Shown here: positions 1-64,000 of the stretch, piece by piece
Position numbering within the stretch: the first letter of the stretch is position 1
Layout of the letters: the number at the start of each line of letters is the position of its first letter
Origin: Mytilus californianus
Lineage: Eukaryota
Length of the DNA stretch: 64,000 nucleotides
NCBI RefSeq assembly: GCF_021869535.1
Contig: NW_026262712.1
Span: forward strand, 48,856,001 to 48,920,000
Direction: 5' to 3'
Translations under genes and position numbers: made by a program
The notes under the pieces: model-generated
The model's database searches: none
What the model was told of the DNA's origin: nothing
The model's input: the letters and a program-made list of their open reading frames with translations, nothing else

Positions 1-564
1 GTAGAACGAAGTGTTGTCCGGTCCTTTTCATCAAATCATGGACAATGGATTTGTATTCTAATCAGATTGGGTTTGCGCATTGTTGAAGGTCGTGGTGTGA
101 CCTATAGTTGCATACATGTACCTATTTTGGTGTTGATACAAGCAGTTGAAACGCACAACTGAAGATTGTTCATATATTCAAAGATCGTCGAGTATTGAAT
201 ACTATTACAACGAACTTTTCACATCAATTTTCTATTTTCCTAAATAGATATCTTATCGAGGTATTTAAATATCTGTTTAGCAGAAACAACAGACATGACA
301 GATATAAAGCAAGTGATTCGAATATTGGAAAAGGTATATTGTTGTTTCCTGTGATATTGAATCTTGAACTTTAAATCGTAAATGCATATAGCTAGTAACA
401 TTGCTTTGTTAATGATAAATTAGAACATAACTTAAAAAGTATTTCTTAACAGCTATGAACATTTGCGGTCCTACATTCTGTCGATACTAAAATTTTGGCA
501 TTGCACAAGGTAATGTTTTTTTCGTATTTTTACCTCAGACTGTTTATGATATCGACACTAAATC

Positions 565-985
565 AAGTGGATGTGTACTGATTGATATGTTAGTCAGGGC
601 CACAAAATATATGTATCAGTTGTAATTGGCTTTGAACTAGATTTCAGTAGCTACGAGTACGCCGAGATTGGTATTTTCCATTTTTAGTCTTGTTGTTATT
701 TTTTTTTTTAGTGATTTGTGTCAATCTGATAGTTCAAATTCTTTTAACTGATTTTTACATTTTTGATCTTATGTTGTGCTTTACACAACTATCTGTGATT
801 GTCGCAAGACAGGGGACTGTAACTCAGTGGTTGTCGTTGGTCGCTGTCTGTTATATTTGTTTTTATTATTGTTTTGCAAAGAGTAAGGCCGTTGGTTTTC
901 AAGCCTGACACGTTTATAATTGTTGGTCTTGTCGGTGCCTTTTATAGCTCACTTTATGAAATGAGGTTTGCTCAATCTAATTGAT
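565..985 (+). mobile_element. Degenerate copy of an abundant bivalve interspersed repeat (called family A here)
   Basis: TTGGCTTTGAACTAG...TCAGTGGTTGTCGTT...GGCCGTTGGTTTT...CCTTTATAGC motifs are shared with the minus-strand copies at 40485 and 57725. Confidence 0.6.
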
Positions 986-1194
986 ATACAAATCATGTGT
1001 TTTGCTCATAACTATCCGTTCTTCTTTCTGTTTAATATTACTTTTGTGGAGCTTCTGGATTTGTCAAAATGATCCACACCTTCAAACATTTAGAGGCAGA
1101 CATTCGTTAGTTATATTTACTACCACAAAGAGTAGAACGGAGTGTTGTCAGATCCTTTTCAGCAATACGTGGCCAAAGGATTTGTATTTTAATC

Positions 1195-1315
1195 AGAATG
1201 GGTTTGCTCATTGTTGAAGCTCGTACGGTAACCTATAGTTTCTTCCATTTCGTCATTTGGTCTATGGTGGATAGTTGTCTCCTTGACAATCAAACCACAT
1301 CTCCATATTGTTATA
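1195..1315 (+). mobile_element. Family A 3' tail
   Basis: GCTCATTGTTGAAG...ACCTATAGTT...AGTTGTCTC...ACCACATCTC. Confidence 0.65.
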
Positions 1316-2959
1316 TAGTAAAAATTCAAGAAATCTCAAAAACAGCACACTTGTCAAAACATATGGCTTGCATATAGCCTTATTCCAGACGGTTTTATAA
1401 TTCATCTCTAGCAGATAAAATTATCTCCATCATTATGCAACTGTAAAACTGTTGTTTTGTTTTCTTTCCTCTCATCTATTTGCTGGAATATCGTTTTGTA
1501 TATCCTTCTTCGACATGCAGTTTTATTTGCCCACGTGGTACCTTGTCTACGTCTTTTTTTAAACTTACAGCCACATAAGACATCAAATCTGTATACAATG
1601 CCTCCCCGACAATTTACCTTTTATTGTTAATTACAATGAATAGAGTTTCAAACATTTTGCACTTCAATTATAACATCAGAATGTTTACGAAAAATTAATG
1701 AAGTATTTGTAAATACTGACATTTTTCATACTTTTGTCGAATCACTATAGGTAAGATACAGTAATAACTCTTACTCGATAAAGGATGAGTGAGAACTGTG
1801 ACAAGTCAATTTGATACCGATCCTATCATGCATGGAGCTGATTAAAAACGAGATTTACAAATTATAGTCCCATTCTTAAGAAATACAATGGCGTGAGAAG
1901 CACGAAATCTAGATCATAATCACAATTTTGAAATATTTACGAAATAAAGTCGCTATATATGAAAGCCTATCAAAAAATACAAGTGAAAATGAATTCTAAT
2001 TTTACTTGTTCTTGCAACACAACGAAACAAGAGGGTACACAGCGCCTGTATCGCTGACCTGCGATTATGCCAATGTAAAAAATTTCTTTGTCCTGTCATA
2101 ATAAACCTATTTACTAAAAGTTTGTTGTAAAAAGGACACTCCATGTCGTAAATATTCCTCACATGTTCAGTCTTCATTGGCCATGTTAAGTGTCTGGAAG
2201 TCTCAAATAGGTATCAAAGGGAACCTGTGATGCCGATTCCTCTATCCAATTCCATTCTTTATTTTATTTCAGATTTCCCTTCATCCATGTAAATTTTATT
2301 AGGCACTTTACTTTCAGTTCATATATCAATCATGATGATAGCTACAGATAACAATATATGTTGTATGATTTAATAGTACAAGTCAACGAGTCCTGTTAAA
2401 ATGAATTTTAAAACAGTTACTATTGTTGAAAAATTCACATCCTTTTACTTATTCATGTTGAAAAAACGAGATAGAAAGTTTCTAATAAATGGTGTAAATC
2501 TATTGTTTTGAGTGCATAGGGTGATTCATAATATTACTATTATGTTAACTCTATTGTTTGATATATTTCGACATAACAAAAAACGCCTTCTTGTGTTCAT
2601 AATTATACATGTAATGTTTTTGTTTTCATGTAAATTAAGATACGATATTTTTAACGCATGAAAATTCCTCGCTAAATAATGAATACCAGTTCAATCTAAA
2701 GTTTGGAAAAGACAAGAAATGTCGTCTTTGTACAACTTATGTCTCATTATTTCCAAAATATTATAAACGTTTAGATTATTGGTCTAAAATTTAAACTTTT
2801 AACAAGAATAACATCTTGAATTACACTTATCTCTCCATACAATATAAAAGACCAAAATGTCTATAATAGTTGTTGTAGGTTTCTTATCAGTTGTCGATAT
2901 TTCTCTAAATCTTAGCTGATGTAAATAAAATTCATCCAAGTCACGAGGCTTATTAGGCG

Positions 2960-3200
2960 TTTCTGGTTTCTCGTTTTGTATATAAATTACTAGTAAACAG
3001 TTGGTTTTTCTGTTTGAATGGTTTTAGACTAGTCATTTTTGGGGCCCTTTATAGTTTGCTGTTCGGTGTGAACGAACTTTTTGAAGGCTCCGTGTTAAAG
3101 GCCGTACTTTGACCTATAATAATAATGGTTTACTTTTACAAATTGTGACTTGGTTGGAGAGTTGTCTCAGTGGCACTCATACCACATCTTCTTATATCAT
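2960..3200 (+). mobile_element. Family A 3' part (second subfamily)
   Basis: GGGGCCCTTTATAG...GGCCGTACTTTGACCTATAAT...GGAGAGTTGTCTCA.TGGCACTCATACCACATCTTC, also at 33700, 40115, 42490, 44195 and inverted at 21015. Confidence 0.75.
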
Positions 3201-3218
3201 ATTATATTCATGATATTG

Positions 3219-3260
3219 GACGCCAGACGCCTTTCGTCTACAAAACACTCATCAGTGACA
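3219..3260 (-). ncRNA. Degenerate minimal type I hammerhead ribozyme motif
   Basis: Minus strand reads TGTCA-CTGATGA-GTGT.TTTGT.AGAC-GAAA-GGC-GTC-TGGCG: core boxes, stem II with one mismatch, stem I TGTCA/TGGCG. Confidence 0.55.
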
Positions 3261-4525
3261 TCAGAATAACAAAGTTTAAAGGCCAAATCAAAATTTCCAC
3301 AAGTGTTTAAGTAGTTTTATAATCAACGTTTGATGCCACAACTGTATCTCGTGCAATACGATATTTCTTCAATTTCGACTGTGAAATTGTTCATGCATTG
3401 AGACACCCAATCGCTCTCTTATTGACGGAAATGCAAATTTGACTGCCAGATAACAATATTAAACTAATATTTTGAAGCACTCTTCGTTTTTTCTATCAAG
3501 ATCTTGAAAAGTTTATTTACTACCCATTTATCAGATCAATGATGATGAAAGTAGGAAAAGGTTTAGTTTATTTACTTCAAAGTTAATATTCGATTCCGAA
3601 TGTGGACTATTTATTTAGATAATATTTCATATAGATTTGATATTTCATGAAAGGTTAGATAAATGCCCTTAACATATTACAGATAAAAGCAAATTTGGAT
3701 ATTATTCATCTCGGTACAATATTATATTTATTGTAACTTGAATCATTGGCTCATTACATAGATATGAAATATCTAAAAAAAAAATAAAAAAAGGAGAAGA
3801 TAATGATAAGGAGGTAATCAAATATAAAACCACAAGTTAATACACCACGGCTATATGATTTGTTTTGTTTTGTTGATGTTTTTTGTTGGGGGAAGGGTAT
3901 TTATTAGCTAACTTGTTTCTTTGTGTTTAACTGGAATTTATTATTCATTTGACAGAATTAGTTCATATATTTTGCAGTATTGTCAGATTAAAGATTCCTT
4001 GAAATGTAGCGAACTACTAGATCGATCAATTGAACATGTTTAACTTGAAGTTATTCCTAGACTATGTCTGTTCCTGATTTAAAACAACAGCTTGTGATTC
4101 AATAAATCTGTAAGAAAAAAAAGAAGACAGTCCGAAAGAGTCCATTATGTGTTGTTTTCAATCTACTTTATAGTAATTAACGAACACAATGGTATTATGT
4201 AAATTTGTTTTTGCATGACGTGACTTTGAGAATTGCAGGACAAACAATATACACAATACAACAGTAGGATTACAGATTTCCGTTGATAAGGAGAAAGGCA
4301 ATGATAACAAAATTAAATAAATAAGACAAGTTCTTTTGTTAAAAGAAAATTTGAGAAGCTGTATTTAATCAGTACAAAATACTTACCGTAGTATTGTCGG
4401 TATATGTAAGACAGGAAATATGATCTTTCAGTTCAATATAAATTAAATGAAACTTCCTAGATAATGTTAAGGTGTTCGTAGAAAAAAGTTTGTCTGTTGT
4501 GCTGCAATATACATGTACAATAGCT

Positions 4526-4592
4526 ATGTTTCATTTGTTGTGTATCCTTTGCGTTACAATTGTATTGCTTTGCAAAGTTTCAGAAACTAAAG
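4526..4592 (+). CDS. Gene 1 exon 1, signal peptide
   Basis: MFHLLCILCVTIVLLCKVSETK, hydrophobic core, phase-1 donor AG|GTAGGA. Confidence 0.8.
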
Positions 4593-7500
4593 GTAGGATT
4601 TATACGTGTTTGTTTATCTTTTATTTATTCTACACTTCATGCTATTAAGTAAAGTTGATCGAAATCTTAATATTTGTATTTCGTTAATGACGAATAACAC
4701 TAAAATCACGATATTAAGAAAGCCTGTTTAAATATACTATTTGGTTAAAAAACTTATTTGATTTTACTTTACTCATATACTCTTTTTCATTATTTTTAAA
4801 AATGAATTAACTGTGACAGTCTTGCTTTGTTTTAGGAGAACCAACACGTGCATTTTTAACTAACAGTACCTTTAGTTGGTCTGATGCAATCGGCAAGTGT
4901 AGACTGATTCAAAATGAAACGACTATTCCTTATTCGCAATCCCCGACAGGACTGGGATGGACGAATATATCCGCAGAATATTTACCCTGGGTAGAGTATT
5001 TAGGTAAGAACATTCCGAGTATATGTTGTTAGATTGTTTGAAGTAGTACATGTATGTTTTAATCTGGACAGTATCATTTACTTGGGTGGTTGTTAATCGT
5101 TTTCTAAAACCATATGCCCTTACATTTAGTTACATCCGTAAATTCTTTCTCAAATTCAATGTGAATTTTGAAATGTTCTATCAGTAATCAACATCGATCA
5201 CCCTCATTTGTAAATTGTACAGAAACAAAATCTTTTAATATCCATTTTCGAAGTGTTACTAACCTATACTAAAATATTCAAGTGAATTAATGTTGCTTCA
5301 TATGTGTATTTATTGCTTATCAAATATGATAAAACCGCTAGAATGTTTTTAGTTGGACAAACGATCTCTCGTATGACCGACATTATTTAAATGACAGATT
5401 TTTTCAATATCTTTTCAATTGAACTATGTTACTGACTACCCCTATAAAGCTAACATTTGATTAGTTTGGATAGTTTGTCCTATTGGTTCAATGGTGGTTT
5501 TTTTTTCTAATTAATCTTTTTTGTATTTTTTTTGGTATTGTCCAACTGTAGTTGGGTTTTCAGCAATCTACTGTCGACTGATGATATAAAATTCTTACTT
5601 TTACAGTTTTAACTATGTACCTCTCCAAAAAAAACATGAAATGTAGGAATTGAACGTGTATATATGCGTATGTGTGTGTGTGTTCTCAGTAACGGTTGTT
5701 TTGGTTTTTTTTTTTTTTCAAAACCGGTTACTTATACTGTGAACGCACTATGTAGTGATCCGTTTTGAGTAAATACGATTCCCAAAGGTTTTTCTGTTGC
5801 CTTGAGTAGTCCGATTAATCGAAGTATGAAATTTAAATATCGGTACATTACTGTTGCCTACACTTATCGACAATGCAGATTATTACAGAAATTCAAATTT
5901 TGTTGTTGTCTCCTTGCCAGCCAGCCACCTTACAGTTCTCATTTCAATCTTATATTTGTATACATATATATTACAATATGTAATTTGGATTTGACTTTTT
6001 TATATTAAGTGATATTTAATCAATCGCGGTGGTGTTATGATTTTGTTCCCGCTGTATATGCATGATATTTGTTTAACATTTCTAAAACAAAAAATAAAAC
6101 AATGAAATGAAATGAAGAAGTATGTTTTTGCATTCTATCATTGCATGTAATTATATAATAAAACAAGATCTTCAATATAAAATATATCGACAGAATATTA
6201 GAAAGGAAAGAAGTATTCTCAACGCTATGGACAGTTCAAGATAATTGAATATCATATACATTAGGCATTAAGCTACAGTCTTTTGAACATGGATCCATTT
6301 TCAATTTCATTTGTTAAATTGAAACGTAATCTTATTGACAACCCTGGTTGAATAAATCATCACAATATACTTGTTTTCCTGAAGAAAGATTGGAAGTAAG
6401 AGGTACAGAAATCTGTTTAGTCAAATATCTATACGACCTGGTTAAATATTGTCTTAATGAGGATGTTTGTGGACTTTAAGCAACCAGCACAGAAACAGGG
6501 TATTTGAATCGTCATCTTTGTGTTAATACCAAAGGAGAGGCGTCAGTTTTGCTGTGAATTCCAAGTTTTTTTTAGTTAATCGTTCCAATTGTCTGCATAT
6601 AGGAACAATTTTGTGTGAAGCTTTGTCTTTTCGATTAATAAAATAAATGTCGTGAAGCGAAAATGAAGCATCTACTACTACTGGACTCCAGTTTTAGTGC
6701 ATCTGATTCAGGCTTGATCTATTCCGGAATAGTCCTCAATTGCATCCTCTAGTAACCTGGAGTACTATTTCAAGTTGATGGGCAGGGGAAATTGCTATTT
6801 AGGACTTAAACAATAGATGAAATAAACATCTACAGAGGTTAGTACTCATTATACGTATCACCGACAAAGTACAATAACGATAGCGTTTCATCATCGCAAA
6901 CATGCATCTCGATAGATTTAAAGTATTATATTTGAATTATCTATCAGCTGTAGTACGGTGGAACATAAGTCGTAAAAATAAAGATTAAGATAGCATTCCA
7001 CTATTAAATGTGTGATGTAAGTTCTATATACCCATCATGCCCATTAGTAATACGATGTAAAATGTCAGTCATAGAGTTGACACAAATCAAGACGTATTAT
7101 ATGTTTCTTATATTTCATTGGTGTAGTCGTCAACCACGAGCTCGATCGGAATATAATAGACTAAGGTTTAGAATGAGCATAATACTTCCCTACTTCAGTT
7201 CCATATATCATTGAATCATATTTGTATTGTTTATATACAGGGTGCTTCAAGATGTGGGAAGGAAAAGGCTTAAATGCCATACAAAAACATGTTACAGATG
7301 GTGAACAGCTTAAAGAATGTATTTTACGCTGCGAGGAGTATCAATTTCTTGGTTTGCAGGTAATAAGTAGTAGAGGAAGGTTCAAATATGTATGAGTGGA
7401 AGTTAAATCTTTATATTATTATTTTGCATATTCATAATAACTTACTTCGTTCAGAAAGAGTCACATGTTGAACTGGATTTTTAAGGGCAAAAAAACAACA

Positions 7501-10500
7501 GATAGAAAAGTGATATTGCACAGTAATAATAAAAATATAAAAAAATATATAAAAAAGCTCAATCCTTTGCTTTGCAATCGTACCAGCCAATAATTCATTT
7601 ATTCATTTCTTGTTTTGCTCTATTTTCAGTGTATTGATTGATTTTAGCCTTTGTATGTGGTCAATACATCCTCGTATAGACCTCATAAAAAGGCTACAGT
7701 TGTAAAATAATGCTTTTAATTTGTGATAATTTCACTGAAATGTAATTAAATTTTCGTATTACTTCAAAATTACGCTGATGTAGTAGGGAATTAAAAAGAG
7801 CAAGTTATAAGTACATATTTTGGCAGTAACATGACTCATGGGTGCTGTTTGATTTATAAATACAACTCCGTAAGAATACGAAATGTGAAAATTTACGATA
7901 ATCAATTATTCGGCCCTTAATAAGCTTAGGGCCGGATACAAAATTATACTGTTAGACAGTGGATATTAACATATGACAAAATCATTATAATTTATAGTAT
8001 TGTTATGTTTATAAACTTGTATTGAGCATAGACGAAAAACTGTCATTTCATGAATACTTTTCTAACATGCAAGCATGTGTATGTTAATGCTACTGATTAC
8101 ACCGCTAGACGAAATAGATAAAAAAAATGGTTTCCGCTTAGAATTTCTAAACAAATATATAACATTTAATATAAACATTTCCTGCTTATGTCTCAACTGG
8201 AACATTCTAAACGCAAGTGTTAAAAATATGATACATGTATACATTTCAGGCAAATTCATCGCAGTGTGAAGAATCTCAGCTGTTATTAACGAAACAAACG
8301 TTTTTTTTTTTTAGTTTTCAATAGAAGTGGCACTTTCGCTTTTCCGATGTTAAAAAAAGTTGTTCAGTAATAATACTTGATAATTCATTTATAACATGGA
8401 CAAAAAGTTTTTTTGATAATTTTTATGAACAGAAACAGTTCAGTATCGAAAAGCAATTGTAGATCTTGTAAACATTATGTAATATTTATCTTTATTTTTC
8501 TCAACACAACAACTCAAAGGATATGTCCGCGTCGTATCCTTATTTTAATGAGCTTAAGGGATCAACTCTCTTCAGATTATTTTCACACATTGACCTGCTG
8601 TATATTCATAGCGATACGGAAGGACCAACATTTCACCTATTAACATTGATGAACAAATGTGCATGCATTTTGTACCTCAGAGACAAGCTTGTAATCAGCG
8701 AAAAAAATTATCTTTTCTGATGTTTTTAATAATTCGTCAATGTGGAAAAATATTATATTTGTTTTATTCAGAGATCCATAATTGATGAAGCTAGCGTAAC
8801 GACAAATTAATGCGAACAGCGGTATTTTCTGTACCTACTGCAATTTTGGTTTAATGTACACTGTGATAATCACACATAGAAAAGGATAACAATTAATAAC
8901 ATATTATATATATTTGTTTATTTTCGTACATTATATTTATATTTGTAATAAATGTACCACATTTTCTGTTCTTGTAGAAATCGTTATGTATCTGCCTACG
9001 TAATTTCACACTAACAGAGGAATTTATTGAGACCCATTGTGATAGAAACGTGACAACATGTTCCGGGGATCGGTTTGCCTTTTGTGGAAAGGAAGACGGA
9101 AATGGTTACCTTTCTGTGTATAAAAAAGGTATTTCCCACATACACGTGTGTCCACATTAAATATTACAAATAAGTTGAAAAACAAATGATGGCTAGATTG
9201 TCAAGTTAGAGACAACCATCCATGACCATCCATATAATAGTTATAAGTTTAAGCTATATGTACAAGCAATTCATTTGATGCTTTCATTATCTGTTATACT
9301 CACACATTACAGCATGTTCTATGTTTTTGATATGTTATGCCCGTCCTCATTGATGGTATGTATACTTATACCATGTTTAGCATACAAAAAGGGATATTCT
9401 TTAAATTGTTTGATAGAATCAGTTCACCATGAGGTTAAAATAGAAAATATAAACATTATTAAAATGCCTTTGCAAATTGTAAACCATTGAGGCTTGAACG
9501 CATCTCCGCGAAATAATCATTTTTCAGCCTGATAAAAACACTAAAAACATCATATATTTTCTCAAAAACTAAAATAAGAACATTGTGCCGCGAAAGAAGT
9601 AAAGCAAATTATCTATAACAAAGATTGTGCAAGAAAACGATTTAATTTGGTGTGAATACAAATAAAATAGCACATTTGAAATGAAGTCCTCGTTTTCTTG
9701 TCATACAAAATATTGCTTTCAAATCTTATATTTACAACCGAAGTAAATGATGGATAAACATTATATATAAAATTACAATAAACAAACAACCGTATTGAAT
9801 TTCAATTAAATTTGTGACAAAAGTGCATTGCATATTTTTTCCAACAAACAAACGCACGTTCTATAAAACTAAGAAGGCTTCGCTATGTTAATTTTATACT
9901 AAGACATAAAGATCTTACTTATAGGAGTATTTCCTTGTTTAGATATCTCAGTTTTCATGTTTTGTAACATTTCCCCTAGTTAAGCCATTCACTTTCAAAG
10001 TAAACAGAGCTTGGCGCATTTTACGGCACCATGATTAAGTGCAGAAACTTCAAGGAAGGAATTACAGAAGTAAATGTAAGAGCAATTCGGAAAATTTGTT
10101 CTAAAAGTTACCGATTCATTTATCTAGTCCCAAAGGAGTGCCAGACAAATCAAGGTCAAAAGTCACGGTTTATGTCTTATTTCAATATGACTAAACGGCG
10201 ATGTTAGTAATACATCATGAGACAACATCCAAAACGACAAGATAACAAGCGTGATCTAGGTGTCACCAGGTTAGATTTTATCTGTTCTTATATATGCTAC
10301 AAATCATATAGTGAGACTTATCAGTGATTTTTAACGATGGTTTGCCATCCTAATTGATTTCTCTGGTGTTTGTATATTGATTAGCAATGTTAACACTTTC
10401 ATGCAGTTTTAGTGCCGTAGAACTGTGATCCGTTATAATTGAAGTGGAAACTCGTTGAAATCGGGAATATAAAGTTTAGCTCCACCATAGCTTATTTGTT

Positions 10501-13500
10501 CATATAATCGTAAGCTTGTTTTATTTGTATGTTCTTAAGTAAATGTTGATGATACATATGGTAACATTGGAAACTGCTTGTTTGTAAACACAAGTAATTC
10601 AAACGATTTCAAAGCCAAGGAATGCTCAACAAAATTCCATCACATATGTTTGAATTGTAAGTATATGTATACTGTAAGGCATCAGCTACTAGATATAATG
10701 TAAACATTTCTATGTCGATTTTGTGACTGTAGTTTACTATACATGTATATATGAGTAGAAAATATGATACACATCTATAGAACTCACGGCAGTAAAAAAT
10801 CTATACTTTCATCAGCAACCGTAAAACAAGTTGTTGGTTATAATATCAATCGGGTAAATGAAGTGTAACACGTGATAAAACGAGACAGTTTCTACACGTA
10901 AACAGTTTGTGAGTAACTCTTGAGTAAACGAAAATCATAACTAATAATTAGTAGGTCGACATAAATGTGGTAGACCTCACTTCGAGACCAACAAAGGAAC
11001 GAAATAGAAGTAGTAAGTCTTCCGCGAAACCAACAAACATGACCCATATAAAAATAGAAGACCTAACCAAAAGTGACTCATTTAATGCATAAAATACAAA
11101 ATTACCTCATTTTGAGATCTTACCACACCTACTACATTTCTTAAGGTTAATCTTGCTGGTTCAACGTCTATGAGGGACTAAAAAGGACGAAATTGTTTCC
11201 AAAATTTAATTTTACTGCTATAAATATATTTGTGTGTGACTACCTTAACATGCGGTGGGAAAGAGAGTGAGAGAAATGCTAATGAAATATGATACACAGA
11301 ATATAGATGATTATACTATTTACAAACATCATCCCGGAGCACCCCTGTGATTCCAGTATGATATGTACTTAACTACGTTTCCAACAACCCTATACAAATC
11401 AAGTATATAATACTGGTTACATTCTTCAATGAAGGTAAACGTAGACTAGTGAGATGAGAATTACTTTGTAACCGGAACGTTATATTAAAAAACAAGAAAA
11501 AAGCCAAGAAATTACAAGTTATTTATCATATATAACTGTTGCAATATATTTTGGCTTATCTATATTTAGTTTAGAAAGTTACAATTCCTTTACCGTTCAA
11601 AATTCGACAATTACCTTTGTGGCTTAGCATATTTTCCTAGTGATTTTATGGCACATGTTAAAGGAAAGATTAATTTGAAATCCATGACTGTAACATTATT
11701 TACCTTCAAAATCGAATTACTAGCATTACAGAAACGGGAAATGAAAAGTGGAGTTAAAAATATTCCCACTTGAAAATCAATTTCGTTTTGTCTAGACACA
11801 ACATGTACCCTATTTGTTACTGCACCTTATAGTTTGTCTGAATACCAGACAATTTCAATGTTATATATTAAGACTTTAAAAGAGAGACATAATAAAGATG
11901 TTCGAGGGATAATACTGTGAAAAATAATAATTTTAAAATGTAAACTGTTTCAGCTAATGAGACTGGATTCAATCTGCAAAGTACAACTAAGTCTAATTGG
12001 AAAGATGCCTTTGGTTACTGCAAAAACCTGGCAAGCTATAATTTAGTTAGAGGCAAAATAAATACAATAAACGTTTTAGAATCATTTTGGCTTTCTAATA
12101 CCAGACGATGGACAAGAAAAAGAGGTGAGTATATGTATATAAACTCATCATAGATACTAGGAACACAATTGTGTACGCCAGACGCGCAGTCTTTTGTATG
12201 GCAGTATTAAATTCTGTTTGATATCGCATATTGTCCTACCGAGCGTTTAAAAATACCATTGTTAGACCATTATCTGTTTCTATCGTTTGTTGTACTTTTT
12301 CCCCTTTGTTACCATATTAAAATTTAACAAGTTTCTAGATCTGTTCGTTGTAATTGTTTGGTTGTTCTTCCGATCAAGTCCACGTGGTTCTATAGGATAT
12401 CTGGCAATAAACTTTTAGTGCAATAAAAGCTAGTCCTACTATACCACCAGAAAGAGTTTACGGGAAGACAGTCTTCATATGTTGTAAATGAACATCCAAT
12501 TTGGATTTTTAACACGATATAATTCCATGTATTCAAACGTTTTAAATATCTAAAATTTAATTGTCGACAATGGAGAAATGTTTCCGTAGCGATTGTGTAG
12601 TTGATATTATATATCGTCCGGTTGAAGCTATATTTCAGGTGACCATTAACGGTCACTTAATTGATCTGCAAGAAAACTGTAACTTCCTTGTCATATTGAT
12701 AAAATGTCGAAACCGGAGAACTTCGAAGACTTAATGATGTCAAAATTAAATTTTCACAAAAGAAAACCAGAGACAAAGCCAACAACATTTGGATCAACCA
12801 GGATTGATTCATAGTATGCATAGATAGTGATGCAAGAGTCCTACATGGAACTGTAATATAATAAAATACATTTCAAAAATATAAGATAGATTTTTTGTAT
12901 CCATCTTAAATGAAAAATGAATGTCATTGCAACATATAACCTGTCGATATAACACGTAACCAGCTTTTTCTCGTAAATTAAGGCGACAGTATGTCAAACC
13001 AATGTTCAAATCCGGTAAATCGATTTAAAAGAGACAAATCAAGGTAACAAACAAAAACTGAGGAAGCCGCATGAACTCCAAAAGGAGCGAGACCGGTTGC
13101 ATCCACAGGGTAAGCATCTCCTGCTATGCATGTAACCCGTCATTAAAAAATCACATTCAATCAAAAATGTGCCAATAGGGAATACGGCACAATTGATAAA
13201 AATACAGATAAGACCATCACTCCGTTATTTAAAGATTTAAGAACTCTAAAACATGTCGCATGTGAGTAATTCGTATATGACAACTTCAGCAAAAAGGAGT
13301 TTGATAGTCCTGTCAAGGTAAATACCCAAACAGAATTTTAGAGAGTTTGGTTTTCTTTATGTGTGTGTGTGTTCAATTGATAGTAGGCATGACTGATGAT
13401 ATGATAGTCTTTTGTAAACCGTAACCGTTTCAAAATATTATACCAATGTGCAGTTAAAGATAACCGCCACACACAATAAAATGGATACTGAGCAAATGAC

Positions 13501-16500
13501 ATGTTTATAGGATATACACTTATTAAAGATCATTCTTTAAACCAGTTCAACATAATTGAATATTATAGAACAAATATATAATGATCCTTCCTAAACTTTG
13601 TTTTTTATTTTAAATTTCAACCAAACTTTGACTAAACGTGAAATAAACTTTACGAAAATTATTATAATATTCTTAACGTTTATCGATATGAAATTAAGAA
13701 GATTTGATATAACTGCCAATGAGACAACTATCCACCAGAGACCATAAGACGTCGATATAAGCAACCATAAGTCACAGTACGGCATTCATCAATGTGCAAT
13801 ATCCATACCGTGTAGTAGAGCTTTCTTACATTTTGACGAAAGGTACGAACGAAGGTAAAGGGAGCATGCATTTAATTTACATTCCCACGATAACACTTGG
13901 AAGTTGGATTCTACATTTTATCCGATAAAACGGTCTTCTATTCTTAATAACATGTATCTTTTTAAATTTCAGCATATCGCAGATAAACACGAATTTAATA
14001 TCTGTATTAAAATAAAGAAAAATCGTTTAAAATAGACTTACGTCCGATACGTTGATTATGTTATCCACAATTACACATATTTGCACGGGAATTGTTCAAG
14101 CATGCTTTTTTTAAATGTTAAAACAGAGACTTAAAATAAGACTCTTGTTTAAACCATTAACATCTTAATGAAATTCTTGCAGTATGATACTCTAAATTTA
14201 ATGACAGAATTCGTAATTATTTTTATTTTTTAACGAGTATGTCATCATCAAATTGTCAACGGGGATCATCAAGATTTGCCAGACAAAGAAACTACAATGT
14301 ATTGAAAAATGTACTTTAAAAAACCTGGTAGAAGGAAACATAAAAAAGGATGAAGTTTTTCCAATAATAAAAAGGTTAAATGATAAACAAAAAATATTGC
14401 GACACTTGCGATTATAATAAGCAAATGTTTAACGGAATAAAACCTATACCCCCCCCCCCCCCCCCACCCCCCCCCCCTCTGAAAATTAAATGATCGTTTG
14501 TATTCCCCAAATGATTTTTAGTCTGTTTAAAACTAGTTATATTTTCAGTTAATGCACGACTTATTCTATCTCATTCTTTTAAACGCCGTTAATTAGTTTA
14601 AAATCATTTATTACTTGTGGACCAAGCAGTGATGCACTTAACATTTACAGAAGATGTTAACACGAGCGAACATGTGAAATCCCATGCCAATTCCAGGGGA
14701 ATAATTAACACACACATACACCCTCACAAACAGCTTTGATTTAGACAATCATAGGATAAATATTTACGAGATGACAGCAAAACAGTCCAAACTGTATAAC
14801 AAACGTTTGGAGGTCCAAAAACCAAAAAGACAAACAATCAACAAATTGTACTGAAAAACCCGGAAAACTTAGGTGTCGCAGAAGTTTAAAACGTATCTGT
14901 CTCTGGCATAGTTGTGCATATAATAGACCAAGGCTAGGAGTATGTCTGCCGAGTGGATACAGATCGGGTGCTCCCACTCCTAAATCCGCCATCGAGCTCT
15001 AGTTACAGATCAAATAACTATGGATCTTGTTTTGTTCATTTACATACACAATTGAACAACTGGATGAGTAAAAGACCCCCAGTATATATTTTGAGTGTCA
15101 TTTTTTTCGATTTTACTATTTTGGGGGTTTCAAAATTTACAATTTAGAAAGATTATTTTTTTATTTTTATTTTTTTTTGGGGGGTGTAGTTGAGCACACC
15201 TTTTTTTACGGGATATTTTTCTTCTTCTGACGAGTCTGTGTTTAGCAAATTTTGTTAAGTTATCTCCTTCACCCTGTTTTTTTTATATATATTTTTACAT
15301 CGTACGTTCCTATGTTGCACGACTATCTTTTTGACACTTGTCGTAGCATGCAGTGTTTTAATCCTTGATTGGCAAATATTGAGGAGAAACGCAAATATTG
15401 AGGAGAAACGCAAACTTAGTCCCATGATCGCCTTGATTCAGATTACATAAATATGTTTAATTTTAAGAATAATTCAAAATAAAGGATCCCTCCACCATGT
15501 CTTACGTATGATTCGTCAAGCGTACGTATTTTTCGTCAAATTGTAAGAAAGCTCTAGTAAGTATTTAAGGACCCTCTAGTCCATTTTTATTCGGATTTTA
15601 CCTTTTCATCTTAATTTTTTTTTTTTAAATAATTGACTATATCTAGAAAACTCTTGTATAGTTTTAAATTCTTCGAGTCTATCCTCTCGTTTACACCATA
15701 TACTTATTATTGATGCAATATAATTCCACAACTATATTTGATTAGAATTCTTAGATGCAGCAGAATATCCTGAATTTTGTGTTGCTGCCAGAATAAGACA
15801 AAATGGTGATGTTAAAAGATCAATCCGTAGATGTAGAAAACGTCTACCCGGGCTTTGTATTGAAGTTGGAAAGACGGTTTCTGATATACCTTCAAAAATG
15901 TCTTCTACACTGTCACCAGTTAATACATTTTCTCGAAGATTGGATAAAACTTCTTCATTTCTACGAAGTAATACACTTCAAGGTATAACTATATCTACGT
16001 ACTCCGCTTCACAAAAAAGTACATTTTTATCTCAACTTGGATCAACATCTCCAGCTCTGAAGGAAACTACCGGTAGATCCAAAATGGTACCAAAAACAAC
16101 TTCTCCTTCTCGGGATATTCAGGAAAATACATTTCCAGTTCTTGTAGAATCTCCTTCTTCAGATGTACCGGGTAAAGATGAAATAGATGTTGTTTCAGGT
16201 AACGACCAACTAGCTATATATACGCTATATTTCTTTTAAGTGTTTCACTTTATATAATTCTTATAAGATTTGCATATTAGAGAATACGTTGATATGATTG
16301 GTTGAGAGGACTTCCGGTAGTTGTTCTTGTAAACAAGATGGCGGCGATAATAAAACAATCCGGATTGACGTTAACAAAATTTATTCAAAGTTCAATCTGC
16401 GTTAATAGTTAAATTAAATAGTAAACACAAACCATTCGTTTCAATGATAATAAGATTTTTTGTAGTTTATTTTTATCAGATTGCAAATTTCATGGAGTAC

Positions 16501-19500
16501 ATATTTTTGCGTTAACCAACAAATATATTCATGCGCCAGGCCTATTCAATGACACAAATATACAATTAACGTGTGATAGAGGTTACGAGTGTGAAAAAAA
16601 AAATTCTTTATCTCCAATTTTAAAGAATTATAAGGATTGAACGCCTTTTAAAAGGAATTTATTGGTGTATAAACTGTACCAAGTCACTCACAAACATATC
16701 ATAAAAGTCCTTCGGACTTTTATTTGTTTGTGAGTGAATTGGTCGAGTTTATACACCAATAAATTCCTTTAAAAAGGCGTTTAATCCTATAATAGCCCTT
16801 ACCTTCTAGATTTTTTAATCATAACTACAAGCAAAGACATGAATTATCAGTTTGTTTCGATAAAAACATATATAATACTATGAGTGAATAATTTTGTAAG
16901 CAATAACAATAATTAATGATTGACTTGTGTGATGTATTATAGTCAAACGGTTTAGATTGGTAGAATTGAGTTTTATAGAAAATTATGGCTTGAAATCTAG
17001 TAAAAATATGTCCTGCCTTTGTAATATTTAAAGAACTTGTAAATAAAAACCGTTTAAATGAATTATTTTAAAAATGATCAAAGAGTTATTTGAAATAAAG
17101 TACTTTTTTTAACAGAAATAGTCATCATAGCAATAGTAGCTGCAACAATCCTCATAGTCATCGTTATATCAGTAACGGTTGTCTTCTGTAAAAGGTAAGT
17201 CATCGTTATATGAGAAACGAATGTATTTTGTAAAAGATAAGTCATCGTTATATCAGTAACGATTGTCTTGTGTAAAAGGTAAGTCATCGTTATATTAGTA
17301 ACGATTGTCTTCTGTAAAAGATAAGTCATCGTTATATTAGAAACGGTTGTCTTCTTTAAAAGGTAAATCATCGTAATATTAGTAACGATTGTCTTTTGTA
17401 AAAGATAAGTCTTCGTTATATTAGAAACGATTGTCTTCTGTAAAAGGTAAGTCGTCTTTATATTAGACCTTTTCAATAACTCTCGACACCGACTAATGAC
17501 ATCTACAGTTTACAGGTAAAATGAAGGGGTCGTCTCAAAACTAAAAATCATTCATGAATAGTATTACTTTTACACCTTCGATTTATCGTTTTACACTATT
17601 TGGACGAAAGAACATATTTCTAACAAATAAGAACTATTATATCTCTCTCTTTTGTTTAGCATTCTTATTACATGTAGTTATACGACATTTTACGTTGAAT
17701 TTATTAAACCTTCAAGTAAATAATTACTGCAATCAATTCACATAATCTGCCTTTTTTTCTTCTTAAATTTCATGATTATGTGAGTATTTTGATAAGCGAG
17801 TCTGTCAACGCAGATATTTCCACATGCCAATTGCGATTAATTCGCTTTTGTAATGCTATTTATGAAATTTGCTGAAGGAACATTGTAACAGGACTACCGT
17901 CCGTCCGCTCGAGTTGTGTTTCTCAACCGATCTTCACGTCACTTGTTGTACACATTCAATTTTGGGAGGGGTAAAAGCCTATTTGTTTAAAGGTCAAAGG
18001 AAAAGGCCACATCGATAATTTAGTTACGCGAGACTACTCCGCTTTAAGATACCATGTTAAAATTGAGATGTTTCCTTAATGAACTGGAAACATTAACGGC
18101 ACCTTTTTTTTCTGCGCCACATGCGCATTTTTACAATTAATATCTCTTCAGTGATGCGTATGGTATTTATATCCCAACAGAGCTTGTTGTCATTGCAGTG
18201 TCTTTTTGACAGCGCCGAACTGATTGACCGTTATAGGTTGTCCGTGTCCCGAAAGACGTGAACATACCTTTTCCCCTGTCGTAGATTCCTTTCATTTCCT
18301 TTCCCTGTTCCTGAAAAATGACCTTCGTGTGTCTTGCAAGAAGCGAAGAACTGCTTACCCTTCCCCTTTTCAGGACATAGCTTTGGTTTTCTACTCTTTA
18401 CTGTTTTTTTTCATGCATAAAGGTTTTTTAAATTTCATCACTGACCATACATAGGGGAGATTTAAGATCCCAATTATACTAGTGAAACCCGGCCGCATGT
18501 TTTATGCGCCTGAAACAATTCCTAAACAAGTTGGTCATTGCAATTGGTAAGTTTTTGTCACAATAGAATATTTAGTTTACAATTTGATATTTTGACATTA
18601 TGCTTCGCTCTCATATTTGTTTCCTTTTTATTCGATCAAAGATAGTAACTTTGTTTCCTTTTTTTTGGAAATGGGTTGAGATTCGGGTCTTTAACCAAAA
18701 TGCAGACTATGCGGTAACTGAATGTCTGTTTTATATGTTGCATTGTGTGGTTTTTTTCCTACTGCAGAAGTCATAAAAATGACAAGAGAACGAGAAAAAA
18801 AAGCTTACGATTTGAATCTAAATCTGAATCAGAAGAGACACCAAGGGCCTTTAAAAATCTTGGTATCTATTTTGTTATGAGTACCACTGAGACATTGGAA
18901 GCCAAAATTAACAGACATTGTAGAAACATGTACCGCCCTAGTCAACAGATATAAAACATTGATTAATTAAACATCTACTACAAAAATACAGGTATTTTTT
19001 TTTTTTTTTTTTTCATTTTTCAACTCGACGTCTAAAAGAAATGAAACATTGAAGTCCTTCCTTTTCTTCATAGTCAATTCACAAATAAATTTCGTTTTGA
19101 TAAACAAATACCTAATAAACAAAATAAGGTACGGCACACAACAATTGCTTATCTACACGTCATGTTGGATAGTGGTCTCATTGGCAATCAAAATAATCAT
19201 ATGCGATCAATTATAATTTTTTTCAATTTTATTTATGAGACGACCCCTCATATCTCACCTGTCGTAGTCGTTCTCAACTGTAGGTGTAGACAATTGTTGA
19301 AAAGGTCTATTAGTAACGATTGTCTTTTGTAAAAGATAAGTCTTCGTTATATTAGAAACGATTGTCTTCTGTAAAATGTATAGTAATTTTACTGTATCAT
19401 GTTTATATATATACAAAATGTATGTACTAGACGTGATAGGAATGTCAATACGATTTTGACGCTGATGTTAACTACCAATACCACTACACGCTATAGTGGG

Positions 19501-22500
19501 GACCATCTAAAAAAGTACAGATATTCATTCTTTATAGTTATCTGTATGGGTTTGTTTGGTAATGTTGAGATGATTTTTCAACAATAAAATATTAACAATT
19601 TATTCCGCAATATACGGAAGAGGATCCAGCAAAACAACACGATCATTATTCTTGCATTGTGTCATAGTAGGGATCGATTAAGTTTAAGATCGTTGTTCCC
19701 CCATTTCTTAATATTTTGTAGAACGAGTACAAGGAAAGTCTACAAAGTGATCAAAATAAATTAATAGAAAAAAAACCACAGGAATCAAATCACATTCGAA
19801 TCCGATTTTTTACTCTACATCAATCTTTTTTCAAAACGTTCGTTTATTTGAAATTTATTTTTAAAATAATTGTCATGTCGGGGCCTTTCTTATCTTTTAT
19901 ATGCGGGAATGGTTTTGTTCAGTGTTTGGGGTCTGTCATACGGTGATCTATAGTTGCAAACATTTACCAATGTTTACGTCATTTGGTCTCTGGTAGATAG
20001 TTGTCTATTTTGGCAATCATACCGCATCTCCTTATTTTATATCATTTTCTGGAATAGAGAAATGTGTTACACAGTAGCGTAAAATTCTAAAAATAACCCA
20101 AACTAGAAATTTGTGTACTTGACAATTAAAAAAAAAGACTGAAACAAACGCGTTTTCAATTTGATTATCTTTATATTTTTATTTTATCTAGAAAGGTCAC
20201 TGACAATTTTATGTAATGTTAAATGAATTAATTCTTATTCACATAAAAAAATTTTTGCCCTGACATTTTCCTTCTATCAACTTATATCAGTTAGTTTTTC
20301 GGAAAAGAGAGGTTATCGAATTAAGTATTAAGATATTACAACGTTTGGACATTATCAAGCATGTTAAATCTACGTTTCGGTGAAGGGTCGGAATTGTTTT
20401 TTTTTTCTTTTTACCACGGCTTCCTCCACCAACAAAACAGAACACCACGATTAAATTGAGATATTGTTGAAAGTGGCGATAAACTTTCATATGGAGAAGT
20501 TAATACATGTATTAGTATCTTTGGGTCAGGAGGTTATTTTGAAAATGGAATATTCATTTTCACCTCTTTCAAAACAAAGTCTGCTAAATTATATGTGGGG
20601 CATTTTTTTTTTCGATTTGCTTCATTTTGTTTTGCCTTAGATTCACTATAAACTCTGCTCTCTGAATTTGACGGTATATAGACGTGATAGGTGAATTGGT
20701 CCATCCGTCCGTTCGTTCGTCCCTCTGTCCATTCATTGCATTCATACCCAGAAAGTAGTAGACAATACGAATCAAATATAGCTCATAGAAAGTGGTTTTC
20801 TTGAACATTAAAACGATGCGCAGCAAGACAACCTTCTTCTGTAGCCCCCTGCTTCTTAAAGTTTTATATAGAAATAGCACTGTATCCGCTTGTGTCCACT
20901 TTTTATTTACTTTTTTTATATAAAGGTATAACGATGTGTTCAGATTAGTACTGATTTGTTTAAGCCACACATGTATACGCGTCCCTGTATCTCTGGACAC
21001 AAAATGCATGCTAATAGATATAGGAAGATGTGGTATGAGTGCCAATGAGACAACTTTCCATACAAGTAACAATTTATAAAAGTAAACCATTATAGGTCAA
21101 GGTACGGCCTTCAACACGGAGCATTGGTTATATTTTGCAACGGAAATTGGACATATCTATTGTGGAGAGACAAACTGAGTTTATTAACTATTAAACATAT
21201 TCTAATCATATCGCCTACTATGTATATTTGGACTTTAGGCCGTAAAAACCGTCATTCCCATTCTTGACTCTTACATATATTTTTGTTATGTTTTGTTTTG
21301 CACTCTTAAATCAAATAAATACAAATTAATGTATGAAATTCAATGTATGAAGATCTACGTAAGGTCAATGCACGTCTTAAAATTTGGAGTCGACGTTAAT
21401 TGTATATTCAACGATTGTCTTTAGTCTCGATTCATTGAAATTCAACAACTGTTAACTTTGCAACTTACATATGTGGCACATGTTCGATACCGTTAGCTTG
21501 CGCATATTTTGAAAGCTATACTCTCAAAGAGAGTGAAACAAATGCATGCTAATAAAATCTAAAGTTATCGTATCTAGAACATTATCTTAGAAATACGGAA
21601 AGAATCACGGTAACAAAAAACTGTACACACAGATAAACATCTACAAACCACAAAATTAATTTTGTCATCTACCTCATAAAAACAAAGCCTATTTGCATGA
21701 ACTTTTGTTACCATTTCTGCTTCCTTTTCACATGAGAAGGTATTTTAATTTTGATGATTTCTAAAGTATCATATGTCTCTGATGTTCGTTGCATATACAG
21801 TTCAGTCAAGGGATTTTTATAATTTTCAATTTCTTTTCCATGATTGAATTAGCAAATGAAATGCGGAAGCATAGCCATCTTCTTCCTACAAATAAAACAC
21901 GACATGTTGCGGTGGTCAAATCCCTTTATTATATAATAATCTCCTTTATGTTGCTATTAAACAAAAAAGGAAGCACATTTTAGGTTTAAAATCTGGAACA
22001 AAAGTCAAAGAATGACAGACAATTCGAAGACAAAACTCAAAACGACAAACCTGTAATAATCAACACAACACAACACACAGTACAACACACAAAACAACAC
22101 GGAGATTTAATATTGAATGAACTCGTGTGCTCCGATACCGATGGGGCCTCGTTGGCCGATTGGTGGAAGTAGTTCATCTATAGAATCACTAGCACTGACG
22201 TTGTAAGTTTGAACCCATCACATGGCAGGTGAGTTCAACTCCAATCTTGATTGCCTATGTTTGCCAGGTTTCCTGCCGAAAGTCCAAGGTTCTTTCTGGG
22301 CACCTCGGTTTCTTCCACAAATGAAAACTGTCCGATCCGATATAATCAAAATTACCGAGAGTTGCGTTATACACCAACAATCAATCAATCTGGTAAGGTC
22401 GGCATTATCTTTTCTACAAAGTATGCATTTTCATTTTTGATGCATATGTTTTATAGTTTGATGCTAGCTTTTCCGATTGATGTATCAAAATGGTTAATTG

Positions 22501-23198
22501 TTTTAAATATGCTGCAAAAATAAAAACCAAGCAAATATGAAAAAAATAAGAAACTGCATCCCTCAGAATTTTATTCTTCAATTACGTGGTTTACAACTTT
22601 CCCGTACGGGTAATTTGTTTTCAAAATTCAGTGAACTATCTTATGTTATAGGCGTTAAATATGATTTATTTTTCCTTAAATTTCAAATGGAATATGTGGT
22701 GGACATGTCAGTTCCTTATTTCAATGTTTGCAATTTTTCAGTATTTTTTCTTAATATGAAGCGACAGAAAAATATAAACAAATTTACCGGTATAACCCCT
22801 TCTGTACCATTCATCATTTGCCCCTTTATATCATTCTTCATAAATTGTGCATACGACTATCGTCTAATAAAATCTTCAAATTTTTCATTTTATTTTACAG
22901 AAAGAGAAATACACAAGGTACGCCACTAAACCAACCAATGGTTATTCTCGGAAGAGAAGCTGTCTATGGAGAAGCCAACACGCCGCCCGCTCAACATGCA
23001 GGAAGCACAAGTCAGAGATTTCACCCAACTGCATCTGACGATACATACGACCACATTGATCATTGTCGACCTAATCAGACCCACAATCCGACAGAAAGCA
23101 ACTACGACACCATGCGTAGTACTGGGACCCGAAGTGAAAAGAGAAATGAGTTAAACTATGATCATGTGACTGGAACAAAGAAGGGATGTAATATTTGA
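4526..23198 (+). CDS. Gene 1: spliced 9-exon type I membrane receptor (SP - split CTLD/WSC - CTLD - Ser/Thr stalk - TM - Tyr-rich tail), about 537 aa
   Basis: Exons 4526-4592, 4836-5003, 7241-7359, 8978-9128, 10540-10656, 11954-12124, 15755-16198, 17116-17194, 22901-23198. All introns are GT-AG with compatible phases (1,1,0,1,1,1,1,2). The sum is 1614 nt = 538 codons, with no internal stop in my hand translation. The structure is mirrored exon for exon by gene 2. Confidence 0.88.
4836..5003 (+). CDS. Gene 1 exon 2, N-half of CTLD1 and entry to the WSC domain
   Basis: GEPTRAFLTNSTFSWSDAIGKC...GLGWTNISAEYLPWVEYL; TTTAG acceptor, G|GTAAG donor; 168 nt, same length as gene 2 exon 2. Confidence 0.9.
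7241..7359 (+). CDS. Gene 1 exon 3, WSC domain first part
   Basis: GCFKMWEG...LKECILRCEEYQFLGLQ; YLGCF and C-x3-C...FLGLQ match the WSC pattern; TACAG acceptor, CAG|GTAATA donor. Confidence 0.9.
8978..9128 (+). CDS. Gene 1 exon 4, WSC domain second part
   Basis: KSLCICLRNF...HCDRNVTTCSGDRFAFCGKEDGNGYLSVYKK; C-x-C, three more Cys and a CG...SVY ending typical of WSC. Confidence 0.9.
10540..10656 (+). CDS. Gene 1 exon 5, C-half of CTLD1
   Basis: VNVDDTYGNIGNCLFVNTSNSNDFKAKECSTKFHHICLN; C...C-x7-C ending of a CTLD; donor T|GTAAGT. Confidence 0.85.
11954..12124 (+). CDS. Gene 1 exon 6, N-half of CTLD2
   Basis: NETGFNLQSTTKSNWKDAFGYCKNL...ESFWLSNTRRWTRKR; TTTCAG acceptor, G|GTGAGT donor. Confidence 0.88.
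12790..13130 (-). mobile_element. Probable Penelope-like retroelement fragment
   Basis: AATCCGGTAAAT...GGGTAAGCATCTCCTGC is the reverse complement of the tail seen at 57030-57110. Confidence 0.45.
13700..13815 (-). mobile_element. Family A tail
   Basis: TGCCAATGAGACAACTATCCACCAGAGACC...GTACGGC. Confidence 0.65.
14450..14478. repeat. Poly-C tract (G-run on the minus strand), probably within a MITE end
   Basis: About 28 C with one A interruption, followed by TCTGAAAATTAAATGATCGTT, resembling the 55311 MITE end. Confidence 0.8.
15755..16198 (+). CDS. Gene 1 exon 7, C-half of CTLD2 plus Ser/Thr-rich stalk
   Basis: DAAEYPEFCVAARI...RSIRRCRKRLPGLC then MSSTLSPVNTF...DVVS (covers ORF 15898-16239); an alternative phase-1 donor follows 16171. 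Confidence 0.85.
16240..16793. mobile_element. Hairpin-ended repeat element in gene 1 intron 7
   Basis: Imperfect palindrome 16627-16793 with apex GTCC-TTC-GGAC; the opposite end has a CCAATCA..AACGTATT motif like the element at 51700-52070. Confidence 0.5.
17116..17194 (+). CDS. Gene 1 exon 8, transmembrane helix
   Basis: EIVIIAIVAATILIVIVISVTVVFCKR; AACAG acceptor after a T-tract, AG|GTAAGT phase-2 donor. Confidence 0.88.
17157..17465 (+). repeat. 42-bp minisatellite derived from the TM exon 3' end plus its donor (units 1-7 and part of 8)
   Basis: Units start at 17157, 17199, 17241, 17283, 17325, 17367, 17409, 17451; consensus GTCATCGTTATATTAGTAACGATTGTCTTCTGTAAAAG(G/A)TAA. Confidence 0.95.
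17466..19307. mobile_element. About 1.84-kb non-autonomous TIR element inserted into minisatellite unit 8
   Basis: Ends GACCTTTTCAA...TTGAAAAGGTC, a second inverted motif AGGGGTCGTCTCA, flanking TATTA duplication; the array resumes exactly after it. Confidence 0.85.
18115..18440. mobile_element. Degenerate hammerhead motif (minus strand) next to a Penelope-like tail, inside the TIR element
   Basis: Minus strand GCATCA-CTGAAGA-GATA.TTAAT.TGTA-AAAA-TGCGCATG-TGGCGC; plus strand AACTGCTTACCCTTCC...GGTTTTCTA resembles 57085-57170. Confidence 0.45.
19308..19381 (+). repeat. Continuation of the 42-bp minisatellite (rest of unit 8, unit 9)
   Basis: TATTAGTAACGATTGTCTTTTGTAAAAGATAA GTCTTCGTTATATTAGAAACGATTGTCTTCTGTAAAA. 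Confidence 0.92.
19870..20042 (+). mobile_element. Family A tail
   Basis: TGTCGGGCCTTT...TCTATAGTTG...CATTTGGTCTCTGGTAGATAGTTGTC...GGCAATCATACCGCATCTCC. Confidence 0.6.
20410..20490 (+). mobile_element. 3' fragment of a tRNA-derived SINE
   Basis: GGCTTCCTCCACCAACAAAAC...CCACGA...ATATTGTTGAAAGTGGCG, homologous to 22300-22380. Confidence 0.6.
21015..21125 (-). mobile_element. Family A tail
   Basis: AGATATAGGAAGATGTGGTATGAGTGCCAATGAGACAAC...GGTCAAGGTACGGCCTTCAACACGGAGC. Confidence 0.8.
22143..22390 (+). mobile_element. Near full-length tRNA-derived SINE
   Basis: GGGGCCTCGTTGGCCGATTGG (A box), GTAAGTTTGAACCC (B box), core GGTTCTTTCTGGGCACCTCGGTTTCTTCCAC, (CAAT)n tail. Confidence 0.75.
22901..23198 (+). 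CDS. Gene 1 exon 9, cytoplasmic tail with repeated Tyr motifs
   Basis: RKRNTQG...AVYGEA...DTYDHI...SNYDTM...LNYDHVTGTKKGCNI*; TTTTACAG phase-2 acceptor; AATAAA at 23254. Confidence 0.87.
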
Positions 23199-24109
23199 TA
23201 GTGCTACAGATTACAGCCAGGTTGACACCACGAAGTTAAAGACATATTATTGGAATAAATGATATATTTTTGTTTTATTTTTACAAGTTTCTACTCATTT
23301 AATTCAACGGGGAAATGGGTAAACGTCAATCAGAAAGCCACACAGTAATACCACAGAATCAAAATGTATATATTGATTGATGGTTGTTGGCTTGATGTCC
23401 ACTTACTACGTCATGCATATTCTGGAAGGGAACAATTAATAACAATCCAGTTTGTAGGGTTCTTCACGGTGGTTTGAACGATATAAGAGGCGAAAAAGAG
23501 GCTATGTTGTTTTGAAGCAAACACATTTTCTTGAAACAGATCCACCGTAGAATTGTATCAAGTTAAAACGTGTGGAAACCCTGGTACTCTAAAAAAAAAA
23601 GCATCATAGATGAACGAACGAAGGTTAGTACTACATACAACCTTCAAAGACAAACACAGTTTTTTAACGTCTACACATTCCAGAGACCTGTATATTGCAA
23701 CGTGATTTCATATAAGATGAAAGGACTTCACTATAACTGACAAGAAGGTAGATTACTAGGGGCGTAACAATCCCACTCAAAACATTAATGACCACAAAGC
23801 CCCTTAGCCCCTTGAATTCGAAAATCATCTGCGAGAAATTTATTAAAAAATCTATCAAATAACACCATCCAGATATTCATAAGTCTGTCCGAAATAAATA
23901 TATTTATTTTTTATTAGTGTCTAACGAAAGTGTTTCAGAACTTCAAACTTTTGAATAATTTGAACAATATGCCAAATAGTCTCATTAAAGATATAGAAAA
24001 ACTATATGCCTAAATTTTTCTGATAAAGGCGTCAATTTGAACATCATTAATACCTCATAGCGACATGGGGTTCATAATTGTTTAGAAAAACGTAGCAATA
24101 GTGTACACG

Positions 24110-24540
24110 CTGATATGTCGCCTGCTTTATTGATCTTGATTTAATCTTAAGTTGAGAAAAATCTTTTAGATTAAGGTTTTAATATCCACAGATATCACAA
24201 AAACTTAACATTACAAAGATCCATAAAAGTAAGTAAAGATCATATAACCCCTGCCAGACGGATATATCCACCTTTCAATAATTCCATACACCAAATGTAG
24301 TTAACCTATATTGCTTACAGTATTTGAGAAAAGGACATACTCTCGAAAAACTTAGCATAGACCAATGAATCGTGATATCAGAGTCAGATGAACCCTGCCA
24401 GACGGACATAAAAAATACACATCAAGTATTTGTTATCAATGTTTCAAGCATGCAGGTCTTCTACCTTCTGAAATCTAAAGTATATCGAAATTGTTTTATG
24501 CCGTCGTATCCGCCGCCGGATGAGTAGCAAATGTAATCAT
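24110..24540 (-). mobile_element. Helentron-like non-autonomous element (HINE type) with internal repeat units
   Basis: Repeated GAACCC(C)TGCCAGACGGA units, TCGCCTGCTTT motif and GCCGTCGTATCCGCCGCCGG microsatellite end; similar to 25175-26360. Confidence 0.55.
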
Positions 24541-25174
24541 GCATTATTTGGATTTTAATTTGTCGCAAATGTGACAAAAATAACAGGATCCACCAATACA
24601 AGTAAAATTAACCACACCAACCCTCCGCCGAAAGACATATATGTCAAACAAAGACAAACAACCGTTACAACGAACAACACATTGTTCTGACTTTGTCTTC
24701 CGTCTTTGTTTTTGTCCTTAGGCAGGGTGTTGTCTTTCAATTTTTTCTTTTGTTGTTGTTGTTCTGTTTTTTTTTTTGTGTGTTGGTTTTGTTTTCCTAT
24801 TTAGATTTATTTTGGTGATAACGGCAGAATTTTTCATTGGCTTTTTTATATAAATTTATTCACCACTTGACCAGGCTAAGGACCATTTATAACTTGATAA
24901 ACGGTGAAGTCATTTGTCTGAATTGTTGAATTGTTATTAAAAATGATGACCTCGATATGCGTTCTTGCTTGTGTTTAGCTGCAAGCCTGCAGATTGTTTA
25001 CGCTCACTCCAAATCTTCTTAAATTTCAATCTTCCAGTCATCTTGGGAAAGAATTACAAACGATCCACAACTTAGATCAAGCTATAGCAAATTTTTCATC
25101 GGAAACGAAAAAAAAAATTAAACAATTAAAAGAGTCATTAAATTAACGTTCTAATTTAAATTATTATCATTAAA

Positions 25175-26360
25175 CGACAAGAGTGCAAACGCTGAAATTT
25201 CTCGCCTGCTTTACTTATGATTGAATTTATGTTGTAATTCTGTAATATGAAGGTTTTACAACAAGAACCACATAAACTAAACATTATCAATGATCAAGAA
25301 AAATGAGTTCAAGGTAAGATGAACCATACCCGACAGACATGTACACCTTACATCATTCCAAACACCAAATACAGTGGTCCTATTACTTATAGTATCTGAA
25401 AAACAAAAACTTAACGTTGCCAAATGCACTATGAAAATGAGGTCACGGTCATATGAACCCTGCCAGACAGACATGTTCACCTTATATTCATTCCATACAC
25501 CAAATATCATTGACTTATTGCTTATAGTATCTGATAAACTGACAACACAATGAAAAATTAAAATGAACCAATGAACCATGAAAATGAGGTCAAGGTCATA
25601 TGAAACCTGCCAGACAGACATGACTTTGTACACCTTACAATCATTCCATACACCAAATAAAGATGCCATATTGCTTTCAGTATCTGAGAGAAAAAACCAA
25701 ACCTAAAAAACTAAGCATTGTCCACTAAACCATGAAAATGAGGTCAAAGTAAGATGAAAACCAGTTAGTCAGACATATACACCAAATCAGTGTCGGATCC
25801 AGGGGGAGGGGGGGTTCCGGGGGTTGGAATCCCCTTTTTTTACGATCAATGCTTTTGAATAGGGACATATGGTTGGACCCACCCCCCCCTTTTTATCTTG
25901 GGTTGGGAACCCCCTTTTAAAAATGGCTGGATCCGCCCCTGCAAATATAGTTGACCTATTGCTTGAAGTATCTGATATACGGACTTGACCACGTAAACTT
26001 ATCAATAACCTTGAACAGTGATCCATAAAATGCGGTCAGGTCATGTGAAATCATTCTGACAAAATGAAGCCTTATACCAAATAGTGTTATCCTATTACTT
26101 TTACATGTATCAAGTGAGTATTTCAAATGACAAAAAAACTAGAACTTTTTTTTCAAGCAGTCACTGAAACATGAAAATGAGATAAAAGACAATGGACAAC
26201 AACTTCGCAACATACAGTTTCTGCATACAAGGTATGAAGCATCCAGGACCTCTACCTTCTGAAATAAAAACCTTTATACAAATAGATTACGCCGTCGCCG
26301 TCGCCGTCGCCATCACGCCGGATTGTAATCCTTATGCGACAGGAAAAGTCGAGGTGATCC
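25175..26360 (-). mobile_element. HINE-like element carrying about six 135-150-bp tandem units
   Basis: AAAATGAGGTCA-type anchors near 25302, 25435, 25582, 25735, 26027, 26174; (GCCGTC)3 near the end. Confidence 0.7.
25788..25941. mobile_element. 154-bp MITE
   Basis: TIR CAGTGTCGGATCCAG / CTGGATCCGCCCCTG, flanked by CAAAT on both sides; interrupts ACCAAAT|ATAGTTGACC of the host repeat. Confidence 0.85.
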
Positions 26361-27339
26361 CTGAATTAAATTTTAGTCGCCACGCCGCCCACTCCCTCCC
26401 ACACCCACATGCTCTTTAGACTCTTATGCTTTTAAAGCCAGTTTTGAAATTTTAAATATGAACTATTAGGCTTTAAATTGCAGTAGCAAACTCCTTAAAA
26501 AAATCTTGCTTTCCAAAAAGTATTTTACGGACAGAAAAATGTCATACCTTTAACTTTGTCTCTTCATGTCGAAACTATCAGTCGGCTATAAGATTAAAAA
26601 AAAGTATAGTTACGTGTTTCCTGTCTCTTGGAATGAGAACAATAGGGAGTACTGTATAATTTATGTAGAAAAAACTGGGGTTTTGAAGGGTTGTCTTAGA
26701 TATTTTTGTTCTAAAATTGATTATCAACTTACCTGTTATATATGTTTATCACAAATTCAAGCAAGATATACATGAATGTCCATCCATGTTTATTCTTTTT
26801 AATATTATAAATCATAAATAAAATATAAATCTGAAGTAATCAATCATTTGAACGACTCACTTGACTGAGCAGTTTGAAGAAAACACTTTTATCTTGTTAA
26901 TTAAACGCTGTCAAAATATAATGGGATTGCAGAAGAAATCTAATTAATCAGCTAGATTGGTTAATTGTGTTCTTAATGTTAATTTTAATTTCAAAAACCT
27001 TATAAATGCTGAGTACTTGCCCGAGCCAGTTCATACACAATAAATGTTCAGAAAAACACACATAAATAAATTTACGTGTATCTCCCAAGCGGTGCTTTGC
27101 TTTTGCGCCAATTGGCATTTCATTTGCGCCAAAATACTGTACCAACCAGCAAATACCTATGAGTAAACTTCAGCGAGGACTTACAATGGAAAAATCATGT
27201 TGACGTCACTGCCAAAAAAAAACATCCAAATCGATCAGATTCCTTAGACGAAACTTAATAGAATGCATTAAAAACGTAAGAAATGCAGCTTATATATCTC
27301 TGTCAGACTGATAAGACGAACTTTGGAATATGCAAGTGC

Positions 27340-27550
27340 TGTCAACGTATATTTGTTCCACATAACAGAAGTTCCACTGGAAACTTTGTTATAAACAATG
27401 TCATAATATATGTTCCTGATGGAACAAATATTCTATACCATTTATTCCGTTAGGAACATATACTGTAATATTAATTCCAGTGGAAATAATATTCCAGAAT
27501 ATTTATTCCATTTGGAACTTATATTATGAAGGAAATTCTATTTTGTGACA
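27340..27550. mobile_element. 211-bp MITE inserted in the LINE
   Basis: TGTCA...TGACA ends with GTGC on both sides; removing it restores TAT GCA AGT GCG TCA TGG GAC (YASASWD). Confidence 0.85.
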
Positions 27551-28108
27551 GTGCGTCATGGGACGCTCATACCACCGGGGACGTAAATCGACTAGAGCAA
27601 GACCAGTACAAAGGAGGGCCGCTACGTTTGTAACAAACAACTACACAGACAAAATTCCTGGATGTATCACTAGGATGGGAACCACAACCTTCCAGACGAA
27701 GTAACCATCGACTCGTCATGCTTTACAAGATCCAGCATGGGCTAGTGGACAATGATACCAGTTACATCTTACGCCCAAACGATCGACGTACTAGAGGCAA
27801 ACAACGTTTATACCAACCACCGGCAAACCAGAGAGTTTATAAGTACTCATACTTCCCTCGGGCTATACAAGAGTGGAACCACCTTCCAACAGCTACTACG
27901 GAAGCTCTGACAATAGAAGGGTTCCAGTGTGCACTATCCAACTATAGTGCACCCAAGAAATCAGCACCATAGACAGCAGCCAAATGTACATAGTTTTAAT
28001 TGTATATATCTCGGAACGTTTTATCTCTAAATAGTTAAAGGATAATTGCTGTCTCATTCTCCGTCTAGTGGACTAATTACATTCCAATAGGAATCCAGTC
28101 CTTAGAAA

Positions 28109-28165
28109 GAAGAAGAAGAAGAAGAAGAAGAAGAAGAAGAAGAAGAAGAAGAAGAAGAAGAAGAA
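28109..28165 (+). repeat. (GAA)19 microsatellite, LINE tail
   Basis: Perfect trinucleotide run directly after the LINE 3' UTR. Confidence 0.95.
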
Positions 28166-28852
28166 ATAATCTTTCTTTTCACATACGATACTTCATATGC
28201 GACAAAATAATACATTTCATTTGCACCAAAAATACAGGTAAATAGTATAAATAATAGATCTGTAGTGAAGAGACTTGTAATAATAATGTTCAATCCTGGT
28301 ATCTATGATGAGTTTATTTAAAACACAGTTTTGATAGCATGATATAACATATTCATCTTATATCACATTCATCATGTGAACACTATACAATTTTATACAT
28401 TTCAGTGATTCAGTTTTGTATGAGAAATAAGTGTGAACTAATTTATTTACCCAGTGAGGGGGATACTCCGCAACTTTTCTTATATACGAGCCTTGTATTC
28501 AGGTTACAACTTATATTTAAACGTTTCCGTTATATTTTACCTATAAATTGGCCCAAAAGCAGTATTTATTTTTGGCGTAAATGAAATACAACCCTATGGC
28601 GCACATGAAATATTGGATTTTTCCAAAATTGGCACAAATGCAATGCGCCCCTCCCAAGATAAGTGTGATTTTATAAGATGAGGCATTTCGGCGTGATATT
28701 TTAAATTAATTTACTGTATTATTTATTTTATGTATGTTTCAATGTAAAGGGAAAGTAGTTGTAATACCTTTTTCCAAGAATATTATAAGGTTGGCTTTTA
28801 GTACCCAAGGCAGGTGAAGGAAGTAAACTTTGGAGCATGTGATTGGATATAA

Positions 28853-29056
28853 GAGGGGGATGGGGGTAGAACCTTTTTCTGGACTCCGGGATCGGGTGTT
28901 TTTAAGCTCGGGATTTCGGAATTGATCCTTTCGGGATCCGGGAATTCTTTTTTCGAATTTCGGGATGTCAGGATTTAAATTTTTTTAAATTCGGGACCTC
29001 GGGATTCCATGTTTTCAAGTCCGGGCTTTCGGGATCAGGACCCCTCCTACCCCCTC
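28853..29056. mobile_element. 204-bp MITE with internal TCGGGA repeats
   Basis: TIR GAGGGGGATGGGGG / CCCTCCTACCCCCTC; ATATAA on both flanks. Confidence 0.85.
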
Positions 29057-30478
29057 ATATAAGGGTATAATCTATTTTTTTATTTATTTATGAATATCTG
29101 CAGTGTGTATATTTACAATATAAATCTTGAAACACATTAAAATATTTTCTTGAGAATTATTCGAATTCCAAATTTTAAAAAAATTTGATGTAAATAACGG
29201 TGGTCATGGATACCATAAACAAGCCCCGTTCGAAGTTGGTCATGCTACCATTTGACTCCAATTTCTTAAATAGAATGATAAAGCACTAATACCACACATA
29301 ACTGTTTTATTCAGGTTTTCATTATAAAAAGTGGTACATTTAGAAAATGTTAGTATTGCCGCCTATGGAAGAATAAATACTACCGTTTCCCTAAGAGCAT
29401 GAAAAGAATGCACTCCGCTATAGACAGTATTGGTCAACCAATTGGTATTAAAGTTTTCAATTTAAAAAAAAATCATTAGGAGCCATTATCATGATTATGT
29501 CATAAAACGATTAGGAGATTCCCCAAGAGAATATTGTATACTTATTTGCAACAAGTTACAATGTGAACCACATATATTCATATAATTACATTAACCCCAT
29601 ATTGACACCGGAGTCAAAACACTTATCATCTACTTTAAGTCTTAAACAAATCTTTCTGACAAGTTTTATATAGTAAGATACTTTTTTTTCTGTTTGCCAT
29701 AGAACTTCAGAAGAAAACGGTCTAAAAGATTAAATGACGAAGTCATTATTGTCAGCTATATAATGATGAAATAAATGTCGCACTAAGTTATTGAACCAGC
29801 TGTTTTCTTTCATATACTAGATAAATTATGACGTGTTTGATAAACACGTGACGCGGAAGTATAACGACCTACACTTAAAGTACATAATTCTATATTTTCC
29901 TGTAAGGTATAAGTAGAAAACCAATTGAAACACTTGGCAGTTTAAATTTCATGTAAACAGGTTTTAAACGTTTTCTATGTATAATAAACGTTACCATTCA
30001 TTACTATATTTAAGTCTATAATTTTAGTTTTAAAATTTCCGTTTTTGCATGAAATATCGATCATCCACAATTCGCAAGTTAAACGAGAATACACCAAAAA
30101 TAGGCAAATTTGGGAGTAATGATTACTTGTGTAAAATTGACTCGGTGCTGACCGAATTTGTTCTGAGAGTCTCCCTTTCTTTTCTGCTAACCGCTAACAT
30201 TCACAATATTGCGCTGCTTAAATTCTTTCTTTATGTCAACATCTAAACAAAACGAAAAATCATTTGAACTATGATTCTTGAAACCTTTGGTATAGTCCTT
30301 AACATATTCATTACCATATATATATAGGAACTTGTCATGTATATATATATGTGTGTATCAATCAGGATTTAACCAAATATTCAGCTGTACATCAACTAAT
30401 TGAACTTTACAGCACTATATTAAATTCTTTTGAAAGGAAAGAATTCGATTGCTTTGTATTCTGTTATTTTTCAAAAGC

Positions 30479-30705
30479 ATAAGGGAGCAACCACTTCAAG
30501 GGGGGAATATGGTTTTTTTTCTGAGTCAGAAATTTTTTATTTAGTTTTTCGACGCTATCAATCAAATTATTTTTTTCAAAATTTAACACTATAAGGTATG
30601 GGGGAAATCTGGATTCAGAATATTATTTTTTTATATCTGCTTGATCAGAATTTTTTTTTTTTATCAAATTGGGGATCAGAATTTTTTTTTAGAAAAAAAC
30701 CATAA
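30479..30705. mobile_element. Truncated MITE of the TAAGGG family
   Basis: TAAGGGAGCAACCACTT...GGTTTTTTT start, T-rich repeated core, AAAAAAACCATAAC end; related to 55311-55531. Confidence 0.6.
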
Positions 30706-31469
30706 CACATATTGTTAAAAATGTTTCATGTACCAGACAGTTAACACTGTGTATCATCGCCACCGGAAATTGGGTACTAACGAAGCGGAGAGAAATGGAA
30801 AAAAAAAGTAAACAAGGTAAGAATTCATTCAATTTAAAGCATTTCTACTGATTTGACGAGAGTACCACTTAAGAAATGATTTTCTGATATATAATTCTTT
30901 AAATTATTAGGCCGATAAGTACAAAATTAAGACAAGATTTTGTGTTATACTCAAGAACTTGCCACTTAGTACCTGAAAATTTCGAGGTCGATCGTCCTCT
31001 TTCGCCCCATTGGCAAGATATTCAACTGTTTTTCATTATTTTTCCAGACACTTTTTTTAGATTATTATAGTGTGGCATCATATTTACTGAAATTTGTTGT
31101 CAAAATGATGGTTTTTAAAGAATATAGACCATAAAAAATAAAGTCTAGGGTACGGCAACTTGCTCATGTTGACAAATTTACTGTATGGCAACTTGTTTTC
31201 AACTGTATGGCAACTTGATTAGTTTCAAAATATTTATTTGCCGTCTTTTTAAAGAAAATAAAGTATTAGGTTCAAATATCTAATTATGCATTGATAAAAA
31301 TACAATTCGCTTAACACCATTCAAGATGTATACACAATATAAGGCTTGAACACAGGCCTATTACATCTTTTACATACCTGATGTATATATACAATATGAA
31401 TACGGCATATACAAAAGCTGGCAAATGTTGTAACTTTCGGAAAGACATGTCACTGTTTTACTGACCTGT

Positions 31470-31790
31470 TAGTATGCCCCTGACGTAGCGTTAAATGTTA
31501 CCCATGTCCGTCCGACCCGTCTCTCCCGTCCGTCCAGAAAGTCCCAAAAATTGGTTTCCGTTCTCTAACTATAGTATGCCTTAACCAAATGTTTTAAAAC
31601 TTACACGAAATGCTTATCACCACAAAACACAGATCAAGTTATAAAATGGGTAGCGTCACTGTTACCGTTCTTGAGTTATGCCCTTTTATAAATGAAAAAA
31701 AGATATAAAGCTGTCGTTTCTGTTCTCAAACTTTAGATTGCCTCAACCAAAAGTTTTAACAATACAACATTAGTCAGCATTTGCATATAA
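31470..31790 (+). mobile_element. HINE-like fragment nested in the 4.2-kb element
   Basis: TATGCCCC...(GTCC)n...TTTCCGTTCTCTAAC unit repeated about 170 bp later. Confidence 0.55.
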
Positions 31791-31984
31791 GTGATGAACA
31801 TTTCGGGGTTGGGTTGTGGGTGGAGGGAAGGAAGGAGGTAAGGGCAGGAGAATTTTTCCGCATTGAATATTTAGAACCATTAAGTGAATGAATTCTCTTT
31901 CAACTTTCAAATAAAATGAAATATAAATGAATTATCATTCTCTGCAAAAAAAAAATGTTGTATTGCTACACCACGGCACCATGT

Positions 31985-32235
31985 TAAGGGAGGTTTAAGT
32001 GCTCACAAACATGTTTAACCCCGCCTCAATATATATGTGTCTGTCCCTGGTCAGGAACATGTAATATAGCGGCTGTCGTAAGTTGCTGCCTGACATATTT
32101 GTTTATGATTTTGTCATAAATCAGGCAATTTTGATACGGTATGGGTTTTGTTCATTGTGAAGTGTATAGTAACCAATAGTTGGTCAAATCTATTTCATTT
32201 GGACTTTGTTTGAAAGTCCTCTCACTGAAAACCAT
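31985..32235 (+). mobile_element. Family A fragment nested in the 4.2-kb element
   Basis: AAACATGTTTAACCCCGCC...GTCAGGA...GGGTTTTGTTCATTGT...ATTCCAC. Confidence 0.6.
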
Positions 32236-33699
32236 TCCACGTCTCCTTTTTCAATTAATTTTATTGCCTTATTTGTAAAAAGCAGATACAGTCAATATAT
32301 TAGAATAAAGAACATTAATTTTCTAAAAAAAAACTTCATCTCTATATAGTAAGATATGAGCAAGCTCGGTGGCTAACACTGTTTGAATTTAAAAAAAAAT
32401 ATTAACCTTAGATTAATCATTTTTGGAAAGAATGAAAGAAGAATCCGATACAAGGGATACAAATCCGGCTGTGGCTACGGCATAAACTATTTATATAAAC
32501 TTTCTACTTGAGAATAAAGATGACCTTGTATGAAGTTTTTTTGGTTGTCATCTTAATATTATATATTTATTAATACAATTCACAAAAGCTAGCATCTTCG
32601 ACTTGTAAGTTTAAAGAATTATACTGAAATAACATCTAATAAGGACAGGTTGAAATATTTTTGAATCCTGATGGTGCATGCTCATAAATTCTTTTGGAAA
32701 AATCCACGTAAATTTAAATGTTGATTTGATAGCGTTCATTTATTTATTTGCCCTCGTAAACAGTTTTGTTAAAATACCGAAATCGGTAAATTCCATGCCA
32801 AGAAATTGCCTCCGTTGAAATTTTGCAAACATCCCATAGAGCAAATTACATGGATGATTAATTTTGACCATTTGGTATATGGCTGTGTTTTAAGTGAGAC
32901 GTACACGCGGGTCATAAATTAATTTATTGAATGAAATCAAATCTTTAACTACTAATGGATGCCGTAGGAGGTCGACCGGAATTTTTAGCGAGGATTTCTT
33001 GGCATGTTATCGTGAACGAATAAGTCGGGTACACCTTTTTACATTCAGGCGTGCTTAAGTTGCACTTTTTTCTTCTTATTAAGAAAAATGATTTTATTTC
33101 TAGCATTTATCTAAAGATTAGATTATTTACACACACACAAAAATAGGGATTACTGATTTTGAAACTCTGTGATTGAATTCACATTTATATTCAACCAAAC
33201 AGATAGGCCGAGATCCATACCATTATAAGTTTCAAAACAGAGAAGGTGTGTTTGAAAACAAATAATCACGTACTGCTATATCTTTTAAGGCAAATGCAAG
33301 TCTTACTTGTATTAATTATATAATTTTAATTGGCACAATATCACATTAAAATTTACCGAGAAATATTATACATAGTAATCATGAAAATGTACTACTGTCA
33401 CAATGAAAATTCGGACGAATACACTCCTTTTCACTACCCCTTCATCTACTCATTTAAGTTTAGGCCAAACAGCCTTAGCAACAGTCTTTTATTATTTTTT
33501 CCCTGTAAATAAAAAGATTGATTGAATTTACTTAAACTAAAAAAAAATACAATCTTATTTTCAATAAGAAACAAGAAAATTAATTCGAAACACAATTCAT
33601 GATTTATTTCTCCTAATTTTCAATGAAAACAAAGTATTTTCTTCACTTTTCTTTTAACAAATTATTCATTTCAGAAATTTAAAAAATGAACAATAAACA

Positions 33700-34105
33700 A
33701 TGTTGAAGACCGTACCTTGACCTATAATGGTTTACTTTTATAAATTGTGACTTGGATGGAGAGTTGTCTCATTGGCACTCATACCACATCTTCCTATATC
33801 TATTTAACCCAGCACATTATTTATGATTCTGTCCGAAGTCACGAGCCTGTAGTTTGGTTGTTGTCGTTGGTTCATCTCTATCATATTTGTTGTTTTTCGT
33901 AAATTGTTTTGTTATGAGTTAGGCCGTTAGTTTTCTTGTTGAATCCTTCCACAATTTTCATGTCGGGGCTTTTTATAGCCGACTATAAGGTACGATTTTT
34001 CGTTGTTGAGGGCCAAACGATAGCATATAATTGCTTACGTACACTTTATTTGACCCTGGTGGATAGTTATCTTATTTGCAATCATACAACATCTCCACTG
34101 TTTAT
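33700..34105 (+). mobile_element. Two adjacent family A fragments nested in the 4.2-kb element
   Basis: TGTTGAAGACCGTACCTTGACCTATAAT...CCACATCTTCC followed by GAGCCTGTAG...TTGTTGAGGGCCAAACG...CATACAACATCTCC. Confidence 0.7.
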
Positions 34106-36009
34106 ATTTTTAAAAAAAACCAGCACCAACAAAAGATGAATGGTCGGTTTTTTTTTATTGAACTTACAAAATTTCACCCTGACAACAAATAAGACAACAT
34201 TTTTTAGTATTATAACGATATATGAATGTTTTTTTTAGGATAATATGGTTGAAAAAAACCTTTGTCTTTAAAAACACAAAGTCAAATGAAGGTACGCAAC
34301 GACGACTTCTGAACGAAATTAACGGAATATATTTTATAATATTTGATAAGTAGTTTATTTTGTATATTTGTAAGCCGGTAAAGCTTTGATACAGCCAAAA
34401 TATCGTCACTTGATATTTTCTAAACAGTGATTAATTTCATCTTTAAATTACAATATATTGCAAGACGCCGTACAGACAAAAGTTGTTATTTTGCAATTCG
34501 CCGTACAACGTCCTGCAATTCGCCGTACAATAAACAAACAATGTTTTGGTCTATATTCTTTAAAAACATCTTTATGACAACAAATTTCAGTCAATATGAT
34601 GTCACACTATCATAATCTAAAAACGTGTCTGGAAAAACAATGAAAAACAGTTGAATATCTTGCCAATGGGGCGACAGAGGGCAATCGACCTCGAAATTTT
34701 CAGGTACTAAGTGGCAAGCTTTGGAGTATAACACAAAATAGTGTCTTAATTTTGTACTTATCGGCCTAATAATTTAAAGAATTATGTATCAGAAAATCAT
34801 TTATTAAGCGGTACCCTCGTCAAATCAGTAGAAATGCTTTAAATTCAATGAATTCTTACCTTGTTTACTTTTTTTCCATTTCTCTCCGCTTCGTTAGTAC
34901 CCAATTTCCGGTGGCGATGATACACAGTGGTTAAAGAGTCTTAAGAGAATTAAAATTTAAGATAAACAGACATATTAACTTTAAAAAATTGTATCTAGCC
35001 AGTATTCTGTCTCATCAAAATACAGATCCTGTGTCCAAGCTTCTGAAAACATTCCGTTCTACTTTCTGTTTTAAAAGACCTTTCGAGATCCTCTGGTTTT
35101 GTCGGATTAATATACACCTTCAAGAATTTAAAGGCTGACATTTCATTGGCTGATGTCAATTGATAGTTAAATTACAGAAAAGATATTTCAGTGTGAACAA
35201 ATAATGATGAAACGTAAATGTCTGCTTGTTTGCAACGTGTATACCGTTACACCTAAAGTACCTCTGATATCGTAATTAGCCAATCAAATTACGTGACAGG
35301 TACATAAAGGATAACTGAGGAAAAAAACTGTTTGGGTAGTTCGTTTTAGTTATAAAGATTAATGCATGGTTCATACCAGACAGCAAACTTAACTCTTATG
35401 CATAGAGTACACACTCAAATAGTTCAGCTTTAACAGTAAACAAAACGTTTTAACGTTATAAAATCATTGTATCTAGATATAGCCATCACGTTGGTGCAGG
35501 GCTACAATTGTAAAATTAAAACAAAACACTTAATATTTAGAATATGTTTAAAAACGACTTATTTGAAAACCAACGGGTATTTAAGGAAGAAGACAAAATT
35601 CCATGATCTCAAAGTAGTTTTATGATGTCCTTAGGGAATAAGTTAGTATTTCGATAGTTAGCTACATGTACATGGTGGTATTTCTTCTATACTGATGCGT
35701 GAATGACAATGTTTTCACGGAAAAAAGACAATATCCCATGGCCTCAAAATAAATTGACTTTGATATCCTTAGGGAATAAGGCCTTATTTAGTTAGTTATC
35801 GTTTATACATACTTATTGGTGTAATTGCATCATAAACGGAAAAACGGAAACGAGCTCTATATTTCGAGTATTTAAACCAATATCTGCGGTTGAAACAAGT
35901 ACTCACAAACATTTTATTTATGATTTCTATAAAATTTATAAACACTAAATAAAAACAAGGAAATACATACATGTATTATTGATAAGATATTTCGGAGGGC
36001 AACTGCAGT

Positions 36010-36070
36010 ATGAACATGATTCTAAATCTTTTGATAATTTGTTTCTGTATAAATGTATTTTGTTCTAAAG
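36010..36070 (+). CDS. Gene 2 exon 1 (coding part), signal peptide
   Basis: MNMILNLLIICFCINVFCSK; AG|GTAAGT phase-1 donor; CTGCAG just before the ATG suggests an upstream non-coding exon. Confidence 0.75.
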
Positions 36071-36507
36071 GTAAGTTACATTGTTATCTCTTTTTAATCA
36101 TATTCAAAGTAATTTATTTCGCGAAATCTATCGTTAGAATTCATTTCATTTATCATATTCAACATGTATAGCAATAAGTCGAAGAAAAGAGAAACATAAG
36201 CCAAGATTGGCAAACAAGGTATTCGAATTAAAAGAGATAAGAATGATACACAAGAGACATAAATGTCAGAACTAATGAAACCCTGTAAATTCATAACAAT
36301 AATTAATAGAAGAATGAATTATTTCTCAAATTATTGAGTCTGCGCAACAACAACTACATGTTTCATAATAATTCATGTTTACTAAATATTGTGACCTCAC
36401 AGCTGTACAGTTGTGTTATTTCTATAAATGCTGTATTTTTCTGTATACATATCTTTGTATCAGCATAGGTTTTATCAGAAAAAAACCAACATAAATATGA
36501 TATTAAC

Positions 36508-36538
<31 letters not shown>

Positions 36539-39500
36539 TAGTCTAAATTGAAAACATATATATATATTAGTCTAAATTGAAAACAACGTTCAAACGTATG
36601 ATTGCGTTGGATAAAAACCGCAATTTTTATACGTGTGCATGCAAAACAAATTTCTTGGTAAAGGGGTCTAAATACACCACAAACAACATATATATATATA
36701 TATGTATATGTCACTTAATATATGTTTATAATATTTTTAAATCTTTTGATTTCGTGTTTAAATTTTAAGAAAATCAAGATCATCTTTTGTAGTAAAGAAG
36801 ATAAAGTCAATGAAATAATGAAGTTTTCAGCATAGATGTGAAATAAAAATCCCAGGAAGAAGAGTATACCGGGCTACAATTACAATATTTCGTGTTAACA
36901 TAAAGATCACATATCACAAGAATTAGAAATAAGTGAATGACTAAGTTCCGATGTATTTGCAATAATCGAAAGTATGTACTAAAGAAAAATTCGGTAAACA
37001 CTTGAAACATGTAAAATACACTTATGACTTCTAGTACCGACAACGAAAATCATTGCGTTGTAAGTTCAAATGTTTGAAATGCTCCGCTTATCTCTGAAAA
37101 TATTGTTATCGTGTAAATTGTTTGATTTTTTTTTTTTTTTTACTTTTCCTGCTCACGCAATCTTTCGTCTGCCAAGAATTTTTAAAAATAAATGTACTTA
37201 TGATGATTCAGGTTTGAAACTTTTTTAACATTTATAAATTTATGTTACCGTAAACTTACACTTTCATTTGACGTTTTAACAGTATTCTTAATGAAGGCCT
37301 AAAATACCATAATGAATACTTGACATTCACGTATCACTGGGTTTTTTTTCTCTCTTGAAGTTCGTACGCATGTCATTGTGTTCGATATGATAAATTTATG
37401 TAATGTTTCTAATAGGTGTACAAATCACAGGACTATTTCTCTATATAAGACCAAATTTGGATATTTTAAGATTTCGTAGAGAAAAATTAAAAAAAAATTT
37501 TGAAATTCGGACACTAGCTTTACGCAAATATAAGAAAGACTGTGTAAGGTCAACGTATTTTGTGGAAATTATAAAAAAAATCTAATGCCATTTACAGGAG
37601 AAGTAGCCAACGCATTCTTGACTAGAAACAACTATACATGGACAGAAGCCAAAAACAACTGCACTATGATTAGACAAGAGAACTTCGTAAACATATCAAA
37701 CAGCATTGATCGACAATTGTGGATAGATGCTAGAGTAACTTATTCGCCCTGGATAGAATATTTAGGTATAATTGAATGTTTTTTTTATCATATACTATAG
37801 GTAATTTATTATTGGTGTCAGATAGTATATATCTATTACATTTAAGCATAACTTTTTCACAGCACTACATGTATTTGATAACACACCGTAACAAAACATC
37901 ATTTACAAAAAGTTATAAAACAAAGACAATGTAAGCACAACTAGTTACACCTTTCTTCACTTAAAACATCATATTGTCTTGTTATTGATGTTCCACACAT
38001 ATCGCATCTGTATCAACCCGTGACAAAAATATAAACTCGAAGAGCTCTGCTCGAGGGATTGTATTGGTTGAGGTTTAATTTTGTTACGATGTATGATTTT
38101 TAAATTTTATCATATAACTCAAGTGTTTTCACTTGACGTGACGTACTGCAGAATATGTTTGATAAAACTATTGCAATCATGATTGATATCGATGACATGA
38201 CGTCATACAGATTAGGAGTTTGATAAAACCTTAGAAACTGTGACTGATATCGATATATTGAGGGGTGGCTGATACAGCACGGTTGCCATTGATTGTATAA
38301 CACATACAATTTACTTGTATTTACTACTATAACAATATACAAATGTATCAGGACCCTTGCTGGAAGCATTTAGCGGCGAATGAAAACGTCACACCATAGA
38401 GAATTAGGGCCAAGGCTGCCCTATTGTCGGCGTTAATTAAGTTTCTAAAATCCGTAAAAAAAAGATTAGCTTGCAAAAAAATGTAATATTTAAAAGTTTT
38501 CATAATAAAAATATATGTTATTTTGAAACAACATTTCATATTATTTTTATATTAGGGTGTTCAGAGTAACAGATGAAATTGTAGGAACTCATCAATACGT
38601 TACATCGGGACAACAGATAGAAGAATGTTTGCATATTTGTACCGATTATGATTTTCTCGGTCTTCAGGTAAATGCTTCGTCATGTTGCAGCCTTTTATGC
38701 TTTGAAACTTTTTCAAAGATACTGCGTTCATCTAAAGCAAAACCGCACGTGGCAGGTGCGCTCGCCTCCAATCTTAACTGACTAGGAATATCCTTTTTCC
38801 TTCCCAGGCGGAAACCTAGTTGAAATTAAACAAAAGAAATGGAACTCTTTGTTAGAGAAGGAAAAAAAAGCAAAATTGATATATTTGAATTGTTTACATC
38901 TGTTTCTATGGGCTTTCAAAGTTTAATAAAGATGCATAATTTAGGATTTTATGCATCTTATATACGTGTTTTTACTTGAATTATAGTATGGAGCTTCGAG
39001 ATATTTGTAAACTTTTGAATTGTAGACAAATTTTCATAAAACAGTCGATGTGAAAGGTTCAAATCCAAGTGGATCTTTTTTGTGTATAAGCATAAATTCC
39101 GTCGAAAAAAATTCCACAGAAAGATAATAGATCGATCTTTCTAAAGCATTAATTTGCATCTCTGCCCCCGGCGACAGTTTGTTAGGAAAAAATATAAAAA
39201 ATGATCAATAATTGAATCGAAAAGAGAAATTCGAGTGCACCTTTTTAAGTTCGGGTGTGTTTGAGTTCACTATTCTTTCTTGAAAACGTAGAAAGCAAAA
39301 ATATTTGAAATATCATCTCGCTTCAGATTCTATTATTTTTATATATTTAGGCTACAGGTTGATTTAATAACATTAAAAATTCACAGTACTAAAAAATGAA
39401 ATATATGGGTCAAGTGAAATACCTTTCTAATGAGTCATTACAACAGAGTAGGTGTGTTCGAATAACAAATTTTTACAAAAAGTACTTGACGATAGACTTT

Positions 39501-42500
39501 ACAACTGGATCTTAAAAATGCATAACTTCAAAAAAACTTCATTTTTTGTGTGTGTTATCTAGGGTTATTAGTCTTCAATCTCTGAAAATTTTTAGTCTGG
39601 CTGCCCTTCCACGAAATATTTAATTAGAATTTTTTTAAATGTTTTTGAACTTTCGAAAATTTCACCTGACAACCGATCAGACAATAGTTTTAAGTTGACT
39701 GAATGCAGAAAAGTACATTGAATGATGCTCAATAGCTAGTAGATACATTTGTCTTTTAAAATACAACTGGCATATTAGGATCGTAATGGTGCTATGTGGA
39801 TAAATTTATTGGTATTCAAGAGCTAAATTGGCAGCGCGTCAACCCTACAATGTCTTCCATTTTTACGATTATGAAATTTAACTGTCGTAATGGGGAGATA
39901 ATTTTTGACGAAGTAGAATCCTGACTGTACCGAAGGCCGGTGGTTCTATCAGAGCACTACGGCTTCCTCCAAACAAACAAAATTGACCGCCACGAAATAG
40001 CACAATAGTGTTGGATGTAGCGTTAAAACATCAATGTATCAATCTAAAGCAAAATATACAAAGCCATTGTAAAGCTAAGATACAGTGTAAAATAATTTAA
40101 CTTTAAAAATACATTCCTGTTTGAATGGTTTTACACTAGTCATTTTTGGGGCCCTTTATAGCTTGCTGTTCCTTGCCAAGGCTCCGTGTTGAAGGCCGTA
40201 CTTTGACCTATAATGGTTTACTTTTACAAATTGTGACTTGGATGGAGAGTTGTCTCATTGGCACTCATACCACATCTTCTTATATCTATTTACTAGTGAT
40301 GCAGATAGATAGGAGTAAAAACACGTCCCTCCTTAACATAGCAAGAAGACAATACAAATAACAGTATTGAAAAGAAAAAATAGGTTGTTACTCGCTACCC
40401 CGGATACATTAAACCTCGAATAAGTCGAATAGTTTTGTTTGGATGCTTCGACTTAACTTTTCAAAGTTCTACTGTACATGTATTTATTATAAAGATAAGG
40501 AGATGAGGTATTAATGCCAATGAGACAACTATCCACCAAAGTTCAAATAAAGTGGACGTAAGCAATCATATGTAACCGTACGACAATGAGAAAACCCCAT
40601 ACCGTATAGTCGGCTATAAAAGGCCCCAACATGAAAAAATACGAAACAATTCAATTGATAAAGCTAACGGCCTAATTTATAACAAAACAATTTACGAAAA
40701 ATAAATAGGACAGACATGAACCAACGACAACCACTGAACTAAAGGCTCCTGACTAGGGATATGCACATACAGAATGTGACGGGTTTAAACATGTTTGTGA
40801 GCTCTCAACTCTCCCCTGACCTGGTACAGTGGTGTAACAGCACAACATAAGAACGAACTATAAAAATCAGTTGAAAAATGCTTAACTTATCAGATCGATA
40901 CAAAGCAGAAAAACATAAAACAAAAACACACACCGGACGTGGCAGGGTGTTTATCCACCCCTCATTCCTAACAACAAATAAGACACGTAGTACAGATCTG
41001 AGAGTACTCGCAGTGTTACTGACAGCTAGTTCAAACCCAATAAAAACTAATAAAAAAAAATCATGTATCTAAGACTAAACCTCTTTTAAACTGGAATCTG
41101 TACTAACAAGTTCTTCATATAAATTTAAGGTTATTTGTGTTGCGTGTTCCGATATGAAAAGAATATGGTAACTGGAATACTTATATATGTATAAGGTCCT
41201 GCTGTCAGATCTGTCGTCAATTTTCCATGAAAAAAATGTTATCTATTGAAACTTAATTACAAATCATTTCTTCATATTCTCATGAAGAAACTATGTTTAT
41301 ATATGATAGCAAGGACGATGTGCTTGTCTAAAAGGTCGTCCACCAAATAGTGGTGATTCTGACCCTAAATGTGACTCAAAAGGATGCGAGAAGGACGACA
41401 ATGGATTATGCGTGGACACCAATGATATAGGGATGTATGCCGTGTACAGCAAACCAGGTTTGTCAATTTAAAGATAGTAAAGCCAAACGACCTGAATTAA
41501 CAAACGATAAATGTATATTAAGCATATCTTTATGTATACGATTTCGACTTGAATTTGACATTGTTGCGTTTGCATACACCTGTTTAAACATCTCCTGACT
41601 AGTGTTCAGTTGCCTTGGACTACTCTGCTATCTAGTTTATATATATGCTATTACTGATTTTAATTGGAAGTTGACTTTCCTCGTTTGTTTAAATCTAGAT
41701 TTACAATCACGTCCTTTGGTTCTGGTGGATGGCTGTCCCATCCACCAGAACCAAAGGACGTGATTGTAAATCTAGATTAAACAAACACGTCCTTTGATTC
41801 TGGTGGATGGCTGTCCCATTGACAATCGTACCACATATCCATATTTCATATAGAACCCAGTATATGGTGTTAACTGACTTGGTGTGGTATGCTTAACTGT
41901 CTAATATCCTTTTTATGTACCATTGTAATGATATCTATATACTGGAAGGAAATAGCCCGGCTTATCCTGCATTTTGAATGGTCACCTTGACAGGGAATGC
42001 GAGTCTTAATCCATTGTGAACAAAACGAAGATAGAATGGTAAATAATGTTAAAATAAGGACACTCCTGTATAATATAATTGTTATTCGGGATCATCACAT
42101 GGGTTATGGGCTCATATTCCCTGTCTGTGCCCTATTTCCCATTCGCCTGACGGCTCAGGAGATATAAAACACTGGCAGGGAATATGAGCTCATATCCCCT
42201 GTGAAGATCCCGAATAACATACAGTGCGTGTTTTACGGCCGAACTACAGTCAAACTGACTTCTTCAAAATTTTCTAACATTTAAGACAGGAAAATTATTT
42301 AATATTTGGTAATTTTAGATAAATGTTGAAGCAAGTTTTAAAATAACTTTAAACATCAAGTGAAACTTGTAACGTGTAAAATCGTACTTGAGTACATTTG
42401 TAATTATGGTAATAAGTAATTATATTATACATTTGTTGTAATTATTATTATATTATTATATTATTATTATATACATATACATATATACTGAAGTCAGGAA

Positions 42501-45500
42501 TCTCATGTTCAGTAGTTGTCGTTTGTTGATGTGGTTTATAAGTGTTTCTCGTTTCTCGTTTTTTATATAGATTAGACCGTTGGTTTTCCCGTTTGAATGG
42601 TTTTACACTAGTAATTTTTTGGGGCCCTTTATAGCTTACTGTTTGGTGTGAGCCAGGGCTCCGTGTTGAAGACCGTACTGTGACCTATAATGGTTTACTT
42701 TTATAAATTTTGACTTGGATGGAGGGTTGTCTCATTGGCACTCATACCACATCTTCTTATATCTATGAACAGTTTTAACTTGCAGTATTATTTTATTGAT
42801 TTTTTACTGTTAGTTTTTTCTAGAAATGACATACGAGCTGGGAATTGTTTATCAGCGGTTAGAAATGATATTGGTGGAAAGGGGGTAAACTCTTACGAGG
42901 CAAACCCTTGTGATCAATATTTCCATCTAGTGTGTCAAACAGGTAGGTCTAAGTTTCTTTATCCATGCACTGCTTTTGATTTTTAAGGGTATGTGTTTTT
43001 CTTTCGCCAGTTTTACGCCAAAAGGTCCTCTTTCTACGGCTTCGTTTATCAGTGTGTACAACAAAAAGAAAGACTTGGGTACGTTTGGGTGGGGTGAAAG
43101 AGTATTGTTCACTAGCTAAAACTTAAGTTCATTTACTAAATGAGCTGCTTTAGTTGGTTGCATCGGCAAACATACTATGACTTTATCAAGAAAGTTTAGG
43201 ACTGTGTGATATTCTTTCTTTTCAATCAGTTCGTTACGGTATATTGATTTTACATTTCTGAGCATATATGTTTTATATCATGTAAAAAAAACAGAATTTC
43301 TGAGCATATTTTTTTTTTTTTTTTAATTGTAAATCGAATTATTTATTTCAAACTATTAGTTCTAATGTAGAGTTTTTTTTTCTCATTTTCAGGTTTTCTT
43401 TGTTGCAAATTTGTATTTGTCATGCGCATTTTCGCATCTTTCCTTTCGTCCATTCAATGTCTGTTCTTCGTTGGCTTGTCTTACTGTTTTATGTTACGGA
43501 CAGCCTAGGTTGGGGTGATAAAATATTGTAAACATTTCAACTTAAAAACAAAATATTTAAAGTAACATTTTAATTTGAAATAATTGTGCTCACTTCAGAG
43601 TCACTTTTTTTTCTTTAATTGCATGCAACAAGAATCAATAATTTCTAGAATTGAGATATCGAAGATAATATTGCCAGAAACTTATATAATAAGAATACAA
43701 TTCTGTAAGTTTACTTATCGAAAAAAAAAGATGGGGCAGGTTGAGTACGCCAATAATCTTTTATTTAATCCCATGCTTTACATGGTAGTTATGGTTGAAA
43801 ACCGTGAACAATGTTGGCCTGTGGACGTCTTTTTTAATTTATTGAAATTGGGTTGCTGTCTCGCTGATTTGTACCACGACATTGCATTTTATCTAAAAGA
43901 GAATAAATAATGGTAAAAATAATCAGCATTTGTAAACACTTGCTAGTATATAGCTACCTCCTGAGAAATGTTATATGAAAATTGTAGCAATCAATGTAAT
44001 CTTCTTCGAAATATTTATACAGGAAAAATTTCAAATAATTTGCACAAATGGTCGGAATCTTTTCTTCATTGCCTTAATGGGACACTGGCACGATATTCAG
44101 TGGTTTCAAACCAGCCGATAGAGCTAAAGACAAATACATATTATTGGCTGGCTAATATAAGAAGACCAAGTTTTCACTTTTACTCAGGTAAGTTAACATG
44201 CTCCGTATTGAAGGCCGTACTTTGACCTATAATTGTTAACTTTTTATACATTGTGACTTGGATGGAGAGCTGTCTCATTGGCACTCATACCTTATCTTCT
44301 TATTTATATTGTATGAGTTCTATTTTTCGCTGATAATGATGGTATGCATTTCGGTGGTTGTGTGTCATATTAGCTCTCCTGGCTGAAAAGGCTTTGTGAG
44401 CTATTGTCATCTCGTATTGTCCATCCGTAGGCGTGCAGACGCTTTTACATTCTCCATTTCTTCTCTGACACAATTTATCAAACGTAAGAACGTAACGCAT
44501 GTATATTAAACAGCGGGTGTTTTGTACTTGTGTAACATAAATTACCGATCGTGAAAAAAAACACAGCTGCATGAGGCATTTTAATTTAATCTGAATGGAA
44601 ATTTTATAAAAGATTCTGTCTCAGCATAAAAGGTGAAATATTTTGAAACTTTTAAGGTGATAGATCATTTGCATTTAATGTTAATCGGATATCGAACAAT
44701 TTGGGCTTTGCATATTGTTGAAGGCCGACGATTACATTTAGTTATTTTAAGCCACGTCCTTTGGTCTCTGATAGATAGTCTTCAAATTGACAACCATGCT
44801 ACATCTCCACACATTTTAATGGCAGCATTGTTGCAAATAGTTCACATTGAAACTAAATAAAAGATTTTTTTCCCCTAATATGAGATGAAAACCATAGCCA
44901 CCAGAAGTATATTTTGATTCTGATTGGCCTTTTAAAAACACCTATAAAATGTTAACATTGGTACATTCGTATATTCATTATTTGGTGCAAATCATGCTAG
45001 GTAGTTTGAAAACCAGTGGCGTGAATGGATTGTATGGCAAAAGGACGAATTTCGGCGCAAACGGATATCTTCCAAACAATCACGGAATATCAGTTTTACT
45101 AAATTTCGTCATGGTTTATTGCCATGGTAGCTCGACAACAGTGAAAGCTGTTTTAAATCTGTACACCTTTTACCTTAGTTTTGTATCGAAATTTAAGATC
45201 ATCTTAGGTAACTTTCAAATTGGAACTAAATTAGGGACCAACTATGTGCCTTATTATTCCGTCTCCTTTACATTTCGGTGTCATTATTTTCACTAATTAT
45301 CTATGATCTATACATGTATCATAAAGTCTCAGATATTATAGGTGTTTGTCCCCCCACAAATTCTTATTGAAACTCCCCCCCCCCCCCCTCAATTTTTTTC
45401 ACCTCCCCCTTTCCCCCATTCCAAAAAAAAATTCTTTCCCTCAAGATATGGTCAGAATCTCAATTCAAATTTCTAATGGAGTTTGCAACCATAATTACCC

Positions 45501-48500
45501 ATTTAAATACATCATAAAAGTCTTAAAATATAAAATGACATACATAGTCATGGCTAAAATTAATATTAATTAATAGTAACTGCAAAAAATAAATTGACAG
45601 CTAATCACCTCAAGACAATCATCATTTCTTAATACATAATTTACAAGCATTGTAAGGCAGGTAATCAACCATACACAACATTTTTCTTTAAATGGGATTG
45701 GATTACCTCCCTTACACTGCTTTTAAATTGTCTTAATTGTCCTTTAACCAAAAAAATCCTTGTTTTCCCCCTTTTTGATCCTAATTCTTAATGGTTTGAG
45801 CCATAACCTCCAAAAGTCAATCCTAACCATCCCTTTGTAGTATGGAAATTTGTGGTATAATTTCAGAGAGATTCATACACTTACACTTAACTTATTGTCT
45901 GGAAACTACAAAAATGCTTATTTGGGCCCCTTTTTTGGCCCCTAATTTTTAAACTGTTGGTACCATAACCCCCAACAACAATCCCAACCTTCCTTTTGTG
46001 GTTATAAACCTTGTGTTAAAATTTCATAGATTTCTATTTACTTATACTAAAGTTATTATCTGGAAACCATCTGTCTTCGTACGATGACAATGTGATACCA
46101 ATATACGACCGCAAAAATTTGGCAGTTCTTGAAAAAAATATAACAACTTGCTACTTGATCACATGGTTGAAAAAAAATACACAGTTGGGATGATTTTGTC
46201 TTGTCCAGTAGCAGCTTAGCCTTGACCTGTTCAAGAAAACATCCAAACTCATACTAAATTTCCCAATTTTTAGAACTTGAAAACATGAAAGTGCAATTAG
46301 AAGAATAGAACTAAATATTTAAATATAAGTTATCCAAAATTGAATCCATGCGAATTGTTTTAAATCCCCAAAAAACTCTTTTGTGTTCAAAATGAATCTA
46401 AAAAAAATGTAAGAGTTGTCTTCCTTACTGCACCTTTTTACTTAATTTACAGCTCTTTATTTAGGGCAACCAGAGTTACCTCCCATATAATTAATCAAAA
46501 TTTTAGTGAAATTTAGACACTCCTTTTAGGCAGAATTCACAGAAAATTTCACACTGAAATAAACATTTCAGTGGCCATATTATGAAGCTCTCAACTTCTT
46601 ATTTATGTTTTAAAGAACCTGAAATTCATAACAAAAGGCAGACAGTTACAGAATATTGTACATTGTATACATGTATCAGACATCTTCAATTTCATATGAA
46701 CCTGAGTAAATACATACAAATAGAATTAAAGTGAAATGCGAGAAACAGCATATATAGTATTAATTATAAGAATGGTTAACAAGTGTGGACTCAGACCAGC
46801 ATGGATAGTATCCGGCATTCTGAGAGTATTGCCATCCCCTACAAGTTGAAATTATTTGTTCCCCAAAACAAAATTTGAACTTGATATGTAAATTGTCATG
46901 TTAAAACTATAGATACCAAATATCAAATCAGTATAATGGTAGTCTGGCATGACTAAAAAGAAAAGTGCAGAAAATTGATTAATTGTGTGATTTTTCTAGG
47001 ACTAAGTTATAGATATTTCATATCTTTTGAATAGTTTTGTGATGTTTCGTAAATTATACCATAGCTTTTGTTGAAACCCCCGGCAATAACCTCACGAGAC
47101 GAAGTCGAGTGGGGTTGCCGAGGGGTTTCAACAAAAAACTATGGTATAATTTACGAAACACCACAAAAATAACCAAAATATATGAAATATCTGTTTTAAC
47201 CTATTGCATATGTTGTTGTTTAAAAATGTGTATTTCGTATATTTTTGTTTATTAACTTTAAAAATAATTTTGATAATAATCGGTCAAATTACCCTTTTAG
47301 GACCTTACACATTAAGCTCCGCCTACTTTCTAAAATACGCACGGACTTCTGAAACAGCGGGAAAATCAGTTGGACAGGATTTTTCGACAGCGATGGATGC
47401 ATATCTACATTGGTGACGGGTAACGTTACCGACTAAAAACTGTTGAAGGAATTATATGTTCTCAGCGCCATATGGACGCAAGATATAGTTTGAAAGATTT
47501 CTGGAACCCAGATTTAAAGTTGAACTGCAAAGGGTTAGTTTTTTTTTATTTTATCAAAATATTTTAAATGTTTTTAAGTTTTTGATATTAATTTATAATT
47601 CTGTGGAAATTTAATTCACAAGAATTTTTCTGAGAGTTTGGGTGAATCATTCCATGTTTTAATTTGTACCAGAAGCCCAAGTTATACATTTAATTTAATT
47701 TAATTAAAAGGATTTCAAAATGATCACGATTAAAGATCATTAAAAATCACATGTAGACTATAGATAATTTAAACAAAAAGTTCACTTTTATTTAGAGTAA
47801 CCAGACGCTTTCTATTCTTAACGGCCCAACATTATAGTTATTACTTAAGCAAATCGTTAAATTAAGATGTATATAAAATCGGATACGGATCCAGGATTTT
47901 GAAAAGGAGAGGAGGGGGGTATAGCCATCCAACATTTGGAGTAATAATACGAATTATCTATGCATTTACCATATATAAAGCTTCTTTAAAGGGGCATGGC
48001 TTCTCCCTCCCTCCCCCTTAAAAAAGCCACCACGGCAAATTTCAACCTTTACATGTAGCTATACAGTTGAGCCGAAGGGACTACAATCCAAGTATACATC
48101 TCAATAACCGAAAATCGAATTATATTTTCAAGTATAATATATTTATATATACTTTTTTTTTTAAATTTGTTCTTGAATCGAATTTTCATTCATTTAAAAA
48201 TATAGGACAACGGAGTTGGTGTATGTGGGTTCGATTCCCACCCTAGGCATTCATTTATATCGGCTGGTGCAAAGCGGGCAGTTTAGCTTAGTGGCCCCAC
48301 ACTGACTCTGTTGTTCCTATTTCCAAAAATCAGGCGGCCTCGGATAGGCCTTGCTATCTTTCTTTTTTTCTTTTCGAATACCAAATACAACAAAACCATG
48401 GTATAATTGTGAAAATTATACCATAGATAGCTATGGTATAATTTTCGGTTATTGAGATTTATACTCTTGTTGCATTCCCATAGGTTACATAGTACAGATA

Positions 48501-51500
48501 TAGGTTAAGGATCATATAACTCTGCAAAATATCATCAAATCAGAACAAAATTCAAACTTGATCTGAAACTTGTAAAGGTTAAACTATATATGCAGAAAAC
48601 AGATTACTATGTGATTTTTCTGAGTCCAAGGGCCATAATTCTGCAAAAACTCATCAGACCGGAACAAAATTAGAACTTGATCTGTAACTTGTCATGGTTA
48701 TATTATAATATACCAAATATCAAACCAATATCTTCAAGCATGACAAAAAAAGTGTGGAAAGCTGATTTCCCGGGCAGATTGATTGACAGAGGGACTGATG
48801 GACAGGGTGCAAACCTAAAGTCCCCTTCAACTTTGTTGGTAGGGGACTGTAAACATCAATTTAGAATCTACATAAACATTGTAACATTGAAACATTTACA
48901 TGGAACTTAACATACCAGCTTTAAATGCTGCATATTAAATTATCTGAGCTCATCATTTAGAGGAAAGGTAACAGTAAGAATTAATTGTCATGTCAATAAA
49001 TTGCTGTAGAAGAGCCCCAAAATGAGTATGCTGGACACCTATACAAATGTTATACATGTACGAATATATCCATTTGTCTGTAAGTATGTAAGACTGTTGG
49101 TCAACACTAAATGTAGAAAAGAAGTAACCTTAAAATTGGAGAAAAAGTGAAATTATATCACCAGTCTTATACAAATATGTGCATATTTCATTTTTCTTGA
49201 AATAACAAAAAAGAAACAAAAAAGTTTATTGAACGACATAGGATTCTGAGAAATAGGGTAATAGGCAGTTAGCGCCCTTCCTCGCAATTTCTATTAAACC
49301 AGATGCAGATTAAGGATTATGAAAAGGGAGAAGTGCAGAGACATATAAAAATATGTACTATAATCATCAATTTAGCTTGAAAAGGCAGTGCGGACGGGAC
49401 TGGTCCCTGTAAATCCCCCCCTTCAAAATTCATACATTTCCAGGCCTGCTCAAGCCCAACTCTTGTAGGATTTCTTGCTGTGTTGAAGACACATTGATGG
49501 CCTAGCTTGGTTTGTATTGTACATTTTGGAATGCACATTCCCCATTTCCATCCTTTATTCTTTTTGTATGCTATTATATGTATGGACATAAGAATGCAGA
49601 GGACGATAACAAATTTCAGTATTTAAGGTGTTGGTGTTGGAGGAAGGCTACATTTTTTTTATAAAAGATTCATGGTCTGAATGTTGCCCCCACCCCAAAC
49701 TTTTTCTTTTTGACTTAAAATTTATTAATTAGTGTCTTGTAAATTTTCAACGAGTCAGAAATACGTTTTGCAGATGAAAACGTGGAAATTATTGTTTGTA
49801 AACAATCTTTTTCAACTGTGAACTCCTAATTCAGACTACGTCATTGGGGCAGAAAAGGGAAATAATAAGTAAAAATCAGCTGGAAAGGTTAAATATTGGA
49901 GAAAATATCAAGATTACATAATTTCTTAATGATTTAACCAGTATGAAGTTTCATTTGATTCAAAATATGGACGTATTTTAAAAATAAGGAGAGGATTTTT
50001 TCCCCGCTACCTACATATATGCTTTGGGGTTGACAGGCCGCTTAAGTATTTTAAATCGCCTGGTAACGTCATGTGACCATACTGTAGCTATTCTCCATGC
50101 CTCAATGTATCAAAATATACCAGTCATATTTATTTTCACTAGGTAAACCGGCGGTGTGATGATTCGTTTTGAGCTGAAAAATTGACCAGGGCAGTCGATG
50201 TGAAAAAATGTCCGTTTCACAAAATGGAAATAATCGCTTGAATTTATTTAAATGGCTTTTGTCATCTCGCTATTTTTATAAATTTATTTTGCTTTAATAC
50301 TTTAGATGAAATATGTTCTAGATCGGTCTATAATTTCGTTTATTTTAAATGAAATTTGCGATTTTTCTATGCGTCGTTCACGGCCAAATTTCTTTTTACC
50401 GCGGAGCGACATCTGTTGACAGCTTTTCCTCAAATTATCTCCACTTGATTCTCTTGTCGCATATCCGGGGTTTTAACGGACAAATCAGATGATTGCGTTC
50501 CGGCTGTAAGATAAAATCAAATGTTATCATGCCTCCATTTCTTTTTTAATCGTGTATATTATAAGCTTATCCGGCAATTTTTTGTAAAAAATTTCAAAAG
50601 GACGCAGATTAAGCATAAAACAATTTATTCAAAGGACCTACTTACATGTAGATCAATTTTAAATGAAATTTGTAGTTTGTTACATAAACATGGTTTCTGA
50701 TTTATGTCTGCTTCTTACGACTGTTGCATTTGTATTCCGTGTGATACTCTAAAGAATCTTGTACTCAATTAAATATCTTTTGATAGTTATACATCCAGGT
50801 ATTTGCCGCAAATGAATTCCGTATATGGGGCAGTTGATACCCTTGAAATAATAAATTTGGCGCAAATTATCTTAAAAATAAAATAATATTTGGGCAGAAG
50901 GACTACAATCCTGTTTTCCTACTTTTAAGTTTATTTTGGGTGGGAAAACGCGTGCACAATGAATAAACATACATGTATTTCATTATTACGTACAAATTTT
51001 GACGTAAATTTAAAATGATTATTTCGTTGGCCAAGAAATGGACCTTTATGCTTGTACATCATTGAGAGAAGTTAGATTGTCTTTTCCATTAAGATATTAT
51101 TTTGCTAGATGAGCGAATCAGGCTCTTAGGAGTGAATCACTAGTTCTTCTGAAGCATATGACCCCACATTTTATTTTTTTACCTTTTACCTTTTTTTTAC
51201 AACAAGGGTTTTATTATTATTTGGAACCTTTACAAAATAAGACAGAATTAAAGCGAAAAATATCACAACAATGAAGAGAAATCAGAATAAAAATTGGAAG
51301 AAGTGGTGTGCCTAACCACCTTCTAAAACAACGATGCTCAAAGTCAAGCAAAGTGTAACCTTAGCTAAATTTGGCTATTCTGTTGATGTACCTTTTGGTC
51401 GTATAGATTTAAAAAGCATTTCTACGTTTTTATTCATCCATAGCTTTTAAGTATATGAGTTCTATTTAATTACAATATTGTCAAATATGTTACTCTCATC

Positions 51501-54500
51501 TTTATTTCAATGAGAGAAAAAAACAGGAAGTTATACACTTATCAGTTTGCTGTAACAGTTTCGAACTTTTTATAGATGGGAGTAATAGAAGTAGCTATCG
51601 CCAGGCAATATGTTGACAACAGACAGCAAAATGTTATAAATATGATTTTGTCGTTACCAACAGAAGAAAGTTGAATTTAGATCTGATATGAAATAATTGT
51701 TATTTAAGAATTGAATGCTTCTTTTTGTAAATTTATTGAGGTGTAAAAGCGTTGACCGAAGTACATTTTGTATGAAGCGCAGAGGCGCTTCATTCTAAAA
51801 AATGTGCGCACGGTCAACGCTTTAACAACCCTATAAAATTACTAAAAGAAGCATTCAAAATTTATAATTACATTTTTTGCTAGGATCATGAAAACACAAT
51901 TTCTATCAAGTTTTTCTTTTATTTACCTATGCACTTTATAGTGGAAGCTCGTGTCATTATGAATTTTACATTTCATTTTGAATTTAAGGTTAATTTCAGA
52001 ATGACGCGAGATTGCTGTTAGCCAATCAAAATAACGTATTATAATGAAACATACATGTAATGTAATTATTCATGTATGAAATTTACTTTACTTTTTTCCG
52101 TTTTAAAGACCCTGAACCAAAACCGAAATATTGTGGTTCTGCAAAGATCAGTAGCAATGGAAAACTGATGAGATCTGTTGAAAAATGCGACAAACGTTTA
52201 CCAGCACTTTGTTTGGATCGACCTGAATTTGTTTTAAATCCTGATAAAGGTAAACTTATTATTAATTATCATATTCTGGAAAAGCTACAATAAAACAGCA
52301 AACCAATAACAAATGACAGTTAACATCTTTCTATATCCCAATACGCATTTTCGTTAAAGCCGAACAGTGACTGTCACAAAATCCTGAAACATCTTCTTTT
52401 ATTCATATCGAAATAACAATTCAGTAAAGGTTATCAAATAACGTTTTCAATATTGATATGTAAGCGGGGAGAGCACAATGTTAAAATAGTGGTTGTGTCA
52501 GTGTACAATACAGACACCTGCTTTAGTACCTTTCAGTTTTGTTATACTAAGTAATTTTATTACACTTTTATGAGATACATGTACATCTAATAAACATAAG
52601 CACAAAATGCTTATCGTTCTATAATAGAGGGCGCTTAACAAGTTTTGTTTAACGTAATACATATTTTTAACACTTTACTGTTTCTATTTTAGTAACCTTT
52701 ATTCTATTTTACTATAATGATCGGTCGGTCAACTCGTTTATACTTTCATGAACATACACTCAACAATGTAACATATCACTGAATTAAATAAAATTAATGT
52801 TTTATTCAGTATATATTATACAAATTAAACCACTGGTAGATACAGTTAACATAAATGCCTGCTTTTATTGCAAATCTTTAGACAACCCTTTTTTTAAGTT
52901 AATCACCCGTCATAACCATTTATTTAAGGTGTATGTATCAATTAATGTCTAGACATGTACTATATGTATCTTGCACATGATAACTCACTGTTTCCTGCAT
53001 GTTCCAACACTTGATACTATAAATTTTGCAATTTTAAGCTTTTATGGATTATTCTTTTGAAGTATTTCTTAAATCATACATTTGGTGAGGTTCGTGTTGC
53101 TCAGTCTTTGGTTTTCTATGTTGTTTTTGTCTCGCTTTGAAGGAGTCAAAAGCGAGACATAGGTATGCTGTTTCCGGCGCCGGCGGCGTCAACAATGTAT
53201 TAGATTGTGATTAGGTCTAGTTCATGGTGAACCATTAGTGGTAGGTCAATGATATGTGGTATGCAATTGTATTATCATTGGCACATCTCAATACCATGGA
53301 GATTATTTGGCCCCGACCCCTCAGTCAAGGTCTATTGACTTTGAAACTTTTCATAGTTTACATGTATTAGTTTGTGATTAGGTCAATTTATGGGGAACCA
53401 CTAGTGGTAGGTCAATGATATTTGGTATGCAGTTGTATAAGTATTGGCATATCTCATTTCCATGGAGATTATTTGGCTCCGCCCCTTTAGTCATGGTCTA
53501 TAGACTTTGAAAATTTTGCTAAGTTAACATGTATTAGTTTGTGATTAAGTCAGTCCAAGGGGAACCATTAGTGTTAGGCCAATGTTAATTGGTGTTCAGT
53601 TGTATAAGCATTAGCACATCTCATTTCCATGGAGAATATTTGGCCCCGCCCCCTCAGTCATGGTTTACTTTGAAACTTTTGCTTAGTTTACATGTATTAG
53701 TTTGTGATTAGATCAGTTTAAGATGAACTGCTAATGTTAAGTCAATGATATTTGGTATGCAAATTTATTGGCATTTGCAAGTATCGTTTCCATGGAGATT
53801 ATATAGCCCCACCCCTGATCATGGTTCATTGACTTTGAAACTTTTACATAGTTTACAAGTTAATGTTTGTGTTTAGGTTTGTTTAAAGGGAACGACTTAT
53901 AATAAGTCAATGGTATTTGGTATGCAGTTGTATTAGCATTGGCACATCTCATTCCATGGAGATTATTTAGCCATGTACCTTCAGTCATGATTCGTCGACT
54001 TTGAATATTTGCATAACTTACATGTTAAAGTATTGCTATTTTAATTTCAACATTTGTATTATCAAAATTACAAAAAGGCGAGACATATCTCTGTGATAAC
54101 AGTTTATGTGTACTGTTGTTTGTCTGTTGGTCTTTTTCTTTTTTAGCCATGACGTTGTCAGTTTATTTTCGACGTATGAGTTTGAATGGCCCTTTGGTAT
54201 CTTTCGCCTCTCTTTCAATTCACTCTGAGTAGTAGAGAGGTATGGTTACAGAGGGCAAACGATTTTGAAATATGAACTCCAGCTATAAATGTCAGGCATA
54301 TTCAATATGTCAGAATGCTAGATTTTTCATTTGTTGATACGAGGCTTATATCTTTTTCTATTACAATGGCTCAGTGTGAAATATTTTTTAATGTTAAAAC
54401 CCTCTCGTATTAAAAAGTACAAAAATTGACAAAAACAAAAATCAACAATTTAAAAGACCATTTTAACAGATAATTCAACATGATGAATCCTATTACACAT

Positions 54501-56090
54501 AGTGAATAGTGCGAAAGAACAGGTTAATATCGCTCGTAATAATATAAACGTGGTTAAGCTCGGTTTTGCCTGGTTTGAAAATGTGTTTCTAGTAGTACCA
54601 ACCCTTACAACAATGTGTTATTGTATACCTTCCCGACAGTTCATAAAATTACATACATTTGCATATTGTTCAAAACTTTCCACAAAAAAATAGTTAATAT
54701 TTTACATGTTAACTAGGGATTTATATTTACAGATAATACTGGTTTGAATGTTAGTATTACAGTAGTAGTTTTGTTAGTAGTTTCTGTCGTACTAGCTGTG
54801 TTTATAGTTGTAATTGTTTGGCGTGTGAGGCAAGTATACATAAGTTACAGTCGATTTCGGCTTATAAACAGATGTTTTGCTTTTTATGGTACAATATAAT
54901 TTACATAATAAAAGAATCTGTAGTGATCATGATCGTATACCCCTCGCCACGCATACACATGACATAGAAGTCCACCACTAGAAAAATTGCCCTTCGTTTA
55001 AAATGTTTATGATTGTCGAAAAGTTGACCTCTCGAAATAATGGTCCCTAGTTTTAGATTTTTTGGGATTCTTGAATTCCTCCGAGATATTTATGGAATAA
55101 AAAACTTCAGACGTAATTTTAAAATAAACCGATTAAAATTCAAACATTATTCCGTTGTCAATAATTTATGTTTTTGATAGTAGGTGCCTCTCTAGAAAAA
55201 AATGGTACATTTTTAAGGTTTTCTCCGACTACATTGTAATTATCTCATCCGTGGATTTGAAAATGTGGAAATCTTCATTTCACATGCTTAATTATGAAAA
55301 GATTCTGATGAGGGAACGACCATTTGATATTCGGGTGGGGTGTCAATTTTCTTAGGATTGACTATTTGTTGGTACACAGGCTTGATTTTATCCCCGGCTT
55401 CATTTTGTTTTGCAGACTATTCATTTTAATCCTGTCTTGGACAAAATCATTTATTTCCACTTCTAACCAGGTCAGGTTATTCATTTTTAGAATTATCCTC
55501 CCCCTTTCCAAAAATTAAATGGTTGTACCCTAAGAAATCCCGAAAATGTACGAAAAATAAAAACATAAAAATAGTTTCTCTTGTTGAATTAATTATTTTT
55601 TTCCCTTTAGATGTCAGTAGCTATGATGTAACTTTTTTCGTTCTTTTCCTTTTATTATAGATTGAAAAAGAAACAGTTAAGTCTAGATCAGCCTCAAAAT
55701 ACTTCTGAAGATGGCCACGTGTATACTGAAATCAACGAAACTGCCGAATGTTCGAATCAACCATCCAAAAGAGTTAATGGACAGTTGACTTATGATCACC
55801 TCATGCATTCCCAAAAGGTGACCAGTAATCCATCCGGAAATATGTATGACACCACAACTGATGTAACTGCGAGATATTACGACCAGTCAACAGTAAAATC
55901 TAGTTATGATAAAATTAATATCTTCAAAAACGTGCATGGAAACTTCCAAAATCAACCTCCGAATGAATATGACTCTGTGCGACTTATTGAAAAGTGTGAC
56001 GAAGATAACTATCACCATCTAGATAGAAATAAAGGGAATGTAGCCACAAACGATGCTAATGATTACATTGAGACCAGTTTTTTTAACTGA
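36010..56090 (+). CDS. Gene 2: paralogous 9-exon receptor, about 483 aa, with an apparent 1-nt frameshift in exon 3 (pseudogene allele, sequencing error or rescue by a cryptic acceptor)
   Basis: Exons 36010-36070, 37598-37765, 38556-38667, 41310-41457, 42814-42942, 44023-44187, 52109-52249, 54733-54829, 55661-56090. The sum is 1451 nt, one short of 484 codons. Phases and Cys pattern are the same as gene 1. Confidence 0.82.
37598..37765 (+). CDS. Gene 2 exon 2
   Basis: GEVANAFLTRNNYTWTEAKNNC...QLWIDARVTYSPWIEYL; 21 of 57 residues identical to gene 1 exon 2, ungapped. Confidence 0.9.
38556..38667 (+). CDS. Gene 2 exon 3, WSC first part, frameshifted near its 5' end
   Basis: GC/FRVTDEIVGTHQYVTSGQQIEECLHICTDYDFLGLQ; 112 nt where 113 are needed; GGTGTTCAGA versus expected GGTGTTTCAGA. 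Confidence 0.85.
39920..40035 (+). mobile_element. SINE 3' half
   Basis: GAAGGCCGGTGGTTC...CGGCTTCCTCC...AATTGACCGCCACGAAATAGC...GCGTTAAAACATCAA. Confidence 0.7.
40115..40290 (+). mobile_element. Family A tail
   Basis: GTTTGAATGGTTTTACACTAGT...GTTGAAGGCCGTACTTTGACC...CCACATCTTCTTATATCTA. Confidence 0.8.
40485..41080 (-). mobile_element. Near full-length family A element (about 600 bp)
   Basis: Colinear and highly similar to 57725-58345. Confidence 0.85.
41310..41457 (+). CDS. Gene 2 exon 4, WSC second part
   Basis: QGRCACLKGRPPNSGDSDPKCDSKGCEKDDNGLCVDTNDIGMYAVYSKP; five Cys positioned as in gene 1 exon 4. Confidence 0.87.
41684..41820. repeat. Foldback (inverted) duplication followed by a direct repeat
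   Basis: Arms 41684-41732 and 41738-41785 around a CTGTC loop, then CACGTCCTTTG.TTCTGGTGGATGGCTGTCCCA repeated. Confidence 0.9.
42490..42765 (+). mobile_element. Family A 3' part, ending about 50 bp before gene 2 exon 5
   Basis: GTCAGGAATCTCATGTTCAGTAGTTGTCG...CCACATCTTCTTATATCTA. Confidence 0.8.
42814..42942 (+). CDS. Gene 2 exon 5, C-half of CTLD1
   Basis: VFSRNDIRAGNCLSAVRND...YEANPCDQYFHLVCQT; donor G|GTAGGT. Confidence 0.85.
44023..44187 (+). CDS. Gene 2 exon 6, N-half of CTLD2
   Basis: GKISNNLHKWSESFLHCLNG...TYYWLANIRRPSFHFYS; TACAG acceptor, G|GTAAGT donor. Confidence 0.87.
44195..44297 (+). mobile_element. Family A tail directly after gene 2 exon 6
   Basis: GCTCCGTATTGAAGGCCGTACTTTGACC...TCATTGGCACTCATACC. 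Confidence 0.75.
45250..46160. mobile_element. Satellite-bearing HINE-like element (about 170-bp units, one GGGCCC site)
   Basis: Repeated CCCCTTTT..G.CC.TAATT...CCATAAC...TCAATCC.AACC units at about 45770 and 45925; ATACCAATATACGACCGCAAAAATTTGGCAGT end. Confidence 0.55.
47011..47192. repeat. About 180-bp imperfect palindrome
   Basis: Arms AGATATTTCATA...TTTCGTAAATTATACCATAG...TGAAACCCC / complement; apex GAC-GAA-GTC. Confidence 0.9.
48495..48855. mobile_element. HINE-like element with a repeated AACTTGATCTG unit
   Basis: Unit repeated at about 48520 and 48635 (related sequence at 46865); terminal AGTCCCCTTC...GTAGGGGACT hairpin. Confidence 0.6.
51700..52070. mobile_element. Hairpin-ended repeat element just upstream of gene 2 exon 7
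   Basis: Palindrome 51700-51868 with apex GAAGCGC-AGAG-GCGCTTC; distal CCAATCAAAATAACGTATT motif. Confidence 0.6.
52109..52249 (+). CDS. Gene 2 exon 7, C-half of CTLD2 with a very short stalk
   Basis: DPEPKPKYCGSAKISSNGKLMRSVEKCDKRLPALCLDRPEFVLNPDK; matches gene 1 RSIRRCRKRLPGLC. Confidence 0.88.
53125..54107. mobile_element. HINE-like element with five about 165-bp tandem satellite units, inserted in a Penelope-like tail
   Basis: Terminal hairpin TGTCTCGCTTT...AAAAGCGAGACA, matching subterminal AAGGCGAGACA at the far end, GGCGCCGGCGGCG microsatellite; unit anchors at 53230, 53396, 53563, 53726, 53891. Confidence 0.8.
54733..54829 (+). CDS. Gene 2 exon 8, transmembrane helix (GC donor)
   Basis: DNTGLNVSITVVVLLVVSVVLAVFIVVIVWRVR; TTTACAG acceptor; donor AG|GCAAGT in phase 2 joins exon 9 in frame. 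Confidence 0.85.
55311..55531. mobile_element. 221-bp MITE in gene 2 intron 8
   Basis: TIR AGGGAACGACCATTT / AAATGGTTGTACCCT. Confidence 0.75.
55661..56090 (+). CDS. Gene 2 exon 9, cytoplasmic tail with Tyr motifs
   Basis: ORF 55662-56090: HVYTEI, LTYDHL, NMYDTT, RYYDQS, SSYDKI, NEYDSV, DNYHHL, NDYIET; long pyrimidine tract and TAG acceptor. Confidence 0.9.
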
Positions 56091-56624
56091 TTATAATCAT
56101 AAATCATCAATTAAAATATTGTTAGCTTACTTGTTACATAAATGTTATCCAAATGAGACATTAACATATATTTTTATTTCTCTACACACCAAATTATATT
56201 GGCGTAGAGACACACGCAATATATATTTCATAATGCATATGTAAAAACATACAAACGAATACAAAAGTAAGACAGAGTTAATTACAGAAATTACAGTAGA
56301 TGTTATCTCTAAAGTGGTCAAGTACTAGTACATGGTTTATCCAGGAGAGCCCACATGAATGTTAATTAACCTTATAAATTTACATAAGTTGTTTAGATCA
56401 TAAAGATTTTTACTGTTTATCAGTTCATTAAAAAAGTAAGGCAACGAAGGCCTAAATTTGTTATATCATATGCAACATGTGCAAAAACCTATAGTGGTGA
56501 TCTTAAAACATATGCAAATTTAGATATACAAAAACAGGAATAAAAGCCCTGTTCATTGATAATTTTCCATGTTTTCTATGTATTGTGTGCGATTTTGTCC
56601 CATGTACATTCTCCAAACTTTACG

Positions 56625-57286
56625 ACATATCTTGACTTACATCTAGAAATTGACAATGAGGGTCGGTGGAAAACAAAACTTTACGACAAAAGAGATGATT
56701 TCAGCTTCCCAATTGTGAACTTTCCATTTGTCTGTAGCAACATTCCAGCAGCGCATGCATACGGAGTATATATCTCCCAATTGATACGATATTCCCGGGC
56801 TAGTGTTTCCTATCATGATTTCCTTGTATAGGATTGCTGCTCACAAGGAAGCTATTAAACCAAGAGTTCCAAATGGTGAAGTTGAAGTCATCCCTTTGTA
56901 AATTTTACGGACGCCATCACGAGTTGGTTGACCGTTATGGAATAACCATTTCACAGATGATATCGGATATGTTCCTTATGTCGTAACTACAATACCCTCC
57001 CTTTTCACGAATGTGACTTACCGAATTAGACTATTTACCGGATTTGTAATAACATAAGTAACACGACGGGTGCCACATGTGGAGCAGGATCTGTTTACCC
57101 TTCCGGAGCACCTGAGATAACCCCCAGTTTTTGGTGGGGTTCGTGTTGCTGAGTCTTTGGTTTTCTATGTTGTGTCATCTGTACTATTATTTGTCTGTTT
57201 GTCTTTTTATTTTTGGCCATGGCGTTGTCAGTTTGTTTTCGATCTATGAGTTTGACTGTCCCTCTGGTATCTTTCGTCCCTCTTTT
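56625..57286 (+). mobile_element. 5'-truncated Penelope-like retroelement (RT C-terminus plus 3' tail), frameshifted
   Basis: YLDLHLEIDNEG..KTKLYDKRDDFSFPIVNFPF..SNIPAA.AYGVYISQLIRYSRA, then LLLTRKLLNQEFQMVKLKSSL.KFYGRHHELVDRY in a shifted frame; I recognise this as a PLE-type RT thumb region. Confidence 0.8.
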
Positions 57287-57724
57287 ATCCCATGTACATT
57301 TACTTCATATCCTTTCATTTTCTATAGACCCTTCTTTTGTCTGCTGTTCATTTTAACCATTTTCGCAACCTCAAAAGTAAGATATTTTAGCCAGATTGAC
57401 CGTTTTTGTGTATTTGGAAGGTATATTTCTTTCTGAAAAACGTTGGCCACACCAATTGACTAATTAACTAGTATAACTGATTTGAATTTCACTGAACTGA
57501 AGGGCTAATTTTATGTATCACTTATCCCACACAAATGACAAACGACAATCATCAAGTAGGGACTCTACATTTTTTAACCAAGTTTTATCATTCCAGACCT
57601 ACATTTATACAATGAACACTTATCTACAGTTGCAAGAAGTTTTTCTTGTTTTCCAGTAATGATTTTGTCGAGTAATTAGTTATACGAAGATTAATATCTA
57701 ATTCCAAAAGATATCCGATGTCAA

Positions 57725-58345
57725 TATAAAAAGAAGGAGAAGTGATATGATTGCCAATGAGACAACTATCCACCAAAGTTCAAATGAAGTGGATGTAAGC
57801 AATTATAGGCAGCCTTCAACAATGAGAAAAACCTATACTGTATAGTCGGCTATAAAAGGTCCCGACATGAAAGATATGAAACAATTCAATTGAGAAAACT
57901 AACGGTATAATTTATAACAAAACAGTTTACGAAAAGCAAATATGACTGACATGAACCAACGACAACCACTGAACTACAGGCTCTTGACTTGGGACAGGCA
58001 CATAAAGAATGTGGCGGGGTTAAACATGTTTGTGAGGGCTCAACCCTCCCCATAACCTGGGACAGTGGTGTAACAGCACAACATAAGAACAAACTATAAA
58101 AATCTGTTGAAAAAGGCTTAACTCATCAGATCGATACAAAGCATAAAAAACATAAAACAAAAACACATACCGGACGTGGCAGGGTATTTATTCCATCCCT
58201 CATCCCATCCCTAACAACAAAAAAGACACTTAGTACAGATCTGAGAGTACTCGCAATTACTGACAGCTAGTTCAAAGCCAATAACAACTGATAAAAAAAA
58301 ATCATGTATCTAAGACTAAAATATCAATCAGTACACATCCAACAT
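57725..58345 (-). mobile_element. Near full-length family A element
   Basis: Colinear with 40485-41080. Confidence 0.85.
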
Positions 58346-60252
58346 CAGTTTGGTGTAAATTGCATATTTAGTGTTGTCTTTATTTATATCATTCACAATT
58401 TGTCTAATCTGGTTAGTTGAGATCTCGATATACAATATGGACACTTGTCTACAGTGATGGAATGTTTCATTTACTATTTTTGTGGTGTTGTTATCTCATT
58501 AATATATTTCACATCTCCTTCTTTATTCCTATGCAATAATATTGCTAAGTTAATGTTAAACATAAAGGCCACTGACAGCTTCAAATTAGGATTGCCTATC
58601 ATATACGTATAACATAATTATATATTTAACTGCCTTTAGTTTTTAAGACCGCATTTACACGTAATTGTTAACATATTAGGAAATTTTGCTTGACTTTTTG
58701 TTCATTTTTATATAAAACATGGCCGACGAGAATTCGTACCGTGCATCCGACTGTTGTAATGAATATGCAGTACTACAATTATAACTTAACATATAAAGGA
58801 AACTGAAATAGATTTAAAAAAGCGTTTCTTCTGATTTATCACTAACAATATATATAGGTGACAACACATTTTATTACATACTTGTTAATATGGACAATGT
58901 AATAACATGGCATGGCTTAACATTCTACGTCGTTATCATTATCCTTATTTTAATTGATAGTTTATGGGGTAAGTTATAATTCTAATTTATATGTGGAAGT
59001 TTTTAACATTTTAAAGAAGAGTGTAATTTACTACATTTGGTAGTAAGATAGCTTGATGGGGATGTTTTGACAGGCCCCTTTTGTAAAGGGACCTGTCCAA
59101 TTAGAACAGAGAGTCGAACATGTTAACATTTCGAAAGCCTAGACCGATCATTCATATATCAGAATTCCAAAAAACAGTGTTGCAAACAAAAGCATTCTAT
59201 TTGTAGTGTTTAAATTTGAACATACATTATCTATTTTAGTGTGCACGTTTTGAATTCTGAATCTCGCAATATGAATGATCCTTCTCGATATTTTGTATCG
59301 ATCTTACATTTCAAAATAACACATGATCTTAATCGTTCATATGAGACTTACATTAATACTTTAAAGCAGAAAATAATGTTCCAAACTGCTTCATTAAATT
59401 TATATGAAAATGTCTTTATCATACAGCACCTGTTTCTTCTGACAACATCCCAAAGTGCGTATCAATTTCCAAATAAAGTTTGCCTACGAAGTTGTTCAAT
59501 ACATGTATATAATAGTAAAAAAAAAATGATTTTATGAAAAGTCTTTTGATAATCAAAGAAACAATGTCTCAATCAATTTGAGCCAGTTTTTGAAATGCTT
59601 GAACTTTCCCGAAATCGTTTCTTCACGACGGCCTCTAGCTTAATATTTTGAATAGTATACAAAAATAAACTGAGTATATTGGTATATGAACTAGTTAAAA
59701 CATAAAATAATTCAGCTCACAAAATAAAAATAGACATTACAAAAATTGCGGCCATGTTTTTAAGACCGGGAAAATAAAAGTAAAACTTACAGCAAATATG
59801 AGAGAAAAGCTATGTCTGGACGTGAAAAGATTTTCTATTTTACTTAATCATGTTCGTATTCACCATATAAACGTATAATGATAATGATTGAACTCGATAG
59901 TAATCAACAATAAAAATGTTAAAACAAAACAGACGAGAAGTATTCTTGAGAAAACTGTAATTCCTAGATACTGACACAGGTATTTGACCAAATCGGGCCA
60001 CACATAACAAACATTAACTAAAGCCAAATGTGATATTATGAAATTTTCAAGTTATAAAACCCTTGCAATTAGTAATATTATGTATATTTTGTTATCCTAT
60101 ATATCAATTATATGTAGTATGTATCACTAAATATATGTTGTGTAAGGAAACACGTGAGCTTTAATATTTTTTTATCACTTGTAACTTATATGTACGTTCT
60201 ACGACTTCTTGTTTTAAGTACAAAATTTATTTTGAATGTGATTGTAACAGTA

Positions 60253-62386
60253 CACTGTAAATAAAAGTGTTAAGAATCTGAACACTTCTTGAACGCCCTT
60301 TTGTTACACTTCTGGAACGCTCGGACTGTGTACCAGAATAATGTGTTAATATCCTAAACGCATAGTGTGTACTACTGGAACACATTTTACATGTTCCAGA
60401 AAAATGTGTTCCATTCGCTGAAACATTTTTTGCGGTCAAGTAAAAATAATAATTGAATAATTAACAAAAACATCTTTAATAGACTAAAAGAGGAAACATT
60501 CAGAAAAGGACAATACAATGAAAAACATTTTTAAATTACAAGTTAGAAAGATAACATTCGAAATAACATTATTATTAAATTGTCAAAATGTGTCCAAATT
60601 TATATATAGTGCAGATTCTCTTCCTCGCCTCATCCATCTCTGTTGTTTTTATAATTCAAAAGTTTCGTCACATTAAAAATGATTATTTTGCAAGAAAGTC
60701 TACTGGTATAAGAAACAATAATAATTGGCTTCGCTTCTGTCAATACAAGCATAAATTTTATCAACACAGTTTAACTCATCTTTTGCCGCCTCAGGAGTCA
60801 AGCATTATCCTGAATTTCTTTAAAAAAACTTTAACTTCATGGAGAACTCAGATGTACATGGCTTATTCATCACTCATATTTTCCATAATCCACTGCCTGC
60901 ATATCACTTCAGATAGTCAATATCCAACAAACAATTCCCTTTATATTGCTAGTTATTGAGTCGGTGCTGATGTAACACCGCTCTAACCATTTAACATGAT
61001 TTGTGTCGCCTATAACTCTTTTTGAGCTTCCATTTTGAAAATCACAGGGTGAGGTGGGTTGTTGTCTCTTTGACACATTTCCCGTTTCCATTCTCAAGTT
61101 TATAACTACTCCTTGACCTTACCATCAACCGTACGTTCTGAAATGTAAAATAAAGATTGTATGAGTAAATAATTATAATGTATTATAAATTCTAATTCCT
61201 TTTTGGCAATTCCATTTAAGTCGTCATCATTATTAGAGGAGAGTATTGTTTGAATCAGTACAATATTTCAGAATTTGTTACTGTTTTTATTGTTTAATTG
61301 TTAAAGGGTGAACTATTTTCAAGTAAGAAGCTCTCCGATTCTACAATGTATAGCTTTCAAACAAAAAGTTAGTTTACAGCAAATAATCATCGGGCATCAT
61401 TATTTTAGACAACATTGACTGTGGACATCTCCAGAATATAATGAGCATTTGCTAAATATATATGCTTCAAGTCCTGAAGACCTCTTTTCAGAAAATTTTT
61501 ATGAATTTCTTCATTGGAACTACAATTACGTTTTACAAATGTGCATCCTCAGAAGTGTGAATAATCGCCTATATTATAACTATTGCTTTCTATTCACACT
61601 ATGTGCTTTGTGTTTTTTTTTACTTTAAATGTTTCCCATCTGGCAGTTGTGAACGTGCGTATACCAATTGTGGAAGACGCAAAGAAATAGGATCATTTTC
61701 GTGTATTCTCACAAAGTACCTGCTTATTTCGTTGAAATGAATATTGTGGCATAACAGCACCAAACGACCTATAATTTTTACTTCCATTTACTCCAATTTG
61801 TTTTGTCAGAGGAGGAAATTTTTCATTGAAATCCTTAGACATGAAATGGTTAAGTTCGTAATTTGTTATAAATATTGAAATACATACCTATTAAATCAAG
61901 TTGTCTTGATAATATTTTTCAGTGACGCTTCGTCTTCATATTTTATTCAAAACAAGCCGCTAAAAAACCAACTTCCAGTAAAGTAATACCTCACTTCCTA
62001 TTATTGACGGGGACATTTCTGGAACACATTAGCGTTCAGGGAAAAGCGTCAGTTGTAACGCGTCGTGTTCGAGACCAGAACGCTTTTACAATAGCAACGA
62101 TTTCATTACTATTAACTTATTTACAGTCGTTACAAAATAAATCCAAAGAACTTAAATCGTTCAGAAAAGGATATATATAAAATGTCGACCCATTAAAGTA
62201 TTAGAACACTCACGTGTTCAAATTCAGAACACTGTTCTTCAACATGTCTGTTAAAAGACTGAACACAATGTGCTATATATTTTAACGCTGGCGTCGAATG
62301 TGGAACACTGGTGTTATAAACCGAACATATTGTGTTAAAAATTGGAACGCGTCCGGACGCGTCACGCGTCCGCAAAATTTACAGTG
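60253..62386. mobile_element. 2.1-kb CACTA/EnSpm-like DNA transposon derivative
   Basis: Termini CACTGTAAA / TTTACAGTG with TA on both flanks; many GAAC(A/G)C subterminal repeats in both orientations at both ends. Confidence 0.8.
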
Positions 62387-64000
62387 TACAGAAAAGTCAT
62401 TCTTGCACATAGGACAGGAATTGGATTCATAAATATTTAACTTTGTTTAGCTTTGTACGTCTTAAGTTTCATTTTCAATTCAGTGAATGATCCAAAAGGT
62501 AAGTTTGTTACTTCATTTCTTACATGTACTAAATTATATTTGATTCGTTCCACCAACAATTTATGAAAGAAAATGTTTTATACTTCAAATAACATGCTTG
62601 ATTTAGGTAACGCTTCCAAAGTTTGGCCTGTCCAATTTTTACTACATTATACTTAGATCGCTGAAGTTGGAATCCATTAAAATGTTTTATTCTTCTATCA
62701 ATATATATCTCGATTCAGGAAATTTGGCCAGCGCAAGGGTGAATCTCAACTTACATTTTACTTACATTTTACATATTTCAAACTACTGCTGTACAACCGG
62801 GGTTCGAACCTCGATCTTGATCTTAAGGAATATTATATCTAACATTGGTAAAAATAAACAATTTAAGTTTGATATTAAATCCCCCTTTTTGAAAAAGGAA
62901 GTCTGGTTCATTAATGGTTTAATCGACAATGAAGAACATGTTATCTAATTGAATGGATTGGCAAAATTTATTAATACATTTACACTAACTTCCTTTATAT
63001 ACAAGTGTTTAATTTCAGAAGTTTAACCTTAAATAAAATGTCTTGACATTAAAAGTAATCAGGCTCATAACAGTATTTGTAGGATATCTCTGCTACATAT
63101 AATACTCAATAGTTTGTTGATATAACCCCACAGCTGTGTTCTTCAATATATACACAGATTTAGTGTGAGTGATCGACATTGCAAACAATTCCACTTAACG
63201 TGATGTCAGGGAACGCCTTGCACTTGGAAATGAGTTGAGCGCTTTGATCAATGTTGAAGGCATCACTCTGACTTTAAGATGAAGAACAGCAATAAAAGCA
63301 ATGTTCCTTTCTTTTTTGTATCACGAATTATTGATACACTATGTCCATTCTTTTCATCAAAATTTTTTTTTATGGCCGATTATATTAGTTGCTATTAAAT
63401 TGCTTTGAAATGCACAAACTGATCTAAAGACATATACTGTGCTTAAGGATAAAACCAAATATTATATCTGTAGAAAAATTATCTGCAATTTTAAAAAAAA
63501 GTCTCGCACAAAACTTTAAAACAGCCATTTAAAAAAAGAAGCTCAAAACTACAGTAGTGGCTCCAATATTAGGATCACCTTAATGTATTAAAAAACATAA
63601 CAAAAAAGGTTAGATATAAGACAAGCATTGACCAAGTTCATGACTTGGGATAGACATATGAATATGTGTAGGAATAAAACTAGTTTTTGAGATCTAAACC
63701 CTTCCGCTTTTAAATCTCGATCAGTTAAAGTAAAACGTGCATTAAAGAACACAAGATAAAAATGAAAAAGCAAACTCATAATTCACTTTGATTAAATGAC
63801 AAAAACACAAACACGAACAATACAGAATGCTCGCATTTTCTGAAAGTTTCAAAATTTCAAAGTACAAAATATGTTATAGCATAGTTTGATATCGTTTGCT
63901 GTGATTCATAGAGTGTTTCATACACCAACGTCACAACCAGTACAGGAATATACGATCTTATGGAACGTACTGAAATAGATTTTTGTTTTAAATTGCAAAC

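What the first reader, a model, noticed from the sequence alone, without database searches (positions are those of the whole stretch)
4526..56090. Hidden tandem pair of diverged lectin-fold receptors (CTLD/WSC - CTLD - TM - phosphotyrosine tail), a candidate invertebrate recognition-receptor family
Seen: two same-strand 9-exon genes, largely invisible to the ORF track, with identical intron phases and Cys spacing but only about 37% identity in exon 2. Both are type I membrane proteins with many N-glycosylation sequons and Tyr-rich tails. Known: WSC domains bind glycans or sense cell walls in fungal sensors and occur in Kremen and polycystin-1; CTLDs are common in invertebrate immune receptors. 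Inference: an old tandem duplication with diverged ectodomains and conserved signalling logic fits a clustered, diversifying receptor family. I do not recognise this domain combination as a named family.
Basis: partly seen in the sequence, partly recalled or inferred. Interest (0 to 1): 0.85.

Follow-up and report, generated by a model that had tools for sequence, protein, structure and literature searches.

The report
Mussel WSC-in-lectin receptor gene array
Two neighbouring mussel genes, plus the first exon of a third, belong to a Mytilus-only family of surface receptors with an unusual head (a WSC sugar-binding module between the halves of a lectin-like domain) and a tyrosine-motif tail; it is real but partly annotated already, and one copy is frame-broken as assembled.

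Summary
The observation mostly holds. Gene A (4526-23198) is an intact 9-exon, all GT-AG gene encoding a 540-aa type I membrane protein. Gene B (36010-56090) has the same exon plan and is 30.5% identical to A (E 8e-44).

All 16 conserved ectodomain cysteines are present in A, and 15 in B. "Identical intron phases" fails for B as assembled: two 1-nt homopolymer shortfalls, at the starts of exons 3 and 5, give stops unless nearby alternative splice sites are used. Intron 8 of B is GC-AG.

Both genes belong to a family seen only in Mytilus among 32 hits. They lie in a tandem array in M. californianus, and a third member's exon 1 is at 58890-58968.

- **WSC domain:** solid, from Pfam in relatives and from fold matches to Wsc1 and Kremen.
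- **WSC nested inside the first lectin-like unit:** inferred, not proven.
- **Expression of B:** no reads found. Even so, its 3' exons are conserved against the reference haplotype (dN/dS 0.40, no indels).
- **Function:** glycan sensing with tyrosine-motif signalling or endocytosis, by inference only.

The scan has already noted the same nested architecture on other DNA of this genome.

The parts
4526..4592 (+). Gene A exon 1: ATG and signal peptide, phase-1 donor GTAGGA
4836..5003 (+). Gene A exon 2: N-terminal half of the first lectin-like unit (strand, W..A...C helix, GWTN strand) plus the first WSC residues (WVEYLG); phase 1
   Evidence: 54-56% identical to P0005 and P0013
7241..7359 (+). 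Gene A exon 3: WSC part 1 (CF...EC...C...FLGLQ); ends in phase 0
8978..9128 (+). Gene A exon 4: WSC part 2 (CxC, C, C, C ... SVYKK); phase 1. Exons 3+4 total 270 nt, a symmetric 1-1 cassette
10540..10656 (+). Gene A exon 5: C-terminal half of the first lectin-like unit (GNC..., C, ...HIC); phase 1
11954..12124 (+). Gene A exon 6: N-terminal half of the second compact lectin-like unit (NWKDAF..C ... FWLSNTRRW); phase 1
15746..16198 (+). Gene A exon 7: C-terminal half of the second lectin-like unit (EFCVAA...C...LPGLC) plus a Ser/Thr-rich stalk of about 110 aa; phase 1. An in-frame alternative acceptor lies 9 nt downstream. Read-through of the donor gives a stop after 13 codons (possible soluble form)
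17116..17194 (+). Gene A exon 8: transmembrane helix; phase-2 donor AG|GTAAGT
   Evidence: junctions match P0033
22901..23198 (+). Gene A exon 9: cytoplasmic tail with AVYGEA, DTYDHI, SNYDTM and LNYDHV; stop at 23196-23198
   Evidence: 97.8% identical to P0033
23180..23262 (+). Out-of-frame remnant of the relatives' last tail motif. Frame +1 reads ..DSATDYSQVD.., where relatives have ..DGASNYSHVEV.. A's tail is shortened by a frameshift that the reference allele shares
17156..17467 (+). 42-bp x 7.4 minisatellite that starts inside exon 8 and copies its 3' end and donor
36010..36070 (+). Gene B exon 1: ATG and signal peptide; phase-1 donor GTAAGT
37598..37765 (+). Gene B exon 2 (homologue of A exon 2, 36.8% identical); phase 1
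38556..38667 (+). Gene B exon 3. The A-like acceptor at 38556 reads G-C-S-E-stop, with a TT run where an in-frame reading needs TTT. The acceptor at 38573 keeps the frame but drops the GCF motif and the first WSC cysteine
41310..41461 (+). Gene B exon 4 (WSC part 2). The A-like phase-1 donor after 41457 does not fit exon 5. The weak donor GTCAAT after 41461 does
42824..42942 (+). Gene B exon 5. One base short of the A-like frame at its first codon (AAA run)
44023..44187 (+). Gene B exon 6: second lectin-like unit, N-terminal half
52109..52249 (+). Gene B exon 7: second lectin-like unit, C-terminal half, with no Ser/Thr stalk. The reference annotation appears to end its 326-aa model by reading through this donor
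54733..54829 (+). Gene B exon 8: transmembrane helix; GC donor AG|GCAAGT, phase 2
55661..56090 (+). Gene B exon 9: 143-aa tail with nine tyrosines (HVYTEI, LTYDHL, SSYDKI, NEYDSV and others); stop at 56088-56090
58890..58968 (+). Exon 1 of a third family gene (allele or orthologue of P0019 / LOC127706781): signal peptide and phase-1 GTAAGT donor. Its later exons lie beyond the window

Best explanation
The window holds part of a tandem, same-strand array of a Mytilus-restricted gene family that encodes type I membrane glycoproteins.

**Protein plan**
- Signal peptide.
- A 16-cysteine head.
- Optional Ser/Thr-rich stalk.
- One TM helix.
- A disordered tail with four to nine tyrosine motifs.

**The head**
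- It contains an 8-Cys WSC domain. Its exons 3-4 form a 270-nt, phase 1-1 cassette.
- That cassette lies between two sequence halves (exons 2 and 5). Together the halves carry the 4-Cys pattern of a C-type lectin-like domain (CTLD).
- A second, compact 4-Cys CTLD-like unit follows (exons 6-7). It is split by a phase-1 intron at the same structural position.
- The likeliest origin (inferred) is a CTLD duplication followed by insertion of a WSC exon pair into the intron where the CTLD long loop would emerge.

**The genes**
- Gene A is an intact member, with a tail shortened by a frameshift that is shared with the reference allele.
- Gene B is a deeply diverged paralogue with the same plan. As assembled, it carries two 1-nt homopolymer shortfalls at exon starts. 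It is therefore a null or decaying allele, an assembly error, or rescued by nearby splice sites.

**How it probably works (inferred)**
- The WSC/CTLD-like head binds a glycan or other surface ligand without the canonical Ca2+ site.
- Clustering then leads to use of the tail tyrosines as SH2 docking sites ([VLS]xYxx[VIL], YxxM) and/or as YxxPhi endocytic signals.
For: **Gene models**
- A's exon borders coincide with segment borders in RefSeq relatives.
- A's residues 316-540 are 97.8% identical to P0033 (M. californianus LOC127706791). That confirms junctions 7-8-9.

**Paralogy and family**
- A versus B: E 8e-44.
- An exhaustive HMMER search with exon 7 gave 12 hits, with Mytilus relatives at the top.
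- A profile search gave 32 hits, all Mytilus or unnamed Logan contigs.
- The tree has three supported or long lineages. A falls inside a 100/99 clade and B sits on the longest branch.
- Order in the reference array: P0013, A, B, P0019, then a 495-aa WSC gene.

**WSC domain**
- Pfam PF01822 hits 6 of 16 relatives. P0020:80-195 scores 39.6 bits against a cut-off of 27.8, E 6e-10, covering profile positions 1-81 of 82.
- The AlphaFold2 (AF2) model of P0013:22-305 has pLDDT 90.5 and pTM 0.87.
- Foldseek matches Wsc1 7pz2 (probability 1.00, TM 0.60) and Kremen 5fwv (rmsd 3.0 over 102 columns).

**CTLD-like fold**
- hhalign of the WSC-deleted first unit against the second unit is collinear over 72 columns with all four cysteines matched, P 0.03. 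Controls against WSC give P 0.19 and 0.31.
- 16 cysteine columns (4+8+4) are conserved.

**Constraint on B**
- Exons 7-9 against the reference haplotype are 95.3% identical with no indels: 12 synonymous and 19 nonsynonymous changes, dN/dS 0.40.
- Intron 8 is 86% identical with 9 gaps.
Against: - No spliced RNA evidence for either gene was obtained here. On B exons 2-5, the same-species RNA run had zero depth at exons 2 and 4 and showed no exon-exon joints.
- Pfam Lectin_C and a PDB sequence-profile search find no CTLD. Foldseek lists no credible CTLD (one row, probability 0.02).
- The confident structure model is of a 49%-identical paralogue, not of A or B.
- Every CTLD row spans model residues 1-5 to 282-284. 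The two lectin-like repeats may therefore be intertwined, or only one real CTLD may exist. Coordinates could not be inspected.
- B needs non-homologous splice sites to stay open.
- All functional statements are inference from motifs and analogy.
Confidence: 0.72

Rival explanations
1. Gene B is a pseudogene or null allele. The two 1-nt losses at the starts of exons 3 and 5 are real, no functional full-length protein is made from this haplotype, and the long branch reflects relaxed constraint.
For: - A-like splice sites give stops.
- The rescue sites are weak: a GTCAAT donor, and an acceptor without its own pyrimidine tract.
- Read depth is zero at exons 2 and 4 in same-species RNA, and no joints were seen.
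- B has the longest branch in the tree, 2.13 against a median of 0.3.
- No close orthologue turned up in five other Mytilus proteomes.
Against: - All nine exon frames are otherwise open over about 1.43 kb in a 32% GC genome.
- 15 of 16 cysteines are kept.
- Exons 7-9 show dN/dS 0.40 and no indels against the reference haplotype, while the intron has 9 gaps.
- Both breaks are single-base changes in short homopolymers, which is also the typical long-read assembly error.
- The reference assembly carries a 326-aa model that appears to run through exons 1-7.
Confidence: 0.45
2. Only the C-terminal unit is a true CTLD-like domain. The segments flanking the WSC are a family-specific extension, or are swapped into the C-terminal unit. 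The 'WSC nested inside a CTLD' picture would then be wrong or too simple.
For: - Every CTLD alignment spans residues 1-5 to 282-284 of the model with only 72-89 aligned residues.
- The first unit has no second helix in the model.
- hhalign between the two units reaches only P 0.03.
- No Pfam hit was found for P0028:26-150, a natural model lacking most of the WSC.
Against: - The collinear alignment matches all four cysteines, the W..A...C helix and the GW/FW strand.
- The first unit has strand-helix-strand before the WSC and three strands after it.
- Exon 2|5 and exon 6|7 borders fall at the same structural position and in the same phase.
- Ranges from this aligner can include stray fragments: the Kremen row spans 53-240.
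Confidence: 0.35
3. The tail tyrosines are mainly YxxPhi sorting signals. On this reading the proteins are endocytic or scavenger receptors, or recycling mucosal lectins, rather than phosphotyrosine signalling receptors.
For: - Most motifs fit YxxPhi: YDHI, YDHV, YTEI, YDHL, YDKI, YDSV.
- No kinase or adaptor domain is present.
- Pfam similarities to SIT and GAPT adaptors are all below threshold.
Against: - Five tyrosine positions are conserved across otherwise variable tails, in acidic contexts (DDTYDH, ESNYDTM) typical of kinase substrates (consensus).
- YxxM and [VLS]xYxx[VIL] fit SH2 ligands.
- Multiple spaced motifs are more than sorting needs.
- Both roles can coexist.
Confidence: 0.35
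4. The proteins act as surface stress or adhesion sensors in the manner of fungal Wsc1: a WSC head on a glycosylated Ser/Thr stalk acting as a spring, a single TM helix and a short signalling tail.
For: - The best single structural match of the WSC part is the Wsc1 mechanosensor domain.
- Gene A and most clade-I relatives have a Ser/Thr-rich stalk of more than 100 aa between head and membrane.
Against: - Gene B and clade-II relatives have little or no stalk.
- Animals lack a cell wall.
- The lectin-like units and multi-tyrosine tails have no counterpart in Wsc1.
Confidence: 0.12

Closest known systems
Mytilus 'uncharacterized protein' / 'WSC domain-containing protein' family, e.g. M. californianus LOC127706777 (P0013), LOC127706781 (P0019), LOC127706791 (P0033), and M. 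trossulus LOC134684696 (P0005)
   Same: - It is the same family.
- A is 49% identical to P0013 over 559 aa (E 3e-145), and 97.8% identical to P0033 over its last 225 aa.
- Exon plan, the 16 cysteines and the tail motifs are shared.
   Different: - No member has been characterised.
- The reference annotation splits or truncates both genes. A is annotated only from an internal Met in exon 7. B appears as a 326-aa model without TM or tail.
- B has no close orthologue among the hits (28% identity or less).
Vertebrate NK-cell/myeloid C-type lectin-like receptors (CLEC12A, CLEC-2, NKG2D, CD94, Ly49, CD72)
   Same: - They are non-Ca2+ CTLDs, encoded in gene clusters, with ITIM-like or YxxL/I tail motifs.
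   Different: - They are type II proteins with the CTLD at the C-terminus, a single CTLD with a full long-loop region, and no WSC.
- There is no detectable sequence similarity.
- The mussel proteins are type I.
Kremen1/2 (Kringle-WSC-CUB type I receptors)
   Same: - Type I membrane proteins with a WSC domain.
- Foldseek probability 0.94-1.00 to Kremen entries, with rmsd 3.0 over 102 columns for 5fwv.
   Different: - Kremen has no lectin-like units and no multi-tyrosine tail.
- Its WSC is a bead on a string, not placed between the halves of another domain.
Polycystin-1 / sea-urchin REJ-type proteins (established knowledge; mentioned in PMC10140915)
   Same: The ectodomain contains both a WSC and a C-type lectin domain.
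   Different: - These are very large multi-pass proteins.
- The WSC and CTLD are separate sequential domains.
- They are conserved across metazoans, whereas this family is Mytilus-restricted among the hits.
Fungal Wsc1-type cell-wall integrity sensors
   Same: - WSC head, Ser/Thr-rich stalk, single TM helix and short cytoplasmic tail.
- Wsc1 is the best structural match of the WSC part (7pz2, TM 0.60).
   Different: - Wsc1 has no lectin-like units and no tyrosine-motif tail.
- The stalk is absent in gene B.
- The cellular context differs.

Membership tests
WSC domain (Pfam PF01822) | Profile HMM match above the gathering score | tested here: met
   - Met for relatives. P0020:80-195 scores 39.6 bits against a cut-off of 27.8, E 6.1e-10, profile positions 1-81 of 82. 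Six of 16 family members hit.
- A and B themselves could not be submitted as spliced proteins. Single-exon pieces gave no hit.
- A is 45-53% identical to these relatives across the region.
WSC domain (Pfam PF01822) | Eight conserved cysteines, starting with a Y-x-G-C-[FY] strand | tested here: met
   - A has all eight, including YLGCF.
- B has seven. The first is lost at the exon-3 frame break.
WSC domain (Pfam PF01822) | WSC (PAN/apple-like) fold | tested here: met
   - AF2 model of paralogue P0013, pLDDT 90.5.
- Foldseek probability 1.00 to Wsc1 7pz2 and Kremen 5fwv.
C-type lectin-like domain (Pfam PF00059 Lectin_C) | Profile HMM or sequence-profile match | tested here: not met
   - No Lectin_C hit at E up to 1-10 for whole proteins or for the isolated second unit.
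- A PDB profile search found no CTLD.
- UniProt's automatic naming calls two members (P0011, P0028) 'C-type lectin domain-containing'.
C-type lectin-like domain (Pfam PF00059 Lectin_C) | CTLD fold: two helices with two antiparallel sheets, and N- and C-terminal strands paired | tested here: inconclusive
   - Foldseek shows no credible CTLD (one row, probability 0.02).
- Which residues form the unit could not be read.
C-type lectin-like domain (Pfam PF00059 Lectin_C) | Four core cysteines (C1-C4, C2-C3) and a WIGL-type strand | tested here: met
   - The 4+4 cysteines are invariant in 13 ectodomains, with W..A...C, GW(T)/FWL(S), xC(L/V)A and ..C....(I/L)C in both units.
- Disulfide pairing itself was not verified.
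C-type lectin-like domain (Pfam PF00059 Lectin_C) | Ca2+/sugar site (EPN/QPD plus WND) in the long-loop region | tested here: not met
   - The second unit has only about 12 residues between its WLSNTRRW strand and the next cysteine strand.
- In the first unit the WSC occupies that position.
- No EPN, QPD or WND motif appears in the alignments.
- At most this is a compact, non-canonical CTLD, not a classical C-type lectin.
ITIM/ITAM-type immunoreceptors | Cytoplasmic [SIVL]xYxx[IVL] (ITIM) or paired YxxL/I (ITAM) motifs that recruit SH2 proteins | tested here: inconclusive
   - Motif matches only. A has LNYDHV. B has LTYDHL and SSYDKI. Relatives have VVYAQV and SNYSHV, plus YxxM (YDTM, YDHM).
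- No canonical ITAM spacing was seen.
- Phosphorylation and SH2 binding cannot be tested with these tools.

The most novel reading that the evidence does not exclude
A WSC glycan-binding module was inserted by exon shuffling exactly where the ligand-binding long loop of a C-type lectin-like domain emerges. The result is a composite domain-within-a-domain recognition head. The gene then expanded into a Mytilus-specific tandem array of fast-diverging type I receptors with conserved SH2-docking tyrosines. This would be a molluscan analogue of the vertebrate NK-gene-complex lectin receptors, built independently. Haplotype-specific null alleles such as gene B here would reflect presence/absence-type diversity.
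Probability: 0.3. Interest if true: 0.7.

Novelty: new variant of a known kind. Interest (0 to 1): 0.45.

Why it matters
- Bivalves lack adaptive immunity and rely on expanded, lineage-specific receptor families. Most of these families are known only as domain counts.
- This family combines two glycan-binding folds in an unusual nested arrangement and adds a tail that looks built for tyrosine-based signalling or uptake.
- It sits in a tandem array with very divergent haplotypes: 86-97% DNA identity to the reference, and possibly a null allele.
- If the head binds microbial or algal glycans, it would be a tractable example of how new recognition modules arise by exon insertion into a lectin loop.
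- On the practical side, both genes are mis-annotated in the reference. A is truncated to its 3' half, and B lacks its TM and tail exons. Family surveys based on current proteomes therefore undercount and misdescribe it.

Tried and rejected
- **Pfam on ten single-exon translations:** nothing, because the pieces are too short.
- **PDB sequence-profile searches:** the whole ectodomain and the second unit alone gave no meaningful hit.
- **First AF2 run (23-row alignment):** pLDDT 55. Only the WSC part was usable, so it was replaced by a 34-row alignment.
- **RNA evidence:**
  - The run search with B's last exon found only small word shares, 0.15 or less.
  - Laying four runs on 37200-43100 showed coverage almost only on intronic repeats, and no exon joints.
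  - This gives no support for B's expression, but it is no proof of absence. About 6% of one same-species run was read, and the tissue is unknown.
  - A's junctions were not tested with reads, because only one call was allowed.
- **Phase-0 junction for B exons 8-9:** rejected in favour of the consensus GC donor AG|GCAAGT, which restores the A-like phase 2.
- **Reference DNA for A and for B's 5' exons:** could not be fetched. The LOC127706791 range exceeds 100 kb, so the two frame breaks could not be compared with the reference.
- **Spliced proteins of A and B:** not submitted to Pfam or AF2, because they have no reference form. Paralogues stood in for them.
- **Conserved housekeeping gene:** rejected. 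All homologues found are Mytilus proteins.


Full report
**1. What is in the sequence**

The window is AT-rich (30-36% GC) and has no long ORFs, as expected for an animal genome. I translated the + strand around 3-24.5 kb and 35-57 kb and compared the stop-free pieces. Five collinear exon pairs came out:
- 4817-5029 with 37534-37797: 36.8% over 57 aa, E 1.5e-12.
- 7183-7392 with 38527-38778: 50% over 30 aa.
- 11944-12150 with 43965-44222: 33% over 39 aa.
- 15742-16236 with 52066-52290: 41% over 41 aa.
- The two terminal ORFs: 32% over 87 aa.

**2. Gene A**

I read the splice sites by eye and assembled them by script.
- Gene A has nine exons: 4526-4592, 4836-5003, 7241-7359, 8978-9128, 10540-10656, 11954-12124, 15746-16198, 17116-17194 and 22901-23198.
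- All introns are GT-AG, with phases 1,1,0,1,1,1,1,2.
- The product is 540 aa: signal peptide, cysteine-rich head, a Ser/Thr-rich stalk of about 110 aa, a TM helix, and a 103-aa tail with four tyrosine motifs.
- The exon borders coincide with segment borders in RefSeq models of relatives.
- Residues 316-540 are 97.8% identical, without gaps, to P0033 (M. californianus LOC127706791). This confirms junctions 7-8-9 and places the window in M. californianus or a very close haplotype.
- That reference model starts at an internal Met of exon 7, so A's lectin/WSC half is unannotated there.
- A's tail ends about 25 residues earlier than in relatives, because of a frameshift. The lost motif is still readable in frame +1 at about 23180-23262. 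The reference allele ends the same way, so this frameshift is real.

**3. Gene B**

B (36010-56090) follows the same plan, but not with 'identical phases' as assembled.
- With the A-like acceptor at 38556, the reading is G-C-S-E-stop. The DNA has TT where an in-frame reading needs TTT.
- At exon 5 (42824), one base of an A run is missing relative to A's frame.
- An open 475-aa frame exists only under two conditions:
  - Exon 3 starts at 38573, which loses the GCF motif and the first WSC cysteine.
  - Exon 4 uses a weak GTCAAT donor after 41461.
- The apparent third discordance disappears once the consensus GC donor AG|GCAAGT after 54829 is recognised. That restores phase 2.
- A and B are 30.5% identical over 311 aa (E 8e-44).
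- Of 16 cysteine columns invariant or nearly so in 13 family ectodomains, A has 16 and B has 15. The missing one lies exactly at the first break.

**4. Is B alive?**

Evidence against:
- On 37200-43100, a same-species RNA run (1.55 Gb read, about 6% of the run) had zero depth at exons 2 and 4.
- The contig runs had low, intron-inclusive depth there. No exon-exon joint was listed.
- Nearly all coverage fell on abundant intronic repeats.

Evidence for:
- The M. californianus reference locus upstream of P0019 (L001) contains B's exons 7, 8 and 9.
- Those exons are 95.3% identical to the window, with no indel in 657 nt. There are 12 synonymous and 19 nonsynonymous changes (pS 0.087, pN 0.037, dN/dS 0.40).
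- Intron 8 is 86% identical with nine gaps.
- The reference annotates a 326-aa 'WSC (faint)' product that ends 45 nt after exon 7, consistent with read-through of the exon-7 donor. It leaves the intact TM and tail exons unannotated.
- All nine exon frames are open over 1.43 kb in a genome where about 7.6% of random codons would be stops.

My reading is that B was under purifying selection until recently. The two single-base homopolymer breaks are either a haplotype-specific null state or assembly errors. I put a dead or null allele at about 45%.

**5. Family and context**

- An exhaustive HMMER search of 1.84 billion representatives with A's exon 7 gave 12 hits, topped by Mytilus proteins.
- Word-seeded searches with a relative, and then with profiles, gave 10, 10 and 32 hits. 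All were from M. californianus, M. coruscus, M. edulis, M. galloprovincialis or M. trossulus, or from unnamed Logan contigs.
- Nothing outside Mytilus appeared.
- A maximum-likelihood tree shows a clade with A (100/99), a second clade (98/99), a lone M. edulis protein, and B on the longest branch.
- In the reference chromosome JAKFGE010000006.1 the order is:
  - the P0013 gene (48.82-48.85 Mb);
  - LOC127706791 (= A);
  - the 326-aa gene (= B);
  - the P0019 gene (49.025-49.055 Mb);
  - a 495-aa WSC gene.
  All are on one strand.
- The window itself contains exon 1 of the P0019-like gene at 58890-58968.
- The 'pair' is therefore part of a larger array.
- The window differs from the reference by 3-14% in alignable DNA.

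**6. Domains**

WSC:
- Pfam PF01822 passes its threshold in relatives (39.6 bits against 27.8; six of 16 members).
- With a 34-row alignment, AlphaFold2 gave a confident model of the P0013 ectodomain (pLDDT 90.5, pTM 0.87).

Lectin-like parts:
- Sequence methods fail. There is no Lectin_C hit at permissive E-values and no PDB profile hit. Foldseek lists no credible CTLD.
- The long-loop Ca2+/sugar site is absent. This is a compact, non-canonical CTLD at most.

**7. Is the WSC nested?**

For:
- The model's secondary structure shows strand-helix-strand before the WSC and three strands after it. A second unit follows with strand, two helices and five strands.
- Each unit carries four invariant cysteines in the canonical order.
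- A profile of the first unit with the WSC cut out aligns collinearly, over 72 columns, with the second unit. All four cysteines match (P 0.03; controls against WSC give 0.19 and 0.31).
- Exons 2|5 and 6|7 are split at the same structural point by phase-1 introns.
- Exons 3+4 form a symmetric 270-nt 1-1 cassette. This fits insertion of a WSC exon pair into a pre-existing CTLD intron.
- One caveat applies to that last point: the first three WSC profile positions (YLG) lie at the end of exon 2.

Against, or unexplained:
- Every CTLD row spans model residues 1-5 to 282-284. The N-terminal strand therefore superposes on the same unit as the C-terminal strands.
- The two repeats may be segment-swapped, or the first unit may not be an independent CTLD.
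- I could not inspect coordinates and had no structure jobs left. I rate 'nested in a CTLD-like unit' at about 60-65%.

**8. Tail and mechanism (inferred)**

- Across the family, five tyrosines are conserved in otherwise variable tails: VVYAxV, DTYDH[MIL], SNYDTM, NxYDHV and NYSHV.
- A keeps three well and has lost the last by frameshift.
- B has nine tyrosines, including LTYDHL and SSYDKI. These are conserved in the reference haplotype.
- The motifs fit ITIM-like and YxxM SH2 ligands, but equally YxxPhi sorting signals.
- Pfam similarities to the SIT, GAPT and DAP10 adaptors are all below threshold.
- I commit to a glycan-binding or other surface-ligand receptor. Its clustering would engage tyrosine-based docking and/or uptake, with low confidence in the details.
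- Relatives whose models end in '..SGND..' (P0005, P0010), and the reference model of B, suggest a soluble isoform made by read-through of the exon-7 donor.

**9. What is known**

- Two literature searches for WSC with Mytilus or bivalve lectins found no study of this family.
- A 2023 survey of bivalve C-type lectins notes WSC among the extra domains of bivalve-specific, uncharacterised CTL-domain proteins (PMC10140915).
- A 2015 transcriptome paper lists an unrelated 'WSC domain-containing protein 2'.
- Earlier notes of this scan describe the same nested architecture and tyrosine tails at other places in this genome. I treat those notes as leads. What is added here:
  - the confident fold model;
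  - the fold searches;
  - the internal-repeat test;
  - the array order;
  - the haplotype comparison for B.

**10. Verdict**

These are real genes and a real family. The WSC is solid, the CTLD is supported at fold level, and the nesting is plausible. 'Identical phases' is wrong for B as assembled, and function is untested. It is a new variant of known kinds (CTLD and WSC receptors), already present but mis-annotated in public data. Interest is moderate.

Noticed in passing
window 58890-58968 (+): First exon (signal peptide, phase-1 GTAAGT donor) of a third family gene, the allele or orthologue of M. californianus LOC127706781 (P0019). Its later exons lie beyond the window end.
   Followed up: partly
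window 17156-17467: A 42-bp minisatellite (7.4 copies, 87% matches) starts inside gene A's TM exon 8. It repeats the exon's 3' end together with its splice donor, giving a series of donor-like sites.
   Followed up: partly
window 40155-40351 and 42519-42715 (also 3002-3307 and 44226-44383): A short interspersed repeat in gene B's introns 3 and 4 is extremely abundant in all four RNA/contig runs (word depth up to about 6e4). It swamps read mapping of this locus.
   Followed up: no
window 16199-16240; P0005, P0010; L001:3406-3450: Reading through the exon-7 donor gives a short in-frame extension and a stop. Several relatives' models, and the reference model of gene B, end this way. That suggests secreted isoforms lacking the TM helix and tail.
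   Followed up: partly
window 23180-23262: Gene A's tail is cut short by a frameshift relative to its relatives. The lost ..DYSQV.. motif survives in frame +1, and the reference allele P0033 ends the same way.
   Followed up: partly
window 23.2-36.0 kb versus reference: In the reference, the B-like gene starts 8.3 kb after the end of LOC127706791. In the window, 12.8 kb separates A's stop from B's ATG. The difference is about the size of the element another note places at 30745-34929, so that element may be a haplotype-specific insertion.
   Followed up: no
window 56556-56831 (+), also L001:1865-2528 and 8127-9642: This ORF is part of a repeat found twice in the reference locus and once downstream of gene B. 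It looks like a common mollusc mobile-element fragment.
   Followed up: no
model mcba385eb31db (P0013:22-305): All CTLD structural alignments run from residues 1-5 to 282-284 with only 72-89 aligned residues. This hints that the two lectin-like repeats share or swap elements in the predicted structure.
   Followed up: no
window 54706-56627 versus L001:6199-8139: The window and the M. californianus reference are only 86-97% identical here (synonymous divergence 0.087 in B's exons 7-9). That is unusually deep for alleles and suggests highly divergent haplotypes at this array.
   Followed up: partly

What the first reader, a model, noticed from the sequence alone, without database searches (positions are those of the whole stretch)
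4836..10656. WSC domain appears inserted inside a C-type lectin fold (discontinuous CTLD)
Seen: exon 2 gives the CTLD N-half (SWSDAIGKC helix 1, GLGW/QLWI strand). Exons 3-4 give a complete 8-Cys WSC domain. Exon 5 gives the CTLD C-half (GNCL...ECSTKFHHIC / GNCL...PCDQYFHLVC). Both genes share this order. Known: CTLDs have an outer and an inner disulphide, and the long loop after the WIG strand carries the sugar site. Inference: the WSC domain replaces the long loop, grafting a different binding module onto a lectin scaffold. Neither CTLD shows EPN/QPD or WND motifs, so classic Ca2+-dependent sugar binding is unlikely.
Basis: partly seen in the sequence, partly recalled or inferred. Interest (0 to 1): 0.75.

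Follow-up and report, generated by a model that had tools for sequence, protein, structure and literature searches.

The report
WSC domain nested in lectin-like module
A mussel-specific membrane receptor gene carries a genuine WSC sugar-binding domain, encoded by a two-exon cassette, between the two halves of a small four-cysteine module that looks like a C-type lectin fold, but that lectin identity is only weakly supported.

Summary
Gene 1 (+ strand, 4526-23198) has the exon order signal peptide, N-flank (1 Cys), WSC (2 exons, 8 Cys), C-flank (3 Cys). RNA contigs from a close relative confirm splice joints 1>2, 2>3 and 3>4.

The middle domain is a true WSC:
- Pfam scores 33 bits (cut-off 27.8) on the closest homologue.

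The two WSC exons form a symmetric phase 1-1 cassette. A second module directly downstream has the same 1-Cys exon plus 3-Cys exon layout and the same intron phase, but no insert. This points to exon shuffling into a split module.

The C-type lectin domain (CTLD) identity of the flanks is only suggested:
- In favour: the W..A...C, GLGW/LWID, GNCL and C-x7-C patterns, cysteine parity, language-model neighbours carrying Lectin_C, and ESMFold neighbours L-selectin and CD94 spanning both flanks.
- Against: Pfam Lectin_C and PDB profile searches found nothing, and AF2 left the flanks below pLDDT 50.

Gene 2 has the same order, but its WSC Cys1 codon is frameshifted. One RNA contig joins an exon-1-like sequence directly to exon 5.

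The family is found only in Mytilus among the proteins retrieved. I rate it a new variant of a known kind, of moderate interest.

The parts
4526..4592 (+). Gene 1 exon 1: signal peptide, ends in phase 1
   Evidence: ATG, hydrophobic 22 aa and GT donor. An RNA contig joins its 3' end to 4836.
4836..5003 (+). Gene 1 exon 2: N-flank (CTLD-like N-half), 56 aa, 1 Cys, motifs W..A...C and GLGW; phase 1-1
   Evidence: Ten relatives, those with a source name all Mytilus, were found in 1.84 billion representatives.
7241..7359 (+). Gene 1 exon 3: first half of the WSC domain (Cys 1-3)
   Evidence: Joint 5003>7241 in an RNA contig. Alignment to WSC-positive homologues.
8978..9128 (+). Gene 1 exon 4: second half of the WSC domain (Cys 4-8). 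Exons 3+4 total 270 nt, a symmetric phase 1-1 cassette
   Evidence: Joint 7359>8978 in an RNA contig. Fold matches to the WSC domains of Wsc1, Kremen and glyoxal oxidase on the homologue model.
10540..10656 (+). Gene 1 exon 5: C-flank (CTLD-like C-half), 40 aa, 3 Cys, GNCL ... C-x7-C; phase 1-1
   Evidence: RNA contigs cover it and continue into an exon-6-like sequence. One contig has exon-1-like sequence directly upstream.
11954..12124 (+). Gene 1 exon 6: N-half of a second, uninterrupted module (1 Cys, NWKDAFGYC, FWLSNTRRW); phase 1-1
15746..16198 (+). Gene 1 exon 7: C-half of the second module (3 Cys, EFCVAA ... C-x7-C), then a Ser/Thr-rich stalk
17116..17194 (+). Gene 1 exon 8: transmembrane helix
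   Evidence: It is followed by a 42-bp minisatellite at 17156-17467.
22901..23198 (+). Gene 1 last exon: cytoplasmic tail with YDHI, YDTM and LNYDHV motifs
   Evidence: tblastn of homologue tails and translation.
36010..42942 (+). Gene 2, exons 1-5 in the same order: 36010-36070, 37598-37765, 38556 or 38573-38667, 41310-41457, 42814-42942. WSC Cys1 is disrupted

Best explanation
Gene 1 encodes a type I membrane receptor of a family found only in Mytilus among the proteins retrieved. Its parts, in order, are a signal peptide, a composite distal module, a second small four-Cys module, a mucin-like stalk, a transmembrane helix, and a tail with tyrosine motifs.

In the distal module a complete WSC domain (shown) is encoded by a two-exon, phase 1-1 cassette. 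The cassette lies in the intron that splits a four-Cys module into a 1-Cys N-half exon and a 3-Cys C-half exon. The next module in the same protein has the same split without the cassette. The WSC was therefore most likely placed there by exon shuffling (inferred).

In known WSC structures the first and last strands are neighbours and all eight Cys pair internally. The domain can therefore bulge out of a loop while the two flanks close around its base through a Cys(exon 2)-Cys(exon 5) bond (inferred).

The flanks most likely form a compact CTLD-like scaffold without a Ca2+ site, and the WSC sits where the long loop would be. I give about 0.7 that the flanks form one disulphide-linked unit and about 0.6 that this unit is a CTLD fold.

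Ligand binding would then fall to the WSC surface, and signalling to the YxxI/YxxM/LxYxxV motifs in the tail (inferred).
For: **Gene model and splicing**
- Joints 1>2, 2>3, 3>4 and 5>6 are seen in RNA contigs.

**WSC identity**
- Pfam WSC scores 33 bits against a cut-off of 27.8 (E 7e-8, profile 1-81/82) on P0003:414-507. That protein is the closest relative of gene 1, at 54% identity. Four of 7 members match.
- The WSC topology is b1-b5-b3-b4-b2 with four internal disulphides (PMC9024836).

**Flanks belong together**
- Cys counts are 1 / 8 / 3 in gene 1 and in the four homologues that carry all three parts of module 1, and 1 / 3 in module 2.
- Cognate halves of modules 1 and 2 align at matching positions (P 0.04 and 0.017). 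Non-cognate halves give 0.38 and 0.23.

**CTLD likeness**
- The nearest named ESM-Atlas clusters by features carry Lectin_C for module 2, for the short-insert variant P0008, and for P0005 with WSC clusters skipped.
- The Atlas's own model of P0005 has L-selectin (114 aligned, residues 1-211) and CD94 (TM 0.48 by target, residues 3-211) among its 30 nearest structures.
- UniRef names P0018 (module 2 plus stalk, TM and tail) 'C-type lectin domain-containing'.
- C3-x7-C4 spacing and W..A...C are visible in the sequence.
Against: **Sequence searches**
- Pfam Lectin_C never matched any flank, module 2, or the natural short-insert protein.
- Profiles A1 and A2 found no CTLD among PDB sequences.
- A full-length hhalign of excised module 1 against module 2 is not significant.

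**Structure and language-model evidence**
- AF2 left the flanks at pLDDT below 50 and module 2 at 39.5. Fold searches on these parts returned nothing meaningful.
- Language-model scores are 0.80-0.89, which is 'lead only'. TM scores are below 0.5.
- The alpha2 region of module 1 is about 10 residues too short for a canonical CTLD.

**Transcripts and gene models**
- One RNA contig joins an exon-1-like sequence straight to exon 5. In run X2, exon 5 is covered but exons 2-4 are not.
- Several annotated homologues lack one half (P0004, P0016, P0019).

**Limitation**
- The window's own spliced protein could not be handed to the tools, so all fold evidence comes from homologues 47-54% identical.
Confidence: 0.6

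Rival explanations
1. The flanks do form one disulphide-linked unit around the WSC, but it is a lineage-specific cysteine clasp or extension and not a CTLD. The lectin-like motifs would be a superficial resemblance.
For: No HMM or profile similarity to any CTLD. AF2 does not fold the flanks. The alpha2 region is missing. Language-model and TM scores are below the tools' own trust thresholds.
Against: Three separate queries all point to Lectin_C and to no other family. The ESMFold neighbours L-selectin and CD94 span both flanks. The 1+3 Cys pattern, C-x7-C spacing and W..A...C are those of CTLDs. UniRef labels module 2 a C-type lectin domain. HMMER negatives are weak here, because the WSC hit also vanishes when the flanks are attached (against 67).
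Confidence: 0.25
2. The exons are independent beads used combinatorially. The N-flank, WSC and C-flank would be separate mini-modules, shuffled by alternative splicing or by exon loss among paralogues, so there is no discontinuous domain.
For: All exons are phase 1-1. One contig joins an exon-1-like sequence to exon 5, and in X2 exon 5 is covered without exons 2-4. Some gene models lack exon 5 (P0004, P0016), most of the WSC (P0008) or exon 6 (P0019).
Against: The odd Cys counts (1 and 3) make each flank unstable alone. The exon 1>5 contig differs from the window in exon 1, and its exon 6 start matches only 25 of 30 bases, so it may come from a paralogue. The truncated models may be annotation errors. 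Order and Cys counts are conserved in gene 1 and the four homologues carrying all three parts.
Confidence: 0.12
3. This is a gene-model artefact: the exons belong to different genes or to a pseudogene, and no such protein is made.
For: The only RNA run of the window's own species label that was laid (X9) gave 0 reads, with about 6% of the run read. Gene 2 has a frameshift in exon 3. Gene 1's tail is frameshifted relative to homologues.
Against: Spliced contigs confirm joints 1>2, 2>3 and 3>4 in a 95-99% identical relative. The same order appears in annotated proteins of five Mytilus species. The gene 1 reading frame is open through all exons.
Confidence: 0.03

Closest known systems
WSC domains of Kremen1/2, yeast Wsc1 and fungal glyoxal oxidase (PF01822; PDB 5fws, 7pz2, 9n3u)
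   Different: In those proteins the WSC stands in tandem with other domains (Kringle-WSC-CUB) or alone on a stalk. Here it is flanked on both sides by halves of another small module. Sequence identity is only 16-21%.
Polycystin-1 (PKD1) ectodomain (domain order from my own knowledge)
   Same: One metazoan membrane protein carrying both a WSC domain and a C-type lectin domain.
   Different: The two domains are separate and in series, not nested. The protein is a very large, multi-pass membrane protein.
Bivalve-specific CTLD-containing proteins with added WSC domains (Saco et al. 2023, PMC10140915)
   Same: Mussel-restricted, uncharacterised receptors that combine CTL and WSC domains. This family is probably among them.
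   Different: In the passages I read, the paper lists the domain combination only. It does not describe a WSC inside a CTLD. The CTLD that databases detect is most likely the second, uninterrupted module.
Compact, non-Ca2+ CTLDs such as the Link module and NK-receptor-type CTLDs like CD94 (from my own knowledge; CD94 also)
   Same: Four-Cys core, no EPN/QPD/WND motifs, and a short or absent long loop. CD94 is a structural neighbour of the ESMFold model.
   Different: Those are contiguous domains recognised by Lectin_C or Xlink HMMs. NK receptors are type II membrane proteins, whereas this one is type I.

Membership tests
WSC domain (PF01822) | Profile HMM match above the curated cut-off | tested here: met
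   P0003:414-507, the closest homologue (54% identical to gene 1), scores 33 bits against a cut-off of 27.8, E 7e-8, profile 1-81/82. Four of 7 members match. The window's own exons scanned singly gave nothing. The spliced window protein has no reference and was not scanned.
WSC domain (PF01822) | Eight conserved cysteines | tested here: met
   Gene 1 exons 3+4 give 90 aa with 8 Cys, as do four homologues. Gene 2 has 7 at best.
WSC domain (PF01822) | PAN/apple-like fold, b1-b2-a1-b3-b4-long loop-b5 | tested here: met
C-type lectin-like domain (PF00059 / CTLD fold) | Profile HMM match to Lectin_C | tested here: not met
   No hit at E up to 10 on flanks, whole proteins, module 2 alone, or the short-insert variant. 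PDB profile searches were empty.
C-type lectin-like domain (PF00059 / CTLD fold) | Four core cysteines: C1 in helix 1, C2 at strand 3, C3 and C4 seven residues apart at the end | tested here: met
   The pattern 1 Cys (W..A...C) plus 3 Cys (GNC ... C-x7-C) occurs in module 1, and the same in module 2. It is conserved across the complete family members. This shows the pattern only; the pairing itself is not shown.
C-type lectin-like domain (PF00059 / CTLD fold) | Double-loop alpha/beta fold with N and C strands paired | tested here: inconclusive
   AF2 left the flanks at pLDDT below 50. The Atlas's ESMFold model of P0005 (pLDDT 0.61) has L-selectin and CD94 among its 30 nearest, spanning residues 1/3-211, with TM 0.42 by query and 0.48 by target.
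C-type lectin-like domain (PF00059 / CTLD fold) | WIGL-type strand 2 motif and both helices | tested here: inconclusive
   GLGWT (gene 1), QLWIDA (gene 2) and FWLSN (module 2) lie at the expected place. The segment between C1 and this motif in module 1 is only about 19 residues, and no helix 2 is predicted.
Classical Ca2+-dependent C-type lectin | EPN/QPD and WND sugar/Ca2+ motifs in the long loop and strand 4 | tested here: not met
   None of EPN, QPD, WND, EPS, EPD or QPN occurs in gene 1.
Nested (discontinuous) domain architecture | Both flanks and the insert lie in one mRNA | tested here: inconclusive
   Joints 1>2, 2>3 and 3>4 are seen. Joint 4>5 is not seen. One contig joins exon-1-like sequence to exon 5. 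Annotated homologues have the full order.
Nested (discontinuous) domain architecture | The flanks form one structural unit (a C1-C4 bond across the insert) | not testable with these tools
The unit is inferred from Cys parity and the internal pairing of WSC Cys (PMC9024836).

The most novel reading that the evidence does not exclude
This would be a true domain-in-domain protein. A CTLD scaffold would have had its ligand-binding long loop replaced, through exon shuffling of a symmetric phase 1-1 cassette, by a whole WSC domain. A sister module in the same protein preserves the pre-insertion state. I know of no other natural CTLD that serves as a scaffold for a foreign binding domain.
Probability: 0.5. 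Interest if true: 0.65.

Novelty: new variant of a known kind. Interest (0 to 1): 0.48.

Why it matters
CTLDs and WSC domains are both common binding modules, and they are normally strung in series. A WSC grafted into the CTLD loop that usually makes the sugar site would be a clear natural example of loop replacement by a whole domain. The gene also preserves the exon-shuffling route: a phase 1-1 cassette, and an uninterrupted sister module next to it.

It would also show that the large mussel lectin repertoire diversifies by nesting domains as well as by duplication and tandem fusion. Current annotation would miss such a domain, because the split halves escape the HMMs used here and no source name or precomputed Pfam hit records a CTLD there.

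If the flanks turn out not to be a CTLD, what remains is an ordinary lineage-specific WSC receptor family.

Tried and rejected
**Searches that found nothing useful**
- Pfam on single exon translations gave nothing, because the pieces are too short.
- Pfam on whole homologues and on module-only pieces never gave Lectin_C. The WSC hit is also lost when the flanks are attached, so these negatives are weak.
- Profile searches of PDB sequences with A1 and A2 gave nothing or noise.
- A word search with profile A2 at E up to 10 returned only family fragments and no canonical CTLD to bridge to. Without a reference set of canonical CTLD sequences I could not run a profile-profile test against CTLDs.
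- Full-length hhalign of WSC-excised module 1 against module 2 was not significant. Half-by-half comparison gave only weak colinear matches.

**Models that did not help**
- The AF2 model of module 2 had pLDDT 39.5, and its fold searches were meaningless.
- An Atlas fold search with my AF2 model found only WSC neighbours.

**Other**
- The exon 2 hits to bacterial TraN proteins (P0007, P0011) are chance matches between Cys-rich sequences.
- The RNA run of the window's own species label gave no reads.
Homologues stood in for it.
Full report
**1. What is in the sequence**

The window is AT-rich (32.5% GC) and has no N. On the + strand a spliced gene starts at 4526. All exon borders are GT..AG.

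| Exon | Coordinates | Content | Phase |
|---|---|---|---|
| 1 | 4526-4592 | signal peptide | ends in 1 |
| 2 | 4836-5003 | 56 aa, 1 Cys, SWSDAIGKC and GLGW | 1-1 |
| 3 | 7241-7359 | with exon 4: 270 nt, 90 aa, 8 Cys | cassette 1-1 |
| 4 | 8978-9128 | see exon 3 | cassette 1-1 |
| 5 | 10540-10656 | 40 aa, 3 Cys, GNCL ... ECSTKFHHIC | 1-1 |
| 6 | 11954-12124 | 57 aa, 1 Cys, NWKDAFGYC ... FWLSNTRRW | 1-1 |
| 7 | 15746-16198 | 3 Cys, EFCVAA ... C-x7-C, then Ser/Thr-rich stalk | starts in 1 |
| 8 | 17116-17194 | transmembrane helix | |
| last | 22901-23198 | tail with DDTYDHI, SNYDTM and LNYDHV | |

**2. Is it transcribed as read?**

Only Logan contigs of a 95-99% identical organism were informative. 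They show:
- exon 1 sequence joined to 4836;
- joint 5003>7241;
- joint 7359>8978;
- exon 5 continuing into an exon-6-like sequence.

The exon 4>5 joint was not covered.

One 891-nt contig places exon-1-like sequence directly before exon 5. That exon 1 portion has one mismatch to the window. In run X2, exon 5 is covered at depth about 16 while exons 2-4 are not covered at all. The exon 6 start in these contigs matches the window at only 25 of 30 bases. They may therefore come from a paralogue, and I cannot tell.

The RNA run of the window's own species label gave no reads, with about 6% of the run read.

**3. Relatives**

A full HMMER scan of 1.84 billion representatives with exon 2 found 12 hits. 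Ten are family members and two are bacterial TraN proteins matched by chance.

A word search with P0002 returned only Mytilus proteins, from M. trossulus, M. californianus, M. edulis, M. galloprovincialis and M. coruscus. NCBI calls them uncharacterised. UniRef calls them 'WSC domain-containing'.

The window's own protein is not in the collection. The closest is P0003:341-545, at 54% identity. For that reason, and because a spliced protein has no reference, every family scan, fold and Atlas test was run on homologues. This is a real limitation.

The family alignment shows the same order in P0002, P0003, P0005, P0013 and P0014: N-flank, WSC, C-flank, then the second module.

**4. The middle domain is a WSC domain**

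- Cut out alone, P0003:414-507 scores 33 bits on Pfam WSC (cut-off 27.8, E 7e-8, profile 1-81 of 82). Four of 7 members match.
- An AF2 model of P0003:359-549 has a core at pLDDT 68-87 (residues 53-116 and 139-151) with the element order b-b-a-b-b-loop-b.

|---|---|---|---|
| 9n3u | glyoxal oxidase | 7.7 | 91 |
| 5fws | Kremen | 7.6 | 83 |
| 9vfr | Kremen | 7.5 | 82 |
| 7pz2 | yeast Wsc1 | 7.4 | 88 |

- Foldseek ranks Wsc1 first, with probability 0.99.
- The Atlas search agrees.

**5. Do the flanks belong together?**

The Wsc1 structure paper (PMC9024836) reports sheet order b1-b5-b3-b4-b2 and four disulphides that use all eight Cys. The first and last strands are therefore neighbours, which suits insertion into a loop, and no WSC Cys is left over.

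The flanks hold 1 and 3 Cys in gene 1 and in P0003, P0002, P0005 and P0013. An odd count on each side means the exon 2 Cys must bond to an exon 5 Cys or stay free. This is an inference, not a measurement.

The second module has the same layout: a 1-Cys exon, a phase 1 intron, then a 3-Cys exon, with no insert. Cognate halves of the two modules align weakly but at matching positions: W..A...C with P 0.04, and C-x7-C with P 0.017. Non-cognate pairs give 0.38 and 0.23. A full-length comparison is not significant.

Together with the symmetric 1-1 cassette, this fits exon shuffling of a WSC into the intron of one copy of a duplicated module.

**6. Are the flanks a CTLD?**

Evidence for:
- The pattern y.(t/s)n...sW..A...C, then GLGW / LWIDA / FWLSN, then GNC[LV], then C-x7-C. 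These spacings are those of CTLD C1, WIGL, C2 and C3-C4 (from my own knowledge of the fold).
- The nearest named ESM-Atlas clusters by features carry Lectin_C for module 2 (0.86), for the natural short-insert variant P0008:27-151 (0.88-0.89), and for P0005 with WSC clusters skipped (0.80).
- The Atlas's own ESMFold model of P0005 (pLDDT 0.61) has WSC clusters on residues about 70-172. It also has L-selectin (114 aligned, residues 1-211, TM 0.42 by query) and CD94 (104 aligned, residues 3-211, TM 0.48 by target) among its 30 nearest.
- UniRef names P0018 'C-type lectin domain-containing'. P0018 consists of module 2, stalk, TM and tail.

Evidence against:
- Pfam Lectin_C gave no hit in five scans.
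- No CTLD appeared in PDB profile searches.
- AF2 left the flanks below pLDDT 50 and module 2 at 39.5, so fold searches on those parts were uninformative.
- All language-model scores are below the tool's 0.9 trust line.
- In module 1 the segment where helix 2 should be is about 10 residues short.

The HMMER negatives carry limited weight, because the clear WSC hit also disappears when the flanks are attached.

My estimates are 0.7 that the flanks form one unit and 0.6 that the unit is a CTLD-like fold.

**7. Gene 2 and neighbours**

Gene 2 has the same order: exon 1 at 36010-36070, then 37598-37765, 38556-38667, 41310-41457 and 42814-42942. Its exon 3 is 112 nt against 119 nt in gene 1. With the homologous acceptor the frame reads GCSE and then a stop. 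An acceptor at 38573 keeps the frame but drops WSC Cys1. Gene 2 is therefore either a pseudogene or a 7-Cys variant.

A module-2 C-half of gene 2 lies near 52099-52218. A third family gene starts at 62420.

**8. Likely working**

- Shown: a WSC domain in a secreted or membrane context, a stalk, a TM helix, and a tyrosine-rich tail.
- Inferred: the WSC is held on a small lectin-like scaffold lacking any Ca2+/sugar motif (no EPN, QPD or WND). Recognition would rest on the WSC surface. The tail's YxxI, YxxM and LxYxxV motifs would recruit SH2 proteins.
- Context: a Mytilus-restricted gene family with at least three gene starts in 64 kb. This fits the lineage-specific lectin-receptor families described for bivalves (PMC10140915), a paper that mentions unique CTL+WSC architectures but, in the passages I read, not a nested one.

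**9. Verdict**

- The WSC is confirmed.
- The nested position is confirmed at the level of gene and protein sequence.
- CTLD identity of the flanks is plausible but unproven.
- I rate this a new variant of a known kind, of moderate interest.

Noticed in passing
window 17156-17467: A 42-bp minisatellite (7.4 copies, 87% match) repeats the 3' end of the TM exon together with its GT donor.
   Followed up: partly
window 38556-38667: Gene 2 exon 3 is 7 nt shorter than gene 1 exon 3. With the homologous acceptor it gives an in-frame stop (GCSE*). An acceptor at 38573 restores the frame but removes WSC Cys1.
   Followed up: yes
window 23150-23260: Gene 1's tail ends at ...VTGTKKGCNI. The homologues' last ~25 residues (..FVVD..SNYSHVEV..) are recognisable in another frame just downstream. 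This means either a frameshift or a truncated tail variant.
   Followed up: partly
window 10537-10656 (RNA contigs of a related organism): An 891-nt contig joins exon-1-like sequence directly to exon 5 and runs on into an exon-6-like sequence. In run X2, exon 5 has depth about 16 while exons 2-4 have none. This is either an isoform or a paralogue without the N-flank and WSC.
   Followed up: partly
window 6808-6837 and 9980-10007: A 58-nt contig shows a GT..AG joint from about 6837 to about 9980, inside introns 2 and 4 of gene 1. Further contigs lie on intronic stretches 6465-6837, 9358-9517 and 10072-10247. These could be another transcript, retained introns or repeats.
   Followed up: no
window 62420-62533: Start of a third family gene. 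Its signal peptide exon is 58% identical to P0008 residues 1-38. The window ends before the rest of the gene.
   Followed up: no
homologues P0003:414-507 and P0003:359-549: Pfam WSC scores 33 bits on the excised domain. It is not reported at all when the 55- and 40-residue flanks are attached, or on the whole protein. Family scans on this family depend strongly on how the query is cut.
   Followed up: yes
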